DNA of 31,269 nt from a virus. The notes under the pieces were generated by a model. That model had not been told where the DNA came from, searched no databases, and was given only the letters and a program-made list of their open reading frames with translations. The stretch covers positions 1 to 31,269 of IMG/VR virus record IMGVR_UViG_3300045988_038873; one strand, given 5' to 3'. The position numbers were made by a program, and so were the translations under genes. Shown here one piece after another: positions 1-31,269 of the stretch; positions within the stretch are counted from its first letter, which is position 1, and every line of letters starts with the position of its first letter.

Positions 1-2
1 TT

Positions 3-455
3 ATGAATCTTTTTAAATTTTTAGTAGGTGCTGCAACCATTACAGTTGGCGCATGTGCAGTTGCTGGCAAAGTACGTCGTGATAAACAAAGACAGGAAGA
101 GTTAGATGAATTCTTATGCCCAGATATTGATGAACCTATTGAAAAAGAGATTCAACCAAGTGTAAGTCCATTAAAAAATATGGAATTGGATATTATGGGA
201 TTTAAAGAGGCTGAAGAAGAAATTCTTCCGGTCACACTTACATATAGCTTTGATTCTAAGGAGGCGGCTAAACAATTTCAAACAGAAATTGCTGAAAATG
301 GATTAACTTCTTCGTATGATGATGAAGACAAACTTGTGGATGTAATTTATCATGAGGGTGTAAATGAAAGTGATTTAAAAATTTTGTCAGACACACTTGT
401 AAATGCATGTACAAATACGAGTGCTGAATATAAAGGATTTCATTTTAATAAATAG
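3..455 (+). CDS. Hypothetical N-terminally membrane-anchored protein (probably host flank or a moron)
   Basis: 150-aa ORF with a hydrophobic N-terminus (FLVGAATITVGACAVAG) followed by a charged stretch. A strong hairpin terminator follows it. No family recognised. Confidence 0.55.
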   Translation: MNLFKFLVGAATITVGACAVAGKVRRDKQRQEELDEFLCPDIDEPIEKEIQPSVSPLKNMELDIMGFKEAEEEILPVTLTYSFDSKEAAKQFQTEIAENGLTSSYDDEDKLVDVIYHEGVNESDLKILSDTLVNACTNTSAEYKGFHFNK

Positions 456-481
456 TGGCTTGAGGGTGCTCAAGCCATTTT
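456..481 (+). terminator. Rho-independent terminator
   Basis: TGGCTTGAG-GGTG-CTCAAGCCA, a 9-bp perfect stem, followed by TTTT directly after the stop at 453-455. Confidence 0.8.
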
Positions 482-485
482 AATA

Positions 486-494
486 TGGTATAAT
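486..494 (+). promoter_or_regulatory. Extended -10 promoter-like element (TGgTATAAT) upstream of int
   Basis: TG at 486-487 and TATAAT at 489-494. No clear -35 element. It may be fortuitous in AT-rich DNA. Confidence 0.3.
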
Positions 495-530
495 ATATAA
501 AAGCCTATATATAAAGTATATATAGAAATA

Positions 531-551
531 TTGGCATATTTTTGGCATATT
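531..551 (+). repeat. Direct repeat TTGGCATATT x2 (11-bp period), a candidate integrase arm-type or regulatory site near attL
   Basis: Identical 10-mers at 531-540 and 542-551, between the flanking terminator and int. Confidence 0.5.
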
Positions 552-617
552 CTTTCATGAATTATGCCTTTTTTTATCCATTTTCTTGTGTATGATGTAG
601 AAAAAGAGGTGCAAGAA

Positions 618-1715
618 ATGGCAGCTAAAAAAGATGAAACAACAGGTAAATGGATGTATTATGGTTCATACAAATTGAATGGTAAAACCAAGCAATATAA
701 GAAGCGTGGTTTTGGAAAAAAGAAAGACGCTATAAAAGCAGAGATTATCTTCAAAGAAAATTTGAAAGAGCCAAACGCAACTATCATATTCAATGAACTA
801 TCTTATCAATATCAAGTATACTCGGAAAAGAGGATTAAGGAAAGCTCATACTTAACGCAAAGAGCTATATTGAAACTTTGGGAAGATAGATTAGGCGATT
901 GTGAAATAAGAAAAATCACAACAAATGAAATTGAATCTGTAATAAATGAATTGTTGGAATCCATGTCTTTTTCTACAATGGTAAATTGCTATGCAAAATT
1001 CAGAGCAGTTCTTAACTATGCAGTAAGGCAAGTATATATTCAAGTGAATCCATGCAATAAGATTGATTTGAAAAAAGACCCCAACGAAAAGAAAAAGGAA
1101 ATGAAATATTGGACGGTAGAACAATTCAACAAATTTATTGTAAATGAAGAAAAAGAAGTGTTTCATTTGTTATTTACAAATCAATTCTACATGGGCATGA
1201 GAATAGGCGAAGCGTTGGCTCTGCAATGGAAAGATGTTGACCTTATTAATAACACTATAAAGATAAGCAAAACGTGGTCAAATGCTCTTAGAAAAGCTAC
1301 TACGCCTAAAACAAATAACAGTTATAGAACAATTACTATGCCACAATTCTTAGTTGATGAATACAAGACATTTAAAGAGAAGATACACGCAAATGCAGAT
1401 GATTATATTTTCGGAACTACACTACCGTTCTATGTGAATAGAGTACAAGATGAATTAAAGCGTGTAATCAGAATAACAAATATCAAGCTACAGAAGGATG
1501 AGCAGATACCTATTATTAGAACACATGATTTAAGGCACTCATGCGCAAGCTATATGATTAATAATATGGTAACAAATGGAATAGTGAATTTCTCTGTATA
1601 CGATATTGCGAAAAGATTAGGTGATAACCTCGATACAGTGCTTTCAGTATACGCTCATTGGTTACCTCAAGCAGATAAAGGAATTGTAAAATTTATGGAG
1701 AAAGACAAATTTTAG
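618..1715 (+). CDS. int: Tyrosine recombinase / phage integrase
   Basis: ORF 564-1715. The ATG at 618 follows AAAGAGG. Catalytic signature: R in MGMRIGEALAL, HDLRHSCAS (H-x-x-R-H), and Y in LSVYAHW. The N-terminus is SAM-like (KWMYYGSYKLNGK..KRGF). Confidence 0.92.
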   Translation: MAAKKDETTGKWMYYGSYKLNGKTKQYKKRGFGKKKDAIKAEIIFKENLKEPNATIIFNELSYQYQVYSEKRIKESSYLTQRAILKLWEDRLGDCEIRKITTNEIESVINELLESMSFSTMVNCYAKFRAVLNYAVRQVYIQVNPCNKIDLKKDPNEKKKEMKYWTVEQFNKFIVNEEKEVFHLLFTNQFYMGMRIGEALALQWKDVDLINNTIKISKTWSNALRKATTPKTNNSYRTITMPQFLVDEYKTFKEKIHANADDYIFGTTLPFYVNRVQDELKRVIRITNIKLQKDEQIPIIRTHDLRHSCASYMINNMVTNGIVNFSVYDIAKRLGDNLDTVLSVYAHWLPQADKGIVKFMEKDKF

Positions 1716-1795
1716 TACTAAAAATTACCCTTGAAATATTTCCTTTAAAGGTATAACGTAAGAGTTAAATTTTTAAAAGGAAAGGAGGAAGCCAC

Positions 1796-1924
1796 ATGAC
1801 GAAGTACGAAATGTATGTATTAATTAATAGAATGTTAGAAGAATTAGAAGAAAAAGAAGTGGCAAGAGTTTATGAGTATACTCAACGGATTTGGATAAAT
1901 TCCACAGATGAAAAGAGCGATTAA
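1796..1924 (+). CDS. Small hypothetical protein (42 aa) downstream of int
   Basis: The ATG at 1796 is preceded by GGAAAGGAGGAA, and the gene ends at a bidirectional terminator. No recognisable Xis/HTH motif. Confidence 0.45.
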   Translation: MTKYEMYVLINRMLEELEEKEVARVYEYTQRIWINSTDEKSD

Positions 1925-1938
1925 TTTCGCTCTTTTTT
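1911..1938. terminator. Bidirectional intrinsic terminator between convergent genes
   Basis: AAAAGAGCGA-TTAATT-TCGCTCTTTT, a 10-bp stem with an A-tract and T-tract on either side. It sits between the + gene ending at 1924 and the - gene ending at 1937. Confidence 0.8.
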
Positions 1939-2542
1939 ATTGCAATGTAACTGAATCTATTGTTATGGGGTGTGAGTGCATTCTATCCCATCTAGCTCTC
2001 ACTTCAAAGTTGTATGTAGTTCCGTTTGCTTCGGCTTGCCCTCTAATTGTAAAGATGTTCTCGGCTCTTCTATAATCCCATTCTTCATAATCTTGGAATG
2101 TACATTGTGCCCCTGCATTTTCATTTACTGCATTTTCTACAGATTCATGAATACCGATTTTATCTGAATTTGTGATATATGCGTTAGTAATCTTTTGATA
2201 TACCTCACCTTTTTTATACAGAATAAAATCACCTTGATTAACAAGCTTTACCTTTCCTTTTTTAACAGTAGCGGTATAACTATTATCAAGATAGTTTATA
2301 GTAAATACATCTTTTTTATAATCTGTAATGTCAATATATTTCTTAGGAATACCTAGCTTTTTCATTACCTTAACAAGAGCTTTCATGTCCTTCTTTTTAA
2401 TTTTATATTCATTTGTTGCTTCTGATGTAGTTAAATATTGAACTTCGTTATTAAAAGCATATACATTTACAGGCATAAATAATCCTAAACATAATACTAA
2501 TGCAATGGCGATTGAATATCGCCTTTTTTTATAAATTCTCAT
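1937..2542 (-). CDS. Secreted or membrane-anchored hypothetical protein co-transcribed with the repressor (lysogeny moron)
   Basis: 201-aa ORF with a signal-peptide-like N-terminus (KKRRYSIAIALVLCLGLFMPVNVYA). Its start overlaps the repressor stop by 14 nt. Confidence 0.7.
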   Translation of the reverse strand: MRIYKKRRYSIAIALVLCLGLFMPVNVYAFNNEVQYLTTSEATNEYKIKKKDMKALVKVMKKLGIPKKYIDITDYKKDVFTINYLDNSYTATVKKGKVKLVNQGDFILYKKGEVYQKITNAYITNSDKIGIHESVENAVNENAGAQCTFQDYEEWDYRRAENIFTIRGQAEANGTTYNFEVRARWDRMHSHPITIDSVTLQ

Positions 2543-2903
2543 TGTCTAATTCCTTAATGATTCCATAAATGAAATCTAATAACCTTTCCTTTGTTTCTTC
2601 GCTTGATTTTAGATAAGCCTTGATAAGTGGCTTTTGATTTGGGTTGATTTGGTATTCATCAATTAATTCATCAATAGTGTTATCCGGCAATTCTAGAAAC
2701 ATATTGCCTTTACCCTCAGTTAACCAAAAGTAATCAACATTATATTCTTTACATATTAATTTGATTGTTTGGTCACTAGGATTGTTTACACCTTTTTCAA
2801 GGTGGTTAACACTGCTTCGAGTTATACCAATCTTCTTTCCGAATTTCTCCATGCTTAGGTTCAAGTTAGACCTAATCGCATATATTCTTTCTCCGATTGT
2901 CAA
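2529..2903 (-). CDS. XRE-family HTH repressor (cI-like, no peptidase domain)
   Basis: N-terminal HTH (LSMEKFGKKIGITRSSVNHLEKG). TTG start 8 nt after GAAGGAGG on the minus strand. It is divergent from the early operon. At 124 aa it has no S24/LexA-type C-terminal domain. Confidence 0.85.
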   Translation of the reverse strand: MTIGERIYAIRSNLNLSMEKFGKKIGITRSSVNHLEKGVNNPSDQTIKLICKEYNVDYFWLTEGKGNMFLELPDNTIDELIDEYQINPNQKPLIKAYLKSSEETKERLLDFIYGIIKELDNENL

Positions 2904-2962
2904 AGTACAAAACCTCCTTCATATACATGATATCACGTGAAAATAAAAAATGTATATCAAAG

Positions 2963-3052
2963 TTACAAAAACACTTTACAAAGTAGAGCTAATTTACTAT
3001 AATGTGTATGTAAGTTACAAAACATTACAAAATATTACAAAATATTACAAAA
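2963..3052. repeat. Operator-like TTACAAA(A) repeats. Four copies lie at an exact 10-bp period (3015-3052), with further copies at 2963-2970 and 2976-2982.
   Basis: TTACAAAA at 3015, 3025, 3035 and 3045. AGTTACAAAA occurs at both 2961 and 3013. One copy overlaps the -35 hexamer. Confidence 0.6.
2975..3003 (+). promoter_or_regulatory. Early rightward sigma-A-type promoter
   Basis: TTTACA (2975-2980), a 17-nt spacer, then TATAAT (2998-3003), located in the repressor/early divergent region. Confidence 0.6.
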
Positions 3053-3068
3053 CATGGAGGAACAAGAA

Positions 3069-3320
3069 ATGAGAAAAGAAATTGAAAAGTTGCTAGCAAG
3101 AATAAATTGGCAAATCGAAAGTAAAGAGCGCTCTCTAGAACAAGAAAAAGAATGGTTAGTTAATGAAGCACAAAGAGAAAATTTAAATTGCGTAAAGCGA
3201 AGTTGCGAAAGAATTGAACAACTTGAAAAGGAATTGTTGATTCATAAAACATACAAATACGAATTAGAAGGAATCTTAAAATGGGAGGATGAGGAAAATG
3301 AAATCACAAGAAGAAATTAG
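3069..3320 (+). CDS. Hypothetical coiled-coil early protein
   Basis: ORF 3054-3320. The ATG at 3069 lies 8 nt after GGAGG (3056-3060). Confidence 0.55.
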   Translation: MRKEIEKLLARINWQIESKERSLEQEKEWLVNEAQRENLNCVKRSCERIEQLEKELLIHKTYKYELEGILKWEDEENEITRRN

Positions 3321-3450
3321 AAAAAGACAACAAGAATATAAAGACAAAATGTTCAATAAATTCAGTAATGAATTTACAAGAAAGATTATTCTTCAAAAGC
3401 AAAATCAAATGCTTAGAGAAGAAATAGAAAGATTAAAAGCTAATCAATAA
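3298..3450 (+). CDS. Small hypothetical protein (50 aa)
   Basis: The ATG at 3298 follows GGAGGATGAGGAAA. The open frame ends at TAA 3448-3450. It is below the ORF-track size cutoff. Confidence 0.4.
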   Translation: MKSQEEIRKRQQEYKDKMFNKFSNEFTRKIILQKQNQMLREEIERLKANQ

Positions 3451-3464
3451 GGAGGGCACAAGAA

Positions 3465-3746
3465 ATGACGAACGAAGAAATTATCCAAAATGAAAAAAAG
3501 GTACTAGGAATGGGAGAGTTTGAACCTCTCCACACTTTCCAAAAATGGAAAGAAATGGGATTCAAAGTTAAGAAAGGTGAGCATGCAGTAACTTGTACAA
3601 AGTTATGGAAACCTAAAGCAAAGAAGTATACAGATACAAACGGAGAAGAAAAAGTCGAAAACAATTTCTTCCTAGCAAAAGCTTACTTATTCAAATTGAA
3701 TCAAGTTGAGCGAATCAATCAAAATGCAGAACCATTAATGAATTAG
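3465..3746 (+). CDS. Small ArdC-N-like (ssDNA-binding / antirestriction-type motif) protein
   Basis: The ATG follows AAGGAGGG. The motif HTFQKWKEMGFKVKKGEHAV resembles the ArdC N-terminal domain signature (..TFkQa.elGg.VrKGEkg..). The protein is only 93 aa. Confidence 0.4.
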   Translation: MTNEEIIQNEKKVLGMGEFEPLHTFQKWKEMGFKVKKGEHAVTCTKLWKPKAKKYTDTNGEEKVENNFFLAKAYLFKLNQVERINQNAEPLMN

Positions 3747-3751
3747 TCGAA

Positions 3752-3769
3752 ATAAGCCGAAAGGCTTAT
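3752..3769 (+). other. Stable hairpin with GAAA tetraloop (weak terminator or RNA processing site)
   Basis: ATAAGCC-GAAA-GGCTTAT, a 7-bp stem with no T-tract. Confidence 0.35.
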
Positions 3770-3795
3770 CTGCTAGAGTTGACCTACTAGTACTG

Positions 3796-3948
3796 ATGAT
3801 GACAGGTCATGGAGGTGAAACAATACTAGACAAAAGAATTTTTGAAGCCTTAAGCGAATTGCAAAAGAAAGGCTATGAGCTTTCGGAATTTTATCAAGGA
3901 TATATCGCTTGTATCTTAGATGAATCGAAAAGAGGTGAGAAAAAATGA
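3796..3948 (+). CDS. Small hypothetical protein (start ATG 3796, or ATA 3823)
   Basis: Open frame of 50 aa. The only good SD (GGAGG 3811-3815) lies 7 nt upstream of an in-frame ATA at 3823, not upstream of the ATG. Confidence 0.4.
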   Translation: MMTGHGGETILDKRIFEALSELQKKGYELSEFYQGYIACILDESKRGEKK

Positions 3949-4121
3949 GAACATATTTCGTAACCTTCGATGTGACTGCAAATGTCACATTCGAGGTTGA
4001 AGCACATGATGAAGTTGAAGCACAAGAAATTGCAAATCAATTGAATGTTAGAAACTTGGATGAAGTAAATAAAATCAATACTTGTGAATCTAGAATGGAG
4101 GTGTATGAGTGTGATTATTAA
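3945..4121 (+). CDS. Small hypothetical protein (58 aa)
   Basis: The ATG at 3945 follows AGAGGTGAGAAAAA and overlaps the previous stop (ATGA). Confidence 0.45.
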   Translation: MRTYFVTFDVTANVTFEVEAHDEVEAQEIANQLNVRNLDEVNKINTCESRMEVYECDY

Positions 4122-4362
4122 TTACAAAGCCTTATTAGATAAAGATGACTTAATTTCATTGTTTGAATGGGGTGATTTATCAATAGGAGGGCAACGAAAT
4201 AATGCACATAAAGTGATGAAATCAGTTCGTGAGCAATATGCAAAGGATAACGGAATTGATTGGAAAGATACATTCATTTATAAGAACGTATCGCAGAATG
4301 TAATCCCAACGGAAACATTTTTGAAATGTTGTCCGGAATTTAGAAAAAGCTTTAGGAGATAA
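4105..4362 (+). CDS. Hypothetical protein
   Basis: ORF 4084-4362. An ATG at 4105 or GTG at 4111 lies downstream of GGAGG (4097-4101). Confidence 0.5.
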   Translation: MSVIINYKALLDKDDLISLFEWGDLSIGGQRNNAHKVMKSVREQYAKDNGIDWKDTFIYKNVSQNVIPTETFLKCCPEFRKSFRR

Positions 4363-4365
4363 ATT

Positions 4366-4596
4366 ATGCAAGATATAAGAATGAACAGTATTCAAGATGA
4401 AGAAATGGAATTGAACATTTATCCATTTAATCCAAAACGAATACATTTAAGCAAGGAAGAAAAAGAACTTTTAAGAGAAAAAAGATATCAAAAAAGAATC
4501 ACAACGTGTGTGAATATTCTGTTATTCGCAACAATTATGATTCTATTAATGACTATCGCATGTTTTGGTAAAACGTATGGAATGTTATTTCAATAA
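4366..4596 (+). CDS. Small membrane protein (C-terminal TM helix)
   Basis: The ATG follows AGGAGATAAATT. The C-terminal hydrophobic stretch is VNILLFATIMILLMTIACF. Confidence 0.55.
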   Translation: MQDIRMNSIQDEEMELNIYPFNPKRIHLSKEEKELLREKRYQKRITTCVNILLFATIMILLMTIACFGKTYGMLFQ

Positions 4597-4695
4597 AAAA
4601 GAGGTGCGCACTCAACAAAGCACGCACACACAAGAAATGACGTTCTTAAAATAAGAACACATACATTATAGCAGATAAAGGAGGAAAACGGAAGA

Positions 4696-4914
4696 ATGAA
4701 AAAGAATAATGATATTAGAGAATTAGCAAAAAGAAATGGAATATGTTTGTGGCAAATTGCGGAGCGATTAGAAATAACAGATAGTTACTTTTCAAGAATA
4801 TTGCGAAAAGAATTACCAAGCGAAAAGAAAATGAAAATAGTAAAGATTATTAAAGAGATATCAGAAAATAGAAAGCAAGAATTAGATGATATTATCAATC
4901 AATTATCAGAATAA
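4696..4914 (+). CDS. Small HTH DNA-binding protein
   Basis: The ATG follows AAGGAGGAAAACGGAAGA. The HTH-like segment is IRELAKRNGICLWQIAERLEITDSYFSRI. Confidence 0.55.
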   Translation: MKKNNDIRELAKRNGICLWQIAERLEITDSYFSRILRKELPSEKKMKIVKIIKEISENRKQELDDIINQLSE

Positions 4915-4932
4915 AAAAGGAGAAACGGAAGA

Positions 4933-5598
4933 ATGGAAGAGAAGAAAATGAATGTATATGAAAAGCTATCTCATATACAAAACGAAATGAAAGTGGGGAA
5001 GAATCAATATAACAAGTTTGGTAAATATAGTTATAGGTCGGCAGAGGATATCTTAGCAGAAGCAAAAAAGATTTGTGTTAAGTATAGAGCAGCTCTAATC
5101 CTTACTGATGAAATTGAAGTCATTAAAGATAGATATTATGTCGTAGCCAATGCAATTTTAAACGATTGGGATTCAAATGAATCAATCGAAGTTAAGGCAA
5201 TGGCTAGAGAAGAAGAAAATAAAAAAGGAATGGACGCTTCACAAGTAACAGGTTCATGCAGTTCATATGCTAGAAAATATGCGTTAAACGGTTTATTCAA
5301 CTTAGATGATACAAAAGACGCAGATACAGATGAACAACATGAAGTCATTCAAAATGCACAAACAAAACAACAGAAAGTCGAAAAAAATGACAAGTTAGAT
5401 GAAATTCGTATGCGTTGTTTTAAAGCACAAAATGAATTACAGAAGCTAGGAATTGATACGCATTCAGAAGCGTTTTGTGAGCATTTAAAAGCCGAATATA
5501 AAATCAGTTCACAAGATATTCCTAATCTAAATGGAAACGGTCTAGTTGGATTAATTAAGGCATACGGAGCTATTTACAAAGAAAATGCGAAAGCATAA
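4933..5598 (+). CDS. erf: ERF-family single-strand annealing recombinase
   Basis: The N-terminal pattern VYEKLSHIQNEM..YNKFGKYSYRSAEDIL and the segment SYARKYALNGLFNLDD are typical of the ERF superfamily. The start could also be the ATG at 4948. Confidence 0.7.
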   Translation: MEEKKMNVYEKLSHIQNEMKVGKNQYNKFGKYSYRSAEDILAEAKKICVKYRAALILTDEIEVIKDRYYVVANAILNDWDSNESIEVKAMAREEENKKGMDASQVTGSCSSYARKYALNGLFNLDDTKDADTDEQHEVIQNAQTKQQKVEKNDKLDEIRMRCFKAQNELQKLGIDTHSEAFCEHLKAEYKISSQDIPNLNGNGLVGLIKAYGAIYKENAKA

Positions 5599-5611
5599 GG
5601 AGGAAAGAAAA

Positions 5612-5917
5612 ATGGAATTAGTAAACGTAACAAATGGACAAATTGAAATTCAAAAGGAAGCACTGAACAAATTGAAATCATTCAATGAGTACAAAAAAGA
5701 AATGGACAAATTAGAAAAGGAAGTTAAAAGGAACATCCAAACCGCTATGGAAGAAAACGGAATCAAGCAGTTTGAAAATGATGTCGTTAAAATCACATAT
5801 ACTTCACCCTCAACACGTACAGTGATTGATACAAAGCTAGTAGAAGAATTGGGCTTAACACATCAACTTTCTAAAGAAACACAAGTCAAAGGAAGCGTAA
5901 GGGTCACTTGGAAATAA
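5612..5917 (+). CDS. Hypothetical coiled-coil protein next to the recombinase
   Basis: The ATG at 5612 follows AAGGAGGAAAGAAAA. It is located between ERF and the Cys-rich protein. No firm family assignment. Confidence 0.5.
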   Translation: MELVNVTNGQIEIQKEALNKLKSFNEYKKEMDKLEKEVKRNIQTAMEENGIKQFENDVVKITYTSPSTRTVIDTKLVEELGLTHQLSKETQVKGSVRVTWK

Positions 5918-6204
5918 AACGAGATAAGTCAATTTTGCAAAAAGACATGTCTAAATGTTATGTATGTGGTTCAACATTGAATTTACATACGCACGAAATA
6001 TATTTCGGTACTTCTAACCGAAAGAAATCAATCAAGCATGGTTGCTATGTAAGATTGTGTGCAAAGCACCATAATATGAGCAGTGAAGGAGTTCACTTCA
6101 ATCACAAATTAGACATGAAACTAAAGAAGGAATGCCAAAAGGCATTTGAAGAAGTACACACAAGAAATGAATTTATGAAGATATTTCATAAAAATTATCT
6201 ATAG
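5908..6204 (+). CDS. Cys/His-rich zinc-binding phage protein (start uncertain: TTG 5908, ATA 5914 or ATG 5947)
   Basis: CYVCG..HTHEI..NRKKSIKHG..LCAKHH pattern. The ATA at 5914 overlaps the upstream stop as ATAA. Confidence 0.5.
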   Translation: MEIKRDKSILQKDMSKCYVCGSTLNLHTHEIYFGTSNRKKSIKHGCYVRLCAKHHNMSSEGVHFNHKLDMKLKKECQKAFEEVHTRNEFMKIFHKNYL

Positions 6205-6213
6205 GAGGTAAAT

Positions 6214-6444
6214 ATGCATTCATACAATGTTATCACGAATCAAGAATCATATCCTAGAGAAGTCTATTATTCTCAAGCTAAAAGAATTGAGGATTTAGAA
6301 AATTACATCATGGATGAGAATTTCAATCCATATCAAGATTCATGGACGGATGTTAATAGAATGAAAGAGCTAGGAATTACAGAAGAGCAAATGGAACTTT
6401 TTAGAATTCAAAAATTTGAAGAAATGGAGCAAATGAGATTTTGA
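6214..6444 (+). CDS. Hypothetical protein
   Basis: The ATG follows TAGGAGGTAAAT. 76 aa. Confidence 0.55.
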   Translation: MHSYNVITNQESYPREVYYSQAKRIEDLENYIMDENFNPYQDSWTDVNRMKELGITEEQMELFRIQKFEEMEQMRF

Positions 6445-6980
6445 AAACAAAACTAATAGGTAACTTCATCCGAAAATCAAGAAATGAAGATGGAAACCTA
6501 GAAATAACATTTGAATTAACTGAGCCAATGTACGAAGCATACGCTCAGAACCTTGTAAAAGGGGCGTATAGCGTAGTTATAGATTCAATAAGGTATTTAC
6601 GTACGAATGAGCAAAATCGTCTTATGTGGCATTTAATTAGTGAAATATGCAAAAACGATAATGCTATGTCAAATGATACATGGGACATGTATTGTGAATT
6701 TTTGAGAATGTCAAAAGCATGGTATACATATGTTTCTGTTGTTAAAGAAGGCTATGACGAATTGTGTCGAGCGCATGGAGTTAGAGCAGTACAGGCGTTA
6801 GGTACAGAAATAAGAAATAACGGAAAAGAATTTGTTAATTGTAGAGTATTTCTAGGCTCATCACAAATGGACACAAAACAAATGGGAGTATTAATTGATT
6901 GCATATTAGATTATGCCGAACAACTAGGAATCAGTACTCAATATTATTTAGATAAAGGAATCAAGGGGGAAGAAAAATAA
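6441..6980 (+). CDS. NinB/Orf-like recombination mediator (tentative)
   Basis: The TTG start overlaps the upstream stop. The RTNEQNRLMWHLISEI segment resembles the NinB RS..QN...W motif. Confidence 0.45.
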   Translation: MKTKLIGNFIRKSRNEDGNLEITFELTEPMYEAYAQNLVKGAYSVVIDSIRYLRTNEQNRLMWHLISEICKNDNAMSNDTWDMYCEFLRMSKAWYTYVSVVKEGYDELCRAHGVRAVQALGTEIRNNGKEFVNCRVFLGSSQMDTKQMGVLIDCILDYAEQLGISTQYYLDKGIKGEEK

Positions 6981-7345
6981 AATTTGTAATTAAAGGAAAA
7001 CTAGATGGATTGAATGAATATATTAGAGCTTGCCGAGCCAATCGTTACAAGGGAGCAGAAATGGTTAAAAAGAATGAGCGCTTAGTTATGGCTTATATCT
7101 TACAGGCAATAAATTTTGGTGAAGTTTACGAGGTTAAGAACTATCCTATCAAATTAAATATTGATTGGTATGAATCTGATAATAGAAGGGATATTGACAA
7201 CATTACATTTGCAACTAAATTCATTCAAGATTCATTAGTTAGAACAGGAATACTTGAGGATGATTCAAGGAAATACATTAATCAAGTGAATCATACAGTA
7301 TTTACAGATAAAGAGAATCCAAGGATAGAGGTAGAGATTTTATGA
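6977..7345 (+). CDS. rusA: RusA-like Holliday junction resolvase, apparent ATA start
   Basis: The open frame begins after TAA 6953-6955. The ATA at 6977 lies 6 nt after GGGGGA (6965-6970) and overlaps the upstream stop (ATAA). This restores the KFVIKGKLDGLNEY N-terminus. The track start (TTG 7010) truncates it. Confidence 0.65.
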   Translation: MKFVIKGKLDGLNEYIRACRANRYKGAEMVKKNERLVMAYILQAINFGEVYEVKNYPIKLNIDWYESDNRRDIDNITFATKFIQDSLVRTGILEDDSRKYINQVNHTVFTDKENPRIEVEIL

Positions 7346-7704
7346 GAGAGCAAGAAATGGCAGTAAACGTAGCAAAGCAAATTTACTTTGATGAATTCAA
7401 CTTGTTTTATCAAATTGCAGAAAGAAGCATAGGAGATACAAATTCAAAGGATGTATTTAATGAAGCGTGTACAGTTCATGATATTACCGAAGAATTTATA
7501 TATATGTTAGATGGATGTTATGACTACACAAAAGAGGGATTGTATAGGGTAGGAGTTAAAGCAATATATAAAGCATTGTACAAGCTTGATGCACCTTATA
7601 ACGATATTGAGATAAATTGCTATCTAGAATATATCGAAAAAATCATTGATGAAATCCTAAAGCAAGACGTAGTGCTTGGAGGTGAGCAAAATAGCAGTAA
7701 TTAG
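7342..7704 (+). CDS. Hypothetical protein
   Basis: The ATG overlaps the upstream stop (ATGA). 120 aa. Confidence 0.55.
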   Translation: MREQEMAVNVAKQIYFDEFNLFYQIAERSIGDTNSKDVFNEACTVHDITEEFIYMLDGCYDYTKEGLYRVGVKAIYKALYKLDAPYNDIEINCYLEYIEKIIDEILKQDVVLGGEQNSSN

Positions 7705-8431
7705 AATTATTAAGAACAAAAACTATACAGTGATGAGCAATACACATTTAAAAGATAAACGCTTATCACTAAAAGCAATAGGCTTGTTAAGCGTTGTTCT
7801 TGGCTTACCGGAAGATTGGCATTATACAGTAAATGGATTAGTTGGAATTGTAAAAGATGGGAAAGATTCAGTTGAAAGTGCAATTAAGGAATTAAAAAAG
7901 AATGGATATTTAAGAGTAGAGAAGATATATCCTAATGAAAATAGTAATAGGATTCAATATCAATATACATTCTTTGAGAATCCTCAAGAGGTGGATTTTC
8001 AAACCCTTGAAAATCAAGGTATTGAAAAGCAAGGTGTTGAAACTCAAGTACTTGAAAACCCCTACACTTATAAAGATACTAATAAACAAAATACTAATAA
8101 ATTAAATACTAATACACAAAGTAAACATAAATACGGAGAATATCAACACGTTCTATTAACAGATAAAGAACACACACACCTATTAGATTTATATGGTAAC
8201 TCATTGGATAAACATATAAAGATTCTTGATGAATATATTGAGACATCAGGAAAGAAATACAAGAACCATTCACTAGTGATTCAGAAGTGGGTACATGATG
8301 AATGGATGAAAAGAAATAAGAACAATCCTGTAAAACTTGATTCTAAATTCTATGCACAAGAAAGCAGTCAATCGTATGCAGATGTACATAAGGAAATGGA
8401 AAGGGTTAGAAAGGAAATATTAGGAGCATAG
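7691..8431 (+). CDS. Replisome organizer / DnaD-like replication initiation protein (start ATA 7691 favoured; TTG 7676 possible)
   Basis: Winged-helix N-terminus (NYTVMSNTHLKDKRLSLKAIGLL..KELKKNGYL) and a DnaD-like C-terminus (YGEYQHVLLTDKEH..YKNHSLVIQKWV). GGAGGTGA (7678-7685) lies 5 nt before the ATA. Iterons lie inside the gene. Confidence 0.65.
   Translation: MAVIRIIKNKNYTVMSNTHLKDKRLSLKAIGLLSVVLGLPEDWHYTVNGLVGIVKDGKDSVESAIKELKKNGYLRVEKIYPNENSNRIQYQYTFFENPQEVDFQTLENQGIEKQGVETQVLENPYTYKDTNKQNTNKLNTNTQSKHKYGEYQHVLLTDKEHTHLLDLYGNSLDKHIKILDEYIETSGKKYKNHSLVIQKWVHDEWMKRNKNNPVKLDSKFYAQESSQSYADVHKEMERVRKEILGA
8007..8120 (+). repeat. Two sets of 15-bp-period iterons (candidate phage origin of replication) inside the replisome organizer gene
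   Basis: TTGAAAAnCAAGGTn-like units begin at 8007, 8022, 8037 and 8052. ATACTAATAa units begin at 8076, 8091 and 8106. Confidence 0.6.
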
Positions 8432-8449
8432 AAAGAGAGATAAATAAAT

Positions 8450-8965
8450 ATGACAAGTAAAGATATTGAATTGATTAAAGAAATGCTTCAAATGCAAGCC
8501 AAATTGGATGAAGCAATTATGAAAGAATACGGATTAACTAAAATTGATGAAGAGAAGTTGTGCTTCGCTATTCTAGATGAAGTCGGTGAGTTGACTCACG
8601 AACTCAAAGCAAATTGGTGTTGGTGGAAAAAGACTCAAGCACCGGTTGACGATAAAAAGGTTTTAGGCGAATTAGTCGATGTTTGGCATTTCGTGTTAAG
8701 TTATCAAAATAACTTTTACAATGGAACTTCCATTTGTGATAATATTGATAATTTTCTTAACGGTTGCGGATTGTATATAGAAATGATTGTCAATGAACAA
8801 ATTCCGTTATCAATTATACTTTGTGACATTATTCAATTTAAATTACATAAAGTACATGCATTAATCGCAATAACAGAATATCTTGGCTTCACAATTGAAC
8901 AAGTATATGAAGCTTATTGCGGAAAGAATAAAATCAACTATCAAAGACTAGAAAGTGGGTACTAG
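8450..8965 (+). CDS. Dimeric (all-alpha) dUTPase / MazG-like nucleotide pyrophosphohydrolase
   Basis: The ILDEVGELTHELK..WKK and ELVDVWHFVLS motifs are typical of dimeric phage dUTPases. Confidence 0.6.
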   Translation: MTSKDIELIKEMLQMQAKLDEAIMKEYGLTKIDEEKLCFAILDEVGELTHELKANWCWWKKTQAPVDDKKVLGELVDVWHFVLSYQNNFYNGTSICDNIDNFLNGCGLYIEMIVNEQIPLSIILCDIIQFKLHKVHALIAITEYLGFTIEQVYEAYCGKNKINYQRLESGY

Positions 8966-8967
8966 GC

Positions 8968-9207
8968 ATGTGGATTAGAAGCCAAGATGGAAAAATTTTA
9001 ATGGATTGCGACTTTTTCGCAATTGAAGAACACGGCGTTAAATATGCAGTGATTACATTAAGTGGCAAAAGTGGTATAAGCGTTAATTTAGGTACATATA
9101 CTACTAAATATAAAGCTTTAGCAGTTTTAAACGATATTCAAGAATGGTACGAATGTTCATACGGTGAAGCATTCCAAATGCCACAAGATGAGGAGGATGA
9201 TTTTTAA
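8968..9207 (+). CDS. Hypothetical protein
   Basis: 79-aa ORF with an ATG start and an acidic C-terminus. Confidence 0.5.
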   Translation: MWIRSQDGKILMDCDFFAIEEHGVKYAVITLSGKSGISVNLGTYTTKYKALAVLNDIQEWYECSYGEAFQMPQDEEDDF

Positions 9208-9317
9208 AAAATCTTTTATTCATATACGGAATGTGGAATGGCAAATTCAATAAAAATTTTAACTGCAAATGAGTTAAAAGCAGTTAACAAACAGGTTGAA
9301 GAATTGGGGTGGATATA

Positions 9318-9914
9318 ATGAACGCTAGAGAAATGTTTGAAGAATTAGGTTATTCATTAAAAGTGGAACACAATGATTTCATAGAGTATTCAAAAGAAGA
9401 TTGTGGTCATATAGATTTCTATTTTCTTATTGAGACAAAGAGATTTTACTCAAGGTATTGTTTTTCCCCAAGTTTTCAGTCAACGGCTCATAGTATTACA
9501 CTAGATGAGTTCGAAGCAGTTCAAAAGCAAATGGAAGAATTGGGTTGGTTTGAAGGAAAAAAAGAGTCTAACCTTGAACATTATAAAGAAGAAATCAAAA
9601 GTGCAGGCTATGACTTTGCACTAGTGAATGGAAAACCAACAACGTGCAAATGGATTTTGTGCGACCAATGTTTTTTCAAAGATAGGATACTTTGTGCTAA
9701 AAAGAGAATTGAATGGATGTTAAAACCATTTAAGCGAAAGTATAAATTAACTCAGTTTGAATATGATTTATTGCAAAGTTATGCAAGCGGATATAAGTTT
9801 AAAGATATAATGCCTTTAATCGTAATGAAAGAAAAAGGGTATTTCAAAGACATTAATAAGGATGAAAAAATTACAGATATTTTATGGAATTGTGGGGTAA
9901 TAAAAAATGATTAA
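9318..9914 (+). CDS. Hypothetical protein
   Basis: ORF 9309-9914. The ATG at 9318 follows GGGGTGG. N-terminus is MNAREMFEELGY. Confidence 0.5.
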   Translation: MNAREMFEELGYSLKVEHNDFIEYSKEDCGHIDFYFLIETKRFYSRYCFSPSFQSTAHSITLDEFEAVQKQMEELGWFEGKKESNLEHYKEEIKSAGYDFALVNGKPTTCKWILCDQCFFKDRILCAKKRIEWMLKPFKRKYKLTQFEYDLLQSYASGYKFKDIMPLIVMKEKGYFKDINKDEKITDILWNCGVIKND

Positions 9915-10389
9915 TGTAGCAGTAATAGCAGGACATCTAACTAAAGATGTCGAATTATCAAAAACACAAAATGGAAATAGCGTAGCAAAGTTTACAGTAG
10001 CAGTAAATGGATACAATGACACTACAGATTTTATTAATTGTGTGGCATGGAATAAATTAGCAGATATTGTAAATATGTATTGCAAGAAAGGTGATTTAGT
10101 TACAGTTGAAGGAAGAATCAGTGTTAGAAATTATGAGAACCAACAAGGACAAAGAATTTATATCACTGAAGTTGTAGCTAGTAACGTACAATTACCGCCT
10201 AAAAACACTTCTAATGGGCAGAATTATAGTTCTAATGTAAATGCATATCAATATCCAAATCAAGCAAATAGCAACGCTTACGGCGTTCAAAACACATATA
10301 CGCAACCTAGTTTAACACAACAGATTGCACAACAAGAATATAACGGTGAAAGCGATTTAGATATTGCTTCAGATGATTTACCATTCTAG
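9907..10389 (+). CDS. ssb: Single-stranded DNA-binding protein
   Basis: OB-fold N-terminus (MINVAVIAGHLTKDVEL..FTVAVN..F..CVAWNKLA), a Q/N/Y-rich linker, and a C-terminal acidic tip DIASDDLPF. Confidence 0.9.
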   Translation: MINVAVIAGHLTKDVELSKTQNGNSVAKFTVAVNGYNDTTDFINCVAWNKLADIVNMYCKKGDLVTVEGRISVRNYENQQGQRIYITEVVASNVQLPPKNTSNGQNYSSNVNAYQYPNQANSNAYGVQNTYTQPSLTQQIAQQEYNGESDLDIASDDLPF

Positions 10390-10401
10390 GAGGTGGCATT
10401 A

Positions 10402-10731
10402 ATAGAAATGAATTATGAAGAAGTTAAAAAGCATTTTCTATGTGAATGCCAATCGTACACATATTATGAGCAAAAGATAGCAGAGCTACAAAGGGATGAA
10501 GCTATTTATCCATTAAAAGCCGAGCTATTCTTAGCTCATGCAGATTATGCAAGAAGAATGAACTATGTAAAAGACAAATTAAGCCAACTTGATGATACGA
10601 CTCGAACAATGATTGAGTATAGATATATAAAGGGATTCAGTGCAGAAAAGACATCTAATATTGTAGGTTATGCAAGAGAAGAAATTCCAAGAAAGATAAA
10701 CAAGAATTTGAAGAAAGTGCTCACAATGTGA
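10402..10731 (+). CDS. ArpU-family / sigma-region-4-like late transcription regulator (start ATA 10402 or ATG 10408)
   Basis: C-terminal HTH (TRTMIEYRYIKGFSAEKTSNIVGYAREEIPRKINKNLKK), at the last position of the early module. AGGAGG (10388-10393) lies 8 nt before the ATA and 14 nt before the ATG. Confidence 0.6.
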   Translation: MEMNYEEVKKHFLCECQSYTYYEQKIAELQRDEAIYPLKAELFLAHADYARRMNYVKDKLSQLDDTTRTMIEYRYIKGFSAEKTSNIVGYAREEIPRKINKNLKKVLTM

Positions 10732-10740
10732 GCATTTTTT
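10719..10740 (+). terminator. Palindrome GCTCACAATGTGAGC plus T-tract (terminator of the early operon)
   Basis: Hairpin at 10719-10733 followed by TTTTTT (10735-10740), overlapping the stop codon of the regulator gene. Confidence 0.6.
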
Positions 10741-10742
10741 CA

Positions 10743-10751
10743 TGTAATAAT
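10743..10751 (+). promoter_or_regulatory. Extended -10-like element (TGtAATAAT) 6 nt upstream of the tRNA 5' end
   Basis: TG at 10743-10744 and AATAAT at 10746-10751. The tRNA position 1 (A10758) would be near +1. No -35 was identified. Confidence 0.3.
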
Positions 10752-10757
10752 TGTTTT

Positions 10758-10833
10758 AGCAGGATAGAGCAGTAGTAGCTCACTAGTCTTATTAGCTAGA
10801 GGTCGAATGGTGCAAATCCTTCTCCTGCAACCA
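10758..10833 (+). tRNA. Initiator-like tRNA with anticodon UAU (reads AUA) and atypical D and T arms
   Basis: Acceptor AGCAGGA/TCCTGCA has six Watson-Crick pairs and an A1xA72 mismatch. Then TA, D stem GAGC/GCTC (A11:T24) and D loop AGTAGTA. Anticodon stem is CTAGT/GCTAG, with loop CTTATTA (anticodon TAT at 10790-10792). Variable loop is AGGTC. T arm is GAA(T)GG-TGCAAAT-CCTTC. A73 and CCA are encoded. Confidence 0.6.
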
Positions 10834-10917
10834 TGTTTACAAAGCCTATCAGTAAGTCCTTCCCAAATTAGATATTAAATACCAACAATGGCATACAAAA
10901 TTAGGCTTTGATATATT

Positions 10918-10942
10918 ACCGAGCGTTTGTCTCGGTTCTTTT
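10918..10942 (+). terminator. Rho-independent terminator
   Basis: ACCGAG-CGTTTGT-CTCGGT followed by TCTTTT. It lies 19 nt before the strong SD/ATG of the next operon. Confidence 0.7.
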
Positions 10943-10960
10943 AATAATAAGGAGGAGAAT

Positions 10961-11206
10961 ATGGATTCAAGAAAATTTCATGATTTAGCAATCAATGCAG
11001 TATTGCAAGTAAACCAAAATATTGAGGTAAGTGAAATGTTCGTTGTATGGATGTGTAAGACGCTACAGAACAATAAAGCATTAATCGGTGTACATCATTC
11101 ACCCAATTATTATGAGGTAACGTATAACGGCGATAAAAAGGAGTTATACGTTGATGAATACATCAAGAATACAAATACTTGTCTAAATGTAAATGACGCT
11201 CTATGA
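10961..11206 (+). CDS. Hypothetical protein
   Basis: The ATG follows AAGGAGGAGAAT. 81 aa. Confidence 0.55.
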   Translation: MDSRKFHDLAINAVLQVNQNIEVSEMFVVWMCKTLQNNKALIGVHHSPNYYEVTYNGDKKELYVDEYIKNTNTCLNVNDAL

Positions 11207-11226
11207 GTTTAAAAAAGGGGGATAAA

Positions 11227-11730
11227 ATGGAGATTATTAGATTAAAAATTAATGACATTACACCTTACGAAAAGAACGCAAAGATTCATACTGAAGCACA
11301 AATTGAACAAATTAAGAAATCTATTCAAGAATTCGGCATGAATGACCCAATCGCCGTATGGGGTAAAAACAATACAATCGTTGAAGGTCATGGGCGTTTA
11401 GAAGCCTTAAAGCAATTAGGCTATACAGAAGTTGACTGTATCAGACTAGACCATTTGACAGATGAAGAAAGAAAAGCCTATACACTTGCTCACAATAAAA
11501 TCAATATGAATACAGGATTCGACATTGATTTGTTAGATGAAGAATTAGACAGTATCGAAGATATTGATATGTCTGATTTTGGCTTTACTGAGCAGGATAT
11601 TGATTGGGACAATGTAGAAGATTTAAGTGATGATTCTTATGAAGAACCTCAACATGAAATGTGGAAATGCCCTCAGTGTGGACACGTAGATAGAAAAGAA
11701 CACTTTAAAGGAGTTCGTGACAATGAATAA
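11227..11730 (+). CDS. ParB-like nuclease domain (ParB/Srx fold) protein with C-terminal zinc ribbon
   Basis: The ATG at 11227 follows AAGGGGGAT. ParBc motifs are present (I..L.INDITPYEKNAKIH, IVEGHGRLEAL). The linker is acidic, and the C-terminus has WKCPQCGH. Confidence 0.75.
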   Translation: MEIIRLKINDITPYEKNAKIHTEAQIEQIKKSIQEFGMNDPIAVWGKNNTIVEGHGRLEALKQLGYTEVDCIRLDHLTDEERKAYTLAHNKINMNTGFDIDLLDEELDSIEDIDMSDFGFTEQDIDWDNVEDLSDDSYEEPQHEMWKCPQCGHVDRKEHFKGVRDNE

Positions 11731-11742
11731 AACTACACCTAA

Positions 11743-12498
11743 TTGAAAATATTTCTAAGTGCATTAGAGGTAAAACGAGGTAAGAAACCATTATCAAGAA
11801 TCTTAGTCGAGCAAGGCATTCAAATGAAATATAACCTAATGTCTTATTACTACCTAAGAAAGAATTTAAATGACGCATATTTCATAAAAGAGAACAGTCA
11901 ATTAGTAATCATAGACAGTGGAGCGCATAGTTTCCAAAAAGGGACAAAAGTTGATTGGGTAGAATATACCAAGCAATACGCAGAATTTATCAAAGAATTT
12001 GATGAGGACAAGGTTGTAGGATATTTTGAAATGGATGTAGACAACATCTTAGGCTATGAAAAGGTATTAGAGTTAAGAAAAATATTAGAATCTGTATCTG
12101 ATAAGATTATTCCTGTATGGCATAAGAACAGAGGAATACAAGACTTCAAAGATATGTGTAAGAAATATCAAGGTAAGGTCGTAGCAATTACAGGATTCAA
12201 GAATGAAGACATTAAAGATGAACAATACATTATGTTTTTGAAATATGCAAAGAAATATAATTGTAAAGTTCATTGTCTTGGTATGACAAGAAAAAAAGTG
12301 CTTGATAGAGTGCCGTTTGATTATTGTGATTCAAGTACATGGGTACAACAATCAGTTTATGGGCGTATCAATGGGCTAGGCAAAGTATCAAGAGAAATGT
12401 CAAGGACAAATAAAGAACAAGTAATGATAGAGAATTATAAGCAATTTATGCAAATGCAAGAAAAATATGAGCAAAAATGGAGGAACGTGAATAAATAG
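11743..12498 (+). CDS. dpdA: DpdA-like DNA-guanine transglycosylase (TGT superfamily)
   Basis: VIIDSGAHSFQKG resembles the TGT DSGGFQ motif. PFDYCDSSTW resembles the second catalytic Asp region of DpdA proteins. It sits next to QueT-like and ParB-like genes. TTG start, with no nearby SD. Confidence 0.6.
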   Translation: MKIFLSALEVKRGKKPLSRILVEQGIQMKYNLMSYYYLRKNLNDAYFIKENSQLVIIDSGAHSFQKGTKVDWVEYTKQYAEFIKEFDEDKVVGYFEMDVDNILGYEKVLELRKILESVSDKIIPVWHKNRGIQDFKDMCKKYQGKVVAITGFKNEDIKDEQYIMFLKYAKKYNCKVHCLGMTRKKVLDRVPFDYCDSSTWVQQSVYGRINGLGKVSREMSRTNKEQVMIENYKQFMQMQEKYEQKWRNVNK

Positions 12499-12946
12499 AA
12501 ATAAGACGATAGCTTTTAATGCAGTAATGTGTGCATTGTATGTTGTAGCAACGACAATTAACCCAATCGGATATGGAGTATTTCAATTTAGGGTTAGTGA
12601 ATTAATGACAGTATTTCCTGTTCACTTCAAAAAAGCACGTATCGGATTGCTTTTAGGAGTAGCAATAGCAAATGCAATGAGTCCATTGGGATTTATTGAT
12701 GTATTCTGTGGGACATTAACGGCAGGATTATTGTATTACCTAATTGATAGACTACCGGTACACAATTACATTAAATACATTCTATATTCATTAGAAGTAG
12801 GATTAATTATTGGTTGGGAATTACAGTTGGTATATCATATGCCATTTGCATTAACATTCTTTACTACATTTATTCCGGAAATGATTCTATGCATTATCGG
12901 TGATTTATTAGCAAAGAAATTAAAGCATTATGTAAATATTGATTAG
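12491..12946 (+). CDS. queT: QueT-family queuosine-precursor (preQ0/preQ1) transporter, apparent ATA start
   Basis: Multi-TM protein with FQFRVSEL and GVAIANAMSPLGFIDVFCGTL motifs. The ATA at 12491 is the first codon after an in-frame TGA and lies 6 nt after GGAGGA (12479-12484). This adds KTIAFNAV to the first TM segment. Confidence 0.7.
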   Translation: MNRNKTIAFNAVMCALYVVATTINPIGYGVFQFRVSELMTVFPVHFKKARIGLLLGVAIANAMSPLGFIDVFCGTLTAGLLYYLIDRLPVHNYIKYILYSLEVGLIIGWELQLVYHMPFALTFFTTFIPEMILCIIGDLLAKKLKHYVNID

Positions 12947-12959
12947 AGGTGATAGACAC

Positions 12960-13328
12960 ATGGCAAGAAAAAAAATTATTAATCAAAAACAATTTGAAGC
13001 GTTATGTGAGATTCAATGCACAAAGGATGAAATCTGCGCCGTGTTAGATGTATCAGACAAAACATTAGACAGATGGTGTAAAGAAACATATGAAACGTCA
13101 TTCTCCGATATTTTCAGACAAAAAAGGCAAGGAGGGTGTGCAAGCCTAAGAGCGAAGCAGTGGAAACTAGCTTCAAAAAGTCCTGCTATGGCTATTTTCT
13201 TAGGAAAACAATTCCTAGGTCAAACTGATAAGGTAGAAACACATTTTGACGCTTCAGAAGTAAATGCAATTAATAAAGCTATGATTACAGATGTAGCAAA
13301 AGAAAGAAGAATTGAAGATTTTGAATAA
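12960..13328 (+). CDS. terS: Terminase small subunit
   Basis: The ATG at 12960 follows AGAGGTGA. N-terminal HTH (FEALCEIQCTKDEICAVLDVSDKTLDRW). It lies directly upstream of terL. Confidence 0.7.
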   Translation: MARKKIINQKQFEALCEIQCTKDEICAVLDVSDKTLDRWCKETYETSFSDIFRQKRQGGCASLRAKQWKLASKSPAMAIFLGKQFLGQTDKVETHFDASEVNAINKAMITDVAKERRIEDFE

Positions 13329-14646
13329 GCCTGCGCCTTTCAATCAAAAGCAATTAACTTATCTTAAAAAGACATTTGATTCATGGCTTAATGTGTTAGA
13401 AGGTGGTAAGCGTGGAGGAAAGAACGTACTCAACACATACGCTTTCTGCATTGCATTAGAAACACATCCGGATAAGTTTCATCTAATAGCAGGAACAGAT
13501 ACATCATCTGCACGTGTTAATATTGGAGATTGTAACGGATACGGCTTACAAAACTATTTTGCGAATAGATTTAAAGTTGGAAAGTATGAAGGTAAAGATT
13601 GTTATTACATCAACACAAAGGTGGGAGAAAAGGTTGTATTCTTTGCAGGCGGTGCGAAGAAAGGTTCAGAGAATGCAATACATGGTTATTCATACGGCAT
13701 GGCTTACGTTACCGAAGCGAATTTATGTTGTATAGAGTTCTTACAAGAAGTGATGGATAGAACAATAGCGTCAAGCAATCGAAAGATATTTCATGATTTA
13801 AACCCAAAAGGAAAGAATCATTGGTATTACACAGATTTCTTGAAATATCATGAGGAGCAACAGAATAAAGATTCTACATATGGTTACAACTATGGGCATA
13901 CCACCTTAGTTGACAATTATTCTTTAAGTGATGAGCAAATAAGAACGGTCTTGAAATCATACGATAAGAATAGCGTTTATTACAAAAGAGATATAAAAGG
14001 GCAAAGGGAAGAAGCCGAAGGACTTGTATTCCCTTATTTTGCTAATGACTGCAAACCTTACCTATTTAAATATCAGAGTCTAAAAGAAAAGATGAATGAA
14101 ACAGGAAAAAGGTTCAGTCATTTAATCATAGGCGTTGATTTTGGAGACAATGGCTCAAAGTATTCGTGGCACTTAACAGGGTTTACAAATGATTGGGATT
14201 ATGTGTGGGCACTTGATGAGGGAGATATGGAGAAATCAAACTCAATAGACGCAACAAAGTTTTGCAAAGCATTTGTAAGATTCTATAAGCGTTGTATTGA
14301 ATGTTACGGATATGTTGAATGGATATTTCCGGACAGTGCTTCTAATACGTTGATAAACACGCTTAGAGCTTATTTTTACGCCGAAGGATTAGACGGAAGT
14401 ATAATTGCACCGGTTAAGAAGAATGAGCTTACAGACCGCCCTATAACGGTTGATAGCTTACTTGTTACAGGTAGATTGAAGATAGAAGAACATTGTAAGA
14501 ACTTAATAAACGCATTGAGCGAATTGGTATGGGATGAAAAGAAAGACATTCCAAAAGATGAGAACGTAAACAATATCAATGATGATTGGGATTCGTTCTG
14601 CTATACATTTATCACACATAGTGGATATATAGATTTAAGGAGGTAA
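13312..14646 (+). CDS. terL: Terminase large subunit (PBSX-type)
   Basis: Walker A-like LEGGKRGGKN, a nuclease-domain-like C-terminal half, and position between terS and portal. TTG start. Confidence 0.85.
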   Translation: MKILNKPAPFNQKQLTYLKKTFDSWLNVLEGGKRGGKNVLNTYAFCIALETHPDKFHLIAGTDTSSARVNIGDCNGYGLQNYFANRFKVGKYEGKDCYYINTKVGEKVVFFAGGAKKGSENAIHGYSYGMAYVTEANLCCIEFLQEVMDRTIASSNRKIFHDLNPKGKNHWYYTDFLKYHEEQQNKDSTYGYNYGHTTLVDNYSLSDEQIRTVLKSYDKNSVYYKRDIKGQREEAEGLVFPYFANDCKPYLFKYQSLKEKMNETGKRFSHLIIGVDFGDNGSKYSWHLTGFTNDWDYVWALDEGDMEKSNSIDATKFCKAFVRFYKRCIECYGYVEWIFPDSASNTLINTLRAYFYAEGLDGSIIAPVKKNELTDRPITVDSLLVTGRLKIEEHCKNLINALSELVWDEKKDIPKDENVNNINDDWDSFCYTFITHSGYIDLRR

Positions 14647-14649
14647 GAA

Positions 14650-16053
14650 ATAGAAACATCTAACACACGTAGACCGTGGTTTCAGAATTACCTAAACGAA
14701 AGAGGGTATTATGTAGACACAAACGCAATTGAGATTATTGAATTGTGCAATAAGTGGTACACAAATACCGAAACAGAATTTCATACGGCATACACATTAA
14801 ATAACGAGGAATACACGTTAGATAAAGCAGACTTTGCAAAGCGTTTATGTGAGGATGACGCAAACTTAATTGAAATCCTAGATATAAACGCAACAGAGGA
14901 CAGTGCTACAAATGACATTATTTCAGACATTCTAACAAAGAATAGGTTCGATGTAATGTATAGGAAACAAGTTGAGCAAATGTCTGCAAATGGTACAGTA
15001 GGAGCTTATGTGACGGTATCTAATGCCGAGATTTATGAAGATGGTTCATTTAGTGGAGGAGAAATCAGAATCAACTATTGTGATTCAATGAATATCCTAC
15101 CATTAACTGTTATTAACGATGAAATTGTGGAAGTGGCTTTTGTTGGAGTAAATTATGAGAAACTAAAGAAAGTATATGTGATGGTCATGTTCTTAAAAGG
15201 ACAAGACGAAAGATACATTGCAGAAACACATTACTTCAAAGATACAGGCGAAGAAATAAAAGACCGTGCTCAGATTGTTCAATTAGATGTTGTAAAGCCG
15301 TTTGCAATTATGAGAAACGCAAAGGTAAACAACTTACAAATGCAAGGTTACGGCTTGCCGAAGATTTGGAGCGCAATTGCTCCATTGAAAACAATCGATT
15401 TAACAATGACAATGTGGAATCGTGATTTGTTGAAATCAGATAAAATCGTTCTTGTGAATGAAGCATTAATGCAGAAAGACGAGAATGGAAAGATTAAGAT
15501 GAATCCACAAATGAAAAAGATATTCGTTCAGTTAGGTAGAGATAAGCTTCCGGAAGAAAAAGCCTTGTGGCAAGAATACAATCCAACAGTTAGAACTCAA
15601 GAGGTTGTGCAATCGTTAGAAACTGCGTTAAGTATCTTATCAATGATGTTTGGATTCGGTACAAAAAAATACACGTTTGAAAGTGGAAGAATCGTAACGG
15701 CTACAGAATATATCGGCGAAAATCAAGACGCAATGAAAGAAGTAAATTCACAACGTAAAGAATCTACTGCATATATTCAAGATATCATTCAAGCAATAGC
15801 ATACTTCTATGAGTTAACACAAGGTAGAAAGCTTAATATTAATTCATTAGACATTGCGATTGATTATGATGATACATATATCGAGGATAAGCAAAGCACG
15901 GCACAAGCGTTAAGAAATGACGCACTAACATTTGATATTCCAAGATTAAAGATTATGTATTTCATGAAACAATACGGATTCACTGAAGAAGAAGCAACTG
16001 AGTTATTAAATGAAGAAATTCAAGATGATGGAGAGGGGGATGACGAAGAATAG
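14650..16053 (+). CDS. Portal protein (SPP1 gp6-like), apparent ATA start
   Basis: The ATA at 14650 lies 6 nt after AGGAGG (14638-14643), one codon (GAA) after the terL stop in the same frame. This restores RPWFQNYLNERGYYVDTNAIEIIELCNKWY. The track start (TTG 14743) leaves a 96-nt gap. Confidence 0.75.
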   Translation: METSNTRRPWFQNYLNERGYYVDTNAIEIIELCNKWYTNTETEFHTAYTLNNEEYTLDKADFAKRLCEDDANLIEILDINATEDSATNDIISDILTKNRFDVMYRKQVEQMSANGTVGAYVTVSNAEIYEDGSFSGGEIRINYCDSMNILPLTVINDEIVEVAFVGVNYEKLKKVYVMVMFLKGQDERYIAETHYFKDTGEEIKDRAQIVQLDVVKPFAIMRNAKVNNLQMQGYGLPKIWSAIAPLKTIDLTMTMWNRDLLKSDKIVLVNEALMQKDENGKIKMNPQMKKIFVQLGRDKLPEEKALWQEYNPTVRTQEVVQSLETALSILSMMFGFGTKKYTFESGRIVTATEYIGENQDAMKEVNSQRKESTAYIQDIIQAIAYFYELTQGRKLNINSLDIAIDYDDTYIEDKQSTAQALRNDALTFDIPRLKIMYFMKQYGFTEEEATELLNEEIQDDGEGDDEE

Positions 16054-16859
16054 CAACTACATATTTTCCATTCGTCTCAAGAAATGGCGATAGATTAGTA
16101 TTATATGACGCTTTCAGAAGATTGTTCTCAAGTTACTTTACAAATGGAGTGTTCGTAGATGATTCTAGTTCAGACCATTTAAGAGTTGAGAAAGCTCAAG
16201 GTTTAACATTAACAGTTAAAGCAGGACGAGCAAATATTAATGGAGCATTCTATTGGCAGAAAGATGACGAAACCATCACATTAGAAAAGAATACTGCTAC
16301 TAAAAGCTACAATATTATTCTTAGATTGAATGATAATGACGCATACAGAAACATTACCTTAGTAGCAAGTGATATCAATGATGGAATTACAAGAAGTGAT
16401 TCTATTTATGATTTAGTACTAGCTACAGTCACAGTCACAGGCAATGCAAGCGAAGTTAAAGGCTCAGATATTACTGATACAAGATTAGATTCTACACGTT
16501 GTGGAGCAGTTACAAGCGCAATTAAGAGCGTACAATCGTTGGATTTATTTACCCAAGTGACTGAGCTATTCAAAGAAATTAAAGCTCAGAATGAATCTGA
16601 AATGAATGCAAATAGAACAGAGTTCAATGATTGGTTTGAAACTGTAAAGGATACGTTAGACGCAAATACGGCAGGAAAGTTATCAAATAGAATTTCAAAT
16701 ATTGAAAAGATGATTATGGAGAACCATTTCACCACAATCTTATTAACAGAAGATGGAACACTAGTAGATGAGAATGGTCATGAGATTCTAGCAGATTGGG
16801 CGTATGAAGTTGATGAAGGTGAAGTAGGTAAAGATTGGACTTACAAGGTGAAATCATGA
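16050..16859 (+). CDS. Tail-fibre/structural protein (XkdV-like N-terminus), apparent ATA start
   Basis: The ATA at 16050 overlaps the portal stop (ATAG), 9 nt after GAGAGGGGGA. The N-terminus ATTYFPFVSRNGDRLVLYDAFRRLFSSYFTNGVF is the recognisable start of this fibre family. Confidence 0.65.
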   Translation: MATTYFPFVSRNGDRLVLYDAFRRLFSSYFTNGVFVDDSSSDHLRVEKAQGLTLTVKAGRANINGAFYWQKDDETITLEKNTATKSYNIILRLNDNDAYRNITLVASDINDGITRSDSIYDLVLATVTVTGNASEVKGSDITDTRLDSTRCGAVTSAIKSVQSLDLFTQVTELFKEIKAQNESEMNANRTEFNDWFETVKDTLDANTAGKLSNRISNIEKMIMENHFTTILLTEDGTLVDENGHEILADWAYEVDEGEVGKDWTYKVKS

Positions 16860-17155
16860 GACAAGGAACTACGCCAACAATTCAAATCACAATAAACGAT
16901 ATTGATTTAAATGAAATGCAGAATATCTATGTGGTATTTGAGCAGAACGGATATATCTTGAAAAAAGAATCAAGTGATTTAGACATTGAAGGAAATATCA
17001 TTTCAGTATCGTTAAGCCAAGAAGAAACGCTCAATTTCAAAGAAGGAACTTGTAATATTCAATTAAGAATGATTACAAAAGTAGGAGTTGCTATTGCTTC
17101 TCCTATCAAGACAACAAAGGTATATAGAGTATTGAATAAGGAAGTGATTACATGA
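16856..17155 (+). CDS. Hypothetical structural protein
   Basis: The ATG at 16856 overlaps the upstream stop and follows AAGGTGA. Confidence 0.5.
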   Translation: MRQGTTPTIQITINDIDLNEMQNIYVVFEQNGYILKKESSDLDIEGNIISVSLSQEETLNFKEGTCNIQLRMITKVGVAIASPIKTTKVYRVLNKEVIT

Positions 17156-17481
17156 TTCTAATGCAAGATATTCAAATGAATATACAAGATGAATCAGACA
17201 AGCTTCAAATTGAAATCAATGAAGATAAAGAAACATTAACTTTAGGCTTAGATGAGAAGTTTGTTGAAGGTACAAGTGATTACAACAAGCTAAAGAACAA
17301 GCCTAAATTAAATGGTAATGAAATCATTGGAGAGGTTGAAGAAATAGACCCAACAGTCCCAACATGGGCGAAAGCAGAGACAAGACCGGTATATACACCG
17401 GAAGATATTGGAGCTATGGCAGAAGGTTCTGTAACATCTGTATCAACAACCGAACTAGATGAATTATGGAATAGTCTATAG
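17152..17481 (+). CDS. Fibre-associated protein (DYNKLKNKP motif)
   Basis: ATG start with ATGA overlap. The SDYNKLKNKPKLNGNEIIG motif is common in Gram-positive phage fibre proteins. Confidence 0.5.
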   Translation: MILMQDIQMNIQDESDKLQIEINEDKETLTLGLDEKFVEGTSDYNKLKNKPKLNGNEIIGEVEEIDPTVPTWAKAETRPVYTPEDIGAMAEGSVTSVSTTELDELWNSL

Positions 17482-17492
17482 GAGGAAAAAGA

Positions 17493-18101
17493 ATAGCTAT
17501 TGAATATTTAGATAAGAGTGGACTAACGCTCTTGATTAGCAAAATTAAATCGGCGTTAGGTGGGAAAGTTGATGTCGTAAGTGGTAAAGGCTTATCGACA
17601 AATGACTATACTAGCGCAGAAAAGCAAAAATTAAGTGGTATCGCAAGTGGTGCTCAAGTGAATGTGATTGAGTCTGTAAAGGTAAATGGTACGAAATTAA
17701 CGCCAAACTCAAAAGCCGTGGATGTTACAGTGCCTACAAAGACATCACAATTAACAAATGACAGTGGATATCAGTCGGCGACGAGCGTTGAGTCAATTAT
17801 CACGGCTAAAGGGTATCAAACGCAATCACAAGTACAATCGTTGATTAATTCGGCAGTCGGTAATATTACATCTATTAGATATAAAAAGGTAACTAGCTTA
17901 CCTGCTACAGGTTCAAATGGTGTAATTTATCTGTTAGCACATTCACATGGAACACAAGATATCTATGATGAGTATATTTGGCTTTCAGAGACAAAGACAT
18001 ACGAAAAGATTGGTAATACAGACATTGATTTATCGGCGTATGTTAAGAAGTCAGAATTAACTGCGATTACTACAAATGATTTAAATACAATGTGGGGTTA
18101 G
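17493..18101 (+). CDS. Tail (or head) fibre protein, apparent ATA start
   Basis: The ATA at 17493 lies 7 nt after AGGAGG (17480-17485). This restores AIEYLDKSGLTLLISKIKSAL. The GKGLSTNDYTSAEKQKLSGI motif is typical of fibre proteins. Confidence 0.65.
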   Translation: MAIEYLDKSGLTLLISKIKSALGGKVDVVSGKGLSTNDYTSAEKQKLSGIASGAQVNVIESVKVNGTKLTPNSKAVDVTVPTKTSQLTNDSGYQSATSVESIITAKGYQTQSQVQSLINSAVGNITSIRYKKVTSLPATGSNGVIYLLAHSHGTQDIYDEYIWLSETKTYEKIGNTDIDLSAYVKKSELTAITTNDLNTMWG

Positions 18102-18104
18102 TAT

Positions 18105-18350
18105 ATGGCTTTCGTATTCAAAGACAAAGCTTCTATTCAGTGGCTTGTCGAGAAAATAAAGTCTGTAACCACATCACATAACGCATTGAATCAAATGGTG
18201 ATGAATAATCACTTTACCACGAATTTGAACGCAACAAGCGCTCAAGATTTAGTGGATGAAAAAGGAAATACAATCTTAGCCGATTGGTCTTACGAGGTTG
18301 CAAGTGGAGAAGTCGGCACGGATTGGAAATATAAAATCAAGGAGGAATAA
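18105..18350 (+). CDS. Small protein paralogous to the C-terminus of the 16050-16859 product
   Basis: Shares the NHFTT..LVDE.G..ILADW.YEV..GEVG.DW.YK pattern with residues encoded at about 16720-16856. Confidence 0.55.
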   Translation: MAFVFKDKASIQWLVEKIKSVTTSHNALNQMVMNNHFTTNLNATSAQDLVDEKGNTILADWSYEVASGEVGTDWKYKIKEE

Positions 18351-18351
18351 C

Positions 18352-19236
18352 ATGCCAGGAAAACAAGTGACAGAATTAGACGCATTACCTAGTTTCACTG
18401 ATAATAGCTTATTGCCTGTACACAATGGTGCAGGATTAAAAAAGGGATTACTATCGCAACTAGCTAATTATTTAGGAAAAAAATTCAGTAATCCGAATTT
18501 ATTGATTAATCCGGATTTTAAAATCAATCAAAGGGGCGCAACTAGCTACACAAGTGCAGTTGCTCAAACGATAAAAGTTGTGTATTCAGTCGACAGATGG
18601 AGTTTGTATGGGCATAGTTTAACAGTTAACTCAGATAAATCAGTGACTATAACGCCAACAACTTACAGTGATGGAGCTTTAATTCAAAATTTAGAAACTC
18701 CGGTCGATGGAGATATCACCGTTCAAGTTTATGCCGTTGGTGTGAGTGGAACTGCTACAGTATCTGTAGGGCCATCTGATGGTTCTTCAACCACAGAAAT
18801 AGGAACTTTGAAGAACGGATTAAATACATTTACATTTAGCAAAGGTATAAAAAGGTTAGTTATTCGAGTTAAAAGTGGAACGCTAACTTTGAAATATGCA
18901 AAAGTAGAGCAAGGTACAGTAGCAACAACATTTGTTGCTCCAAATTATGCAGATGAGCTAATAAAGTGTCAGAGATATTATTTTAAAAGATATTACTATT
19001 ATGTATTTTATTCCGGTTCTGCAAGCTTTACATACATGTTCTCGGATACAATTCCTAGTATGAGAATTAAACCTACAATAGACTTTGCAAATACTTCTAA
19101 CTCCGGTTTAACAAAAGCCGTTGTTTCATTAGACACTACCGTGAAAGACCTTACCTTACTTATTCAAGCCGTGACAAGCAAGGTTGGAAATTGCAATGTA
19201 GGCGGAACGATAGCCTTAGACGCAGAAATCTATTAG
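18352..19236 (+). CDS. Receptor-binding / tail fibre tip protein candidate
   Basis: The ATG at 18352 follows AAGGAGGAATAAC. It has the NPNLLINPDFKINQRG motif and a beta-rich C-terminal domain. Confidence 0.55.
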   Translation: MPGKQVTELDALPSFTDNSLLPVHNGAGLKKGLLSQLANYLGKKFSNPNLLINPDFKINQRGATSYTSAVAQTIKVVYSVDRWSLYGHSLTVNSDKSVTITPTTYSDGALIQNLETPVDGDITVQVYAVGVSGTATVSVGPSDGSSTTEIGTLKNGLNTFTFSKGIKRLVIRVKSGTLTLKYAKVEQGTVATTFVAPNYADELIKCQRYYFKRYYYYVFYSGSASFTYMFSDTIPSMRIKPTIDFANTSNSGLTKAVVSLDTTVKDLTLLIQAVTSKVGNCNVGGTIALDAEIY

Positions 19237-19245
19237 GAGGAAGCT

Positions 19246-19593
19246 ATGGAGAACAAATATAAAGTATACGTATCCTTACAAGATGGATACATCACATCTA
19301 TTAATTCAGAAATCTTCTTATCAGAAGAAGAAATGTCAACTATGGCAGAGATTGACAAAGGTCAAGGTGATAAATACGCTCATGCTCAAAGTCAATATCT
19401 AGAAAAAGGATTAGTTGATGAATTAGGTAGATACAACTACATATATGTAGAAGGTAAATTAATTGAGGTTGCAGAAGCAGACAAACCAACAATTGAAGAA
19501 CCAAAGGCAGTACCAACTGAGCAAGAGAAGATTAACGCACAATTAATGCTACAGATTGCTCAATTAAAAGCTCAATTGAATGGGGTGAAGTAG
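19246..19593 (+). CDS. Hypothetical protein in the XkdW position
   Basis: The ATG follows TAGGAGGAAGCT. It precedes the XkdX-like gene and has a C-terminal coiled-coil (INAQLMLQIAQLKAQL). Confidence 0.5.
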   Translation: MENKYKVYVSLQDGYITSINSEIFLSEEEMSTMAEIDKGQGDKYAHAQSQYLEKGLVDELGRYNYIYVEGKLIEVAEADKPTIEEPKAVPTEQEKINAQLMLQIAQLKAQLNGVK

Positions 19594-19594
19594 T

Positions 19595-19714
19595 ATGAGT
19601 TATGAATTAATTAAATCGTATTATGAATTAGGCTTATTTACAAAGAATGATTTAGAAATGTTTGCTTCTATCGGTTGGATTACAGAAGCTCAGAGAAAAG
19701 AATTAATTAAATAG
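19595..19714 (+). CDS. xkdX: XkdX-family small phage protein (39 aa)
   Basis: MSYELIKSYYELGLFTKNDLEMFASIGWITEAQRKELIK matches the XkdX pattern (Y..G.fT..dl..fv..G.IT.e.y). Confidence 0.6.
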   Translation: MSYELIKSYYELGLFTKNDLEMFASIGWITEAQRKELIK

Positions 19715-19731
19715 GCTTTAAAAACGTTTTA

Positions 19732-19753
19732 AAGGGCTTAAATGCCCTTTTTC
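19732..19753 (+). terminator. Rho-independent terminator after the fibre cassette
   Basis: AAGGGC-TTAAAT-GCCCTT followed by TTTCT. It is preceded by an AT-rich hairpin CTTTAAAA-ACG-TTTTAAAG (19716-19734). Confidence 0.65.
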
Positions 19754-19770
19754 TGTAGGAGGGCATATAA

Positions 19771-20955
19771 ATGTTAAGTGAAGAAGAACAAAGGGAACAA
19801 GAACGTAAAAAAAGGCAAGAAGAAAGGAAACAAGAACGCCTACAAAAGCAGATTGAAAAAAGAAGAAAGCTTGAGGAAAGAGAAAGAAAAAGCGTTAAGC
19901 GTGCTAGTGTATTTGAATTAGGAATGATGATATTCGTATCTAATAAAATTCGTGAAGTTCTAGAAAAAAGCACCGAAGAAAATGCAAATTTTAATACGAT
20001 ATTGGCAAAATCACTCGTAGATTTGCGTAAATTTACGAAAAAAGAATCAAAAACTCTAAAAAAAGATGTAATCAAGGAATCAAAAAAGGATTTTGAAGAA
20101 AATAAGAATGGAACATTAGAATTAATTCAAGAAGCAACTAAAAAAAAGGTGGATGGAAGCCTTGCAAAACATATTGCTTATGTAAATCCACAAAAAGATA
20201 CTGCAAAGCGTTGGAAAAAATACATTAAAACTACTGCGAACACGTATGCAATCGGTAAAGATAAACTACCGGTATTCTTTACAAAGGTAGTTCAAGAAGA
20301 AGTTAAGAATGTAGTAGGTGGTAAATGCACAATTGATGATTCTTGTAGAAAAGCTATTTCTAAATTAGCAGACAGTGGCGTAAAGATTGTGGAATATGAT
20401 ACAGGAGTTAAAAGAAATGTGGATGTATGGGTAAGGCAACAAATGCAGTACGCAGAAAAAGAATCGTCACAAGAAATTAACAATAAATGCGCAAAGGATA
20501 TGGGAGTTACTGTATTTGAGTTTGACGCTCACGCAAATGCACGTCCAAGTCATAAGAAATGGCAAGGAAAGAGATATGACACGCAAGGGAAGCTATATCC
20601 TAGTCTGTATCAGTTAACGCATGGTGAAGAAAAAGATTATGGATGTCGACATTTTGCACAACCGGTTTGGGATGTTGATATGCCTTATGCCTACACAAAA
20701 GAGCAGTTGAAGAATATTGATACAAAGCCTTTCACATTCCGAGGGAAAAAATATGAAGGATATGAAGCTAGGCAGTATCAAAGAGAACTAGAAAGAAATA
20801 TCAGAGCATTAAAGAGGGAAGTAATCTTATTGGATAATCAAGGATTGGGCAGTACAGAAGCTAAAATCAAGCTAAAACACGCAAATGCAACGTATAAAGC
20901 TTTCAGTTCTGAAATGGGAGACAGAGTTCACAACGATAGGCTTAGAATCGGATAA
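19771..20955 (+). CDS. Minor head protein (SPP1 gp7 / Mu F-like)
   Basis: The ATG follows TAGGAGGGCATATAA. The N-terminus is highly charged. The C-terminal half has HANARPSHKKWQGKRY, typical of the Phage_Mu_F domain. Confidence 0.65.
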   Translation: MLSEEEQREQERKKRQEERKQERLQKQIEKRRKLEERERKSVKRASVFELGMMIFVSNKIREVLEKSTEENANFNTILAKSLVDLRKFTKKESKTLKKDVIKESKKDFEENKNGTLELIQEATKKKVDGSLAKHIAYVNPQKDTAKRWKKYIKTTANTYAIGKDKLPVFFTKVVQEEVKNVVGGKCTIDDSCRKAISKLADSGVKIVEYDTGVKRNVDVWVRQQMQYAEKESSQEINNKCAKDMGVTVFEFDAHANARPSHKKWQGKRYDTQGKLYPSLYQLTHGEEKDYGCRHFAQPVWDVDMPYAYTKEQLKNIDTKPFTFRGKKYEGYEARQYQRELERNIRALKREVILLDNQGLGSTEAKIKLKHANATYKAFSSEMGDRVHNDRLRIG

Positions 20956-20958
20956 AAC

Positions 20959-20973
20959 GCTCACATTGTGAGC
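20959..20973 (+). repeat. Second copy (reverse complement) of the 15-bp palindrome GCTCACAWTGTGAGC
   Basis: GCTCACATTGTGAGC lies directly after the MuF-like stop. Its only other occurrence is at 10719-10733. Confidence 0.6.
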
Positions 20974-21051
20974 TATTATTCAAGCTAAAATATAGTTAGC
21001 CAAAACCATACCGGAGAAGATTCGGTTTATAAATAACTTTAGGAGGGCAAA

Positions 21052-21636
21052 ATGAAAAACATTATTGAAATTTTAAAAGAATCAAACATTGAATTAACCA
21101 AGGAACAAGAGGAATCGATTACAAAGCTAGTAAATGATAACTACAAGACGATTGCAGAGTTCGACAAGCAAAAAGAAAAGCTATCTTTAGCAGAGAACAA
21201 CGCAAAGGAAATTCAAACAAAGTTTGATAATTTCAAGAAAAGCTATGATGGGGTTGATGTAGAAGAGTTAAAAAATAAAATCAATACATTGACGAATGAT
21301 ATTGATACTCAAAAAACTACATACGAAACTCAGATTAGCAAAATGAATCTTGATTCTGTATTAAGTGCAAAAGCTAAAGAATACGGATGTAAAGATTTCG
21401 AATTAGCAAAATCACAATTCAACTATGATGATTTACTAAATTCAAAAGACCAAACAAATGATATTGACAAAGCTTTCAAAACTTTGAAATCAAATAAGCC
21501 AATCTTGTTTGATGAAAAACAAAATGAGCCTAGTGTTAAAGGTAATATTGTTGGAAGCAGTGGGCAAGGAGATAACCCAAACGCCGAAGATTTATTGTTA
21601 CGACAGGCAATGGGCTTAACTACAGAAAAGAAATAA
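21052..21636 (+). CDS. Scaffolding protein (GP20-like)
   Basis: The ATG follows TAGGAGGGCAAA. It is coiled-coil and acidic, lies immediately upstream of the capsid gene, and has a GP20-like N-terminus. Confidence 0.7.
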   Translation: MKNIIEILKESNIELTKEQEESITKLVNDNYKTIAEFDKQKEKLSLAENNAKEIQTKFDNFKKSYDGVDVEELKNKINTLTNDIDTQKTTYETQISKMNLDSVLSAKAKEYGCKDFELAKSQFNYDDLLNSKDQTNDIDKAFKTLKSNKPILFDEKQNEPSVKGNIVGSSGQGDNPNAEDLLLRQAMGLTTEKK

Positions 21637-21650
21637 GGAGGATTTAATTA

Positions 21651-22520
21651 ATACCAAATGAAATTGCATTAGCTAAAACGTATGTCTCAAATTTGGATGA
21701 GGTATATAAGTTAGCTTCAGTTACAGGTGATTTAAATGCAGACGCTACAATGGTACGAGCAGGAGCAAACGCAAAAGAAATCATCTATCCACAAATTTCT
21801 GTTAAAGGTTTAGGAAACTACGATAGAAACAGTGGTTATACAGGTAACTCAGTTAAGTTAGAATGGAAAACTGCTACATTCGACTATGATAGAGGAACTA
21901 AAATCTCAGTTGATACACAAGATAACGCAGAATCAATGAATATTGCGTTTGGTATGGCAGGAGCGGAGTTAATGCGTACAAAGGTTGCACCGGAAGCAGA
22001 CGCTTACACATTCGCTAAGATTGCCGGTACAACAGGAATCACAAAGGTTTCAGAAGATTACGAAGGAGCGCAGGCATTCTTAGACGCATTATTAAAAGCA
22101 GTTACTAAGATGGATGAAGATGAAGTTCCTTCCGAACAACGTATCTTGTATTCAACACCAACATTATTAAATAGCGTTAAAGCATTAGATACATACAAAT
22201 CTCGTGAAGCTTTACAAGGATTTGCAAAAATTGTTCCTGTACCTTCAACACGATTCTATACAAAAATTAAATTGTTGAGTGGAAAAGATACAGAGTTAGA
22301 GGGCGGATACGAAAAGGCAGAGGATGGACACGCAATCAACTTCTTAATTGTTCACAAACCTGCCGTAATGAAATGGGATAAACACACCGTTTCAAATGTA
22401 ATTCCGGCAAGCAATAACATTGAATCAGATTCAGATGTACTAAAATATCGTAAATATGGAATCGTTGATGTATACCAAAATAAGGTAGCAGGTATTTACT
22501 TATCTGCTAGTGCTGAGTAA
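21651..22520 (+). CDS. Major capsid protein, apparent ATA start
   Basis: The ATA at 21651 lies 9 nt after AGGAGG (21636-21641), two codons after an in-frame TAA. This restores PNEIALAKTYVSNLDEVYKLAS. The track start (TTG 21693) leaves a 56-nt gap after the scaffold gene. Confidence 0.75.
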   Translation: MPNEIALAKTYVSNLDEVYKLASVTGDLNADATMVRAGANAKEIIYPQISVKGLGNYDRNSGYTGNSVKLEWKTATFDYDRGTKISVDTQDNAESMNIAFGMAGAELMRTKVAPEADAYTFAKIAGTTGITKVSEDYEGAQAFLDALLKAVTKMDEDEVPSEQRILYSTPTLLNSVKALDTYKSREALQGFAKIVPVPSTRFYTKIKLLSGKDTELEGGYEKAEDGHAINFLIVHKPAVMKWDKHTVSNVIPASNNIESDSDVLKYRKYGIVDVYQNKVAGIYLSASAE

Positions 22521-22624
22521 TGGCGAAAGAAATCGGATGGGGTTATCCTTCTAAAGTTGAAAAGCCTAAAAAAGGTAAACCTCAAACAAAAAAAGAGGAA
22601 GCTAAACCTCAAAAAGAAAAATAG
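22520..22624 (+). CDS. Small lysine-rich protein (34 aa)
   Basis: The ATG overlaps the capsid stop (TAATG). Open frame MAKEIGWGYPSKVEKPKKGKPQTKKEEAKPQKEK. Confidence 0.35.
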   Translation: MAKEIGWGYPSKVEKPKKGKPQTKKEEAKPQKEK

Positions 22625-22644
22625 CATAAAAAGGGGGTTGTAAA

Positions 22645-22992
22645 ATGAACAACATTTTAGATTGGGAATATTACAATTCCCATTTTCCTAAATTTGATGA
22701 AAATCAATTCAATCAGTATTCTTACAAAGCAGAAGCAATGGTATTGAAGCATGTGAATGTTGATTCTATTAATGAACAGAACGAAAGCACTTTAAAAGAT
22801 TGTATTTGCGATGTATTAAACAATGTAATCTTTCAAGATTCAGTTGATGGTGTATCAAGTATCTCAAACGGTGGATATTCCAAAAGCTTTACAAACACTA
22901 CACACTCGGATAAAAGGAACATGCTTGAGGATATCATAGCCTTTTGGTTAGGCGATACAGATTTAATGAAAGAAAGATGGATTGCATTATGA
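22645..22992 (+). CDS. Head-tail connector (gp6-like) protein
   Basis: The ATG follows AAGGGGGTTGTAAA. Assigned by position after the capsid gene and by size. Confidence 0.5.
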   Translation: MNNILDWEYYNSHFPKFDENQFNQYSYKAEAMVLKHVNVDSINEQNESTLKDCICDVLNNVIFQDSVDGVSSISNGGYSKSFTNTTHSDKRNMLEDIIAFWLGDTDLMKERWIAL

Positions 22993-23408
22993 TAGGATTC
23001 TTTGAAGATTCAATCACACTTGTAAATCACTACTATGATACGTTAACAAGAGAAGATAGGTTTCAAGCTTCTATACTTGATAAATGTATGTGGAGACAAT
23101 CAACTGTTAGAACTGCAAATGGTAATATTCTGAGCATAGCCACATCCACAAATATTACCATCTTATATCGTGAGGGATATGTTGAACCTTACGCATATGC
23201 AAAACTTTCAAATGATGAGAAACAAAAGCACTTCACATTAAATACAGATAAAACAGATTTCGTATTCTTTGGAGAAGTCAAAGAAAATTTATCTAGTATC
23301 AAGGCAATAAACGAAGCTAAAAAGAAATACAAATGGACAACAATTCAAAGCGTAACAGATTGTACGAATGTCGATATGTTGAAGCATTGGGAGGTTGTCG
23401 GTCAATAG
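22989..23408 (+). CDS. Head closure / head-tail joining protein (by position)
   Basis: The ATG at 22989 overlaps the upstream stop (ATGA). Confidence 0.45.
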   Translation: MIGFFEDSITLVNHYYDTLTREDRFQASILDKCMWRQSTVRTANGNILSIATSTNITILYREGYVEPYAYAKLSNDEKQKHFTLNTDKTDFVFFGEVKENLSSIKAINEAKKKYKWTTIQSVTDCTNVDMLKHWEVVGQ

Positions 23409-23767
23409 GTATCAAAGTTAAACTTGATGTTAAATCACTTCAAGAATTTAAACAATCAAGAGGACTTGAAGAACGTGGACGAGTTCAACAAATGATTGAT
23501 TCTGAAGTCATTAGGCTTATGACCCCCTATACGCCTAGAGACACAGGAGCATTGATTAACTCGGCTACAAGAAACACTCAAATCGGAAGTGGATTAGTAA
23601 AGCAAGGTGGACCAAGTGCTCCATATGCTAGACGGTGGTATTACAACAAAGAGAATGCTCATTTCGTTGGTGGAAAGACAGACCATTGGTTTGAAAAAGC
23701 TATGCGAAATGGTGGAGCAGAGACAATCGCAAAGAAAGCACAACAAATGATAGGAGGTAGTGAATGA
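23405..23767 (+). CDS. HK97 gp10-like tail-completion protein, apparent ATA start
   Basis: The ATA at 23405 overlaps the upstream stop (ATAG), 10 nt after GGGAGG (23389-23394). The track ATG (23333) would overlap the upstream gene by 76 nt and has no SD. Confidence 0.55.
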   Translation: MGIKVKLDVKSLQEFKQSRGLEERGRVQQMIDSEVIRLMTPYTPRDTGALINSATRNTQIGSGLVKQGGPSAPYARRWYYNKENAHFVGGKTDHWFEKAMRNGGAETIAKKAQQMIGGSE

Positions 23768-24183
23768 CAGTATCAAAAGCGTTGATTCAATGGCTTTATG
23801 GCTATGGAAATATACAGATAGATGAACGTATTGAAACAGATGTTTTAGCGCAACAAGCTATCTCTTATGCGTTGTATAAAGAACCTAACGCAATTGTAAA
23901 TACATACATTGATGGTTCTCAAATGCGTACTGAATACTACACGTTTCTAGCACGTAGGAATACACAAATTGAATCAGAAAGACAAGATAACAATGTTTTT
24001 CTAGAAGAATTAGAAAATTGGATTGACGAAAAGAATTTAAGCGGAGAATTACCACAACTAGACGGAAACAGACATTGTGATGATGTTTCCGTTTCAAGTG
24101 GTTTATATCTATACACAAATGAGGATAATCAAGCAGTATATGCATTGACTATTCAAATTAAATACAGAAAGGAGCTTAATTAA
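23764..24183 (+). CDS. Tail terminator-like / minor structural protein (by position)
   Basis: The ATG follows AGGAGGTAGTGA and overlaps the upstream stop. Confidence 0.45.
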   Translation: MTVSKALIQWLYGYGNIQIDERIETDVLAQQAISYALYKEPNAIVNTYIDGSQMRTEYYTFLARRNTQIESERQDNNVFLEELENWIDEKNLSGELPQLDGNRHCDDVSVSSGLYLYTNEDNQAVYALTIQIKYRKELN

Positions 24184-24689
24184 TAGCAACTCAAGGAACT
24201 GAAGTAACTACAGGACAAACAGTCAAGAAGTATATGATTGGATTGTTCTTGCAAATGGGAGAAGGTTACAAGCGAATTAAAAAGTCTACAACTTTAGATA
24301 TTTCATTCAATAGTGAAACTGAAACGTATGACTTTATCGCAGATAAGAACCCAACAGAATCATTAAAGAGTTATTCACCTCAGATTTCGCAAGATTTAAC
24401 AATGATTAAAGGCGAAGATGATTTTGAATACATTTACGAACAAATGATGAAATCCGTACCAAACAACGAAGAAGTAAATACAAAAGCTTTACTTGTATTT
24501 ATGTTTGACGGAGACAAAACTAAAGGCTATAAAGCGTGGGAAGTTGACGCTAAATTAATTTTCGACACATTAAGTGGTGCTGATTCAAAAATCAACTTCA
24601 ACATTAACTTTGCAAGCGACATTCGTGTCGGTACTGCAAGGGTAGCAGATGGAGCAGTAACATTTACAGAAGGCACATCAGAAGTATAA
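24183..24689 (+). CDS. Major tail protein, apparent ATA start
   Basis: The ATA at 24183 lies 8 nt after AAAGGAG (24168-24174), two codons after an in-frame TAA. This restores ATQGTEVTTGQTVKKY. It lies upstream of the chaperone pair and the tape measure. Confidence 0.65.
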   Translation: MATQGTEVTTGQTVKKYMIGLFLQMGEGYKRIKKSTTLDISFNSETETYDFIADKNPTESLKSYSPQISQDLTMIKGEDDFEYIYEQMMKSVPNNEEVNTKALLVFMFDGDKTKGYKAWEVDAKLIFDTLSGADSKINFNINFASDIRVGTARVADGAVTFTEGTSEV

Positions 24690-24707
24690 AGAAAGAAGAG
24701 GTAAATC

Positions 24708-25070
24708 ATGAATAGAATCACGTATGAAGGGAAGCAGTATGAAATCCCACCTAAAACAATTGAAGTATTAAAAGCAGAGGACGCTTGTAACGCATTTCAC
24801 TCAACGCATGAAGAAGCATATCGAGCTAAATTCGACTATCTGAAAACAGTATTAACAGATGAACAAATTGAAAGCATGTTAGGAAGTGCAGACTTTGAAC
24901 AAGTTGATTTGATGGAAGTATTGTATATTGTCAATTTAATTGATGATGAATATTCAAAGAAAACGGTTGAACAGTTAGAAAAGAAATTAAAAACAACATT
25001 CGGAACAAATGGAATGAAGCAATTTCTTGACGCAAGCAAAACTGTTTCTAGCATTTCGGCGAAGAAATGA
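24708..25070 (+). CDS. Tail assembly chaperone (gpG position)
   Basis: The ATG follows AAGAGGTAAATC. Assigned by position upstream of the tape measure. Confidence 0.5.
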   Translation: MNRITYEGKQYEIPPKTIEVLKAEDACNAFHSTHEEAYRAKFDYLKTVLTDEQIESMLGSADFEQVDLMEVLYIVNLIDDEYSKKTVEQLEKKLKTTFGTNGMKQFLDASKTVSSISAKK

Positions 25071-25630
25071 TTGATTTACGCATAAAAGGCTTGCCAAATA
25101 GCATACAATCGCTAGATGGCGAGCCTATTTTATTAAATACAGACTTTCGGTTGTGGATAAGATTCTATGAAGAATTAGAACGATTCAACAATCATGTTGT
25201 TGATGAAGTAGACTGTTCTTATTTATTCGTAGATGAACCACCTATCATAGATGAGCATATTTTAAAAGAGTTAGAACGGTTCCTATATAACCCTTCTAGT
25301 ACGCCTAGAAGTGATTCTACAGGCGTTAAGACATTAGACTATGTGCAAGATGGGGAATATATTTATTCGGCTTTTATGCAACTTTACGGCATTGATTTAA
25401 CAGAATGCGATATGCATTGGCATAAGTTCCTAGCATTATCAAACAATATTGTAGGTGATTCAACTTTATGGGGATATGCAAAGAGTGTTAGAGGGTATGA
25501 AAAGCCTTCAAAGAATGATACACAGGATAAAGCATATCAAAGAGCAAAAGAAGCATGGTCTTTCCCAATCGAATTAACAATGGAGGAACAAGAAATGAAA
25601 GATGAATTCGATTCATATTTTGATGTTTAG
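25067..25630 (+). CDS. Gp15-like protein (gpT position)
   Basis: The ATG overlaps the upstream stop. The LLNTDFRLWIRFYEEL motif resembles the Phage_Gp15 family. Confidence 0.5.
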   Translation: MIDLRIKGLPNSIQSLDGEPILLNTDFRLWIRFYEELERFNNHVVDEVDCSYLFVDEPPIIDEHILKELERFLYNPSSTPRSDSTGVKTLDYVQDGEYIYSAFMQLYGIDLTECDMHWHKFLALSNNIVGDSTLWGYAKSVRGYEKPSKNDTQDKAYQRAKEAWSFPIELTMEEQEMKDEFDSYFDV

Positions 25631-25650
25631 AAAAGGAGGTGGCAAATTGA

Positions 25651-28230
25651 ATATCGGACGGAACATTAAAGTTTGATACAAAGATTGATACAAGTGGTCT
25701 AGAGAATGGAATGAAATCCGTTCATGAAGTTACAAGTGGAGCTACAAATGCTATCAAAGAAACTTCAAAAGCAATCGACAAGTTAGGTTCTGATGGTTCA
25801 AAAGCACCACCGAAGATTAAAGAAAAACTTAAAGATTTAAATGATGAGCAAAAGAATACACAGACAGAAACGCAAGAAACAGGTTCAAAGTTTGATGTAT
25901 TTAAAAAGGTTGGAAACAGTGCCTTAGAATCAATTCAAGGCGGATTTGATGGACTATTAGGAAAGATTCAGAATATTAGTCCGGAAGCTACTGCAATCAC
26001 TGAAACTTTAACAGGATTAGGCGTTGGAGGTGTTGCAGGCGTTACTGCCGTAGCAGGAGCTATCGGTGGTATGGCATTAGCAATTAAAACAGGTGTTAAC
26101 CAAGCTACAGAACTAGATGACGCTATGGCTAAATTTCAAGCTCAAACAGGTGCTTCAAGCAATGAAATGAGCAAATTTAAAAACATTGCTCGTGATGTTT
26201 GGTCAAACAATTTCGGTGAAGATGTTTCAGATGTTGCCGATATGATGGGCAGAGTCAAGCAACAAATGCAAGGCATAAGTGACGTTGACCTAAAGAACGT
26301 GACCGAGGATTTATTAACTTTAAGAGATACATTCGATATGGATGAGAATGAAACTCTTAGAGGTGCTCAACAATTAATGAAGCAGTTCGGAATCACTTCT
26401 CAAGAAGCTTTCGACCTTATGGCTACAGGTGCTCAGAATGGTTTAAACAAATCAGATGAGTTGGGCGATAACATTTCAGAATACTCCGGTAAATTCGCAC
26501 AAGCAGGATATTCGGCAGATGAATATTTCCAATTAATGCAGAATGGATTAGATGGTGGAGCATATAACCTTGATAAAGTAAATGACGCAATCAACGAAGT
26601 TACCACAAGGTTAGTTGATGGAACTATTGAAGGAGCTTTAGATAGTTTTGATACCAAAACACAAGATGTATTTAAGGCATGGCAAGAAGGAAGAGCAACT
26701 CAAAAAGATGTTGTGAATGCGATTGTAGAAGATATTTCAAAGACTACAAATGAACAAGAAAAGTTGAATAAAGCAAGTATTGCATTCGGCACAATGGGAG
26801 AAGATTTCAACTCCGGATTCATTCAGTCCTTAACAACAGTAGGGAACAAATATAAAGATGTAGAAGGAGCAATGGATAAAGTCAAAGAAATTGCAAATGG
26901 TGGCTTAAAGAATGCTTTAAGTGGCTTAGGACGTGCATTTCTTGATTCATTTACTCCAATAGGCGAACTTATTACCCCTATTCTTGCAGGTATCATCGGA
27001 TTGATTACAGTAGCTATACAAGGTATTCAACAAGGATTTGCTAAAGTTGGTGATGTAATTTCAAGTGTGTTAAGCAAGATTGATACAAGTGGAATTACAG
27101 AATTGACAAGTCAAGTTTCAGAGGTGTTAGCTCCTGCTTTTGATGAGGTCAGAAAAGCGATTGACGAAATGAAAGTTGCTCTTGAACCTATTGCAAAAGA
27201 AATCTTAGGTAAAATTGGTAACGCAATTCAAAATGTAGTAAACCAAGCTCAAAAGATTCTTAGCGTAGTAGGACCACCGATTCTAGCAATCATCAAGAAT
27301 ATTATCCAAACAGTTGTCGGTATGATTCCTGTAATAACATCTATCCTTCAAGTTGTTGGAAGTGTAGTAAGTGGAATCATTTCATTTATAAATATGGTTG
27401 TAACGTATGTTGGGACTGCGATTGCGACAATACTAGGATTTATCATGCCTATTGTTCAAATTGTAGCTACAATTGTAGCGAATATTTGGTCTGTAATATT
27501 AACGGTTGCTCAGAATATTTGGAGCAAAGTTAGCGAAGTAGTTACTGCTATTATTGGATTTGTAAGCAATTTGTTTAAAACAGTTTCGGACATCATAAAC
27601 AATATTTGGAGTAAGATTCAAGATTCCATGAACAAGGTAAGAGACAAGGTTCAAGGCGTTATTGATAATATTAATAAATATTTCAATAATGTTAAGAGTA
27701 CTGTTTCTGATGTATTCAATGGCATTTGGTCTAAGGTTCAAGGTGTAATGGACAATGTGGGAAATAAAATTTCAAATGTTTTACAAGGAATACAGAATGC
27801 ATGGAACGGTTTAAAAGGGTTTGTAGGTGGTGTATTCGGTGGAATTGAAGGAGCAGTAGGTTCATTAGTCTCTAGTGTAAAAGGAATGGTAAATGGTGTT
27901 ATCGGTGGCATTAACGGTGCAATAAGTATCATCAACAAGATTCCCGGAGTTCACATTGGAAGAATCCCTAGGCTAGAGCGTGGTGGTGTATTAAAACGTG
28001 GACAAATCGGTTTATTGGAAGGTAACGGAGCAGAAGCAGTCGTACCATTAGAAAAAAATAAAGCATGGATTCGTGCCGTAGCTAAAGATATGGCTCAAAT
28101 CATGCCTAGCGTTACGACAAATAACAATGGACAGACTATCAACTTCTACAATAAAGCGCAAAGTCCGGATGAAATTGCTAGAATGTTACGTATGCAAGCA
28201 AGATATGGATATGGAGGTGTAGTTCAATAG
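25651..28230 (+). CDS. Tape measure protein, apparent ATA start
   Basis: The ATA at 25651 is the first codon after an in-frame TGA, 11 nt after AGGAGG (25634-25639). This restores SDGTLKFDTKIDTSGLENG. The protein is long and helical, with G/A/I/V-rich repeats. Confidence 0.8.
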   Translation: MSDGTLKFDTKIDTSGLENGMKSVHEVTSGATNAIKETSKAIDKLGSDGSKAPPKIKEKLKDLNDEQKNTQTETQETGSKFDVFKKVGNSALESIQGGFDGLLGKIQNISPEATAITETLTGLGVGGVAGVTAVAGAIGGMALAIKTGVNQATELDDAMAKFQAQTGASSNEMSKFKNIARDVWSNNFGEDVSDVADMMGRVKQQMQGISDVDLKNVTEDLLTLRDTFDMDENETLRGAQQLMKQFGITSQEAFDLMATGAQNGLNKSDELGDNISEYSGKFAQAGYSADEYFQLMQNGLDGGAYNLDKVNDAINEVTTRLVDGTIEGALDSFDTKTQDVFKAWQEGRATQKDVVNAIVEDISKTTNEQEKLNKASIAFGTMGEDFNSGFIQSLTTVGNKYKDVEGAMDKVKEIANGGLKNALSGLGRAFLDSFTPIGELITPILAGIIGLITVAIQGIQQGFAKVGDVISSVLSKIDTSGITELTSQVSEVLAPAFDEVRKAIDEMKVALEPIAKEILGKIGNAIQNVVNQAQKILSVVGPPILAIIKNIIQTVVGMIPVITSILQVVGSVVSGIISFINMVVTYVGTAIATILGFIMPIVQIVATIVANIWSVILTVAQNIWSKVSEVVTAIIGFVSNLFKTVSDIINNIWSKIQDSMNKVRDKVQGVIDNINKYFNNVKSTVSDVFNGIWSKVQGVMDNVGNKISNVLQGIQNAWNGLKGFVGGVFGGIEGAVGSLVSSVKGMVNGVIGGINGAISIINKIPGVHIGRIPRLERGGVLKRGQIGLLEGNGAEAVVPLEKNKAWIRAVAKDMAQIMPSVTTNNNGQTINFYNKAQSPDEIARMLRMQARYGYGGVVQ

Positions 28231-29096
28231 ATATCAATAAAGTAAGAGTTATTGTCCGTAGGGATGATGGCAAAGAATTTGAAATCGACAACAAAAGATG
28301 GAGAATACCATCTAGTGATGGTTTAGATGGATTTGATTATGTAGCACCTTCATATACGACTCAAGACAATGCATTCGGAAATGGTGCTAGATTAATCGGT
28401 TCACGTATTCCAACGAAAGAAAGAAGCGTGAAAGCTACATTTAAAGGTTCACTTGAAGAAAAAAGAGAAGAAAGGGAGAAGCTACGACGCTTCTTCCAAT
28501 ATTCTCATATATTTGACGTTATAGTTGAGTATATGGGAGAAAAGAAATATTGCAGAGGAAGGTTATACGCATATAGCTTGCCTACTGTTAACATCTACAA
28601 AGATTTAGAGCTTAACTTTACAATTCTATGCACACAACCTTTGTTGCTTTCATTTGATGATTTCGCAAGGAATATAGCAGAAATTGGTGAAGGTTTAGCG
28701 TTCAATTTTGAAATACCGGAAACAGGCGTAAACTTTGGAACATTTACATTCGCTAGAGAAATCTATATTGATAATCAAGGCGATACAGAAACATACTGTA
28801 GAGCCGTTATTGAAGCATTCGGAGAGGTAACAAATCCGAAACTATTCAATAAAGATAAATATATTCGTGTATTAGATACGCTACACAATGGCGATGTATT
28901 AGAAATTGATTTAGTTTCTGAGCCTATTTCGATTAAAAAAAATGGCGTGAATTGTATTGGGAAAGTTGACAGAACCTCATCATTCAATGATATGACTATT
29001 CAATTAGGTGAGAATATCATAGGATATACGGCAGACAATGGAGATACGAATCTAGCTTGCACAGTTTACTACAATGAAAGGTATTTAGGTATATAG
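28227..29096 (+). CDS. Distal tail protein (Dit), apparent ATA start
   Basis: The ATA at 28227 overlaps the tape-measure stop (ATAG), 9 nt after GGAGG (28213-28217). This adds 67 aa (DINKVRVIVRRDDGKEFEI..GLDGFDY..). The track start (GTG 28428) leaves a 197-nt gap. Confidence 0.65.
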   Translation: MDINKVRVIVRRDDGKEFEIDNKRWRIPSSDGLDGFDYVAPSYTTQDNAFGNGARLIGSRIPTKERSVKATFKGSLEEKREEREKLRRFFQYSHIFDVIVEYMGEKKYCRGRLYAYSLPTVNIYKDLELNFTILCTQPLLLSFDDFARNIAEIGEGLAFNFEIPETGVNFGTFTFAREIYIDNQGDTETYCRAVIEAFGEVTNPKLFNKDKYIRVLDTLHNGDVLEIDLVSEPISIKKNGVNCIGKVDRTSSFNDMTIQLGENIIGYTADNGDTNLACTVYYNERYLGI

Positions 29097-29097
29097 T

Positions 29098-30111
29098 ATG
29101 TCTTATTTCGGATTAGATAAAGATTTCAATATCGTTACACATTTAGCACCTTATAACGTACAGTGGAATAGGCGATATTATGAAACAGGAGATTTCGAGA
29201 TTTATATTGATATAGGGCAGTATTCAAGCGATATTAAATATATTTATTCGACTGATGATAAAGAGCTAGGAATCGTAGAAATACCGCATTATTCCGTTTC
29301 AAACAACACGAAACAAATGTTGCTAAAAGGCTCTTTCTTTGAAAAGATTCTAGCAGATGATTGTATTTATCCTACGTTCTCAAGCAGTGGAAAAATTGTT
29401 GATGTAGTAAAAAAGCTATTAGACAAGTATTGCTCATGGAAAATGGGATATAGATATGATGAATCCATTACCGATAGAGTAGATTTTCAAGAAACAGGAG
29501 CAAACCTTGACGAGAAGCTTTATGAGTTGTTATATCCGTTAGAATTGTCTTTCCGCATAGAATATGACTATGTGTCAAGTACGTTCACATTCGTGTTGTA
29601 TCGTGGTCGTGACTTGACTCAGAACAATGCAGATGGAAACAACTTTGTTACATTCTCTACAGAGTTTGGAAACATTGAAGAACCGGACGTTATGATTGAT
29701 TCTAGTAAATACAAGAACTATGCGATTATTTGTGGTGAAGGACAGTCAGAAGAGCGTATTTATGTAGAATATGACGCTAGAATAGATAAGAATGAAAGAA
29801 TTAAAAAATTGTTCGTAGACGCACGTTCTGAGCGTATGGGGGACGATGTGACACTTGATGAATATAAAAAGGTACTTATTCAGAAAGGAATTGAAAAACT
29901 AGCAGATTGTCAAATTCAAGAAAATGTGAATTTCGGATTGAATACTGATTCATACGAATACAAAGTTGATTTTGATTTAGGTGATAAAGTTGATGTTATA
30001 GTAGCAGATATTGGACTAGTAATGACTGCGAGAATTAGAAATATATTTGAAGTCATTAAAAGTGGATATAGAACCTTAGAATTAGAGGTTGATAATTTAA
30101 AAATCATGTAA
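29098..30111 (+). CDS. Tail-associated protein (siphovirus Gp37-like / Tal N-terminal domain)
   Basis: N-terminal pattern YNVQWNRRYYETGDFEIY. Assigned by that pattern and by position after Dit. Confidence 0.6.
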   Translation: MSYFGLDKDFNIVTHLAPYNVQWNRRYYETGDFEIYIDIGQYSSDIKYIYSTDDKELGIVEIPHYSVSNNTKQMLLKGSFFEKILADDCIYPTFSSSGKIVDVVKKLLDKYCSWKMGYRYDESITDRVDFQETGANLDEKLYELLYPLELSFRIEYDYVSSTFTFVLYRGRDLTQNNADGNNFVTFSTEFGNIEEPDVMIDSSKYKNYAIICGEGQSEERIYVEYDARIDKNERIKKLFVDARSERMGDDVTLDEYKKVLIQKGIEKLADCQIQENVNFGLNTDSYEYKVDFDLGDKVDVIVADIGLVMTARIRNIFEVIKSGYRTLELEVDNLKIM

Positions 30112-30123
30112 GGAGTGAATTTA

Positions 30124-30630
30124 ATAGAAAAGAAAAATGGAGGATTTAAACAAATAGCAAGAAGTATGTTTTTTCTAGATAAGATTAATGCAATGTGTGG
30201 CGTAGCCGTAGCTGTATTAACATACGTATTAGGTGAGCATTGGTATTTATTTGCATTCTTCTTATTTATGAATGTAGTGGATTATATTACAGGGTGCATG
30301 AAGTCGGCAATCAATCACAAAATCAATAGCAATAAAGGATGGATTGGAGTTCTAAAAAAACTAAGCTATTGGATTATGATTGTAGTTGCGTTCACATTCA
30401 GTGCATTTCTAGTGGAAGTAGGAAAAATTCTAGGAATTGATTTTCACGTGTCTACATTGTTAGGTTGGTTTGTGTTAGCTTCGCTATGTATTAATGAATC
30501 TCGTAGTGTTATGGAGAATTTATTACAATGTGGTTACAAAGTACCAAAAGCATTAACTAAAGGATTAGAAGTAGCAGATAAACTCATTAACGAAGAACAA
30601 GACAATGACGAATCAAGTACCTTGGAATAA
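30124..30630 (+). CDS. Holin (phage_holin_4 / LL-H, TcdE-like). Start ATA 30124 favoured; alternatives are 30115 GTG, 30154 ATA and 30166 ATG.
   Basis: It has TM helices and the motif MNVVDYITGCMKSA..NSNKGWIGVLKKLSYW. AAGGAG (30110-30115) lies 8 nt before ATA 30124. A second GGAGG (30139-30143) lies 10 nt before ATA 30154. Confidence 0.7.
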   Translation: MEKKNGGFKQIARSMFFLDKINAMCGVAVAVLTYVLGEHWYLFAFFLFMNVVDYITGCMKSAINHKINSNKGWIGVLKKLSYWIMIVVAFTFSAFLVEVGKILGIDFHVSTLLGWFVLASLCINESRSVMENLLQCGYKVPKALTKGLEVADKLINEEQDNDESSTLE

Positions 30631-30871
30631 GATTATTCTTGAAGAATTTATTAATCTAGCTTTATTAACTAAAGATGAAGAAATGATTCTAAGAACAAGA
30701 ATATACGGATGGACAGTTAGAGAGCAAGCCGATAGATTGAATATGAGTGTTTCTAGTGTGAATAGAATCATTAAAAGGATTAAGAACAAGTATGATGAAG
30801 TAGAGAAGTATAGCGCAGTCCTACCACCAAGAAAAAGCAGTGAAAAAGAAATGTATCTAGATAAGAATTAA
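30605..30871 (+). CDS. Small sigma-70 region-4-like HTH protein
   Basis: LTKDEEMILRTRIYGWTVREQADRLNMSVSSVNRIIKRIKNKY resembles sigma region 4 / LuxR-type HTH. It overlaps the holin 3' end by 26 nt. Confidence 0.5.
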   Translation: MTNQVPWNKIILEEFINLALLTKDEEMILRTRIYGWTVREQADRLNMSVSSVNRIIKRIKNKYDEVEKYSAVLPPRKSSEKEMYLDKN

Positions 30872-30895
30872 GAGGTTGAAAAGCCTCTTTTTTTT
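30871..30895 (+). terminator. Rho-independent terminator
   Basis: AGAGGTT-GAAA-AGCCTCT followed by TTTTTTT. Confidence 0.75.
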
Positions 30896-30973
30896 GACAT
30901 TTATCTGATATTAATGTGAAAACAAACTGAGACTGCCTATGAATATAATTAGGAGTGTAAAGAGGTGAGTAAA

Positions 30974-31210
30974 ATGTATAATCCAATCAATGACAGAATT
31001 AATAATTTAATGAATCAAAAGCAGATGATTGAATCGCAGTTACAAAACATTCAACAGTTAGCAAATATTCCACCTATTAACATCAATAACCAAATTACAC
31101 CTAATATGGCATTGAATGATTTTAATGGAAAATGGGTCAATAATGAACAAGAAGCAAGGAATATGATGGTGAATGGTTATAAATGTCAACTTAAAAATGT
31201 ACAGTTTTGA
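30974..31210 (+). CDS. Hypothetical N/Q-rich small protein
   Basis: The ATG at 30974 follows AGAGGTGAGTAAA. No family recognised. Confidence 0.45.
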   Translation: MYNPINDRINNLMNQKQMIESQLQNIQQLANIPPININNQITPNMALNDFNGKWVNNEQEARNMMVNGYKCQLKNVQF

Positions 31211-31269
31211 TCATTTAAGAATGTACAATATTGACCACATCAATACCTTTTGTAGTAGACGGTAAAGAT

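Follow-up and report, generated by a model that had tools for sequence, protein, structure and literature searches.

The DNA analyzed here (the window) is a stretch of 31,269 nucleotides that makes up IMG/VR virus record IMGVR_UViG_3300045988_038873. It is a siphovirus-type prophage of a gut bacterium with a Holdemanella biformis-like identity, and its insertion site adjoins the ribosomal-protein/ecfA region of that bacterium. About a third of the prophage genes (~13 of ~47) start at ATA. In these 13 genes, all of which lie in the lytic direction, a strong Shine–Dalgarno (SD) site is followed by ATA after a spacer of 5–11 nt. The set covers virion genes (portal, major capsid, probable tail tube, tape measure, and Dit) as well as those for the holin, RusA, and a replication protein. 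The window also harbors a tRNA with the anticodon UAU (Table 1).

Table 1. Genes with an ATA start, the tRNA, and adjacent elements in the window.
Feature	Position	Strand	Start context or remark
RusA-like resolvase, ATA start	6977..7345	+	SD GGGGGA 6965-6970; ATAA overlap with upstream stop
Replication initiation/DnaD-like protein, ATA start	7691..8431	+	SD GGAGGTGA, 5-nt spacer
Putative late transcription regulator, probable ATA start	10402..10731	+	SD AGGAGGTG, 6-nt spacer
Hairpin and T-run	10718..10740	+	Directly 5' of the tRNA, where the putative regulator gene ends
tRNA, anticodon UAU, initiator-type body, encoded CCA	10758..10834	+	Rfam RF00005
Terminator-like hairpin and T-run	10918..10945	+	3' of the tRNA, before the packaging/structural operon
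QueT-family transporter, ATA start	12491..12946	+	SD GGAGGA 12479-12484
Portal protein, ATA start	14650..16053	+	SD AGGAGG 14638-14643
Head protein (phrog_1220), ATA start	16050..16859	+	ATAG overlap with portal stop
Structural-module protein, no assigned function, ATA start	17493..18101	+	SD AGGAGG 17480-17485
Major capsid protein, ATA start	21651..22520	+	SD AGGAGG 21636-21641
Head-tail connector/minor head protein (phrog_556), ATA start	23405..23767	+	SD GGGAGG 23389-23394; ATAG overlap with upstream stop
Probable major tail protein, ATA start	24183..24689	+	SD AAAGGAG 24168-24174
Tape measure protein, ATA start	25651..28230	+	SD AGGAGG 25634-25639
Distal tail protein (Dit), ATA start	28227..29096	+	SD GGAGG 28213-28217; ATAG overlap with tape-measure stop
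Holin (Phage_holin_4_1)	30124..30630	+	Two SD-ATA candidates, 30124 and 30154

The initial annotation had listed ten ATA codons, each with its own SD string. All ten codons and all ten strings, including those of 23405 and 28227, lie exactly where it had placed them, with spacers of 6–11 nt. Of the candidates it had considered ambiguous, 7691 matches the main ten in strength, 10402 and 30124/30154 can be considered plausible, and the status of 3823 and 5914 is still ambiguous. Two functional labels had to be revised. The products of 16050 and 17493 had been called fibre proteins, yet the former matches "head protein" PHROGs and the profile matches of the latter assign no function. The product of 24183 is probably the major tail protein by gene order; its sole family match, phrog_3099, is itself without an assigned function. 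The 10402 product shows a weak Sigma70_r4 match.

The pattern was evaluated with a strict test, in which an ATA with an SD of at least 5 nt must lie upstream of every ATG, GTG, and TTG of the open frame, and the 8 codons after it must be free of canonical codons. The window harbors eight such SD-ATA matches (seven real genes and one nested frame), while the control codons ATT, ATC, AAA, GAA, AAT, and ACA return 0–1 matches. The SD-ATA pattern in the window is far above chance. In 40 kb of host DNA, the same test found no obligate SD-ATA starts against 36 canonical starts, and seven tRNA-less relatives gave one SD-ATA match against 72 canonical starts. The 29 called host genes start with ATG (28) or GTG (1); SD-ATA starts, for which a host background had been a concern, are absent from the sampled host genes. 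It had also been considered that resequencing might turn these codons into ATG. The ATA codons are not a sequencing artefact, since eight independent ENA/Logan assemblies keep them.

Homology places the protein N-termini at the ATA codons. Alignments to PHROG and Pfam profiles start at residues 2–7 counted from ATA, for example at residue 2 in the RusA-like protein (phrog_1682), residues 2–5 in the 7691 protein, and residues 2–7 in the 16050 head protein. Residues 3–288 of the capsid align to positions 3–294 of the 297 in phrog_422, and residues 4–200 of the 17493 protein align to positions 4–195 of phrog_24103. Position 1 of the Pfam QueT profile corresponds to residue 7 of the transporter, whose first ATG is only at residue 13. 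Residue 10 of the 24183 protein aligns to position 4 of phrog_3099, and its first ATG is residue 18. The portal is homologous to ATG-clade portals from residue 12, with its first canonical codon (TTG) at residue 32, and the phrog_33 alignment of Dit begins at residue 20, with the first canonical codon (GTG) at residue 68. The tape measure N-terminus, ISDGTLKFDTK, is similar to MANDGELQFKTQ and MADGSVTIDTKL of ATG-started homologues. The 10402 regulator has an alternative ATG two codons downstream of its ATA.

The start codons of relatives are consistent with this placement. The aligned capsid start is ATA in all 35 close relatives and ATG in 16 distant homologues, with N-termini MPNTIALAKNYV (ATA clade) and IPNEIALAKTYV (ATG relatives). 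ATA is invariant at the starts of the portal (44/44 relatives), the 16050 head protein (43/43), 23405 (35/35), the tape measure (32/32), Dit (28/28), 10402 (27/27), and 7691 (4/4); the phage L042 homologue of 23405 carries ATG at position 1 of the alignment. Other starts are polymorphic: 17493 (18 ATA, 6 ATG), 24183 (30 ATA, 1 ATG), and the holin, which may have a dual start (ATG at 30124 in 3/27 and at 30154 in 1/27 relatives). The reverse is seen at 12960 and 18352, where ATG starts show ATA variants in relatives. Across relatives, 11 start ATA sites change to ATG only (4/11) and never to ATT or ATC, whereas among 62 internal ATA codons, 29 have ATT/ATC variants and none has an ATG variant (Fisher p = 3e-4 and 2.4e-3). 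These substitutions show that the start ATA codons evolve as start codons and not as Ile codons, and ATA inside genes behaves as a normal Ile codon. The checks proposed in the initial annotation, namely that homologues should cover the upstream segments and that their Met should align with ATA, both came out in its favor, as did the check on the sampled host genes. The N-terminal alignments, together with ATA/ATG interchange at these codons only, back its reading of the ATA codons as start sites.

At the site of the initiator-like tRNA that had been proposed (10758-10833), the presence of a tRNA is confirmed by an Rfam RF00005 match at 10758-10830 (48.8 bits vs a gathering score of 29); the encoded CCA extends it to 10834. 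Its acceptor stem shows an A1xA72 mismatch, G2:C71, C3:G70, and A73. The D stem is GAGC/GCUC (A11:U24), the T loop is UGCAAAU, and one T-stem base is bulged. The anticodon stem is au/GC/ug with G30:C40, and the loop is CUUAUUA with U37. Among nine tRNA sequences, position 1:72 is unpaired in all (AxA, CxA, and GxA across lineages), and G2:C71, C3:G70, A11:U24, and G30:C40 are invariant. The cloverleaf is held by compensatory changes at ten pairs across lineages. The tRNA thus looks, from its sequence, like a descendant of a bacterial initiator tRNA with a CAU to UAU anticodon change; identity to a canonical fMet-type gene is 78% for a clade variant whose anticodon stem is fMet-like (L027) and 67% for the window copy.

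The window copy is irregular, with a bulged T stem, G55 for U55, and a D loop without GG, whereas the T arms of the copies in L191, L157, and L271 are normal. ARAGORN missed the tRNA at 10758 in the window, apparently because of the extra bulged base. A37 is normal in tRNAs that decode A-initial codons, and U37 is very unusual. The tRNA also lacks the full set of three G:C anticodon-stem pairs, the window copy having A29:U41 and U31:G39. G30 is the most crucial element among these pairs, au/GC/gu variants occur naturally in mycoplasmas, and the formylase determinants are the 1x72 mismatch plus the 2:71 and 3:70 pairs (PMC5389676). The natural variants in that study have G31:U39, and U31:G39 in the window is oriented the opposite way.

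The base preceding the start codon differs between the two start classes. It is A in 14/14 ATA starts of the window vs 14/30 ATG starts (p = 4.8e-4) and, pooled over three lineages, in 25/26 ATA vs 18/38 ATG starts (p = 2.8e-5); it is invariant across the clade. Since this A is complementary to the conserved, unusual U37 of the tRNA, a four-base AAUA:UAUU codon-anticodon pairing is suggested.

The tRNA and the SD-ATA starts co-occur without exception in three phage lineages. In the clade of the window, the tRNA is found in 30/30 loci that cover the region. The second lineage (L157/L088) has seven SD-ATA matches, or six without one site directly before a TTG, in genes including TerS, portal, and capsid, and the third (L271-274) has six SD-ATA starts. 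In both, the gene directly 5' of the tRNA likewise has an SD-ATA. Orthologous genes start with ATG in the tRNA-less sisters L275/276/279, whose capsids are 82–84% identical, and in the tRNA-less L277/278 and L035-052; all of these show ATA at noise level only. In IMG/VR, 39 contigs carry the anticodon-arm signature, and every one belongs to the three lineages. The earlier proposal that the ATA genes depend on the UAU tRNA is thereby strengthened, both by the initiator hallmarks and by the co-occurrence.

The sequence evidence thus establishes where the genes start, that the ATA codons evolve like start codons, which features the tRNA has, and that the tRNA and ATA starts co-occur. The explanation that we consider likely is that the phage UAU initiator-type tRNA serves the SD-ATA starts. 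The 1x72 mismatch, A11:U24, the fMet-type body, and the missing A37 speak against EF-Tu-dependent elongation and a tRNA-Ile origin. These traits, the mismatch being present in all three lineages, weigh against the main alternative, in which the host fMet-tRNA(CAU) reads the ATA starts inefficiently via the strong SD, as at the AUA/AUU starts of infC, ccpN, and citZ, and the phage tRNA, an elongator tRNA-Ile(UAU) with no connection to these starts, offsets higher ATA usage. In Staphylococcus aureus, the normal initiator supports expression from AUA with an extended SD at 10–30% of the AUG level (10.1101/2025.06.19.660503), so some ATA initiation is possible without a phage tRNA. Internal ATA use is 14.8 per 1000 codons in the phage vs 6–10 in sampled host genes (~1.5–2.4x), so an added elongator role is compatible with codon usage, and the ARAGORN label for the tRNAs of the sister lineages is "tRNA-Ile (tat)". 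However, attenuating starts would be odd for capsid, probable tail tube, and portal, SD-ATA is confined to UAU-tRNA phages while close sisters use ATG, and the -1 A complements U37. Overall, this alternative is unlikely.

Termination-reinitiation, in which ribosomes restart at the near-cognate ATA after the upstream gene and need no matching initiator tRNA, is suggested by several contacts with upstream stops (ATAA at 6977; ATAG at 16050, 23405, and 28227; TAATA at 24183). It appears very improbable, as the capsid (14-nt gap), 17493, 25651, 7691, and 10402 lack an overlap and have strong SD sites of their own, coupling would give no preference for ATA over ATT, ATC, or CTG, and the strict link to the UAU tRNA is left unexplained. 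Scarcely credible is the reading that public automatic calls imply (275-aa capsid, 436-aa portal), with true starts at downstream ATG/TTG/GTG codons and untranslated SD-ATA leaders, since homology runs through the upstream segments up to ATA, Dit would be short of 67 domain residues, relatives replace ATA by ATG only, and most downstream codons have no SD site.

In the mechanism proposed for the phage initiator-type tRNA, the tRNA would be aminoacylated and, because the determinants recognized by the formylase are kept, formylated. MetRS strongly needs C34, and the identity pairs of E. coli tRNA-Ile are absent from the tRNA body. The UAU anticodon suggests IleRS as the charging enzyme, and the initiating amino acid is most likely Ile, with Met as the second possibility. 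The 1x72 mismatch would keep the tRNA out of elongation, and the tRNA would enter the 30S P site directly. There, the UAU:AUA pairing would be perfect, such that efficient initiation at the ATA genes would occur only with the phage tRNA present. U37 probably pairs with the A before ATA, and the resulting helix may offset the all-A/U codon-anticodon duplex. Should the tRNA decode AUG as well, through U:G wobble, ATG to ATA changes would be nearly neutral given the tRNA, which would explain the mixed and polymorphic ATG/ATA starts and would render the tRNA indispensable.

Engineered E. coli initiator tRNAs include the amber initiator tRNA(CUA) and GAC, GAA, and GAU variants. An anticodon-swapped i-tRNA(AAC) has also been described in E. 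coli (bioRxiv 10.1101/2021.05.25.445580). The phage tRNA resembles such initiators in its fMet-type body, its swapped anticodon, and a complementary non-AUG start behind an SD, and both appear to provide an initiation channel orthogonal to AUG. Unlike the laboratory initiators, the phage system is natural and viral, spans three lineages, and serves essential, highly expressed genes; it also goes beyond them in the U31:G39 and U37 anticodon-arm changes and the conserved mRNA -1 A. Related natural cases exist in L035, L037, and L039, which have related capsids and their own initiator-type tRNA(CAU) with a 1x72 mismatch (GxG) and A11:U24 like the window. These tRNAs have CAU and three G:C pairs and accompany an ATG capsid start, in contrast to UAU, U37, and U31:G39 in the window.

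Cellular parallels are partial. As in infC and S. aureus ccpN/citZ, AUA stands behind a strong or extended SD in a low-GC Firmicute (10.1101/2025.06.19.660503). However, the cellular AUA/AUU starts are isolated regulatory cases that the normal initiator serves inefficiently, whereas here a dozen genes per genome, including those for the most abundant virion proteins, have a dedicated tRNA. In animal mitochondria, AUA starts are read by tRNA-Met with a modified C34, and AUA is a natural start codon as in the phage. Mitochondria also decode internal AUA as Met and use one tRNA for both initiation and elongation; here, internal ATA is Ile and a separate UAU initiator-type tRNA stands beside the host CAU initiator. 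crAss-like, Lak, and other gut phages reportedly recode stop codons with phage-encoded suppressor tRNAs. As in those phages, a phage tRNA would give a codon a non-host meaning and make structural genes tRNA-dependent. In stop recoding, an in-frame stop is read in elongation, whereas here the recoded signal would be the start codon, decoded by an initiator-type tRNA in the P site.

A simple timing model restricted to late genes fits poorly because the ATA genes 6977 (RusA) and 7691 (replication) sit in the early region, 5' of the tRNA. As roles of the system, lysogen silencing, timing, and independence from the host initiator are speculative. The literature searched revealed no published precedent for a phage ATA-start/UAU initiator tRNA system. 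On present sequences, the phage appears to own a natural start codon, ATA, together with a matching initiator-type tRNA, an arrangement apparently not described before.

The window spans 31.3 kb at a G+C content of about 33%. The host gene that opens it lies, in uninterrupted host contigs, between rplQ/methyltransferase and ecfA1-ecfA2-ecfT-truA, and its 90% cluster includes a protein named by NCBI as Holdemanella biformis. On the basis of this gene and the gene order (see table), the window is a prophage of a Holdemanella-like gut Erysipelotrichaceae. It has no close cultured relative, since a megablast of 21 kb against the INPHARED phages returned no match and tblastn against the same set recovered only capsids below 52% identity (best, 51.5%). 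An exact look-up of the integrase also gave no match. The cargo module that directly follows the phage tRNA (11227-12946) resembles a 7-deazaguanine DNA-modification set. Within the clade of close relatives, the tRNA is located 0.86-3.9 kb upstream of the terminase gene with mosaic cargo between them, so the module is present only in some members.

Coordinates of features in the window; SD-ATA marks an ATA codon behind a Shine-Dalgarno (SD) site
Feature	Position	Remark
Host gene	3-455	opens the window
Integrase	564-1715	next after the host gene
Repressor region		leftward, after the integrase
Early, packaging, head, tail and lysis genes		rightward run, after the repressor region
RusA	6977	SD-ATA
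Replication protein	7691	SD-ATA
Putative regulator	10402	probable ATA start
UAU tRNA	10758-10834	Rfam match 10758-10830, 48.8 bits; CCA encoded through 10834
DUF6275	10961-11206	cargo module after the tRNA
ParB-N-like protein		cargo module, listed between DUF6275 and the DpdA-like protein
Queuine tRNA-ribosyltransferase/DpdA-like protein	11743-12498	phrog_887
QueT transporter	12491	SD-ATA; last listed gene of the cargo module
Portal	14650	SD-ATA
Head protein	16050	SD-ATA
17493 protein	17493	SD-ATA
Capsid	21651	SD-ATA
Connector	23405	SD-ATA
Probable major tail protein	24183	SD-ATA
Tape measure	25651	SD-ATA
Dit	28227	SD-ATA
Holin	30124, 30154	two SD-ATA candidates

The initial annotation proposed that at least ten phage genes initiate at ATA codons. 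Every ATA codon that it listed is present behind its SD string with a spacer of 6-11 nt. In each gene, the open frame upstream of the first ATG, GTG, or TTG opens at or very near the ATA, and at several genes the codon overlaps the upstream stop as ATAA or ATAG. Thirteen genes of the window have such starts, including those of the capsid, portal, and probable tail tube. ATA starts are confined to rightward genes of the lytic direction, and the lysogeny-side genes (integrase and repressor region) all have canonical starts. The early genes at 6977 and 7691, upstream of the tRNA, are also ATA-started, which rules out a simple rule of late genes only. ATG and ATA starts are intermixed and polymorphic. 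The large terminase is not among the ATA cases; its start is apparently a TTG (13312 or 13321) overlapping the end of the small terminase gene, and no SD site is detectable for it at 13312-13328. The small terminase is ATA-started in both sister lineages described below. The two holin candidates are ten codons apart, and each is an ATG in different relatives; the gene may have a dual start of the holin/antiholin kind, with ATA at both positions.

Crude counts of an SD followed by a given codon proved too noisy, and the criterion was tightened to an SD of at least 5 nt and an ATA upstream of every canonical codon with no canonical codon in the following eight. Under this strict criterion, the window contains 8 ATA sites (7 in real genes) versus 0-1 for each of six control codons. 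The corresponding numbers of ATA versus canonical SD starts are 0 versus 36 in 40 kb of host DNA and 1 versus 72 in seven related phages that lack the tRNA. The 29 called host genes begin with ATG (28) or GTG (1). Thus, a host background of SD-ATA starts, which would have undermined the proposal, is not seen in the sampled host genes. The host "ATA starts" of the looser counts are ATA-ATG doublets whose spacer is too short, with the ATG being the real start. Loci of 5 kb centered on DUF6275 hold too few ATA-start genes to be informative.

Protein-family profiles align from residue 2-7 as counted from the ATA. Residues 3-288 of the capsid align with profile positions 3-294 of 297, and residues 4-200 of the 17493 protein with positions 4-195 of 197. 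The alignment begins at residues 2-7 in the head protein, residue 2 in RusA, and residues 2-5 in the replication protein. For QueT, the Pfam model has its position 1 aligned six residues before the first ATG, portal homology begins 20 residues upstream of the first TTG, and Dit would be 67 residues shorter if it were started at its first GTG. Tape measure and Dit have N-termini similar to those of homologues started by ATG. A further comparison is afforded by 51 IMG/VR capsid loci with a readable start. In close relatives (91-97% identical), the start is an ATA behind AAGGAGG in 35 of 35, whereas in distant relatives (47-57% identical) an ATG occupies the exactly aligned codon in 16 of 16; distant N-termini read, for example, MPNTIALAKNYV or MANNIALAK, against IPNEIALAKTYV for the window type. 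The connector gene behaves in the same manner. The expectation that homologues possess the upstream segments and align their ATG with the ATA is therefore borne out. Public gene calls shorten these genes, as in a capsid of 275 aa.

The evolution of the codons within the clade separates start from internal ATA. Internal ATA codons (n = 62) change to ATT/ATC at 29 sites and to ATG at none, whereas start ATA codons (n = 11) change to ATG at 4 sites and to ATT/ATC at none (Fisher p = 3 × 10−4 and 2.4 × 10−3 for the contrast). The reverse case also occurs, the ATG starts at 12960 and 18352 being ATA in some relatives. Therefore, ATA stands for Ile inside genes and behaves as equivalent to ATG at start positions, and the comparative sequence record establishes selection of the start-codon type. 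A genome-wide reading of ATA as Met is rejected, because internal ATA is exchanged for ATT/ATC but for ATG at no site. The ATA codons are identical in eight independent ENA and Logan assemblies, which excludes sequencing or assembly error and answers the concern that the positions are really ATG. G-to-A miscalls due to DNA base modification by the DpdA/QueT module were likewise rejected, by reasoning, because the prophage in the window is integrated and miscalls of this origin would not be limited to start codons. Family alignments, the capsid comparison, and codon evolution form three independent lines of evidence, and on these sequence grounds the ATA codons are very probably the true starts.

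ARAGORN detected no tRNA in the window, owing to a T-stem bulge and a G at position 55, and the Rfam covariance model was needed. The acceptor harbors an A1×A72 mismatch, G2:C71, C3:G70, and A73, and the D stem is GAGC/GCUC, yielding A11:U24. The anticodon stem is formed by C27-G43, U28-A42, A29-U41, G30-C40, and U31-G39, and the loop CUUAUUA presents the anticodon UAU followed by U37. The variable loop is AGGUC, and the T arm, with UGCAAAU as its loop, contains a single additional base that bulges out. In 27 clade contigs, the first 47 nt from the 5′ end do not differ, and most of the variation falls on the bulged base (U, C, or A) and on the T loop. C31-G39 is restored in one variant, while another has an fMet-like anticodon stem, UCGGU/GCCGA (G29:C41, G30:C40, U31:G39). 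The L191 copy (2168-2242) shares the acceptor stem of the window tRNA and has a normal T arm and a D loop with GG. Specifically, in the window the D loop AGUAGUA (no GG) goes with a bulged T stem and a T loop UGCAAAU that carries G55, and in L191 the D loop AGUGGUG goes with a canonical UUCAAAU loop and no bulge; these differences may reflect a coupled change in the D-loop/T-loop tertiary contact.

The clade copies were aligned with the tRNAs of the sister lineages 2 (L088/L157) and 3 (L271-274), one phage CAU initiator-type gene, and two canonical fMet-type genes. Standard pairs make up 94.6% of pair cells, with compensatory changes at 10 pairs. Position 1:72 is unpaired in 9 of 9 sequences covering it, as A×A in the window, C×A in lineage 2, and G×A in lineage 3. 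G2:C71, C3:G70, A11:U24 (10 of 10), and G30:C40 are invariant. In elongator tRNAs, the D stem carries pyrimidine11:purine24, and elongator tRNA-Ile has a paired 1:72 and an A37, normally t6A, 3′ of the anticodon. A73 contributes to formyltransferase recognition. The phage tRNAs thus display the initiator traits of a 1:72 position without a Watson-Crick pair, the formyltransferase determinants G2:C71 and C3:G70 with A73, and the A11:U24 pair. They depart from the tRNA-fMet family in two formal features: the anticodon is UAU in all copies instead of CAU, and of the three consecutive G:C pairs (29:41, 30:40, 31:39) only G30:C40 is invariant. The UAU anticodon, reading AUA, would suit an elongator tRNA-Ile(UAU) such as that of Mycoplasma mobile or the tilS-suppressor type of Bacillus subtilis (PMC3919564), and ARAGORN calls the sister copies tRNA-Ile(tat). 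This description fits worse because 1:72 is mismatched and A37 is missing, U37 being present in all three lineages. The 1×72 mismatch with pairs 2:71 and 3:70 is the major formylase determinant, the middle G30 is the most crucial element of the three G:C pairs, and natural au/GC/gu anticodon-stem variants are found in mycoplasmas, although their third pair is G31:U39 and that of the window tRNA is U31:G39 (PMC5389676). Hence, the sequence is most aptly regarded as an initiator-type body that bears a UAU anticodon and whose anticodon stem is unconventional.

Upstream of the tRNA, a small Sigma70_r4-like regulator gene ends in a hairpin/T-run; downstream, a second terminator-like hairpin precedes the packaging and structural genes. 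A promoter scan gave no candidate just before the tRNA, and across the region such sites were no more numerous than expected by chance.

Across the loci compared, tRNA and ATA starts go strictly together. Where at least 4.5 kb of sequence precedes the terminase gene, the tRNA is present in 30 of 30 clade loci. A degenerate pattern, "initiator D arm plus UAU", run on IMG/VR and metagenomes led to lineage 2, whose tRNA has C1×A72, a normal T arm, and the identical anticodon arm GGU-CUUAUUA-GCC. Its 10.3-kb contig contains 7 SD-ATA matches and 3 ATG starts; the matches include TerS (IAKGKYKEW), portal, and capsid (IANSIALSKNYV), and the one at 1923, directly before a TTG, was left out of the later context counts. 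A search with the lineage 2 capsid yielded lineage 3, which has a G1×A72 tRNA with the arm CCAGU-CUUAUUA-GCUGG and 6 SD-ATA starts. The same search returned sister phages (L275, L276, and L279, 82-84% identical; L277 and L278, 62%) with neither the UAU tRNA nor a credible ATA start, and with ATG at the capsid and other orthologous starts. Nor is the UAU tRNA present in those relatives of the window phage whose capsid gene starts with ATG. By capsid identity, phages with the tRNA and ATA are interleaved with those having neither tRNA nor ATA but ATG, and the anticodon-arm signature occurs in 39 IMG/VR contigs, all inside these three lineages. Comparative genomics thereby supports the interpretation, already put forward in the initial annotation, that ties the ATA starts to the UAU tRNA, and from these sequences we infer that the phage genes depend on it. 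One 43-kb contig, L017 (IMGVR_UViG_3300029219_000010), has an ATA-start capsid, no match to any of the tRNA patterns, and no tRNA within 10 kb upstream of the capsid; either it harbors a variant tRNA further upstream or it is an exception to the co-occurrence.

Related tRNAs are found in other settings. Three ATG-capsid relatives (L035, L037, and L039) carry an initiator-type tRNA with CAU, a G1×G72 mismatch, three G:C pairs, and A11:U24, located ~0.7 kb upstream of the capsid gene (9260-9331, 8839-8918). In L035 and L039 it lies beside a skipping-rope RNA (RF02924), and L045 and L049 contain a RAGATH-28 RNA. In more distant phages (L247, 2335-2407; L251/L252, 2301-2377), a tRNA(CAU) is located just upstream of DUF6275, as is the window tRNA, and no ATA starts were found within the 5 kb covered. 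The L251/L252 tRNA has the CUAGU anticodon stem of the window tRNA and, likewise in common with it, the odd T loop UGCAAUU, but a U:A pair at 1:72. A pattern scan of about 185,000 species-representative genomes did not find the tRNA of the window phage; its only matches were six fMet-type genes carrying C34T. Such genes, with only C34 changed to T (UAU), are scattered over cellular genomes and metagenomes (genome contigs L091-L096; metagenome contigs L163, L171, L178, L180, and L186), including an Arsenophonus endosymbiont, Arthrobacter, a Collinsella MAG, and Roseobacter, and most retain the three G:C pairs and A37. SD-ATA starts are not evident on L186, a 96-kb gut contig of 34% G+C. Unrelated contigs contain additional UAU tRNAs that combine A37 with an initiator-like D arm; these have C1×A72 in L153/L190 (37% G+C) and a U1:A72 pair in L080/L087 (64%) and L151/L188 (28%); L080 and L153 show no clear SD-ATA starts.

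The context of the ATA codons is distinctive. The −1 base is A at 14 of 14 window ATA starts versus 14 of 30 ATG starts (p = 4.8 × 10−4). Pooled over the three lineages, the values are 25/26 for ATA and 18/38 for ATG starts of the same phages (p = 2.8 × 10−5), compared to 39/90 in relatives without the tRNA. At 11 late ATA sites, the −1 A is invariant across the clade, whereas the −1 base varies at 7 of 14 ATG starts. U at position 37 is very unusual in tRNAs, yet it is common to the tRNAs of all three lineages, as is the closing pair U31:G39, while identity between them in the acceptor and T arms has dropped to 75-77%. Because U37 is complementary to A(−1), a four-base helix, 5′-AAUA-3′/3′-UUAU-5′ (U37 to U34), can be postulated, and it would strengthen an otherwise all-A/U codon-anticodon duplex. 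Judged from these sequences, the start signal can reasonably be regarded as four bases long, AAUA. The +4 base is G in 20/26 ATA versus 10/38 ATG starts of the same phages (p = 1 × 10−4). ATAG is present at 9 of 14 window ATA sites, and its TAG is the upstream stop in only three.

The most likely mechanism is that the phage supplies an initiator tRNA pairing perfectly with AUA, probably extended to AAUA, so that SD-(A)ATA genes would be initiated efficiently only when the tRNA is present. The tRNA would be aminoacylated, formylated, excluded from EF-Tu, and bound in the P site. The strongest competing explanation is that AUA is read by the host initiator with the aid of a strong SD and that the phage tRNA is an ordinary elongator. 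AUA starts in Staphylococcus aureus do reach 10-30% of AUG expression (10.1101/2025.06.19.660503), and internal ATA codons are commoner in the phage than in the host, but host initiation leaves unexplained why SD-ATA starts occur only in tRNA-carrying phages, why abundant virion proteins use ATA, why three versions of the tRNA preserve a 1×72 mismatch, and why the −1 A matches U37. Translation from the downstream canonical codons and pure termination-reinitiation are both contradicted by the homology, evolution, and context data. On balance, the full tRNA-dependent mechanism is considered likely. The phage tRNA lacks the other identity elements known for tRNA-Ile of Escherichia coli, and isoleucine is the best, though not a secure, guess for its amino acid. 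A Bacillus subtilis tRNA-Ile whose UAU anticodon is unmodified binds AUA strongly and AUG only weakly on ribosomes of that species, and it allows a strain without tilS to grow, so a UAU anticodon can function in a Firmicute (PMC3919564).

The restriction of ATA starts to lytic-direction genes, with canonical starts on the lysogeny side, fits a lock on lytic functions. Near-neutral drift from ATG to ATA is a better fit than a precise timing device for the early ATA genes and the mixed, polymorphic starts. If the tRNA reads both AUG and AUA, it would permit such drift and then become locked in. A bolder and rather doubtful extension from the sequences is a natural orthogonal initiation system, in which a viral initiator tRNA, probably carrying formyl-isoleucine, would read A-AUA via U34-A35-U36 and U37 with essential genes locked to it. 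In that case, essential replication, lysis, and virion genes would be translated only when the phage tRNA is made. Such a system could keep lytic genes safely locked in the lysogen, or could protect the phage where the normal initiator tRNA is destroyed or withheld by host defences or by toxins. VapC-type nucleases cut in the anticodon loop, and positions 31, 37, and 39, which are altered here, lie around that cleavage site.

The closest analogue by function is the set of engineered anticodon-swapped E. coli initiator tRNAs, and the closest natural analogue by concept is phage stop-codon recoding with phage-encoded suppressor tRNAs. As in the latter, the phage carries a tRNA matching the reassigned codon (UAU with SD-ATA in essential genes), on which those genes would depend. 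In contrast to stop-codon recoding, TAA, TAG, and TGA all terminate window frames, and it is the start codon that is affected. AUA is also used naturally in mitochondrial initiation and in attenuating starts of the infC type, but both work differently; the infC type concerns isolated genes of low or regulated expression with no dedicated tRNA, whereas here thirteen genes accompany a dedicated tRNA. Full-text literature searches found neither a natural UAU or other non-CAU initiator tRNA in a phage nor systematic phage ATA starts. The sequences are therefore rated as pointing to a new kind of system, conditional on experimental confirmation.

This phage family is common in human-gut metagenomes, and gene callers shorten a quarter to a third of its genes, including capsid, portal, tape measure, and Dit. 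The tRNAs constitute a natural test of the features required of an initiator, for which one G:C pair, any 1×72 mismatch, a bulged T stem, and U37 seem to suffice. They also bear on the long-debated extension of anticodon pairing to the −1 base and may offer synthetic biology an orthogonal initiation pair produced by evolution. Confirmation would make this the first natural example of a virus owning a start codon, placing a non-AUG initiator tRNA and recoded gene starts beside the known stop-codon recoding of gut phages, and it suggests a new route by which phages may gate lytic genes or evade attacks on initiator tRNA.

Follow-up and report, generated by a model that had tools for sequence, protein, structure and literature searches.

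The stretch of DNA analysed here (the window, 31,269 nt) is part of a prophage whose host, as indicated by a flanking chromosomal gene, is Holdemanella, a human-gut bacterium. In mid-prophage, away from both ends, the window encodes a 76-nt tRNA cloverleaf preceded by the gene of a small regulator with weak Sigma70_r4 and phrog_36 matches (Table 1). The acceptor stem (AGCAGGA/TCCTGCA) is open at A1 x A72, paired from G2:C71 through A7:T66, and followed by A73 and an encoded CCA (10831-10833). The D stem GAGC/GCTC, which provides A11:T24, encloses a D loop (AGTAGTA) without GG. The anticodon stem CTAGT/GCTAG carries the loop CTTATTA, in which the anticodon TAT precedes T37; the variable loop is AGGTC, and the T arm, GAA(T)GG TGCAAAT CCTTC, contains one additional stem base and G55. 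An earlier, sequence-only reading of this DNA had described these stems and loops, A73, the CCA, the T-stem bulge and G55, and every statement holds on re-reading.

Rfam and ARAGORN disagree on this gene. Rfam RF00005 matches 10758-10830 as a full-length cloverleaf (model positions 1-71/71, 48.8 bits, E = 1e-7, gathering threshold 29 bits), whereas ARAGORN, run over the whole window, calls no tRNA, so that routine annotation would overlook the gene. RF00005 is the sole Rfam match within the window, homologues of the UAU tRNA score 48-56.5 bits on the same model, and a permissive Rfam search of 10600-11000 returned nothing beyond the UAU tRNA. Minimum-free-energy folding reproduces three arms (acceptor, D and T) and draws the anticodon loop into pairs, with a weak z-score of -0.96; the cloverleaf is therefore supported by Rfam and covariation, not by folding energy. 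A shifted-register anticodon (UUA), which would make the tRNA an ochre suppressor, was ruled out because the loop is an ordinary seven-membered one, and a tie to the adjacent QueT/TGT-like genes was ruled out because the tRNA has no G34.

Just upstream of the tRNA lies a near-palindromic stem, which the terminator scan called on the minus strand only; we read GCTCAC-AAT-GTGAGC and the T run that follows it (10735-10740) as a putative plus-strand terminator of the regulator gene. A sigma-70 promoter scan found nothing convincing 5' of the tRNA; a TGnAATAAT-like box that ends 7 nt 5' of it is, by our own reading, a candidate promoter element. Downstream, the tRNA is followed by a terminator-like hairpin, and a hairpin with a T run likewise lies 3' of the tRNA in the other two lineages that carry it.

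Table 1. Features of the window: the tRNA gene, its flanking signals and the genes that start with ATA (SD, Shine-Dalgarno sequence)
Feature	Coordinates	Strand	Evidence and remarks
Small ORF, 41 aa, ATA start	3823..3948	+	SD GGAGGTG, A at -1; ATA in 6/6 orthologous contexts
RusA-like resolvase gene, ATA start	6977..7345	+	phrog_1682 from residue 2; ATA in 10 orthologous contexts; weaker SD AAGGGGG
Replication-initiation/DnaD-like gene, ATA start	7691..8431	+	SD GGAGGTG; phrog_11718 2-99 = residues 2-98
Small sigma-70 region-4-like regulator gene, ATA start, directly 5' of tRNA	10402..10731	+	SD AGGAGGT, 7 nt, A-ATA
Putative hairpin and T run closing the upstream gene, just 5' of tRNA	10718..10740	+	Sequence reading
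Initiator-type tRNA gene, anticodon UAU, encoded CCA	10758..10833	+	Sequence, Rfam, initiator-family model, covariation, >100 contigs
Anticodon loop C-U-UAU-U-A	10788..10794	+	Anticodon 10790-10792, U37 10793; UAUU complements AAUA of start sites
Terminator-like hairpin and TCTTTT, 85 nt 3' of tRNA	10918..10942	+	Terminator scan, fold
QueT transporter gene, ATA start	12491..12946	+	PF06177
Portal gene, ATA start, 4 nt 3' of TerL stop	14650..16053	+	SD AAGGAGG, 6 nt; phrog_533
phrog_24103 gene, ATA start	17493..18101	+	Profile 4-195/197 = residues 4-200
Major head protein gene, ATA start	21651..22520	+	phrog_422 3-294/297 = residues 3-288
Minor head/neck gene, ATA start	23405..23767	+	PF11114 1-75 = residues 3-86; ATA in 16 orthologous contexts
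Structural gene (phrog_3099), ATA start	24183..24689	+	ATG at equivalent position in one orthologue, L126
859-aa gene in tape-measure position, ATA start	25651..28230	+	SD AAGGAGG, A-ATA first codon past in-frame stop; ATA in 8 orthologous contexts
Distal tail protein (Dit) gene, ATA start	28227..29096	+	SD GGAGGTG, 7 nt; phrog_33, PF22768
Holin-like gene, ATA start	30124..30630	+	SD AAGGAG, 8 nt; phrog_199

Initiator signature and conservation of the UAU tRNA

The tRNA carries an initiator signature. It shares with bacterial tRNA-fMet the 1:72 mismatch, G2:C71, C3:G70, A73, A11:U24, G30:C40, the variable loop AGGTC and the overall sequence blocks, and in a covariance model it groups with phage and cellular initiators. 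The differences from tRNA-fMet are the UAU anticodon, U37 and a U.G or C:G pair at 31:39, to which the window variant adds A:U at 29:41, A18/G55 and the additional T-stem base. Because it has UAU and U37 instead of CAU and A37, we call the tRNA initiator-type and not tRNA-fMet.

Overall identity to cellular reference tRNAs is uninformative, at 0.58-0.71 for initiators and elongators alike. A model of the initiator family (R1), built from 25 CAU initiator-like tRNAs, gives 78.2 bits for the window tRNA, 81.7 and 77.3 bits for two further UAU tRNAs, and 68-70 bits for the tRNA of the third lineage, which differs in GCTT and AGGTA and was detected by the covariance model, not by GCTC/AGGTC patterns. 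Host Lys, Val and Thr tRNAs reach at most 57.9 bits, about 20 bits below the UAU tRNA, whereas the general Rfam tRNA model reverses the order (host tRNAs 58-76 bits, UAU tRNAs 48-56 bits). The comparison of the two models argues against an ordinary elongator.

These scores bear on a different account of the locus, which we consider unlikely: that the gene encodes an elongator tRNA-Ile(UAU) supplementing AUA codons, and that the ATA starts described below are read inefficiently by host tRNA-fMet by way of strong SD sequences. Elongators of this type are found in Mycoplasma mobile and in B. subtilis tilS suppressors, where tRNA-Ile(UAU) reads AUA, and some Firmicute or Mollicute IleRS enzymes can charge a tRNA with a UAU anticodon. 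Codon usage fits this account, with internal AUA at 14.7 per 1000 codons (20% of Ile) in the phage versus 6-9 per 1000 (8-10%) in host genes. However, of the features of an elongator tRNA-Ile(UAU), which has a paired 1:72, Y11:R24 and A37, the phage tRNA has the anticodon only; its 1:72 is open in all lineages, 11:24 is A:U, and position 37 is a pyrimidine, U.

Initiator-like relatives of the tRNA occur in other phages. Among GenBank phages (50,697 records) there are seven matches, all partial, four of which are annotated as tRNA-Met; the tRNA-Met of Phabba, one match that was closely inspected, has initiator features. More than 40 phage tRNAs that share the D arm emerged from an IMG/VR scan, and their anticodon is CAU in all except the UAU group. 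The family has a D loop AGUAGUA and a T loop UGCAAxU; the window tRNA matches its D arm exactly (GAGCAGTAGTAGCTC), possesses its variable loop AGGTC and its G55, and is set apart by the anticodon. Neither a megablast search of 10400-11300 against GenBank phages nor tblastn with the regulator upstream of the tRNA gave a match. None of the close relatives of the phage is cultured.

The UAU tRNA is a conserved, structurally constrained gene and not a relic. Human-gut contigs that contain it number over 100, and the three diverged phage lineages in which it occurs provide 10 distinct variants. Across these, 94% of the stem cells of the alignment pair, compared with 38-57% in slid controls. Compensatory changes on both sides are found in eight stem pairs, a number reached by 1 of 500 shuffles, and the covariation score of 0.352 (shuffled mean 0.182) was reached by none of 500. 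Positions 1 and 72 are unpaired in 10/10 variants (AxA in the window, CxA in L163/L171, GxA in L247-249), and pairs 2:71 to 7:66 hold in all 10, with compensatory changes in three. G2:C71, C3:G70, A11:U24 (10/10), A73 and G30:C40 are invariant across the three lineages; the first two of these pairs and A73 are the determinants of the formyltransferase. The CUUAUUA loop is identical in every variant, while the stem below it shifts by compensatory pairs.

Covariation contradicts the notion of a functionless remnant, be it a decaying tRNA-fMet pseudogene or a trace of an attachment site, which we regard as extremely improbable. Bacterial assemblies do contain degenerate pieces of tRNA-fMet whose 'anticodon' is TAT, and a loose UAU-pattern scan of genome contigs returned only such fragments and chance matches in unrelated assemblies; rejection by ARAGORN, the odd D and T loops and the T-stem bulge would also be in keeping with decay. 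Yet the gene is full length with its CCA, lies in mid-prophage, and combines its wide distribution and eight compensatory pairs with an invariant loop, and across the large phage tRNA family its unusual D and T loops change in concert (A18 with G55, G18 with U55).

Pairs 29:41, 30:40 and 31:39 of the anticodon stem are A:U, G:C and U.G in the window and G:C, G:C and U.G in other variants, with 31:39 being U.G or C:G across the UAU tRNAs. Of the three consecutive G:C pairs of tRNA-fMet, the window variant thus keeps one and other variants two, and only G30:C40 is invariant. By E. coli standards a stem with one or two of the three pairs would weaken P-site selection. The loss of these pairs, pointed out in the sequence-only reading, is less serious than feared: the invariant G30:C40 is the pair that is essential in E. 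coli and alone able to sustain it; au/GC/gu variants of the anticodon stem are natural in mycoplasmas (PMC5389676).

ATA start sites and the base that precedes them

In 13 rightward genes of the window the ORF opens precisely with an ATA that lies behind an SD sequence (Table 1). When starts are counted by a strong SD, a spacing of 5-10 nt and a long ORF, the window contains 13 ATG, 10 ATA, one GTG, one ATT and no ATC starts, and its minus strand contains almost no starts by the same SD criteria. ATA begins ~30% of rightward prophage genes and a third to half of genes across these phages; the integrase gene and two leftward lysogeny genes of the window start with ATG or TTG. The 859-aa product is a putative tape-measure protein, to judge from its size and the position of its gene.

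These ATA codons are genuine start sites. Profiles of the protein families, such as those of the major head, phrog_24103 and QueT proteins, set in at the ATA. Translated from ATA, the QueT product covers PF06177 over 1-140/141, and just 8-140 from the first ATG. ATA and ATG exchange at the equivalent position in orthologues of the genes that begin at 17493, 24183, 12960 and 18352 and in a second QueT type; in the orthologues of the phrog_24103 gene in L029 and L061, ATG stands behind the same SD. In the position aligned with the major head start, ATG is found in ~55 more distant homologues and ATA in L171 and L247-249. The portal gene of L171 (~55-63% identity over tblastx segments) likewise starts with an SD and A-ATA, and the gene preceding the tRNA is also ATA-started in L160, L163, L171 and L248. 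As ATA starts were located via the SD, the stronger SD at these starts is partly a matter of ascertainment. The independent units are ~13 gene families and three lineages. Public gene calls shorten or misplace at least some of the ATA-start genes, QueT being an example.

ATA starts and the UAU tRNA co-occur across lineages, and abundant ATA starts are a property of the three tRNA-carrying lineages only. We counted SD-linked starts located at the 5' end of the ORF and excluded those with a canonical start within three codons, a filter that was applied because SD-linked ATA in non-user phages is ATA-ATG, where the real start is ATG. Counted over loci that are phylogenetically related and hence not independent, ATA and canonical starts number 157 and 242 in Holdemanella-type phages, 18 and 17 in L247-249, and four and two in L171. 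Relatives with a CAU tRNA have three ATA and 44 canonical starts, and 51 other relatives have 20 and 545, which is the level of control codons; the host chromosome has 34 ATG starts and one ATA, which directly precedes ATG. The tRNA with the CUUAUUA loop is found in 3/3 ATA-using lineages and was not found at the other loci searched, which for non-user relatives comprised 10 kb on each side of the capsid gene together with IMG/VR pattern scans. The proposal of the sequence-only reading, a diverged initiator retargeted to AUA starts, thus finds support on both counts: the initiator character in the 78-bit initiator-family score and a 1:72 mismatch with three different 5' bases, and the retargeting in frequent ATA starts that are confined to lineages with the UAU tRNA.

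The base preceding the start codon distinguishes ATA from ATG. A occupies -1 in all 13 ATA starts of the window versus 15/29 ATG starts (Fisher p = 0.0016) and, over unique contexts, in 62/68 versus 124/214 (p = 1.3e-7); the -1 A is a specific mark of ATA starts. This base complements U37, placing AAUA opposite UAUU. The change of A37 to U had been noticed from the sequence, correctly but merely as one of the differences from tRNA-fMet, and its match to the invariant A at -1 had gone unremarked. Pairing between position 37 of tRNA-fMet and mRNA base -1 has been demonstrated in E. coli with A37U and A37G mutants, and A37U mutants prefer the complementary -1 base (PMC10018350); IF3 tolerates non-AUG codons given a complementary initiator anticodon (PMC10158994). 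The phage arrangement resembles the A37/U-1 quadruplet pairing of E. coli tRNA-fMet in that position 37 matches the base 5' of the start codon. The E. coli effect is modest and was seen in engineered mutants, whereas the phage complementarity occurs in nature, hardly varies, and goes together with a third codon pair that is weaker, U34:A versus C34:G.

Neither ATA starts nor A at -1 would be predicted if the tRNA served as a decoy or replacement to counter cleavage or inactivation of tRNA-fMet by host defences, its loop having changed for nuclease escape and not for decoding. The loop and the 31:39 pair are indeed remodelled relative to the CAU relatives, and phage tRNAs with altered anticodon loops have reportedly been proposed to evade anticodon nucleases. 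A replacement initiator, however, would need CAU for the ATG starts of the phage, and the CAU relatives of the same tRNA family all retain CAU; we judge this explanation very unlikely.

In S. aureus, AUA starts behind an extended SD are read by the ordinary initiator in infC, ccpN and citZ and yield 10-30% of AUG output (PMC13009471), so that host tRNA could contribute to AUA initiation in the phage, as the elongator account supposes. Yet such an efficiency is unlikely for the major capsid and portal genes, and that account leaves unexplained why ATA starts are found only where the tRNA occurs and why an invariant A at -1 matches U37. The AUA starts of S. aureus and animal mitochondria are rare and attenuating, or read by a modified CAU tRNA; those of the phages, in contrast, belong to 30-50% of genes, among which are those with the highest expression, and come with a cognate tRNA.

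A putative initiation channel for AUA starts

A phage-encoded initiator tRNA that decodes (A)AUA starts is very probably the best explanation of these sequence data. The UAU tRNA would have descended from tRNA-fMet through the changes of the anticodon from CAU to UAU and of position 37 from A to U. As part of the lytic programme, it would be made as a small separate transcript, be charged by a host synthetase and enter the ribosomal P site at SD-positioned AUA codons, where all three bases of AUA would be bound by Watson-Crick pairing and the preceding A, probably, by a fourth pair with U37. The set of genes that would be started in this way includes those of the replication initiator, the putative late regulator, portal, major capsid, tail and holin. 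If the AUA start signal is read poorly by the host initiator and well by the phage tRNA, full expression of these genes would depend on the latter. The arrangement could serve as a translational lock on lytic genes or provide independence from the host initiator pool. We think it likely that it amounts to a natural orthogonal initiation channel, in which a viral non-CAU initiator reads a four-base A-AUA signal on a third to half of the genes, and capsid, portal, tail, lysis and replication proteins would be made efficiently only with the phage tRNA.

We know of no described natural initiator tRNA with an anticodon other than CAU; the phage tRNA would, to our knowledge, be the first natural initiator without it and the first case of viral start-codon reassignment. 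A full-text literature search for natural phage systems with AUA starts or a non-CAU initiator tRNA found no precedent, in line with the sequence-only reading, which could name no such phage system. We know of neither a MetRS nor an IleRS that accepts a tRNA of this kind: MetRS requires C34, and E. coli IleRS relies on t6A37, a modification impossible with U37. Proteins started in this way may begin with (formyl-)isoleucine instead of methionine.

Initiators with a tRNA-fMet body and a changed anticodon, among them tRNA(CUA), an amber initiator used in phage biocontainment, and i-tRNA-AAC, reportedly start translation at complementary non-AUG codons. As with these engineered orthogonal initiators, chosen genes would depend on a matching tRNA; the engineered ones are laboratory constructs, whereas the phage tRNA is natural, carried by the phage, and has the match between position 37 and mRNA base -1. 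In recoded gut phages, a phage suppressor tRNA changes codon reading, and genes written in the private dialect need this tRNA. By analogy, the logic of a code switch may apply here, with ATA starts in 13 window genes and absent from host genes. However, a start codon instead of a stop codon would be reassigned, by an initiator instead of an elongator suppressor, which places the phage tRNA outside the suppressor class described so far.

AUG-type starts and the CAU initiator are among the most constant features of translation. If our interpretation is true, start codons can be reassigned in nature like stops, and phages would possess a new layer of gene control, in which lytic genes carry starts that the host recognizes poorly. 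The system would let one study, in a natural setting, how position 37 pairs with mRNA base -1, how IF3 proofreads the codon-anticodon pair and to what extent the three-G:C rule tolerates relaxation; Gram-positive synthetic biology and phage containment would gain an orthogonal initiator that is ready for use. Given that ARAGORN misses the tRNA and that gene calls shorten or misplace at least some ATA-start genes, annotations of the abundant Holdemanella phages are likely affected.

Structure and conservation of the UAU tRNA

The sequence-only reading described an initiator-type cloverleaf with the anticodon UAU, and a check of the sequence bears out its details. The acceptor strands AGCAGGA and TCCTGCA pair from G2:C71 to A7:T66 and leave A1 x A72 unpaired. 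A linker TA leads into the D arm (GAGC, AGTAGTA, GCTC), followed by A, the anticodon arm (CTAGT, CTTATTA, GCTAG) with TAT and T37 as reported, the variable loop AGGTC, the T arm (GAATGG, TGCAAAT, CCTTC), and the encoded A73 and CCA. A11:T24 is present, as are the described oddities: a D loop without GG, one extra T-stem base, and G at position 55. The Rfam tRNA model is the sole Rfam match in the window (48.8 bits, E = 1e-7); ARAGORN, one of the checks proposed earlier, reported no tRNA for the window. Folding the sequence by itself restores the acceptor, D, and T arms but misses the anticodon arm, at an unremarkable energy; the case for a real tRNA therefore rests on Rfam and covariation.

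Features of the window
Feature	Position	Remark
Holdemanella chromosomal ORF	3-455	
Integrase	618-1715	then two leftward lysogeny genes
Early region, rightward		Erf, RusA, replication initiator, SSB
Small regulator	10402-10731	weak sigma-70 region-4 match
Hairpin and T run	10718-10740	upstream of tRNA; plus-strand reading is ours
UAU tRNA	10758-10833 (+)	anticodon 10790-10792, T37 10793
9-bp helix region	10840-10910	
Hairpin and T run	10918-10942	downstream of tRNA
Genes after the tRNA		DUF6275, ParB_N, TGT/DpdA-like gene, QueT
Mini-ORF	11723-11746	
TGT/DpdA-like gene and QueT	11743-12946	
Terminase large-subunit start region	13297-13330	overlaps terS end
Late genes		terminase, portal, head, tail, holin

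A hairpin and T run also lie 3' of the tRNA in both other UAU lineages, and the flanking elements suggest a discrete small tRNA transcript. A TATAAT box is found ~20 nt upstream of the tRNA on contig L171; our scan of the window established no promoter for the tRNA. The interval from the tRNA to the terminator hairpin 3' of it contains a 9-bp helix (CAAAGCCUA/UAGGCUUUG) that encloses ~50 nt (fold z-score -2.1; no Rfam match); the compared contig L092 differs in sequence there.

Scanning IMG/VR with the D arm and a CTNATNA loop returned 76 contigs, about half with the window's tRNA type and the remainder with CAU tRNAs that have initiator features and share its unusual D loop (AGUAGUA) and T loop (UGCAAxU). 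A scan open to any anticodon added only CAU members to the family; further UAU copies were recovered from human-gut metagenomes. Besides the window's Holdemanella-type phages, UAU tRNAs occur in the lineages L163/L171 (CGCAAGG...CCTTGCAACCA; C1 x A72; canonical GG and TTC loops) and L247-249/L290 (GGCAGAG...CTCTGCAACCA; G1 x A72), the latter detected by covariance model. In an alignment of 10 distinct UAU sequences, 94% of cells are paired. Two-sided changes affect eight pairs, of which the acceptor and anticodon stems hold three each and the T stem two. At least eight two-sided pairs arose in 1 of 500 shuffles, and the observed covariation score and percentage paired in none. Positions 1:72 are unpaired in all 10 sequences, and G2:C71, C3:G70, A4:U69, A11:U24, G30:C40, and the entire CUUAUUA loop do not vary. 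Covariation excludes a pseudogene.

The phage CAU initiator-like tRNAs (IMG/VR contigs L002-L076, L146-L152; alignment A2) form a large family with the AGUAGUA and UGCAAxU loops, in which A18 always accompanies G55 and G18 accompanies U55. This pattern resembles covariation at the tertiary 18:55 contact, and the same switch is seen inside the UAU group (window versus L092). On L235, from a related ATG-using phage, a skipping-rope RNA (8839-8918; RF02924, 60.6 bits) lies ~340 nt upstream of a CAU initiator-like tRNA and directly before the major head gene.

An initiator-family covariance model was built from 25 CAU initiator-like tRNAs, including one cellular (Collinsella genome assembly). It scores the window tRNA at 78.2 bits, L092 at 81.7, L171 at 77.3, and the L247-249 lineage at 68-70, above the host tRNAs for Lys, Val, and Thr (57.9 or less) and for Tyr (29). 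The Rfam general model reverses the order, with host elongators at 58-76 bits and UAU tRNAs at 48-56. Conservation, covariation, and the model comparison show that the window tRNA is not a pseudogene and not an ordinary elongator. As first noted for the window tRNA, the UAU tRNAs depart from the three-G:C rule of the anticodon stem: 29:41 is G:C or A:U, while nine variants have U.G at 31:39 and one has C:G, an unusual orientation. G30:C40 alone suffices in E. coli, and the UAU tRNAs keep it as do mycoplasmal au/GC/gu initiators (PMC5389676).

ATA start codons and their distribution

We searched stop-to-stop ORFs for Shine-Dalgarno (SD) motifs. Many rightward genes carry a GGAGG-type SD followed 5-11 nt on by an ATA, which lies at, or a few codons from, the upstream in-frame stop, with no SD-bearing canonical start nearby. 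With a 6-mer SD, a spacer of 5-10 nt, and 60 or more codons downstream, we counted 13 ATG, 10 ATA, 1 GTG, 1 ATT, and 0 ATC, with almost none on the minus strand; the remaining codons are mere neighbours of these starts.

Three independent checks support the ATA codons as real starts, in line with the earlier inference of AUA start codons. Matches to family profiles open at the ATA. Read from it, the major head protein covers phrog_422 (3-294/297), gene 17493 (named, like others, by start coordinate) phrog_24103 (4-195/197), and the minor capsid protein PF11114 (1-75); QueT covers PF06177 1-140 only from ATA. In sister-phage orthologues, ATA and ATG replace one another with the SD and the start position unchanged (genes 17493, 24183, 12960 (terS), 18352, and a second QueT type). 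In ~55 more distant phages the major head gene has ATG exactly at the window's ATA, with M-P-N/M-A-N for I-P-N/I-A-N. In the window, ATG or TTG opens the integrase and the two leftward genes, and every ATA start is in rightward lytic units. With only three genes outside the ATA units, this distribution would suit a possible translational lock on the lytic genes.

Automatic gene calls near the tRNA in public assemblies (L090-L099) place the starts of ATA-start genes at canonical codons before or after the ATA; QueT comes out at 139 or 159 aa, against 151 aa from ATA. Database proteins of these phages thus have wrong N-termini.

SD-linked starts at ORF 5' ends with no canonical start within three codons
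Group	Canonical	ATA	Remark
Holdemanella-type phages	242	157	151 ATA with A at -1
L247-249	17	18	
L171	2	4	
L235-238	44	3	CAU initiator-like tRNA
51 other capsid relatives	545	20	control-codon level

Apparent ATA starts of non-users proved on inspection to be ATA-ATG, the ATG being the real start. The host chromosome gave 34 ATG and one ATA, which directly precedes ATG. In model and pattern searches the CUUAUUA-loop tRNA was found in all three ATA-using lineages and at no other searched locus. Among CAU tRNAs, the one nearest to that of the window (L146/L152, acceptor GGCAGGA) belongs to a phage with ATG starts. Terminase and portal of L171 and the window share only ~40-63% protein identity (tblastx segments); despite this, an SD plus A-ATA opens five L171 genes, among them those for the regulator, the portal, and the major head protein.

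Proposed decoding and charging

The base directly before the start codon (-1) is A at 13/13 ATA versus 15/29 ATG starts in the window (p = 0.0016), and at 62/68 versus 124/214 in unique contexts from 45 loci (p = 1.3e-7). U37 of the window tRNA is complementary to this A. In E. coli, A37U and A37G mutants showed that the initiator pairs through position 37 with mRNA -1 (PMC10018350). IF3 in vitro accepts any Watson-Crick match of the first two bases and prefers stronger third pairs (PMC10158994). We infer that an extra U37:A(-1) pair would offset the weaker U34:A that replaces C34:G.

Internal AUA is 1.6-2.4x commoner in the phage than in host genes, which lends some support to an elongator tRNA-Ile supplementing AUA codons; such a role does not account for the initiator features or U37, nor for the ATA starts and their co-distribution with the tRNA. 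A decoy tRNA or nuclease evasion is unlikely and predicts none of the start-site findings. MetRS and IleRS both rely chiefly on the anticodon for identity, and a UAU anticodon is accepted by some Firmicute IleRS enzymes; the initiator-type tRNA therefore seems somewhat more likely to carry Ile than Met. In S. aureus, host-read AUA starts work at 10-30% of AUG efficiency (PMC13009471), and such reading may make a basal contribution in these phages.

Our full-text literature search turned up neither a natural phage system with AUA starts nor one with a non-CAU initiator tRNA; engineered analogues are known. We rate it as a variant among initiator tRNAs or phage recoding tRNAs. At the system level, a start codon private to a virus would, if true, have no precedent.

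Prophage and integration site

With 33.6% G+C, the window represents a temperate prophage of siphovirus type and has no close relative among 50,697 GenBank phage records. In prophage-free contigs the first ORF, from Holdemanella (Erysipelotrichaceae, human gut), lies between rpoA-rplQ and ecfA-ecfA-ecfT-truA. The insertion site (window 1-560; L100-L107) is between this hypothetical gene and ecfA, beside the ribosomal-protein/rpoA cluster. At a distance of a few kb, after rpsI, other contigs carry different integrase-bearing elements, which makes the region an integration hot spot.

The terminase large-subunit ORF has no SD-linked ATG, GTG, TTG, or ATA start; TTG 13312 is a possible candidate. 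The TGT/DpdA-like gene (phrog_887, 'queuine tRNA-ribosyltransferase', 251 aa) adjoins the QueT transporter gene, and the two look like a 7-deazaguanine module, probably for DNA modification; sister phages L093, L094, and L098 have an ABC-like gene and a GNAT acetyltransferase in this place. A mini-ORF of seven codons (MNKTTPN), which has an SD of its own, ends in a TGA that overlaps the TTG (11743) opening the TGT/DpdA-like ORF, a candidate start of that gene; the overlap may couple their translation.

Follow-up and report, generated by a model that had tools for sequence, protein, structure and literature searches.

The window analyzed here, the whole 31,269-nt stretch of DNA, is from a temperate siphophage of gut Clostridia and extends from an integrase (564-1715) through to a holin; the host assignment rests on MAG titles. 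Three consecutive plus-strand genes at 11227-12946, directly 5' of terS and opening the packaging/late gene block, encode a ParB-like, a DpdA-like, and a QueT-like protein. The ParB-like gene (11227-11730, + strand; 167 aa) has an ATG start preceded by GGGGGA. It is followed by a gene for a minimal member of the DpdA family of DNA-guanine transglycosylases (11743-12498, + strand; 251 aa), which starts at TTG, and by queT (12491-12946, + strand; 151 aa if read from ATA 12491), which encodes an ECF-type S component. The Shine–Dalgarno (SD) sequence of queT (GGAGG, 12479-12483, + strand) lies within the dpdA 3' end, 7 nt before the ATA. The queT gene overlaps the 3' end of dpdA and belongs to a shared operon that runs into terS (12960-13328, + strand; terminase small subunit, phrog_606/309; SD GAGGTGA before ATG 12960), which we use only as context, as the downstream cassette boundary; terL follows at 13312-14646. 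A tRNA with anticodon UAU (10758-10833, + strand; Rfam RF00005) is located ~400 nt 5' of the cassette. Promoter-like sites show no excess in the region as a whole, with weak plus-strand matches only, and by megablast the cassette had zero matches among phage records. An initial annotation, made from sequence alone, had placed these three genes immediately before terS and had quoted from them the motifs IVEGHGRLEAL, DSGAHSFQ, FDYCDSSTW, FQFRVSE, and ANAMSPLGFIDVFCG; its positions held, and every motif is present.

By computational criteria, the 251-aa protein is a member of the phage DpdA family; its transglycosylase activity and DNA target are inferred. Residues 1-247 match phrog_887 (“queuine tRNA-ribosyltransferase”) at E = 9.9e-39, and hhalign comparison of the family profile with CAjan DpdA gives 99.5% probability (E = 7.8e-23), pairing DSGAH with DSGAF, PVWH with PCFH, and CDSSTW with CDSSSW. 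Matches by tblastn include the DpdA genes of CAjan (3e-6), BCD7 (8e-21), phiFN37 (1e-20), Seurat, BcepGomr, and BRock; CAjan is among the phages reported to carry 7-deazaguanine in DNA (PMC6884629, PMC7544227). Across 87 diverse representatives (26-64% identity), no variation is seen at D58-S59-G60, E96, D98, H127, or D196. In a profile alignment, D58 falls on Asp95 of PDB 7ui4 and D196 on its Asp256—the reported catalytic residues of that enzyme (PMC10164549)—and D98 and H127 are inferred from barrel position to correspond to Asp130 and His181. The AlphaFold2 model (pLDDT 95.5, pTM 0.92) is a TIM barrel of eight alternating strands and helices, with the invariant residues at the C-terminal strand ends. 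Foldseek against BFVD recovered phage “queuine tRNA-ribosyltransferase” models (E 1e-14 to 1e-6, TM 0.6-0.77) and DpdA2 of Vibrio phage nt-1 (3.5e-4).

The TGT profile PF01702, which the initial annotation had named as the check for this protein, failed: it gave no match at E up to 0.1, and PHROG and profile–profile evidence detect DpdA instead. The listed DpdA homologues carry no precomputed Pfam domain either. Against the PDB, phmmer of DpdA gave nothing useful, the family profile reached 7ui4, a DNA-guanine transglycosylase, at an E of 0.49 that is not significant alone, and the top 50 Foldseek matches were generic TIM barrels (E 3e-3 or worse) without a TGT or DpdA. The PADLOC library at E up to 0.01 yielded no match for the DpdA-like or QueT protein. 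At 251 aa, versus 436 aa in the crystallized bacterial DpdA chain, the protein is missing the large Ins8 insertion and is a compact candidate for biochemistry and DNA-labelling tools.

The ParB-like protein combines an N-terminal ParB/Srx domain, whose GxxRxxA nucleotide-binding box is present as GHGRLEA, with an acidic DFGF...IDW linker and a C-terminal CPxC..H..H motif. Its family membership is shown by matches to phrog_620 (3.9e-52), TIGR00180 (3.7e-6), and Noc (8e-8) in profile searches; it also matches the ParB-domain nuclease PDB 5k5d (4e-4), and its sole PADLOC match is a ParB-fused methyltransferase profile (MTase_II N-terminal region, 2.7e-27). The proposed ParBc-type Pfam check fell short, ParB_N scoring 21.5 bits, under the 26.3 cut-off. 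Two further claims made for this protein need correction. The predicted zinc ribbon is a conserved H-x4-CPxC-x-H-x5-H motif, in which two Cys and the His residues stand in place of a four-Cys ribbon. The predicted DpdB-like partner is an analogue of DpdB and not an orthologue, because it has neither the DGQQR motif (the DndB/SspE-type NTPase motif as defined in PMC10164549) nor the C-terminal helical domain found in bacterial DpdB. A role as DNA-loading/NTPase partner of DpdA is proposed by analogy with DpdB and remains inferred. ParB-domain genes are common near terS in Firmicutes phages, where they accompany other enzymes too, so the link between the ParB-like protein and DpdA rests on synteny only.

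QueT family membership is likewise shown: the protein matches PF06177 at E = 1.8e-26 and 93.6 bits (gathering score 33.7), the outcome that the initial annotation had anticipated. The 139-aa ORF from ATG 12527 covers PF06177 positions 8-140 of 141, and the rest of the N-terminal positions lie between ATA 12491 and that ATG. Residues Q32, R34, E37, N61, S64, P65, G67, and D70 are invariant in seven phage QueT proteins, and the window QueT matches that of Streptococcus phage Dp-1 by phmmer (1.1e-14) and tblastn (2e-10, 33% identity). No ecfA or ecfT gene is present in the window, and no preQ1 riboswitch or other Rfam element was found 5' of queT, the tRNA being the sole Rfam match. Substrate range varies within the QueT family and cannot be read from sequence (PMC11130926); import of preQ0, preQ1, or queuine, and dependence on a host ECF module, are inferred.

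The start of queT is unusual: in its frame, a TGA stands at 12488-12490, and the next ATG, GTG, or TTG is reached only at 12527. The SD-ATA arrangement is conserved in five relatives (L008, L009, L039, L062, and L063). ATA 12491 aligns with Met1 of QueT from four other loci (L042, L049, L050, and L056) and from Dp-1; neither nearby ATG does, and a start at ATG 12527 would drop half of TM1. Among TGA-bearing relatives, queT shows pN/pS of 0-0.08, with 10-18 synonymous versus 0-3 nonsynonymous differences per pair, demonstrating strong purifying selection. On the SD spacing, the Met1 alignment, the purifying selection, and the recurrence of the arrangement elsewhere, including the portal gene, the initial proposal that the transporter starts at ATA is credible and probably correct, although it is inferred from sequence. 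Should ATA initiation fail, queT, which has no canonical start, would be poorly expressed. Global recoding of TGA was also considered and is ruled out; TGA ends 10 of 50 window genes.

This architecture is found in about 8-11 of the ~50 window genes, with queT, the portal gene, and several tail genes among them, which have an SD followed by ATA only. Their orthologues carry ATG at the corresponding positions, a positional homology that is shown by the informative tests, gene-boundary analysis and orthologue comparison; raw “orphan SD” counts across loci are noisy, and GGAGG is also intragenic. ATA 10402 is ambiguous as a start, ATG 10408 being reachable from the same SD.

The tRNA at 10758-10833 scores 48.8 bits against RF00005 (gathering score 29) and reads AUA. 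ARAGORN types its orthologues in L061 and L063 as tRNA-Ile(tat) and missed the tRNA in the window itself, probably because of its 1:72 mismatch, its TGC T-loop, and a bulge in its T stem. Counting the 3' flank, there are 16 distinct forms. Alignment of 10 sequences reveals compensatory changes at three anticodon-stem pairs; A1.A72 is unpaired in 10 of 10 variants, G2:C71, C3:G70, and A11:U24 are invariant, and A73-CCA is encoded. The 1:72 mismatch, G2:C71, C3:G70, A73, and A11:U24 are initiator and formylase determinants. The best E. coli match (blastn, 5,426 genomes) is the metZWV initiator cluster, at 77.9% identity over positions 2-76, and a metZWV-type match occurs at a median of 4 places per genome. 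The tRNA does not meet the initiator criterion of three G:C anticodon-stem pairs plus a CAU anticodon: in the window copy these stem positions are A29-U41, G30-C40, and U31.G39, of which other variants differ in the first, with G29-C41; UAU is the anticodon, and a U occupies position 37. This conserved tRNA derives from initiator tRNA-fMet and is the likely decoder of the queT ATA start; its use in initiation is inferred.

Comparison across related phage loci shows that the three genes form a conserved module. Loci were found with query-derived peptide patterns, with relatives at ≥47% identity; because near-duplicates are included and the patterns derive from the query, the counts are not independent events. 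A ParB gene lies directly 5' of DpdA in all 55 loci with enough upstream sequence, its stop codon overlapping the DpdA start in many of them, and a queuosine-precursor transporter lies 3' of DpdA in 55 of 56. That transporter is of the YhhQ/QPTR type (PF02592) in 47 loci (46 by phmmer plus L040 by Pfam) and QueT (PF06177) in 8. These are unrelated families with the same substrates, and such replacement within one slot supports salvage-based DNA modification. The initial description of a transporter paired with DpdA as uncommon did not hold: the pairing is the rule in this clade and has precedents in Dp-1, CAjan, and phiFN37. Flanking terminases vary among loci. Since siblings sharing the tRNA and terS have no module in the slot or a different one (for example, ParB-TAGT-radical SAM), the cassette behaves as a swappable DNA-modification unit. 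An apparent ParB-DpdA fusion in L042 was set aside as Rosetta-stone evidence; it is a deletion derivative without the first ~36 DpdA residues and with DFG replacing DSG.

Precursor synthesis genes are absent, as had been stated for folE and queC/D/E/F. Pfam detects no QueC, QueD, QueE, QueF, or GTP-cyclohydrolase family in essentially all window ORFs, and phmmer seeded with the Dp-1 and CAjan synthesis enzymes came back empty both for the window and for the 61 related loci that the first survey covered. The queDECF genes are also missing from most large-intestine species (PMC11130926).

Taken with the family assignments, this comparative genomics supports the earlier inference that 11227-12946 is a salvage-only 7-deazaguanine DNA-modification cassette. 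We regard that reading as likely, with the caveat that nothing in its support is experimental. In this model, the QueT S component would dock on a host ECF energizing module and import a queuosine-precursor base—preQ1 or preQ0, possibly queuine. The minimal DpdA would exchange guanine for the imported base in replicated phage dsDNA, with D196 as putative nucleophile, D58 as general acid/base, and D98 and H127 reading the base, by analogy with TGT and bacterial DpdA. Just as bacterial DpdA needs DpdB, the phage DpdA would depend on the ParB-like protein to be recruited to DNA or switched on there, in a step that requires NTP. Modified DNA would then be packaged, shielded from host restriction. 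Translation of queT would begin at ATA 12491, probably aided by the initiator-derived phage tRNA(UAU). The inserted base, the DNA target, the ParB-like role, the anti-restriction benefit, and the use of the tRNA in initiation are all inferred.

Two alternatives would uncouple the neighbors from DpdA. The transporter could be a lysogenic-conversion gene that feeds host tRNA-queuosine from the prophage independently of DpdA, which would use the host pool. In favor, the phage is temperate, queuosine-precursor salvage matters in gut bacteria (PMC11130926), and phage YhhQ is uncorrelated with any pathway group in Hutinet et al. 2019. Against it, a transporter follows DpdA in nearly every locus (55 of 56) despite the family swap, queT overlaps dpdA within an operon running into terS in a region without excess promoter-like sites, and a preQ1 riboswitch was not found; we judge this alternative unlikely. 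Equally, the ParB-like protein could serve packaging, partition, or a nuclease function and be merely syntenic with DpdA. ParB-domain genes are indeed common beside terS, and sibling phages have ParB without DpdA in 20 of 35 tRNA-bearing loci. These DpdA-less ParB genes, however, are distant paralogues (E about 1e-26); the only such locus examined, L076, has its ParB gene ahead of another DNA-modifying enzyme, TAGT. In many loci, the ParB orthologue (E 1e-38 against phiFN37) runs into the start of DpdA. Bacterial DpdA strictly requires a ParB-superfamily ATPase (PMC10164549). An unrelated ParB thus seems improbable.

Two other readings, concerning the enzyme's target and the integrity of queT, have still less support. 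The TGT-like enzyme might act on tRNA rather than DNA, for example restoring or altering Q34 during infection, and many database records do label the family queuine tRNA-ribosyltransferase. Yet phage members of the family come from phages with 7-deazaguanine DNA, and phage 9g DpdA expressed in E. coli modified plasmid DNA (PMC6884629; PMC10516641). Moreover, the large C-terminal parts of bacterial DpdA or TGT could not fit in a barrel of 251 aa, and the enzyme adjoins packaging genes and goes together with a DNA-binding ParB-domain protein. A tRNA target is therefore very unlikely. Alternatively, queT might be disabled or truncated, the TGA falling at codon 8 of an ORF from ATG 12467, ATA being no start, and at best 139 aa remaining from ATG 12527. 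Model bacteria initiate very poorly at ATA, and the longer ORFs of L062 and L063, open from the upstream ATG, were the reason for weighing this pseudogene reading first. The SD-ATA is nevertheless kept even in those two relatives, synonymous differences far outnumber nonsynonymous ones in the TGA lineage, Met1 of five distant QueT proteins falls at the ATA while the ATG 12527 start costs half of TM1, and the portal and other genes share the SD-ATA architecture with ATG in orthologues. On the purifying selection, the conserved SD-ATA, and the N-terminal alignment, we rejected a premature-stop pseudogene, and a disabled queT remains only a remote prospect.

The preferred reading, a salvage-only cassette, carries several implications. 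The unit occurs widely among phages of gut Clostridia, hosts that are mostly unable to make preQ0 or preQ1, and it predicts that gut phage DNA modification depends on the community queuosine-precursor pool and that a phage S component uses the host ECF module. If the role of the tRNA is as inferred, its expression would be needed for translating the cassette and late structural genes, so that the passage between lysogeny and lytic growth would be gated at the level of translation. Confirmation would establish natural start-codon reassignment through a virus-encoded, initiator-derived tRNA and an extra control layer for phage gene expression. Gene callers that disallow ATA mis-annotate the N termini of the portal gene, queT, and others in these phages. 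A bolder joint reading, which we favor only narrowly, is that tRNA(UAU) is a dedicated AUA initiator through which initiation is partly reassigned and the cassette and late genes are gated between lysogeny and lytic growth, with the cassette as a mobile ParB-DpdA-transporter unit for DNA modification by phages of queuosine-auxotrophic gut Clostridia.

We found no description of an initiator-derived UAU tRNA with ATA starts in the literature searched. Anticodon-mutant E. coli tRNA-fMet variants start translation at non-AUG codons, and mitochondria initiate at AUA. The proposed system likewise combines a non-AUG start with an initiator-type body and a changed anticodon. Unlike the engineered variants, the window tRNA is natural and phage-encoded, would serve about 10 genes, and carries an unidentified amino acid; unlike tRNA-fMet, its family retains no more than 1-2 of the three G:C pairs in the anticodon stem.

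The bacterial DpdA/DpdB system of Salmonella Montevideo (PMC10164549) inserts preQ0 in DNA through a TGT-fold enzyme and a ParB-superfamily NTPase, and the window DpdA shares the catalytic Asp residues. The partners differ, DpdB having DGQQR and a C-terminal helical domain and the window protein GxxRxxA and a CPxC..H..H tail; the bacterial enzyme has a 128-residue Ins8 insertion that the window DpdA lacks, and the DpdC-K restriction genes of bacterial Dpd are absent here.

Phage DpdA1-type systems (Escherichia 9g and CAjan, Streptococcus Dp-1; PMC6884629) encode a transglycosylase homologous to the window DpdA, with the same proposed chemistry, post-replicative G to 7-deazaguanine, and the same presumed benefit, protection from restriction. 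They carry folE and queC/D/E, sometimes queF or gat-queC, whereas the window phage carries none; their DpdA is about 306-311 aa rather than 251 aa, and, unlike theirs, the window-type DpdA always has a ParB-like gene 5'. CAjan carries an annotated “putative preQ0 transporter.” Dp-1, the only well-characterized isolate found with QueT, places it directly beside DpdA in its queuosine cluster (gp1-gp7), but in the order QueT then DpdA, with no ParB partner, and with the QueF-like, QueC, QueD, QueE, and FolE proteins that the window lacks. The same architecture occurs in Fusobacterium phage phiFN37 (OR492271), which has ParB-like, DpdA, and “queosine precursor transporter” genes, with orthologous ParB (1e-38) and DpdA (1e-27); it differs in its YhhQ/QPTR-type transporter, an inserted DUF6884 (ParB-DpdA-DUF6884-transporter), and an 85-kb genome, and its functions are known from automatic-pipeline annotation only.

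The “DpdA-only” phages, the third group of Hutinet et al. 2019 (PMC6884629), which includes Salmonella phage 7-11 and Mycobacterium phage Orion, likewise encode no enzymes for making preQ0 or G+. That study had already proposed that they rely on uptake or on the host pool; it called their modification status difficult to predict and did not include QueT among the families searched. In comparison, the uptake step is encoded within the window module itself and is conserved in 55 of 56 loci, so that what was left open for DpdA-only phages becomes a concrete, testable unit of three genes: an importer, a transglycosylase, and a putative ParB-type helper.

The 31-kb window (~33% G+C) is, by its gene content, a nearly complete temperate siphophage. 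An integrase gene (564–1715) comes first, followed in order by genes for Erf, a RusA-like protein, a dUTPase and an SSB. Next, a small ORF (10393–10731) whose product weakly resembles sigma-70 region 4 (Sigma70_r4 E 0.007, below the Pfam threshold) precedes a plus-strand tRNA (10758–10833), and a DUF6275 gene with a strong Shine–Dalgarno (SD) site (10961–11206) opens the gene run leading into a three-gene cassette: ParB-like (11227–11730), DpdA-like (11743–12498) and QueT-like (ending at 12946). terS, terL, the portal, head and tail genes, and the holin follow in that order. Terminator-like hairpins with T runs at 10718–10740 and 10918–10945 flank the tRNA on both sides, one immediately after the weak Sigma70_r4 ORF and the other just 5′ of the strong SD of the DUF6275 gene. 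The initial annotation had described the three cassette genes and read them as salvage-based 7-deazaguanine DNA modification. The three-gene observation was confirmed, with every quoted motif present, and the salvage reading is supported, with corrections on family assignments and precedents.

Assignment of the transporter to QueT is secure: Its PF06177 match (E 1.8e-26) reaches 93.6 bits, where the gathering score is 33.7, as that annotation had anticipated. The expected ParB-type (PF02195) domain is supported less directly. The Pfam ParB_N score falls slightly below threshold, and matches come instead from phrog_620 (3.9e-52), ParB/Noc models, and a solved ParB-domain nuclease. A PADLOC methyltransferase profile (MTase_II) also matches the protein through its N-terminal region, presumably a ParB-type domain. 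The canonical GxxRxxA box is present, as is a conserved H-x4-CPxC-x-H-x5-H motif at the C-terminus of the ParB-like protein.

For the DpdA-like protein, the proposed PF01702 membership failed, with no match in the Pfam scan; phrog_887 (9.9e-39) and profile alignment place the family instead. A tblastn search with this protein recovered the DpdA genes of CAjan, Seurat, BcepGomr, BRock, BCD7, and phiFN37. The full family search yielded 1,588 clusters at 50% identity, and against a profile built from 87 diverse representatives CAjan DpdA aligned with 99.5% probability (E 7.8e-23). D58-S59-G60, E96, D98, H127, and D196 are invariant across those representatives. Aligning an HMM to 7ui4, the crystallised DpdA from bacteria, gave no significant match (E 0.49); even so, the alignment placed D58 onto Asp95 and D196 onto Asp256, the catalytic residues of the bacterial enzyme (PMC10164549). 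AlphaFold2 predicts a TIM barrel with high confidence (pLDDT 95.5), and this model matched phage queuine-tRNA-ribosyltransferase models in a Foldseek search of BFVD and only generic TIM barrels in the PDB. Because phrog_887, tblastn, profile alignment, and fold agree, the protein is very probably a minimal, 251-aa member of the phage DpdA family rather than a bacterial DpdA—a computational placement, without activity data. The dpdA start, TTG at 11743, directly follows an in-frame TAA, lies 12 nt past the ParB stop codon, and has no recognisable SD before it, an arrangement that suggests translational coupling to the ParB gene.

We compared DpdA relatives at 6 loci from GTDB genomes (MAGs of Acutalibacteraceae, Lachnospiraceae, Anaerobutyricum, and other Clostridia) and 54 loci from IMG/VR. 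The loci were found with query-derived patterns and are therefore relatives, some of them near-duplicates. A ParB gene lies immediately 5′ of DpdA in 55/55 loci with sufficient upstream sequence, often with overlapping stop and start codons. The downstream slot, assessable in 56 loci, holds YhhQ/QPTR (PF02592) in 46 and QueT in 8; in one further locus (L040) YhhQ sits 1.5 kb further downstream, and only L046 has no transporter. That either of two unrelated transporter families occupies the same slot argues strongly, from context, that the module depends on importing a 7-deazaguanine base, and we consider such dependence likely, the base itself being inferred. Pfam scans of essentially all window ORFs found no QueC, QueD, QueE, QueF, or GTP cyclohydrolase I, and phmmer queries with the synthesis enzymes of Dp-1 and CAjan likewise gave no hit, either in the window or across 61 related loci.

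The terminases next to the cassette vary among loci, and in siblings sharing the tRNA and terS, the content of the slot between them is itself variable, some having no detected cassette gene there. In L067 (4115–6903) the slot contains a variant of the module, in which ParB and a distant DpdA are followed by a QueC-like 290-aa protein and then QueT; in L076 (5306–7956) it holds a different DNA-modification set, in which ParB_N is joined by a TET-associated glycosyltransferase (TAGT) and a radical-SAM protein. This variability makes the cassette a swappable unit, in whose slot ParB-type proteins seem to serve DNA-modifying enzymes as general partners. In L040 (4581–6826) the slot holds DpdA and YhhQ, with a short-chain dehydrogenase and an unknown 276-aa protein between them; the extra genes of L067 and L040 could point to further tailoring of the inserted base.

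Other variations were observed among the relatives. A longer ParB partner lacking the CPxC..H..H tail occurs in L001 (5081–6001), L032 (2261–3178), and L036 (5180–6004); the first is ParB_N fused to a GNAT acetyltransferase domain, the only one of the three with a domain annotation, and the other two have similar C-terminal sequences. Chimeric ORFs in two Logan contigs (P0122 and P0123) and in L042 (5800–6651) join a DpdA or ParB N-terminus to QueT, or ParB to a truncated DpdA, with the junctions in the Logan contigs falling where the parental proteins share brief residue-level similarity. These ORFs resemble cassette deletion derivatives from natural populations, or decaying prophages. L050, a QueT-type relative, has an Rfam "salivarius-1" sRNA match (3308–3364; 72.8 bits), and L001 carries a tRNA-Arg(GCG) downstream of the cassette (8582–8655).

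The start of queT leads to the window's most unusual feature. The QueT frame contains a TGA at 12488–12490, and the next canonical start, ATG 12527, would cost half of TM1. A premature stop was initially favoured because the frames of two relatives, L062 and L063, are open from an ATG eight codons upstream. Four observations overturned that reading. GGAGG or GGAGA, 7 nt, and then ATA is kept in every one of these queT relatives; within the TGA-bearing lineage, queT pairs differ by 10–18 synonymous and 0–3 non-synonymous changes, a purifying pattern; the ATA codon aligns with Met1 of five distant QueT proteins, Dp-1 included; and TGA is an ordinary stop codon in this genome. Initiation at ATA, mentioned only in passing in the initial annotation, is thus supported.

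The same signal recurs across the window: In ~8–11 of ~50 genes, ATA is the sole start candidate with a strong SD at the gene boundary. Strong-SD candidates lie at 7691, 12491, 14650, 17493, 21651, 23405, 24183, 25651, 28227, and 30124, weaker ones at 6977 and 16050, and an ambiguous one at 10402. Upstream of the first canonical start in long ORFs there are seven strong SDs that no nearby canonical start explains; ATA follows at 5–10 nt in 7/7, against a background of only 27/540 such codons. Among SD-preceded codons generally, ATA ranked second to ATG (13/892; ATT 3/1201, ATC 1/400, TTG 0/635). Portal homologues align from residue 11–15 of the protein started at ATA 14650, of which the first canonical start is residue 32. 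In a homologue with 44% identity, TAGGAGGAG is followed after 4 nt by an ATG that falls no more than one codon from the site equivalent to the window ATA. Orthologues have ATG at the window ATA positions 7691 and 6977, and the start at 17493 is polymorphic for ATA/ATG among 95%-identical genes. Standard gene callers misplace the N-termini of such genes.

The tRNA at 10758–10833 (Rfam, 48.8 bits) was missed by ARAGORN, probably because of the bulged T stem and TGC T-loop of the window clade; ARAGORN calls its orthologues tRNA-Ile(tat). These occur in L008, L009, L057, L061, L063, and 35 further IMG/VR contigs (L067–L101), giving 16 distinct forms including the 3′ flank. In an alignment of 10 distinct sequences, three compensatory pairs in the anticodon stem back the cloverleaf, and an A1·A72 mismatch is invariant. 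Among E. coli sequences the tRNA is most similar to the metZWV initiator tRNA-fMet cluster (77.9% identity). The two share the D arm, variable region, 3′ end GCAACCA, G2:C71, C3:G70, A73, and A11:U24, which we take to be initiator and formylase determinants; the last four are also conserved among the orthologues. The window tRNA and the initiator differ in the anticodon (UAU for CAU), U at position 37, U·G for G:C at 31:39, and A for C at position 1; 1–2 of the 3 anticodon-stem G:C pairs remain. SD-ATA per SD-ATG is four times higher in tRNA-bearing loci than in loci without the tRNA (0.16 vs 0.04). Descent from initiator tRNA-fMet is likely; a role in initiation, and the amino acid carried, are inferred from sequence alone. 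No comparable natural case was found in the literature searched.

Overall, the cassette likely modifies DNA with 7-deazaguanines in a salvage-only way with the help of ParB, the modification being inferred and not experimental. No description of a conserved salvage-only triad was found in the literature searched, and QueT matches are rare among phage records (12/50,697). Hutinet et al. 2019 (PMC6884629) listed 76 phages with DpdA only, suggesting use of the host pool or uptake. They observed that certain phages encode YhhQ homologues; QueT was not among their searches. The ParB-like protein is best seen as an analogue, not an orthologue, of DpdB: Bacterial DpdA requires the ParB-superfamily ATPase DpdB, whose DGQQR motif and helical C-terminal domain are both absent from the phage protein (PMC10164549). 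The claim that a phage transporter paired with DpdA is uncommon needs correction in light of three precedents. Fusobacterium phage phiFN37 has the order ParB-DpdA-DUF6884-transporter, and CAjan has a transporter within its cluster, annotated as a "putative preQ0 transporter." In Dp-1, QueT directly adjoins DpdA as it does here, but alongside a full synthesis pathway.
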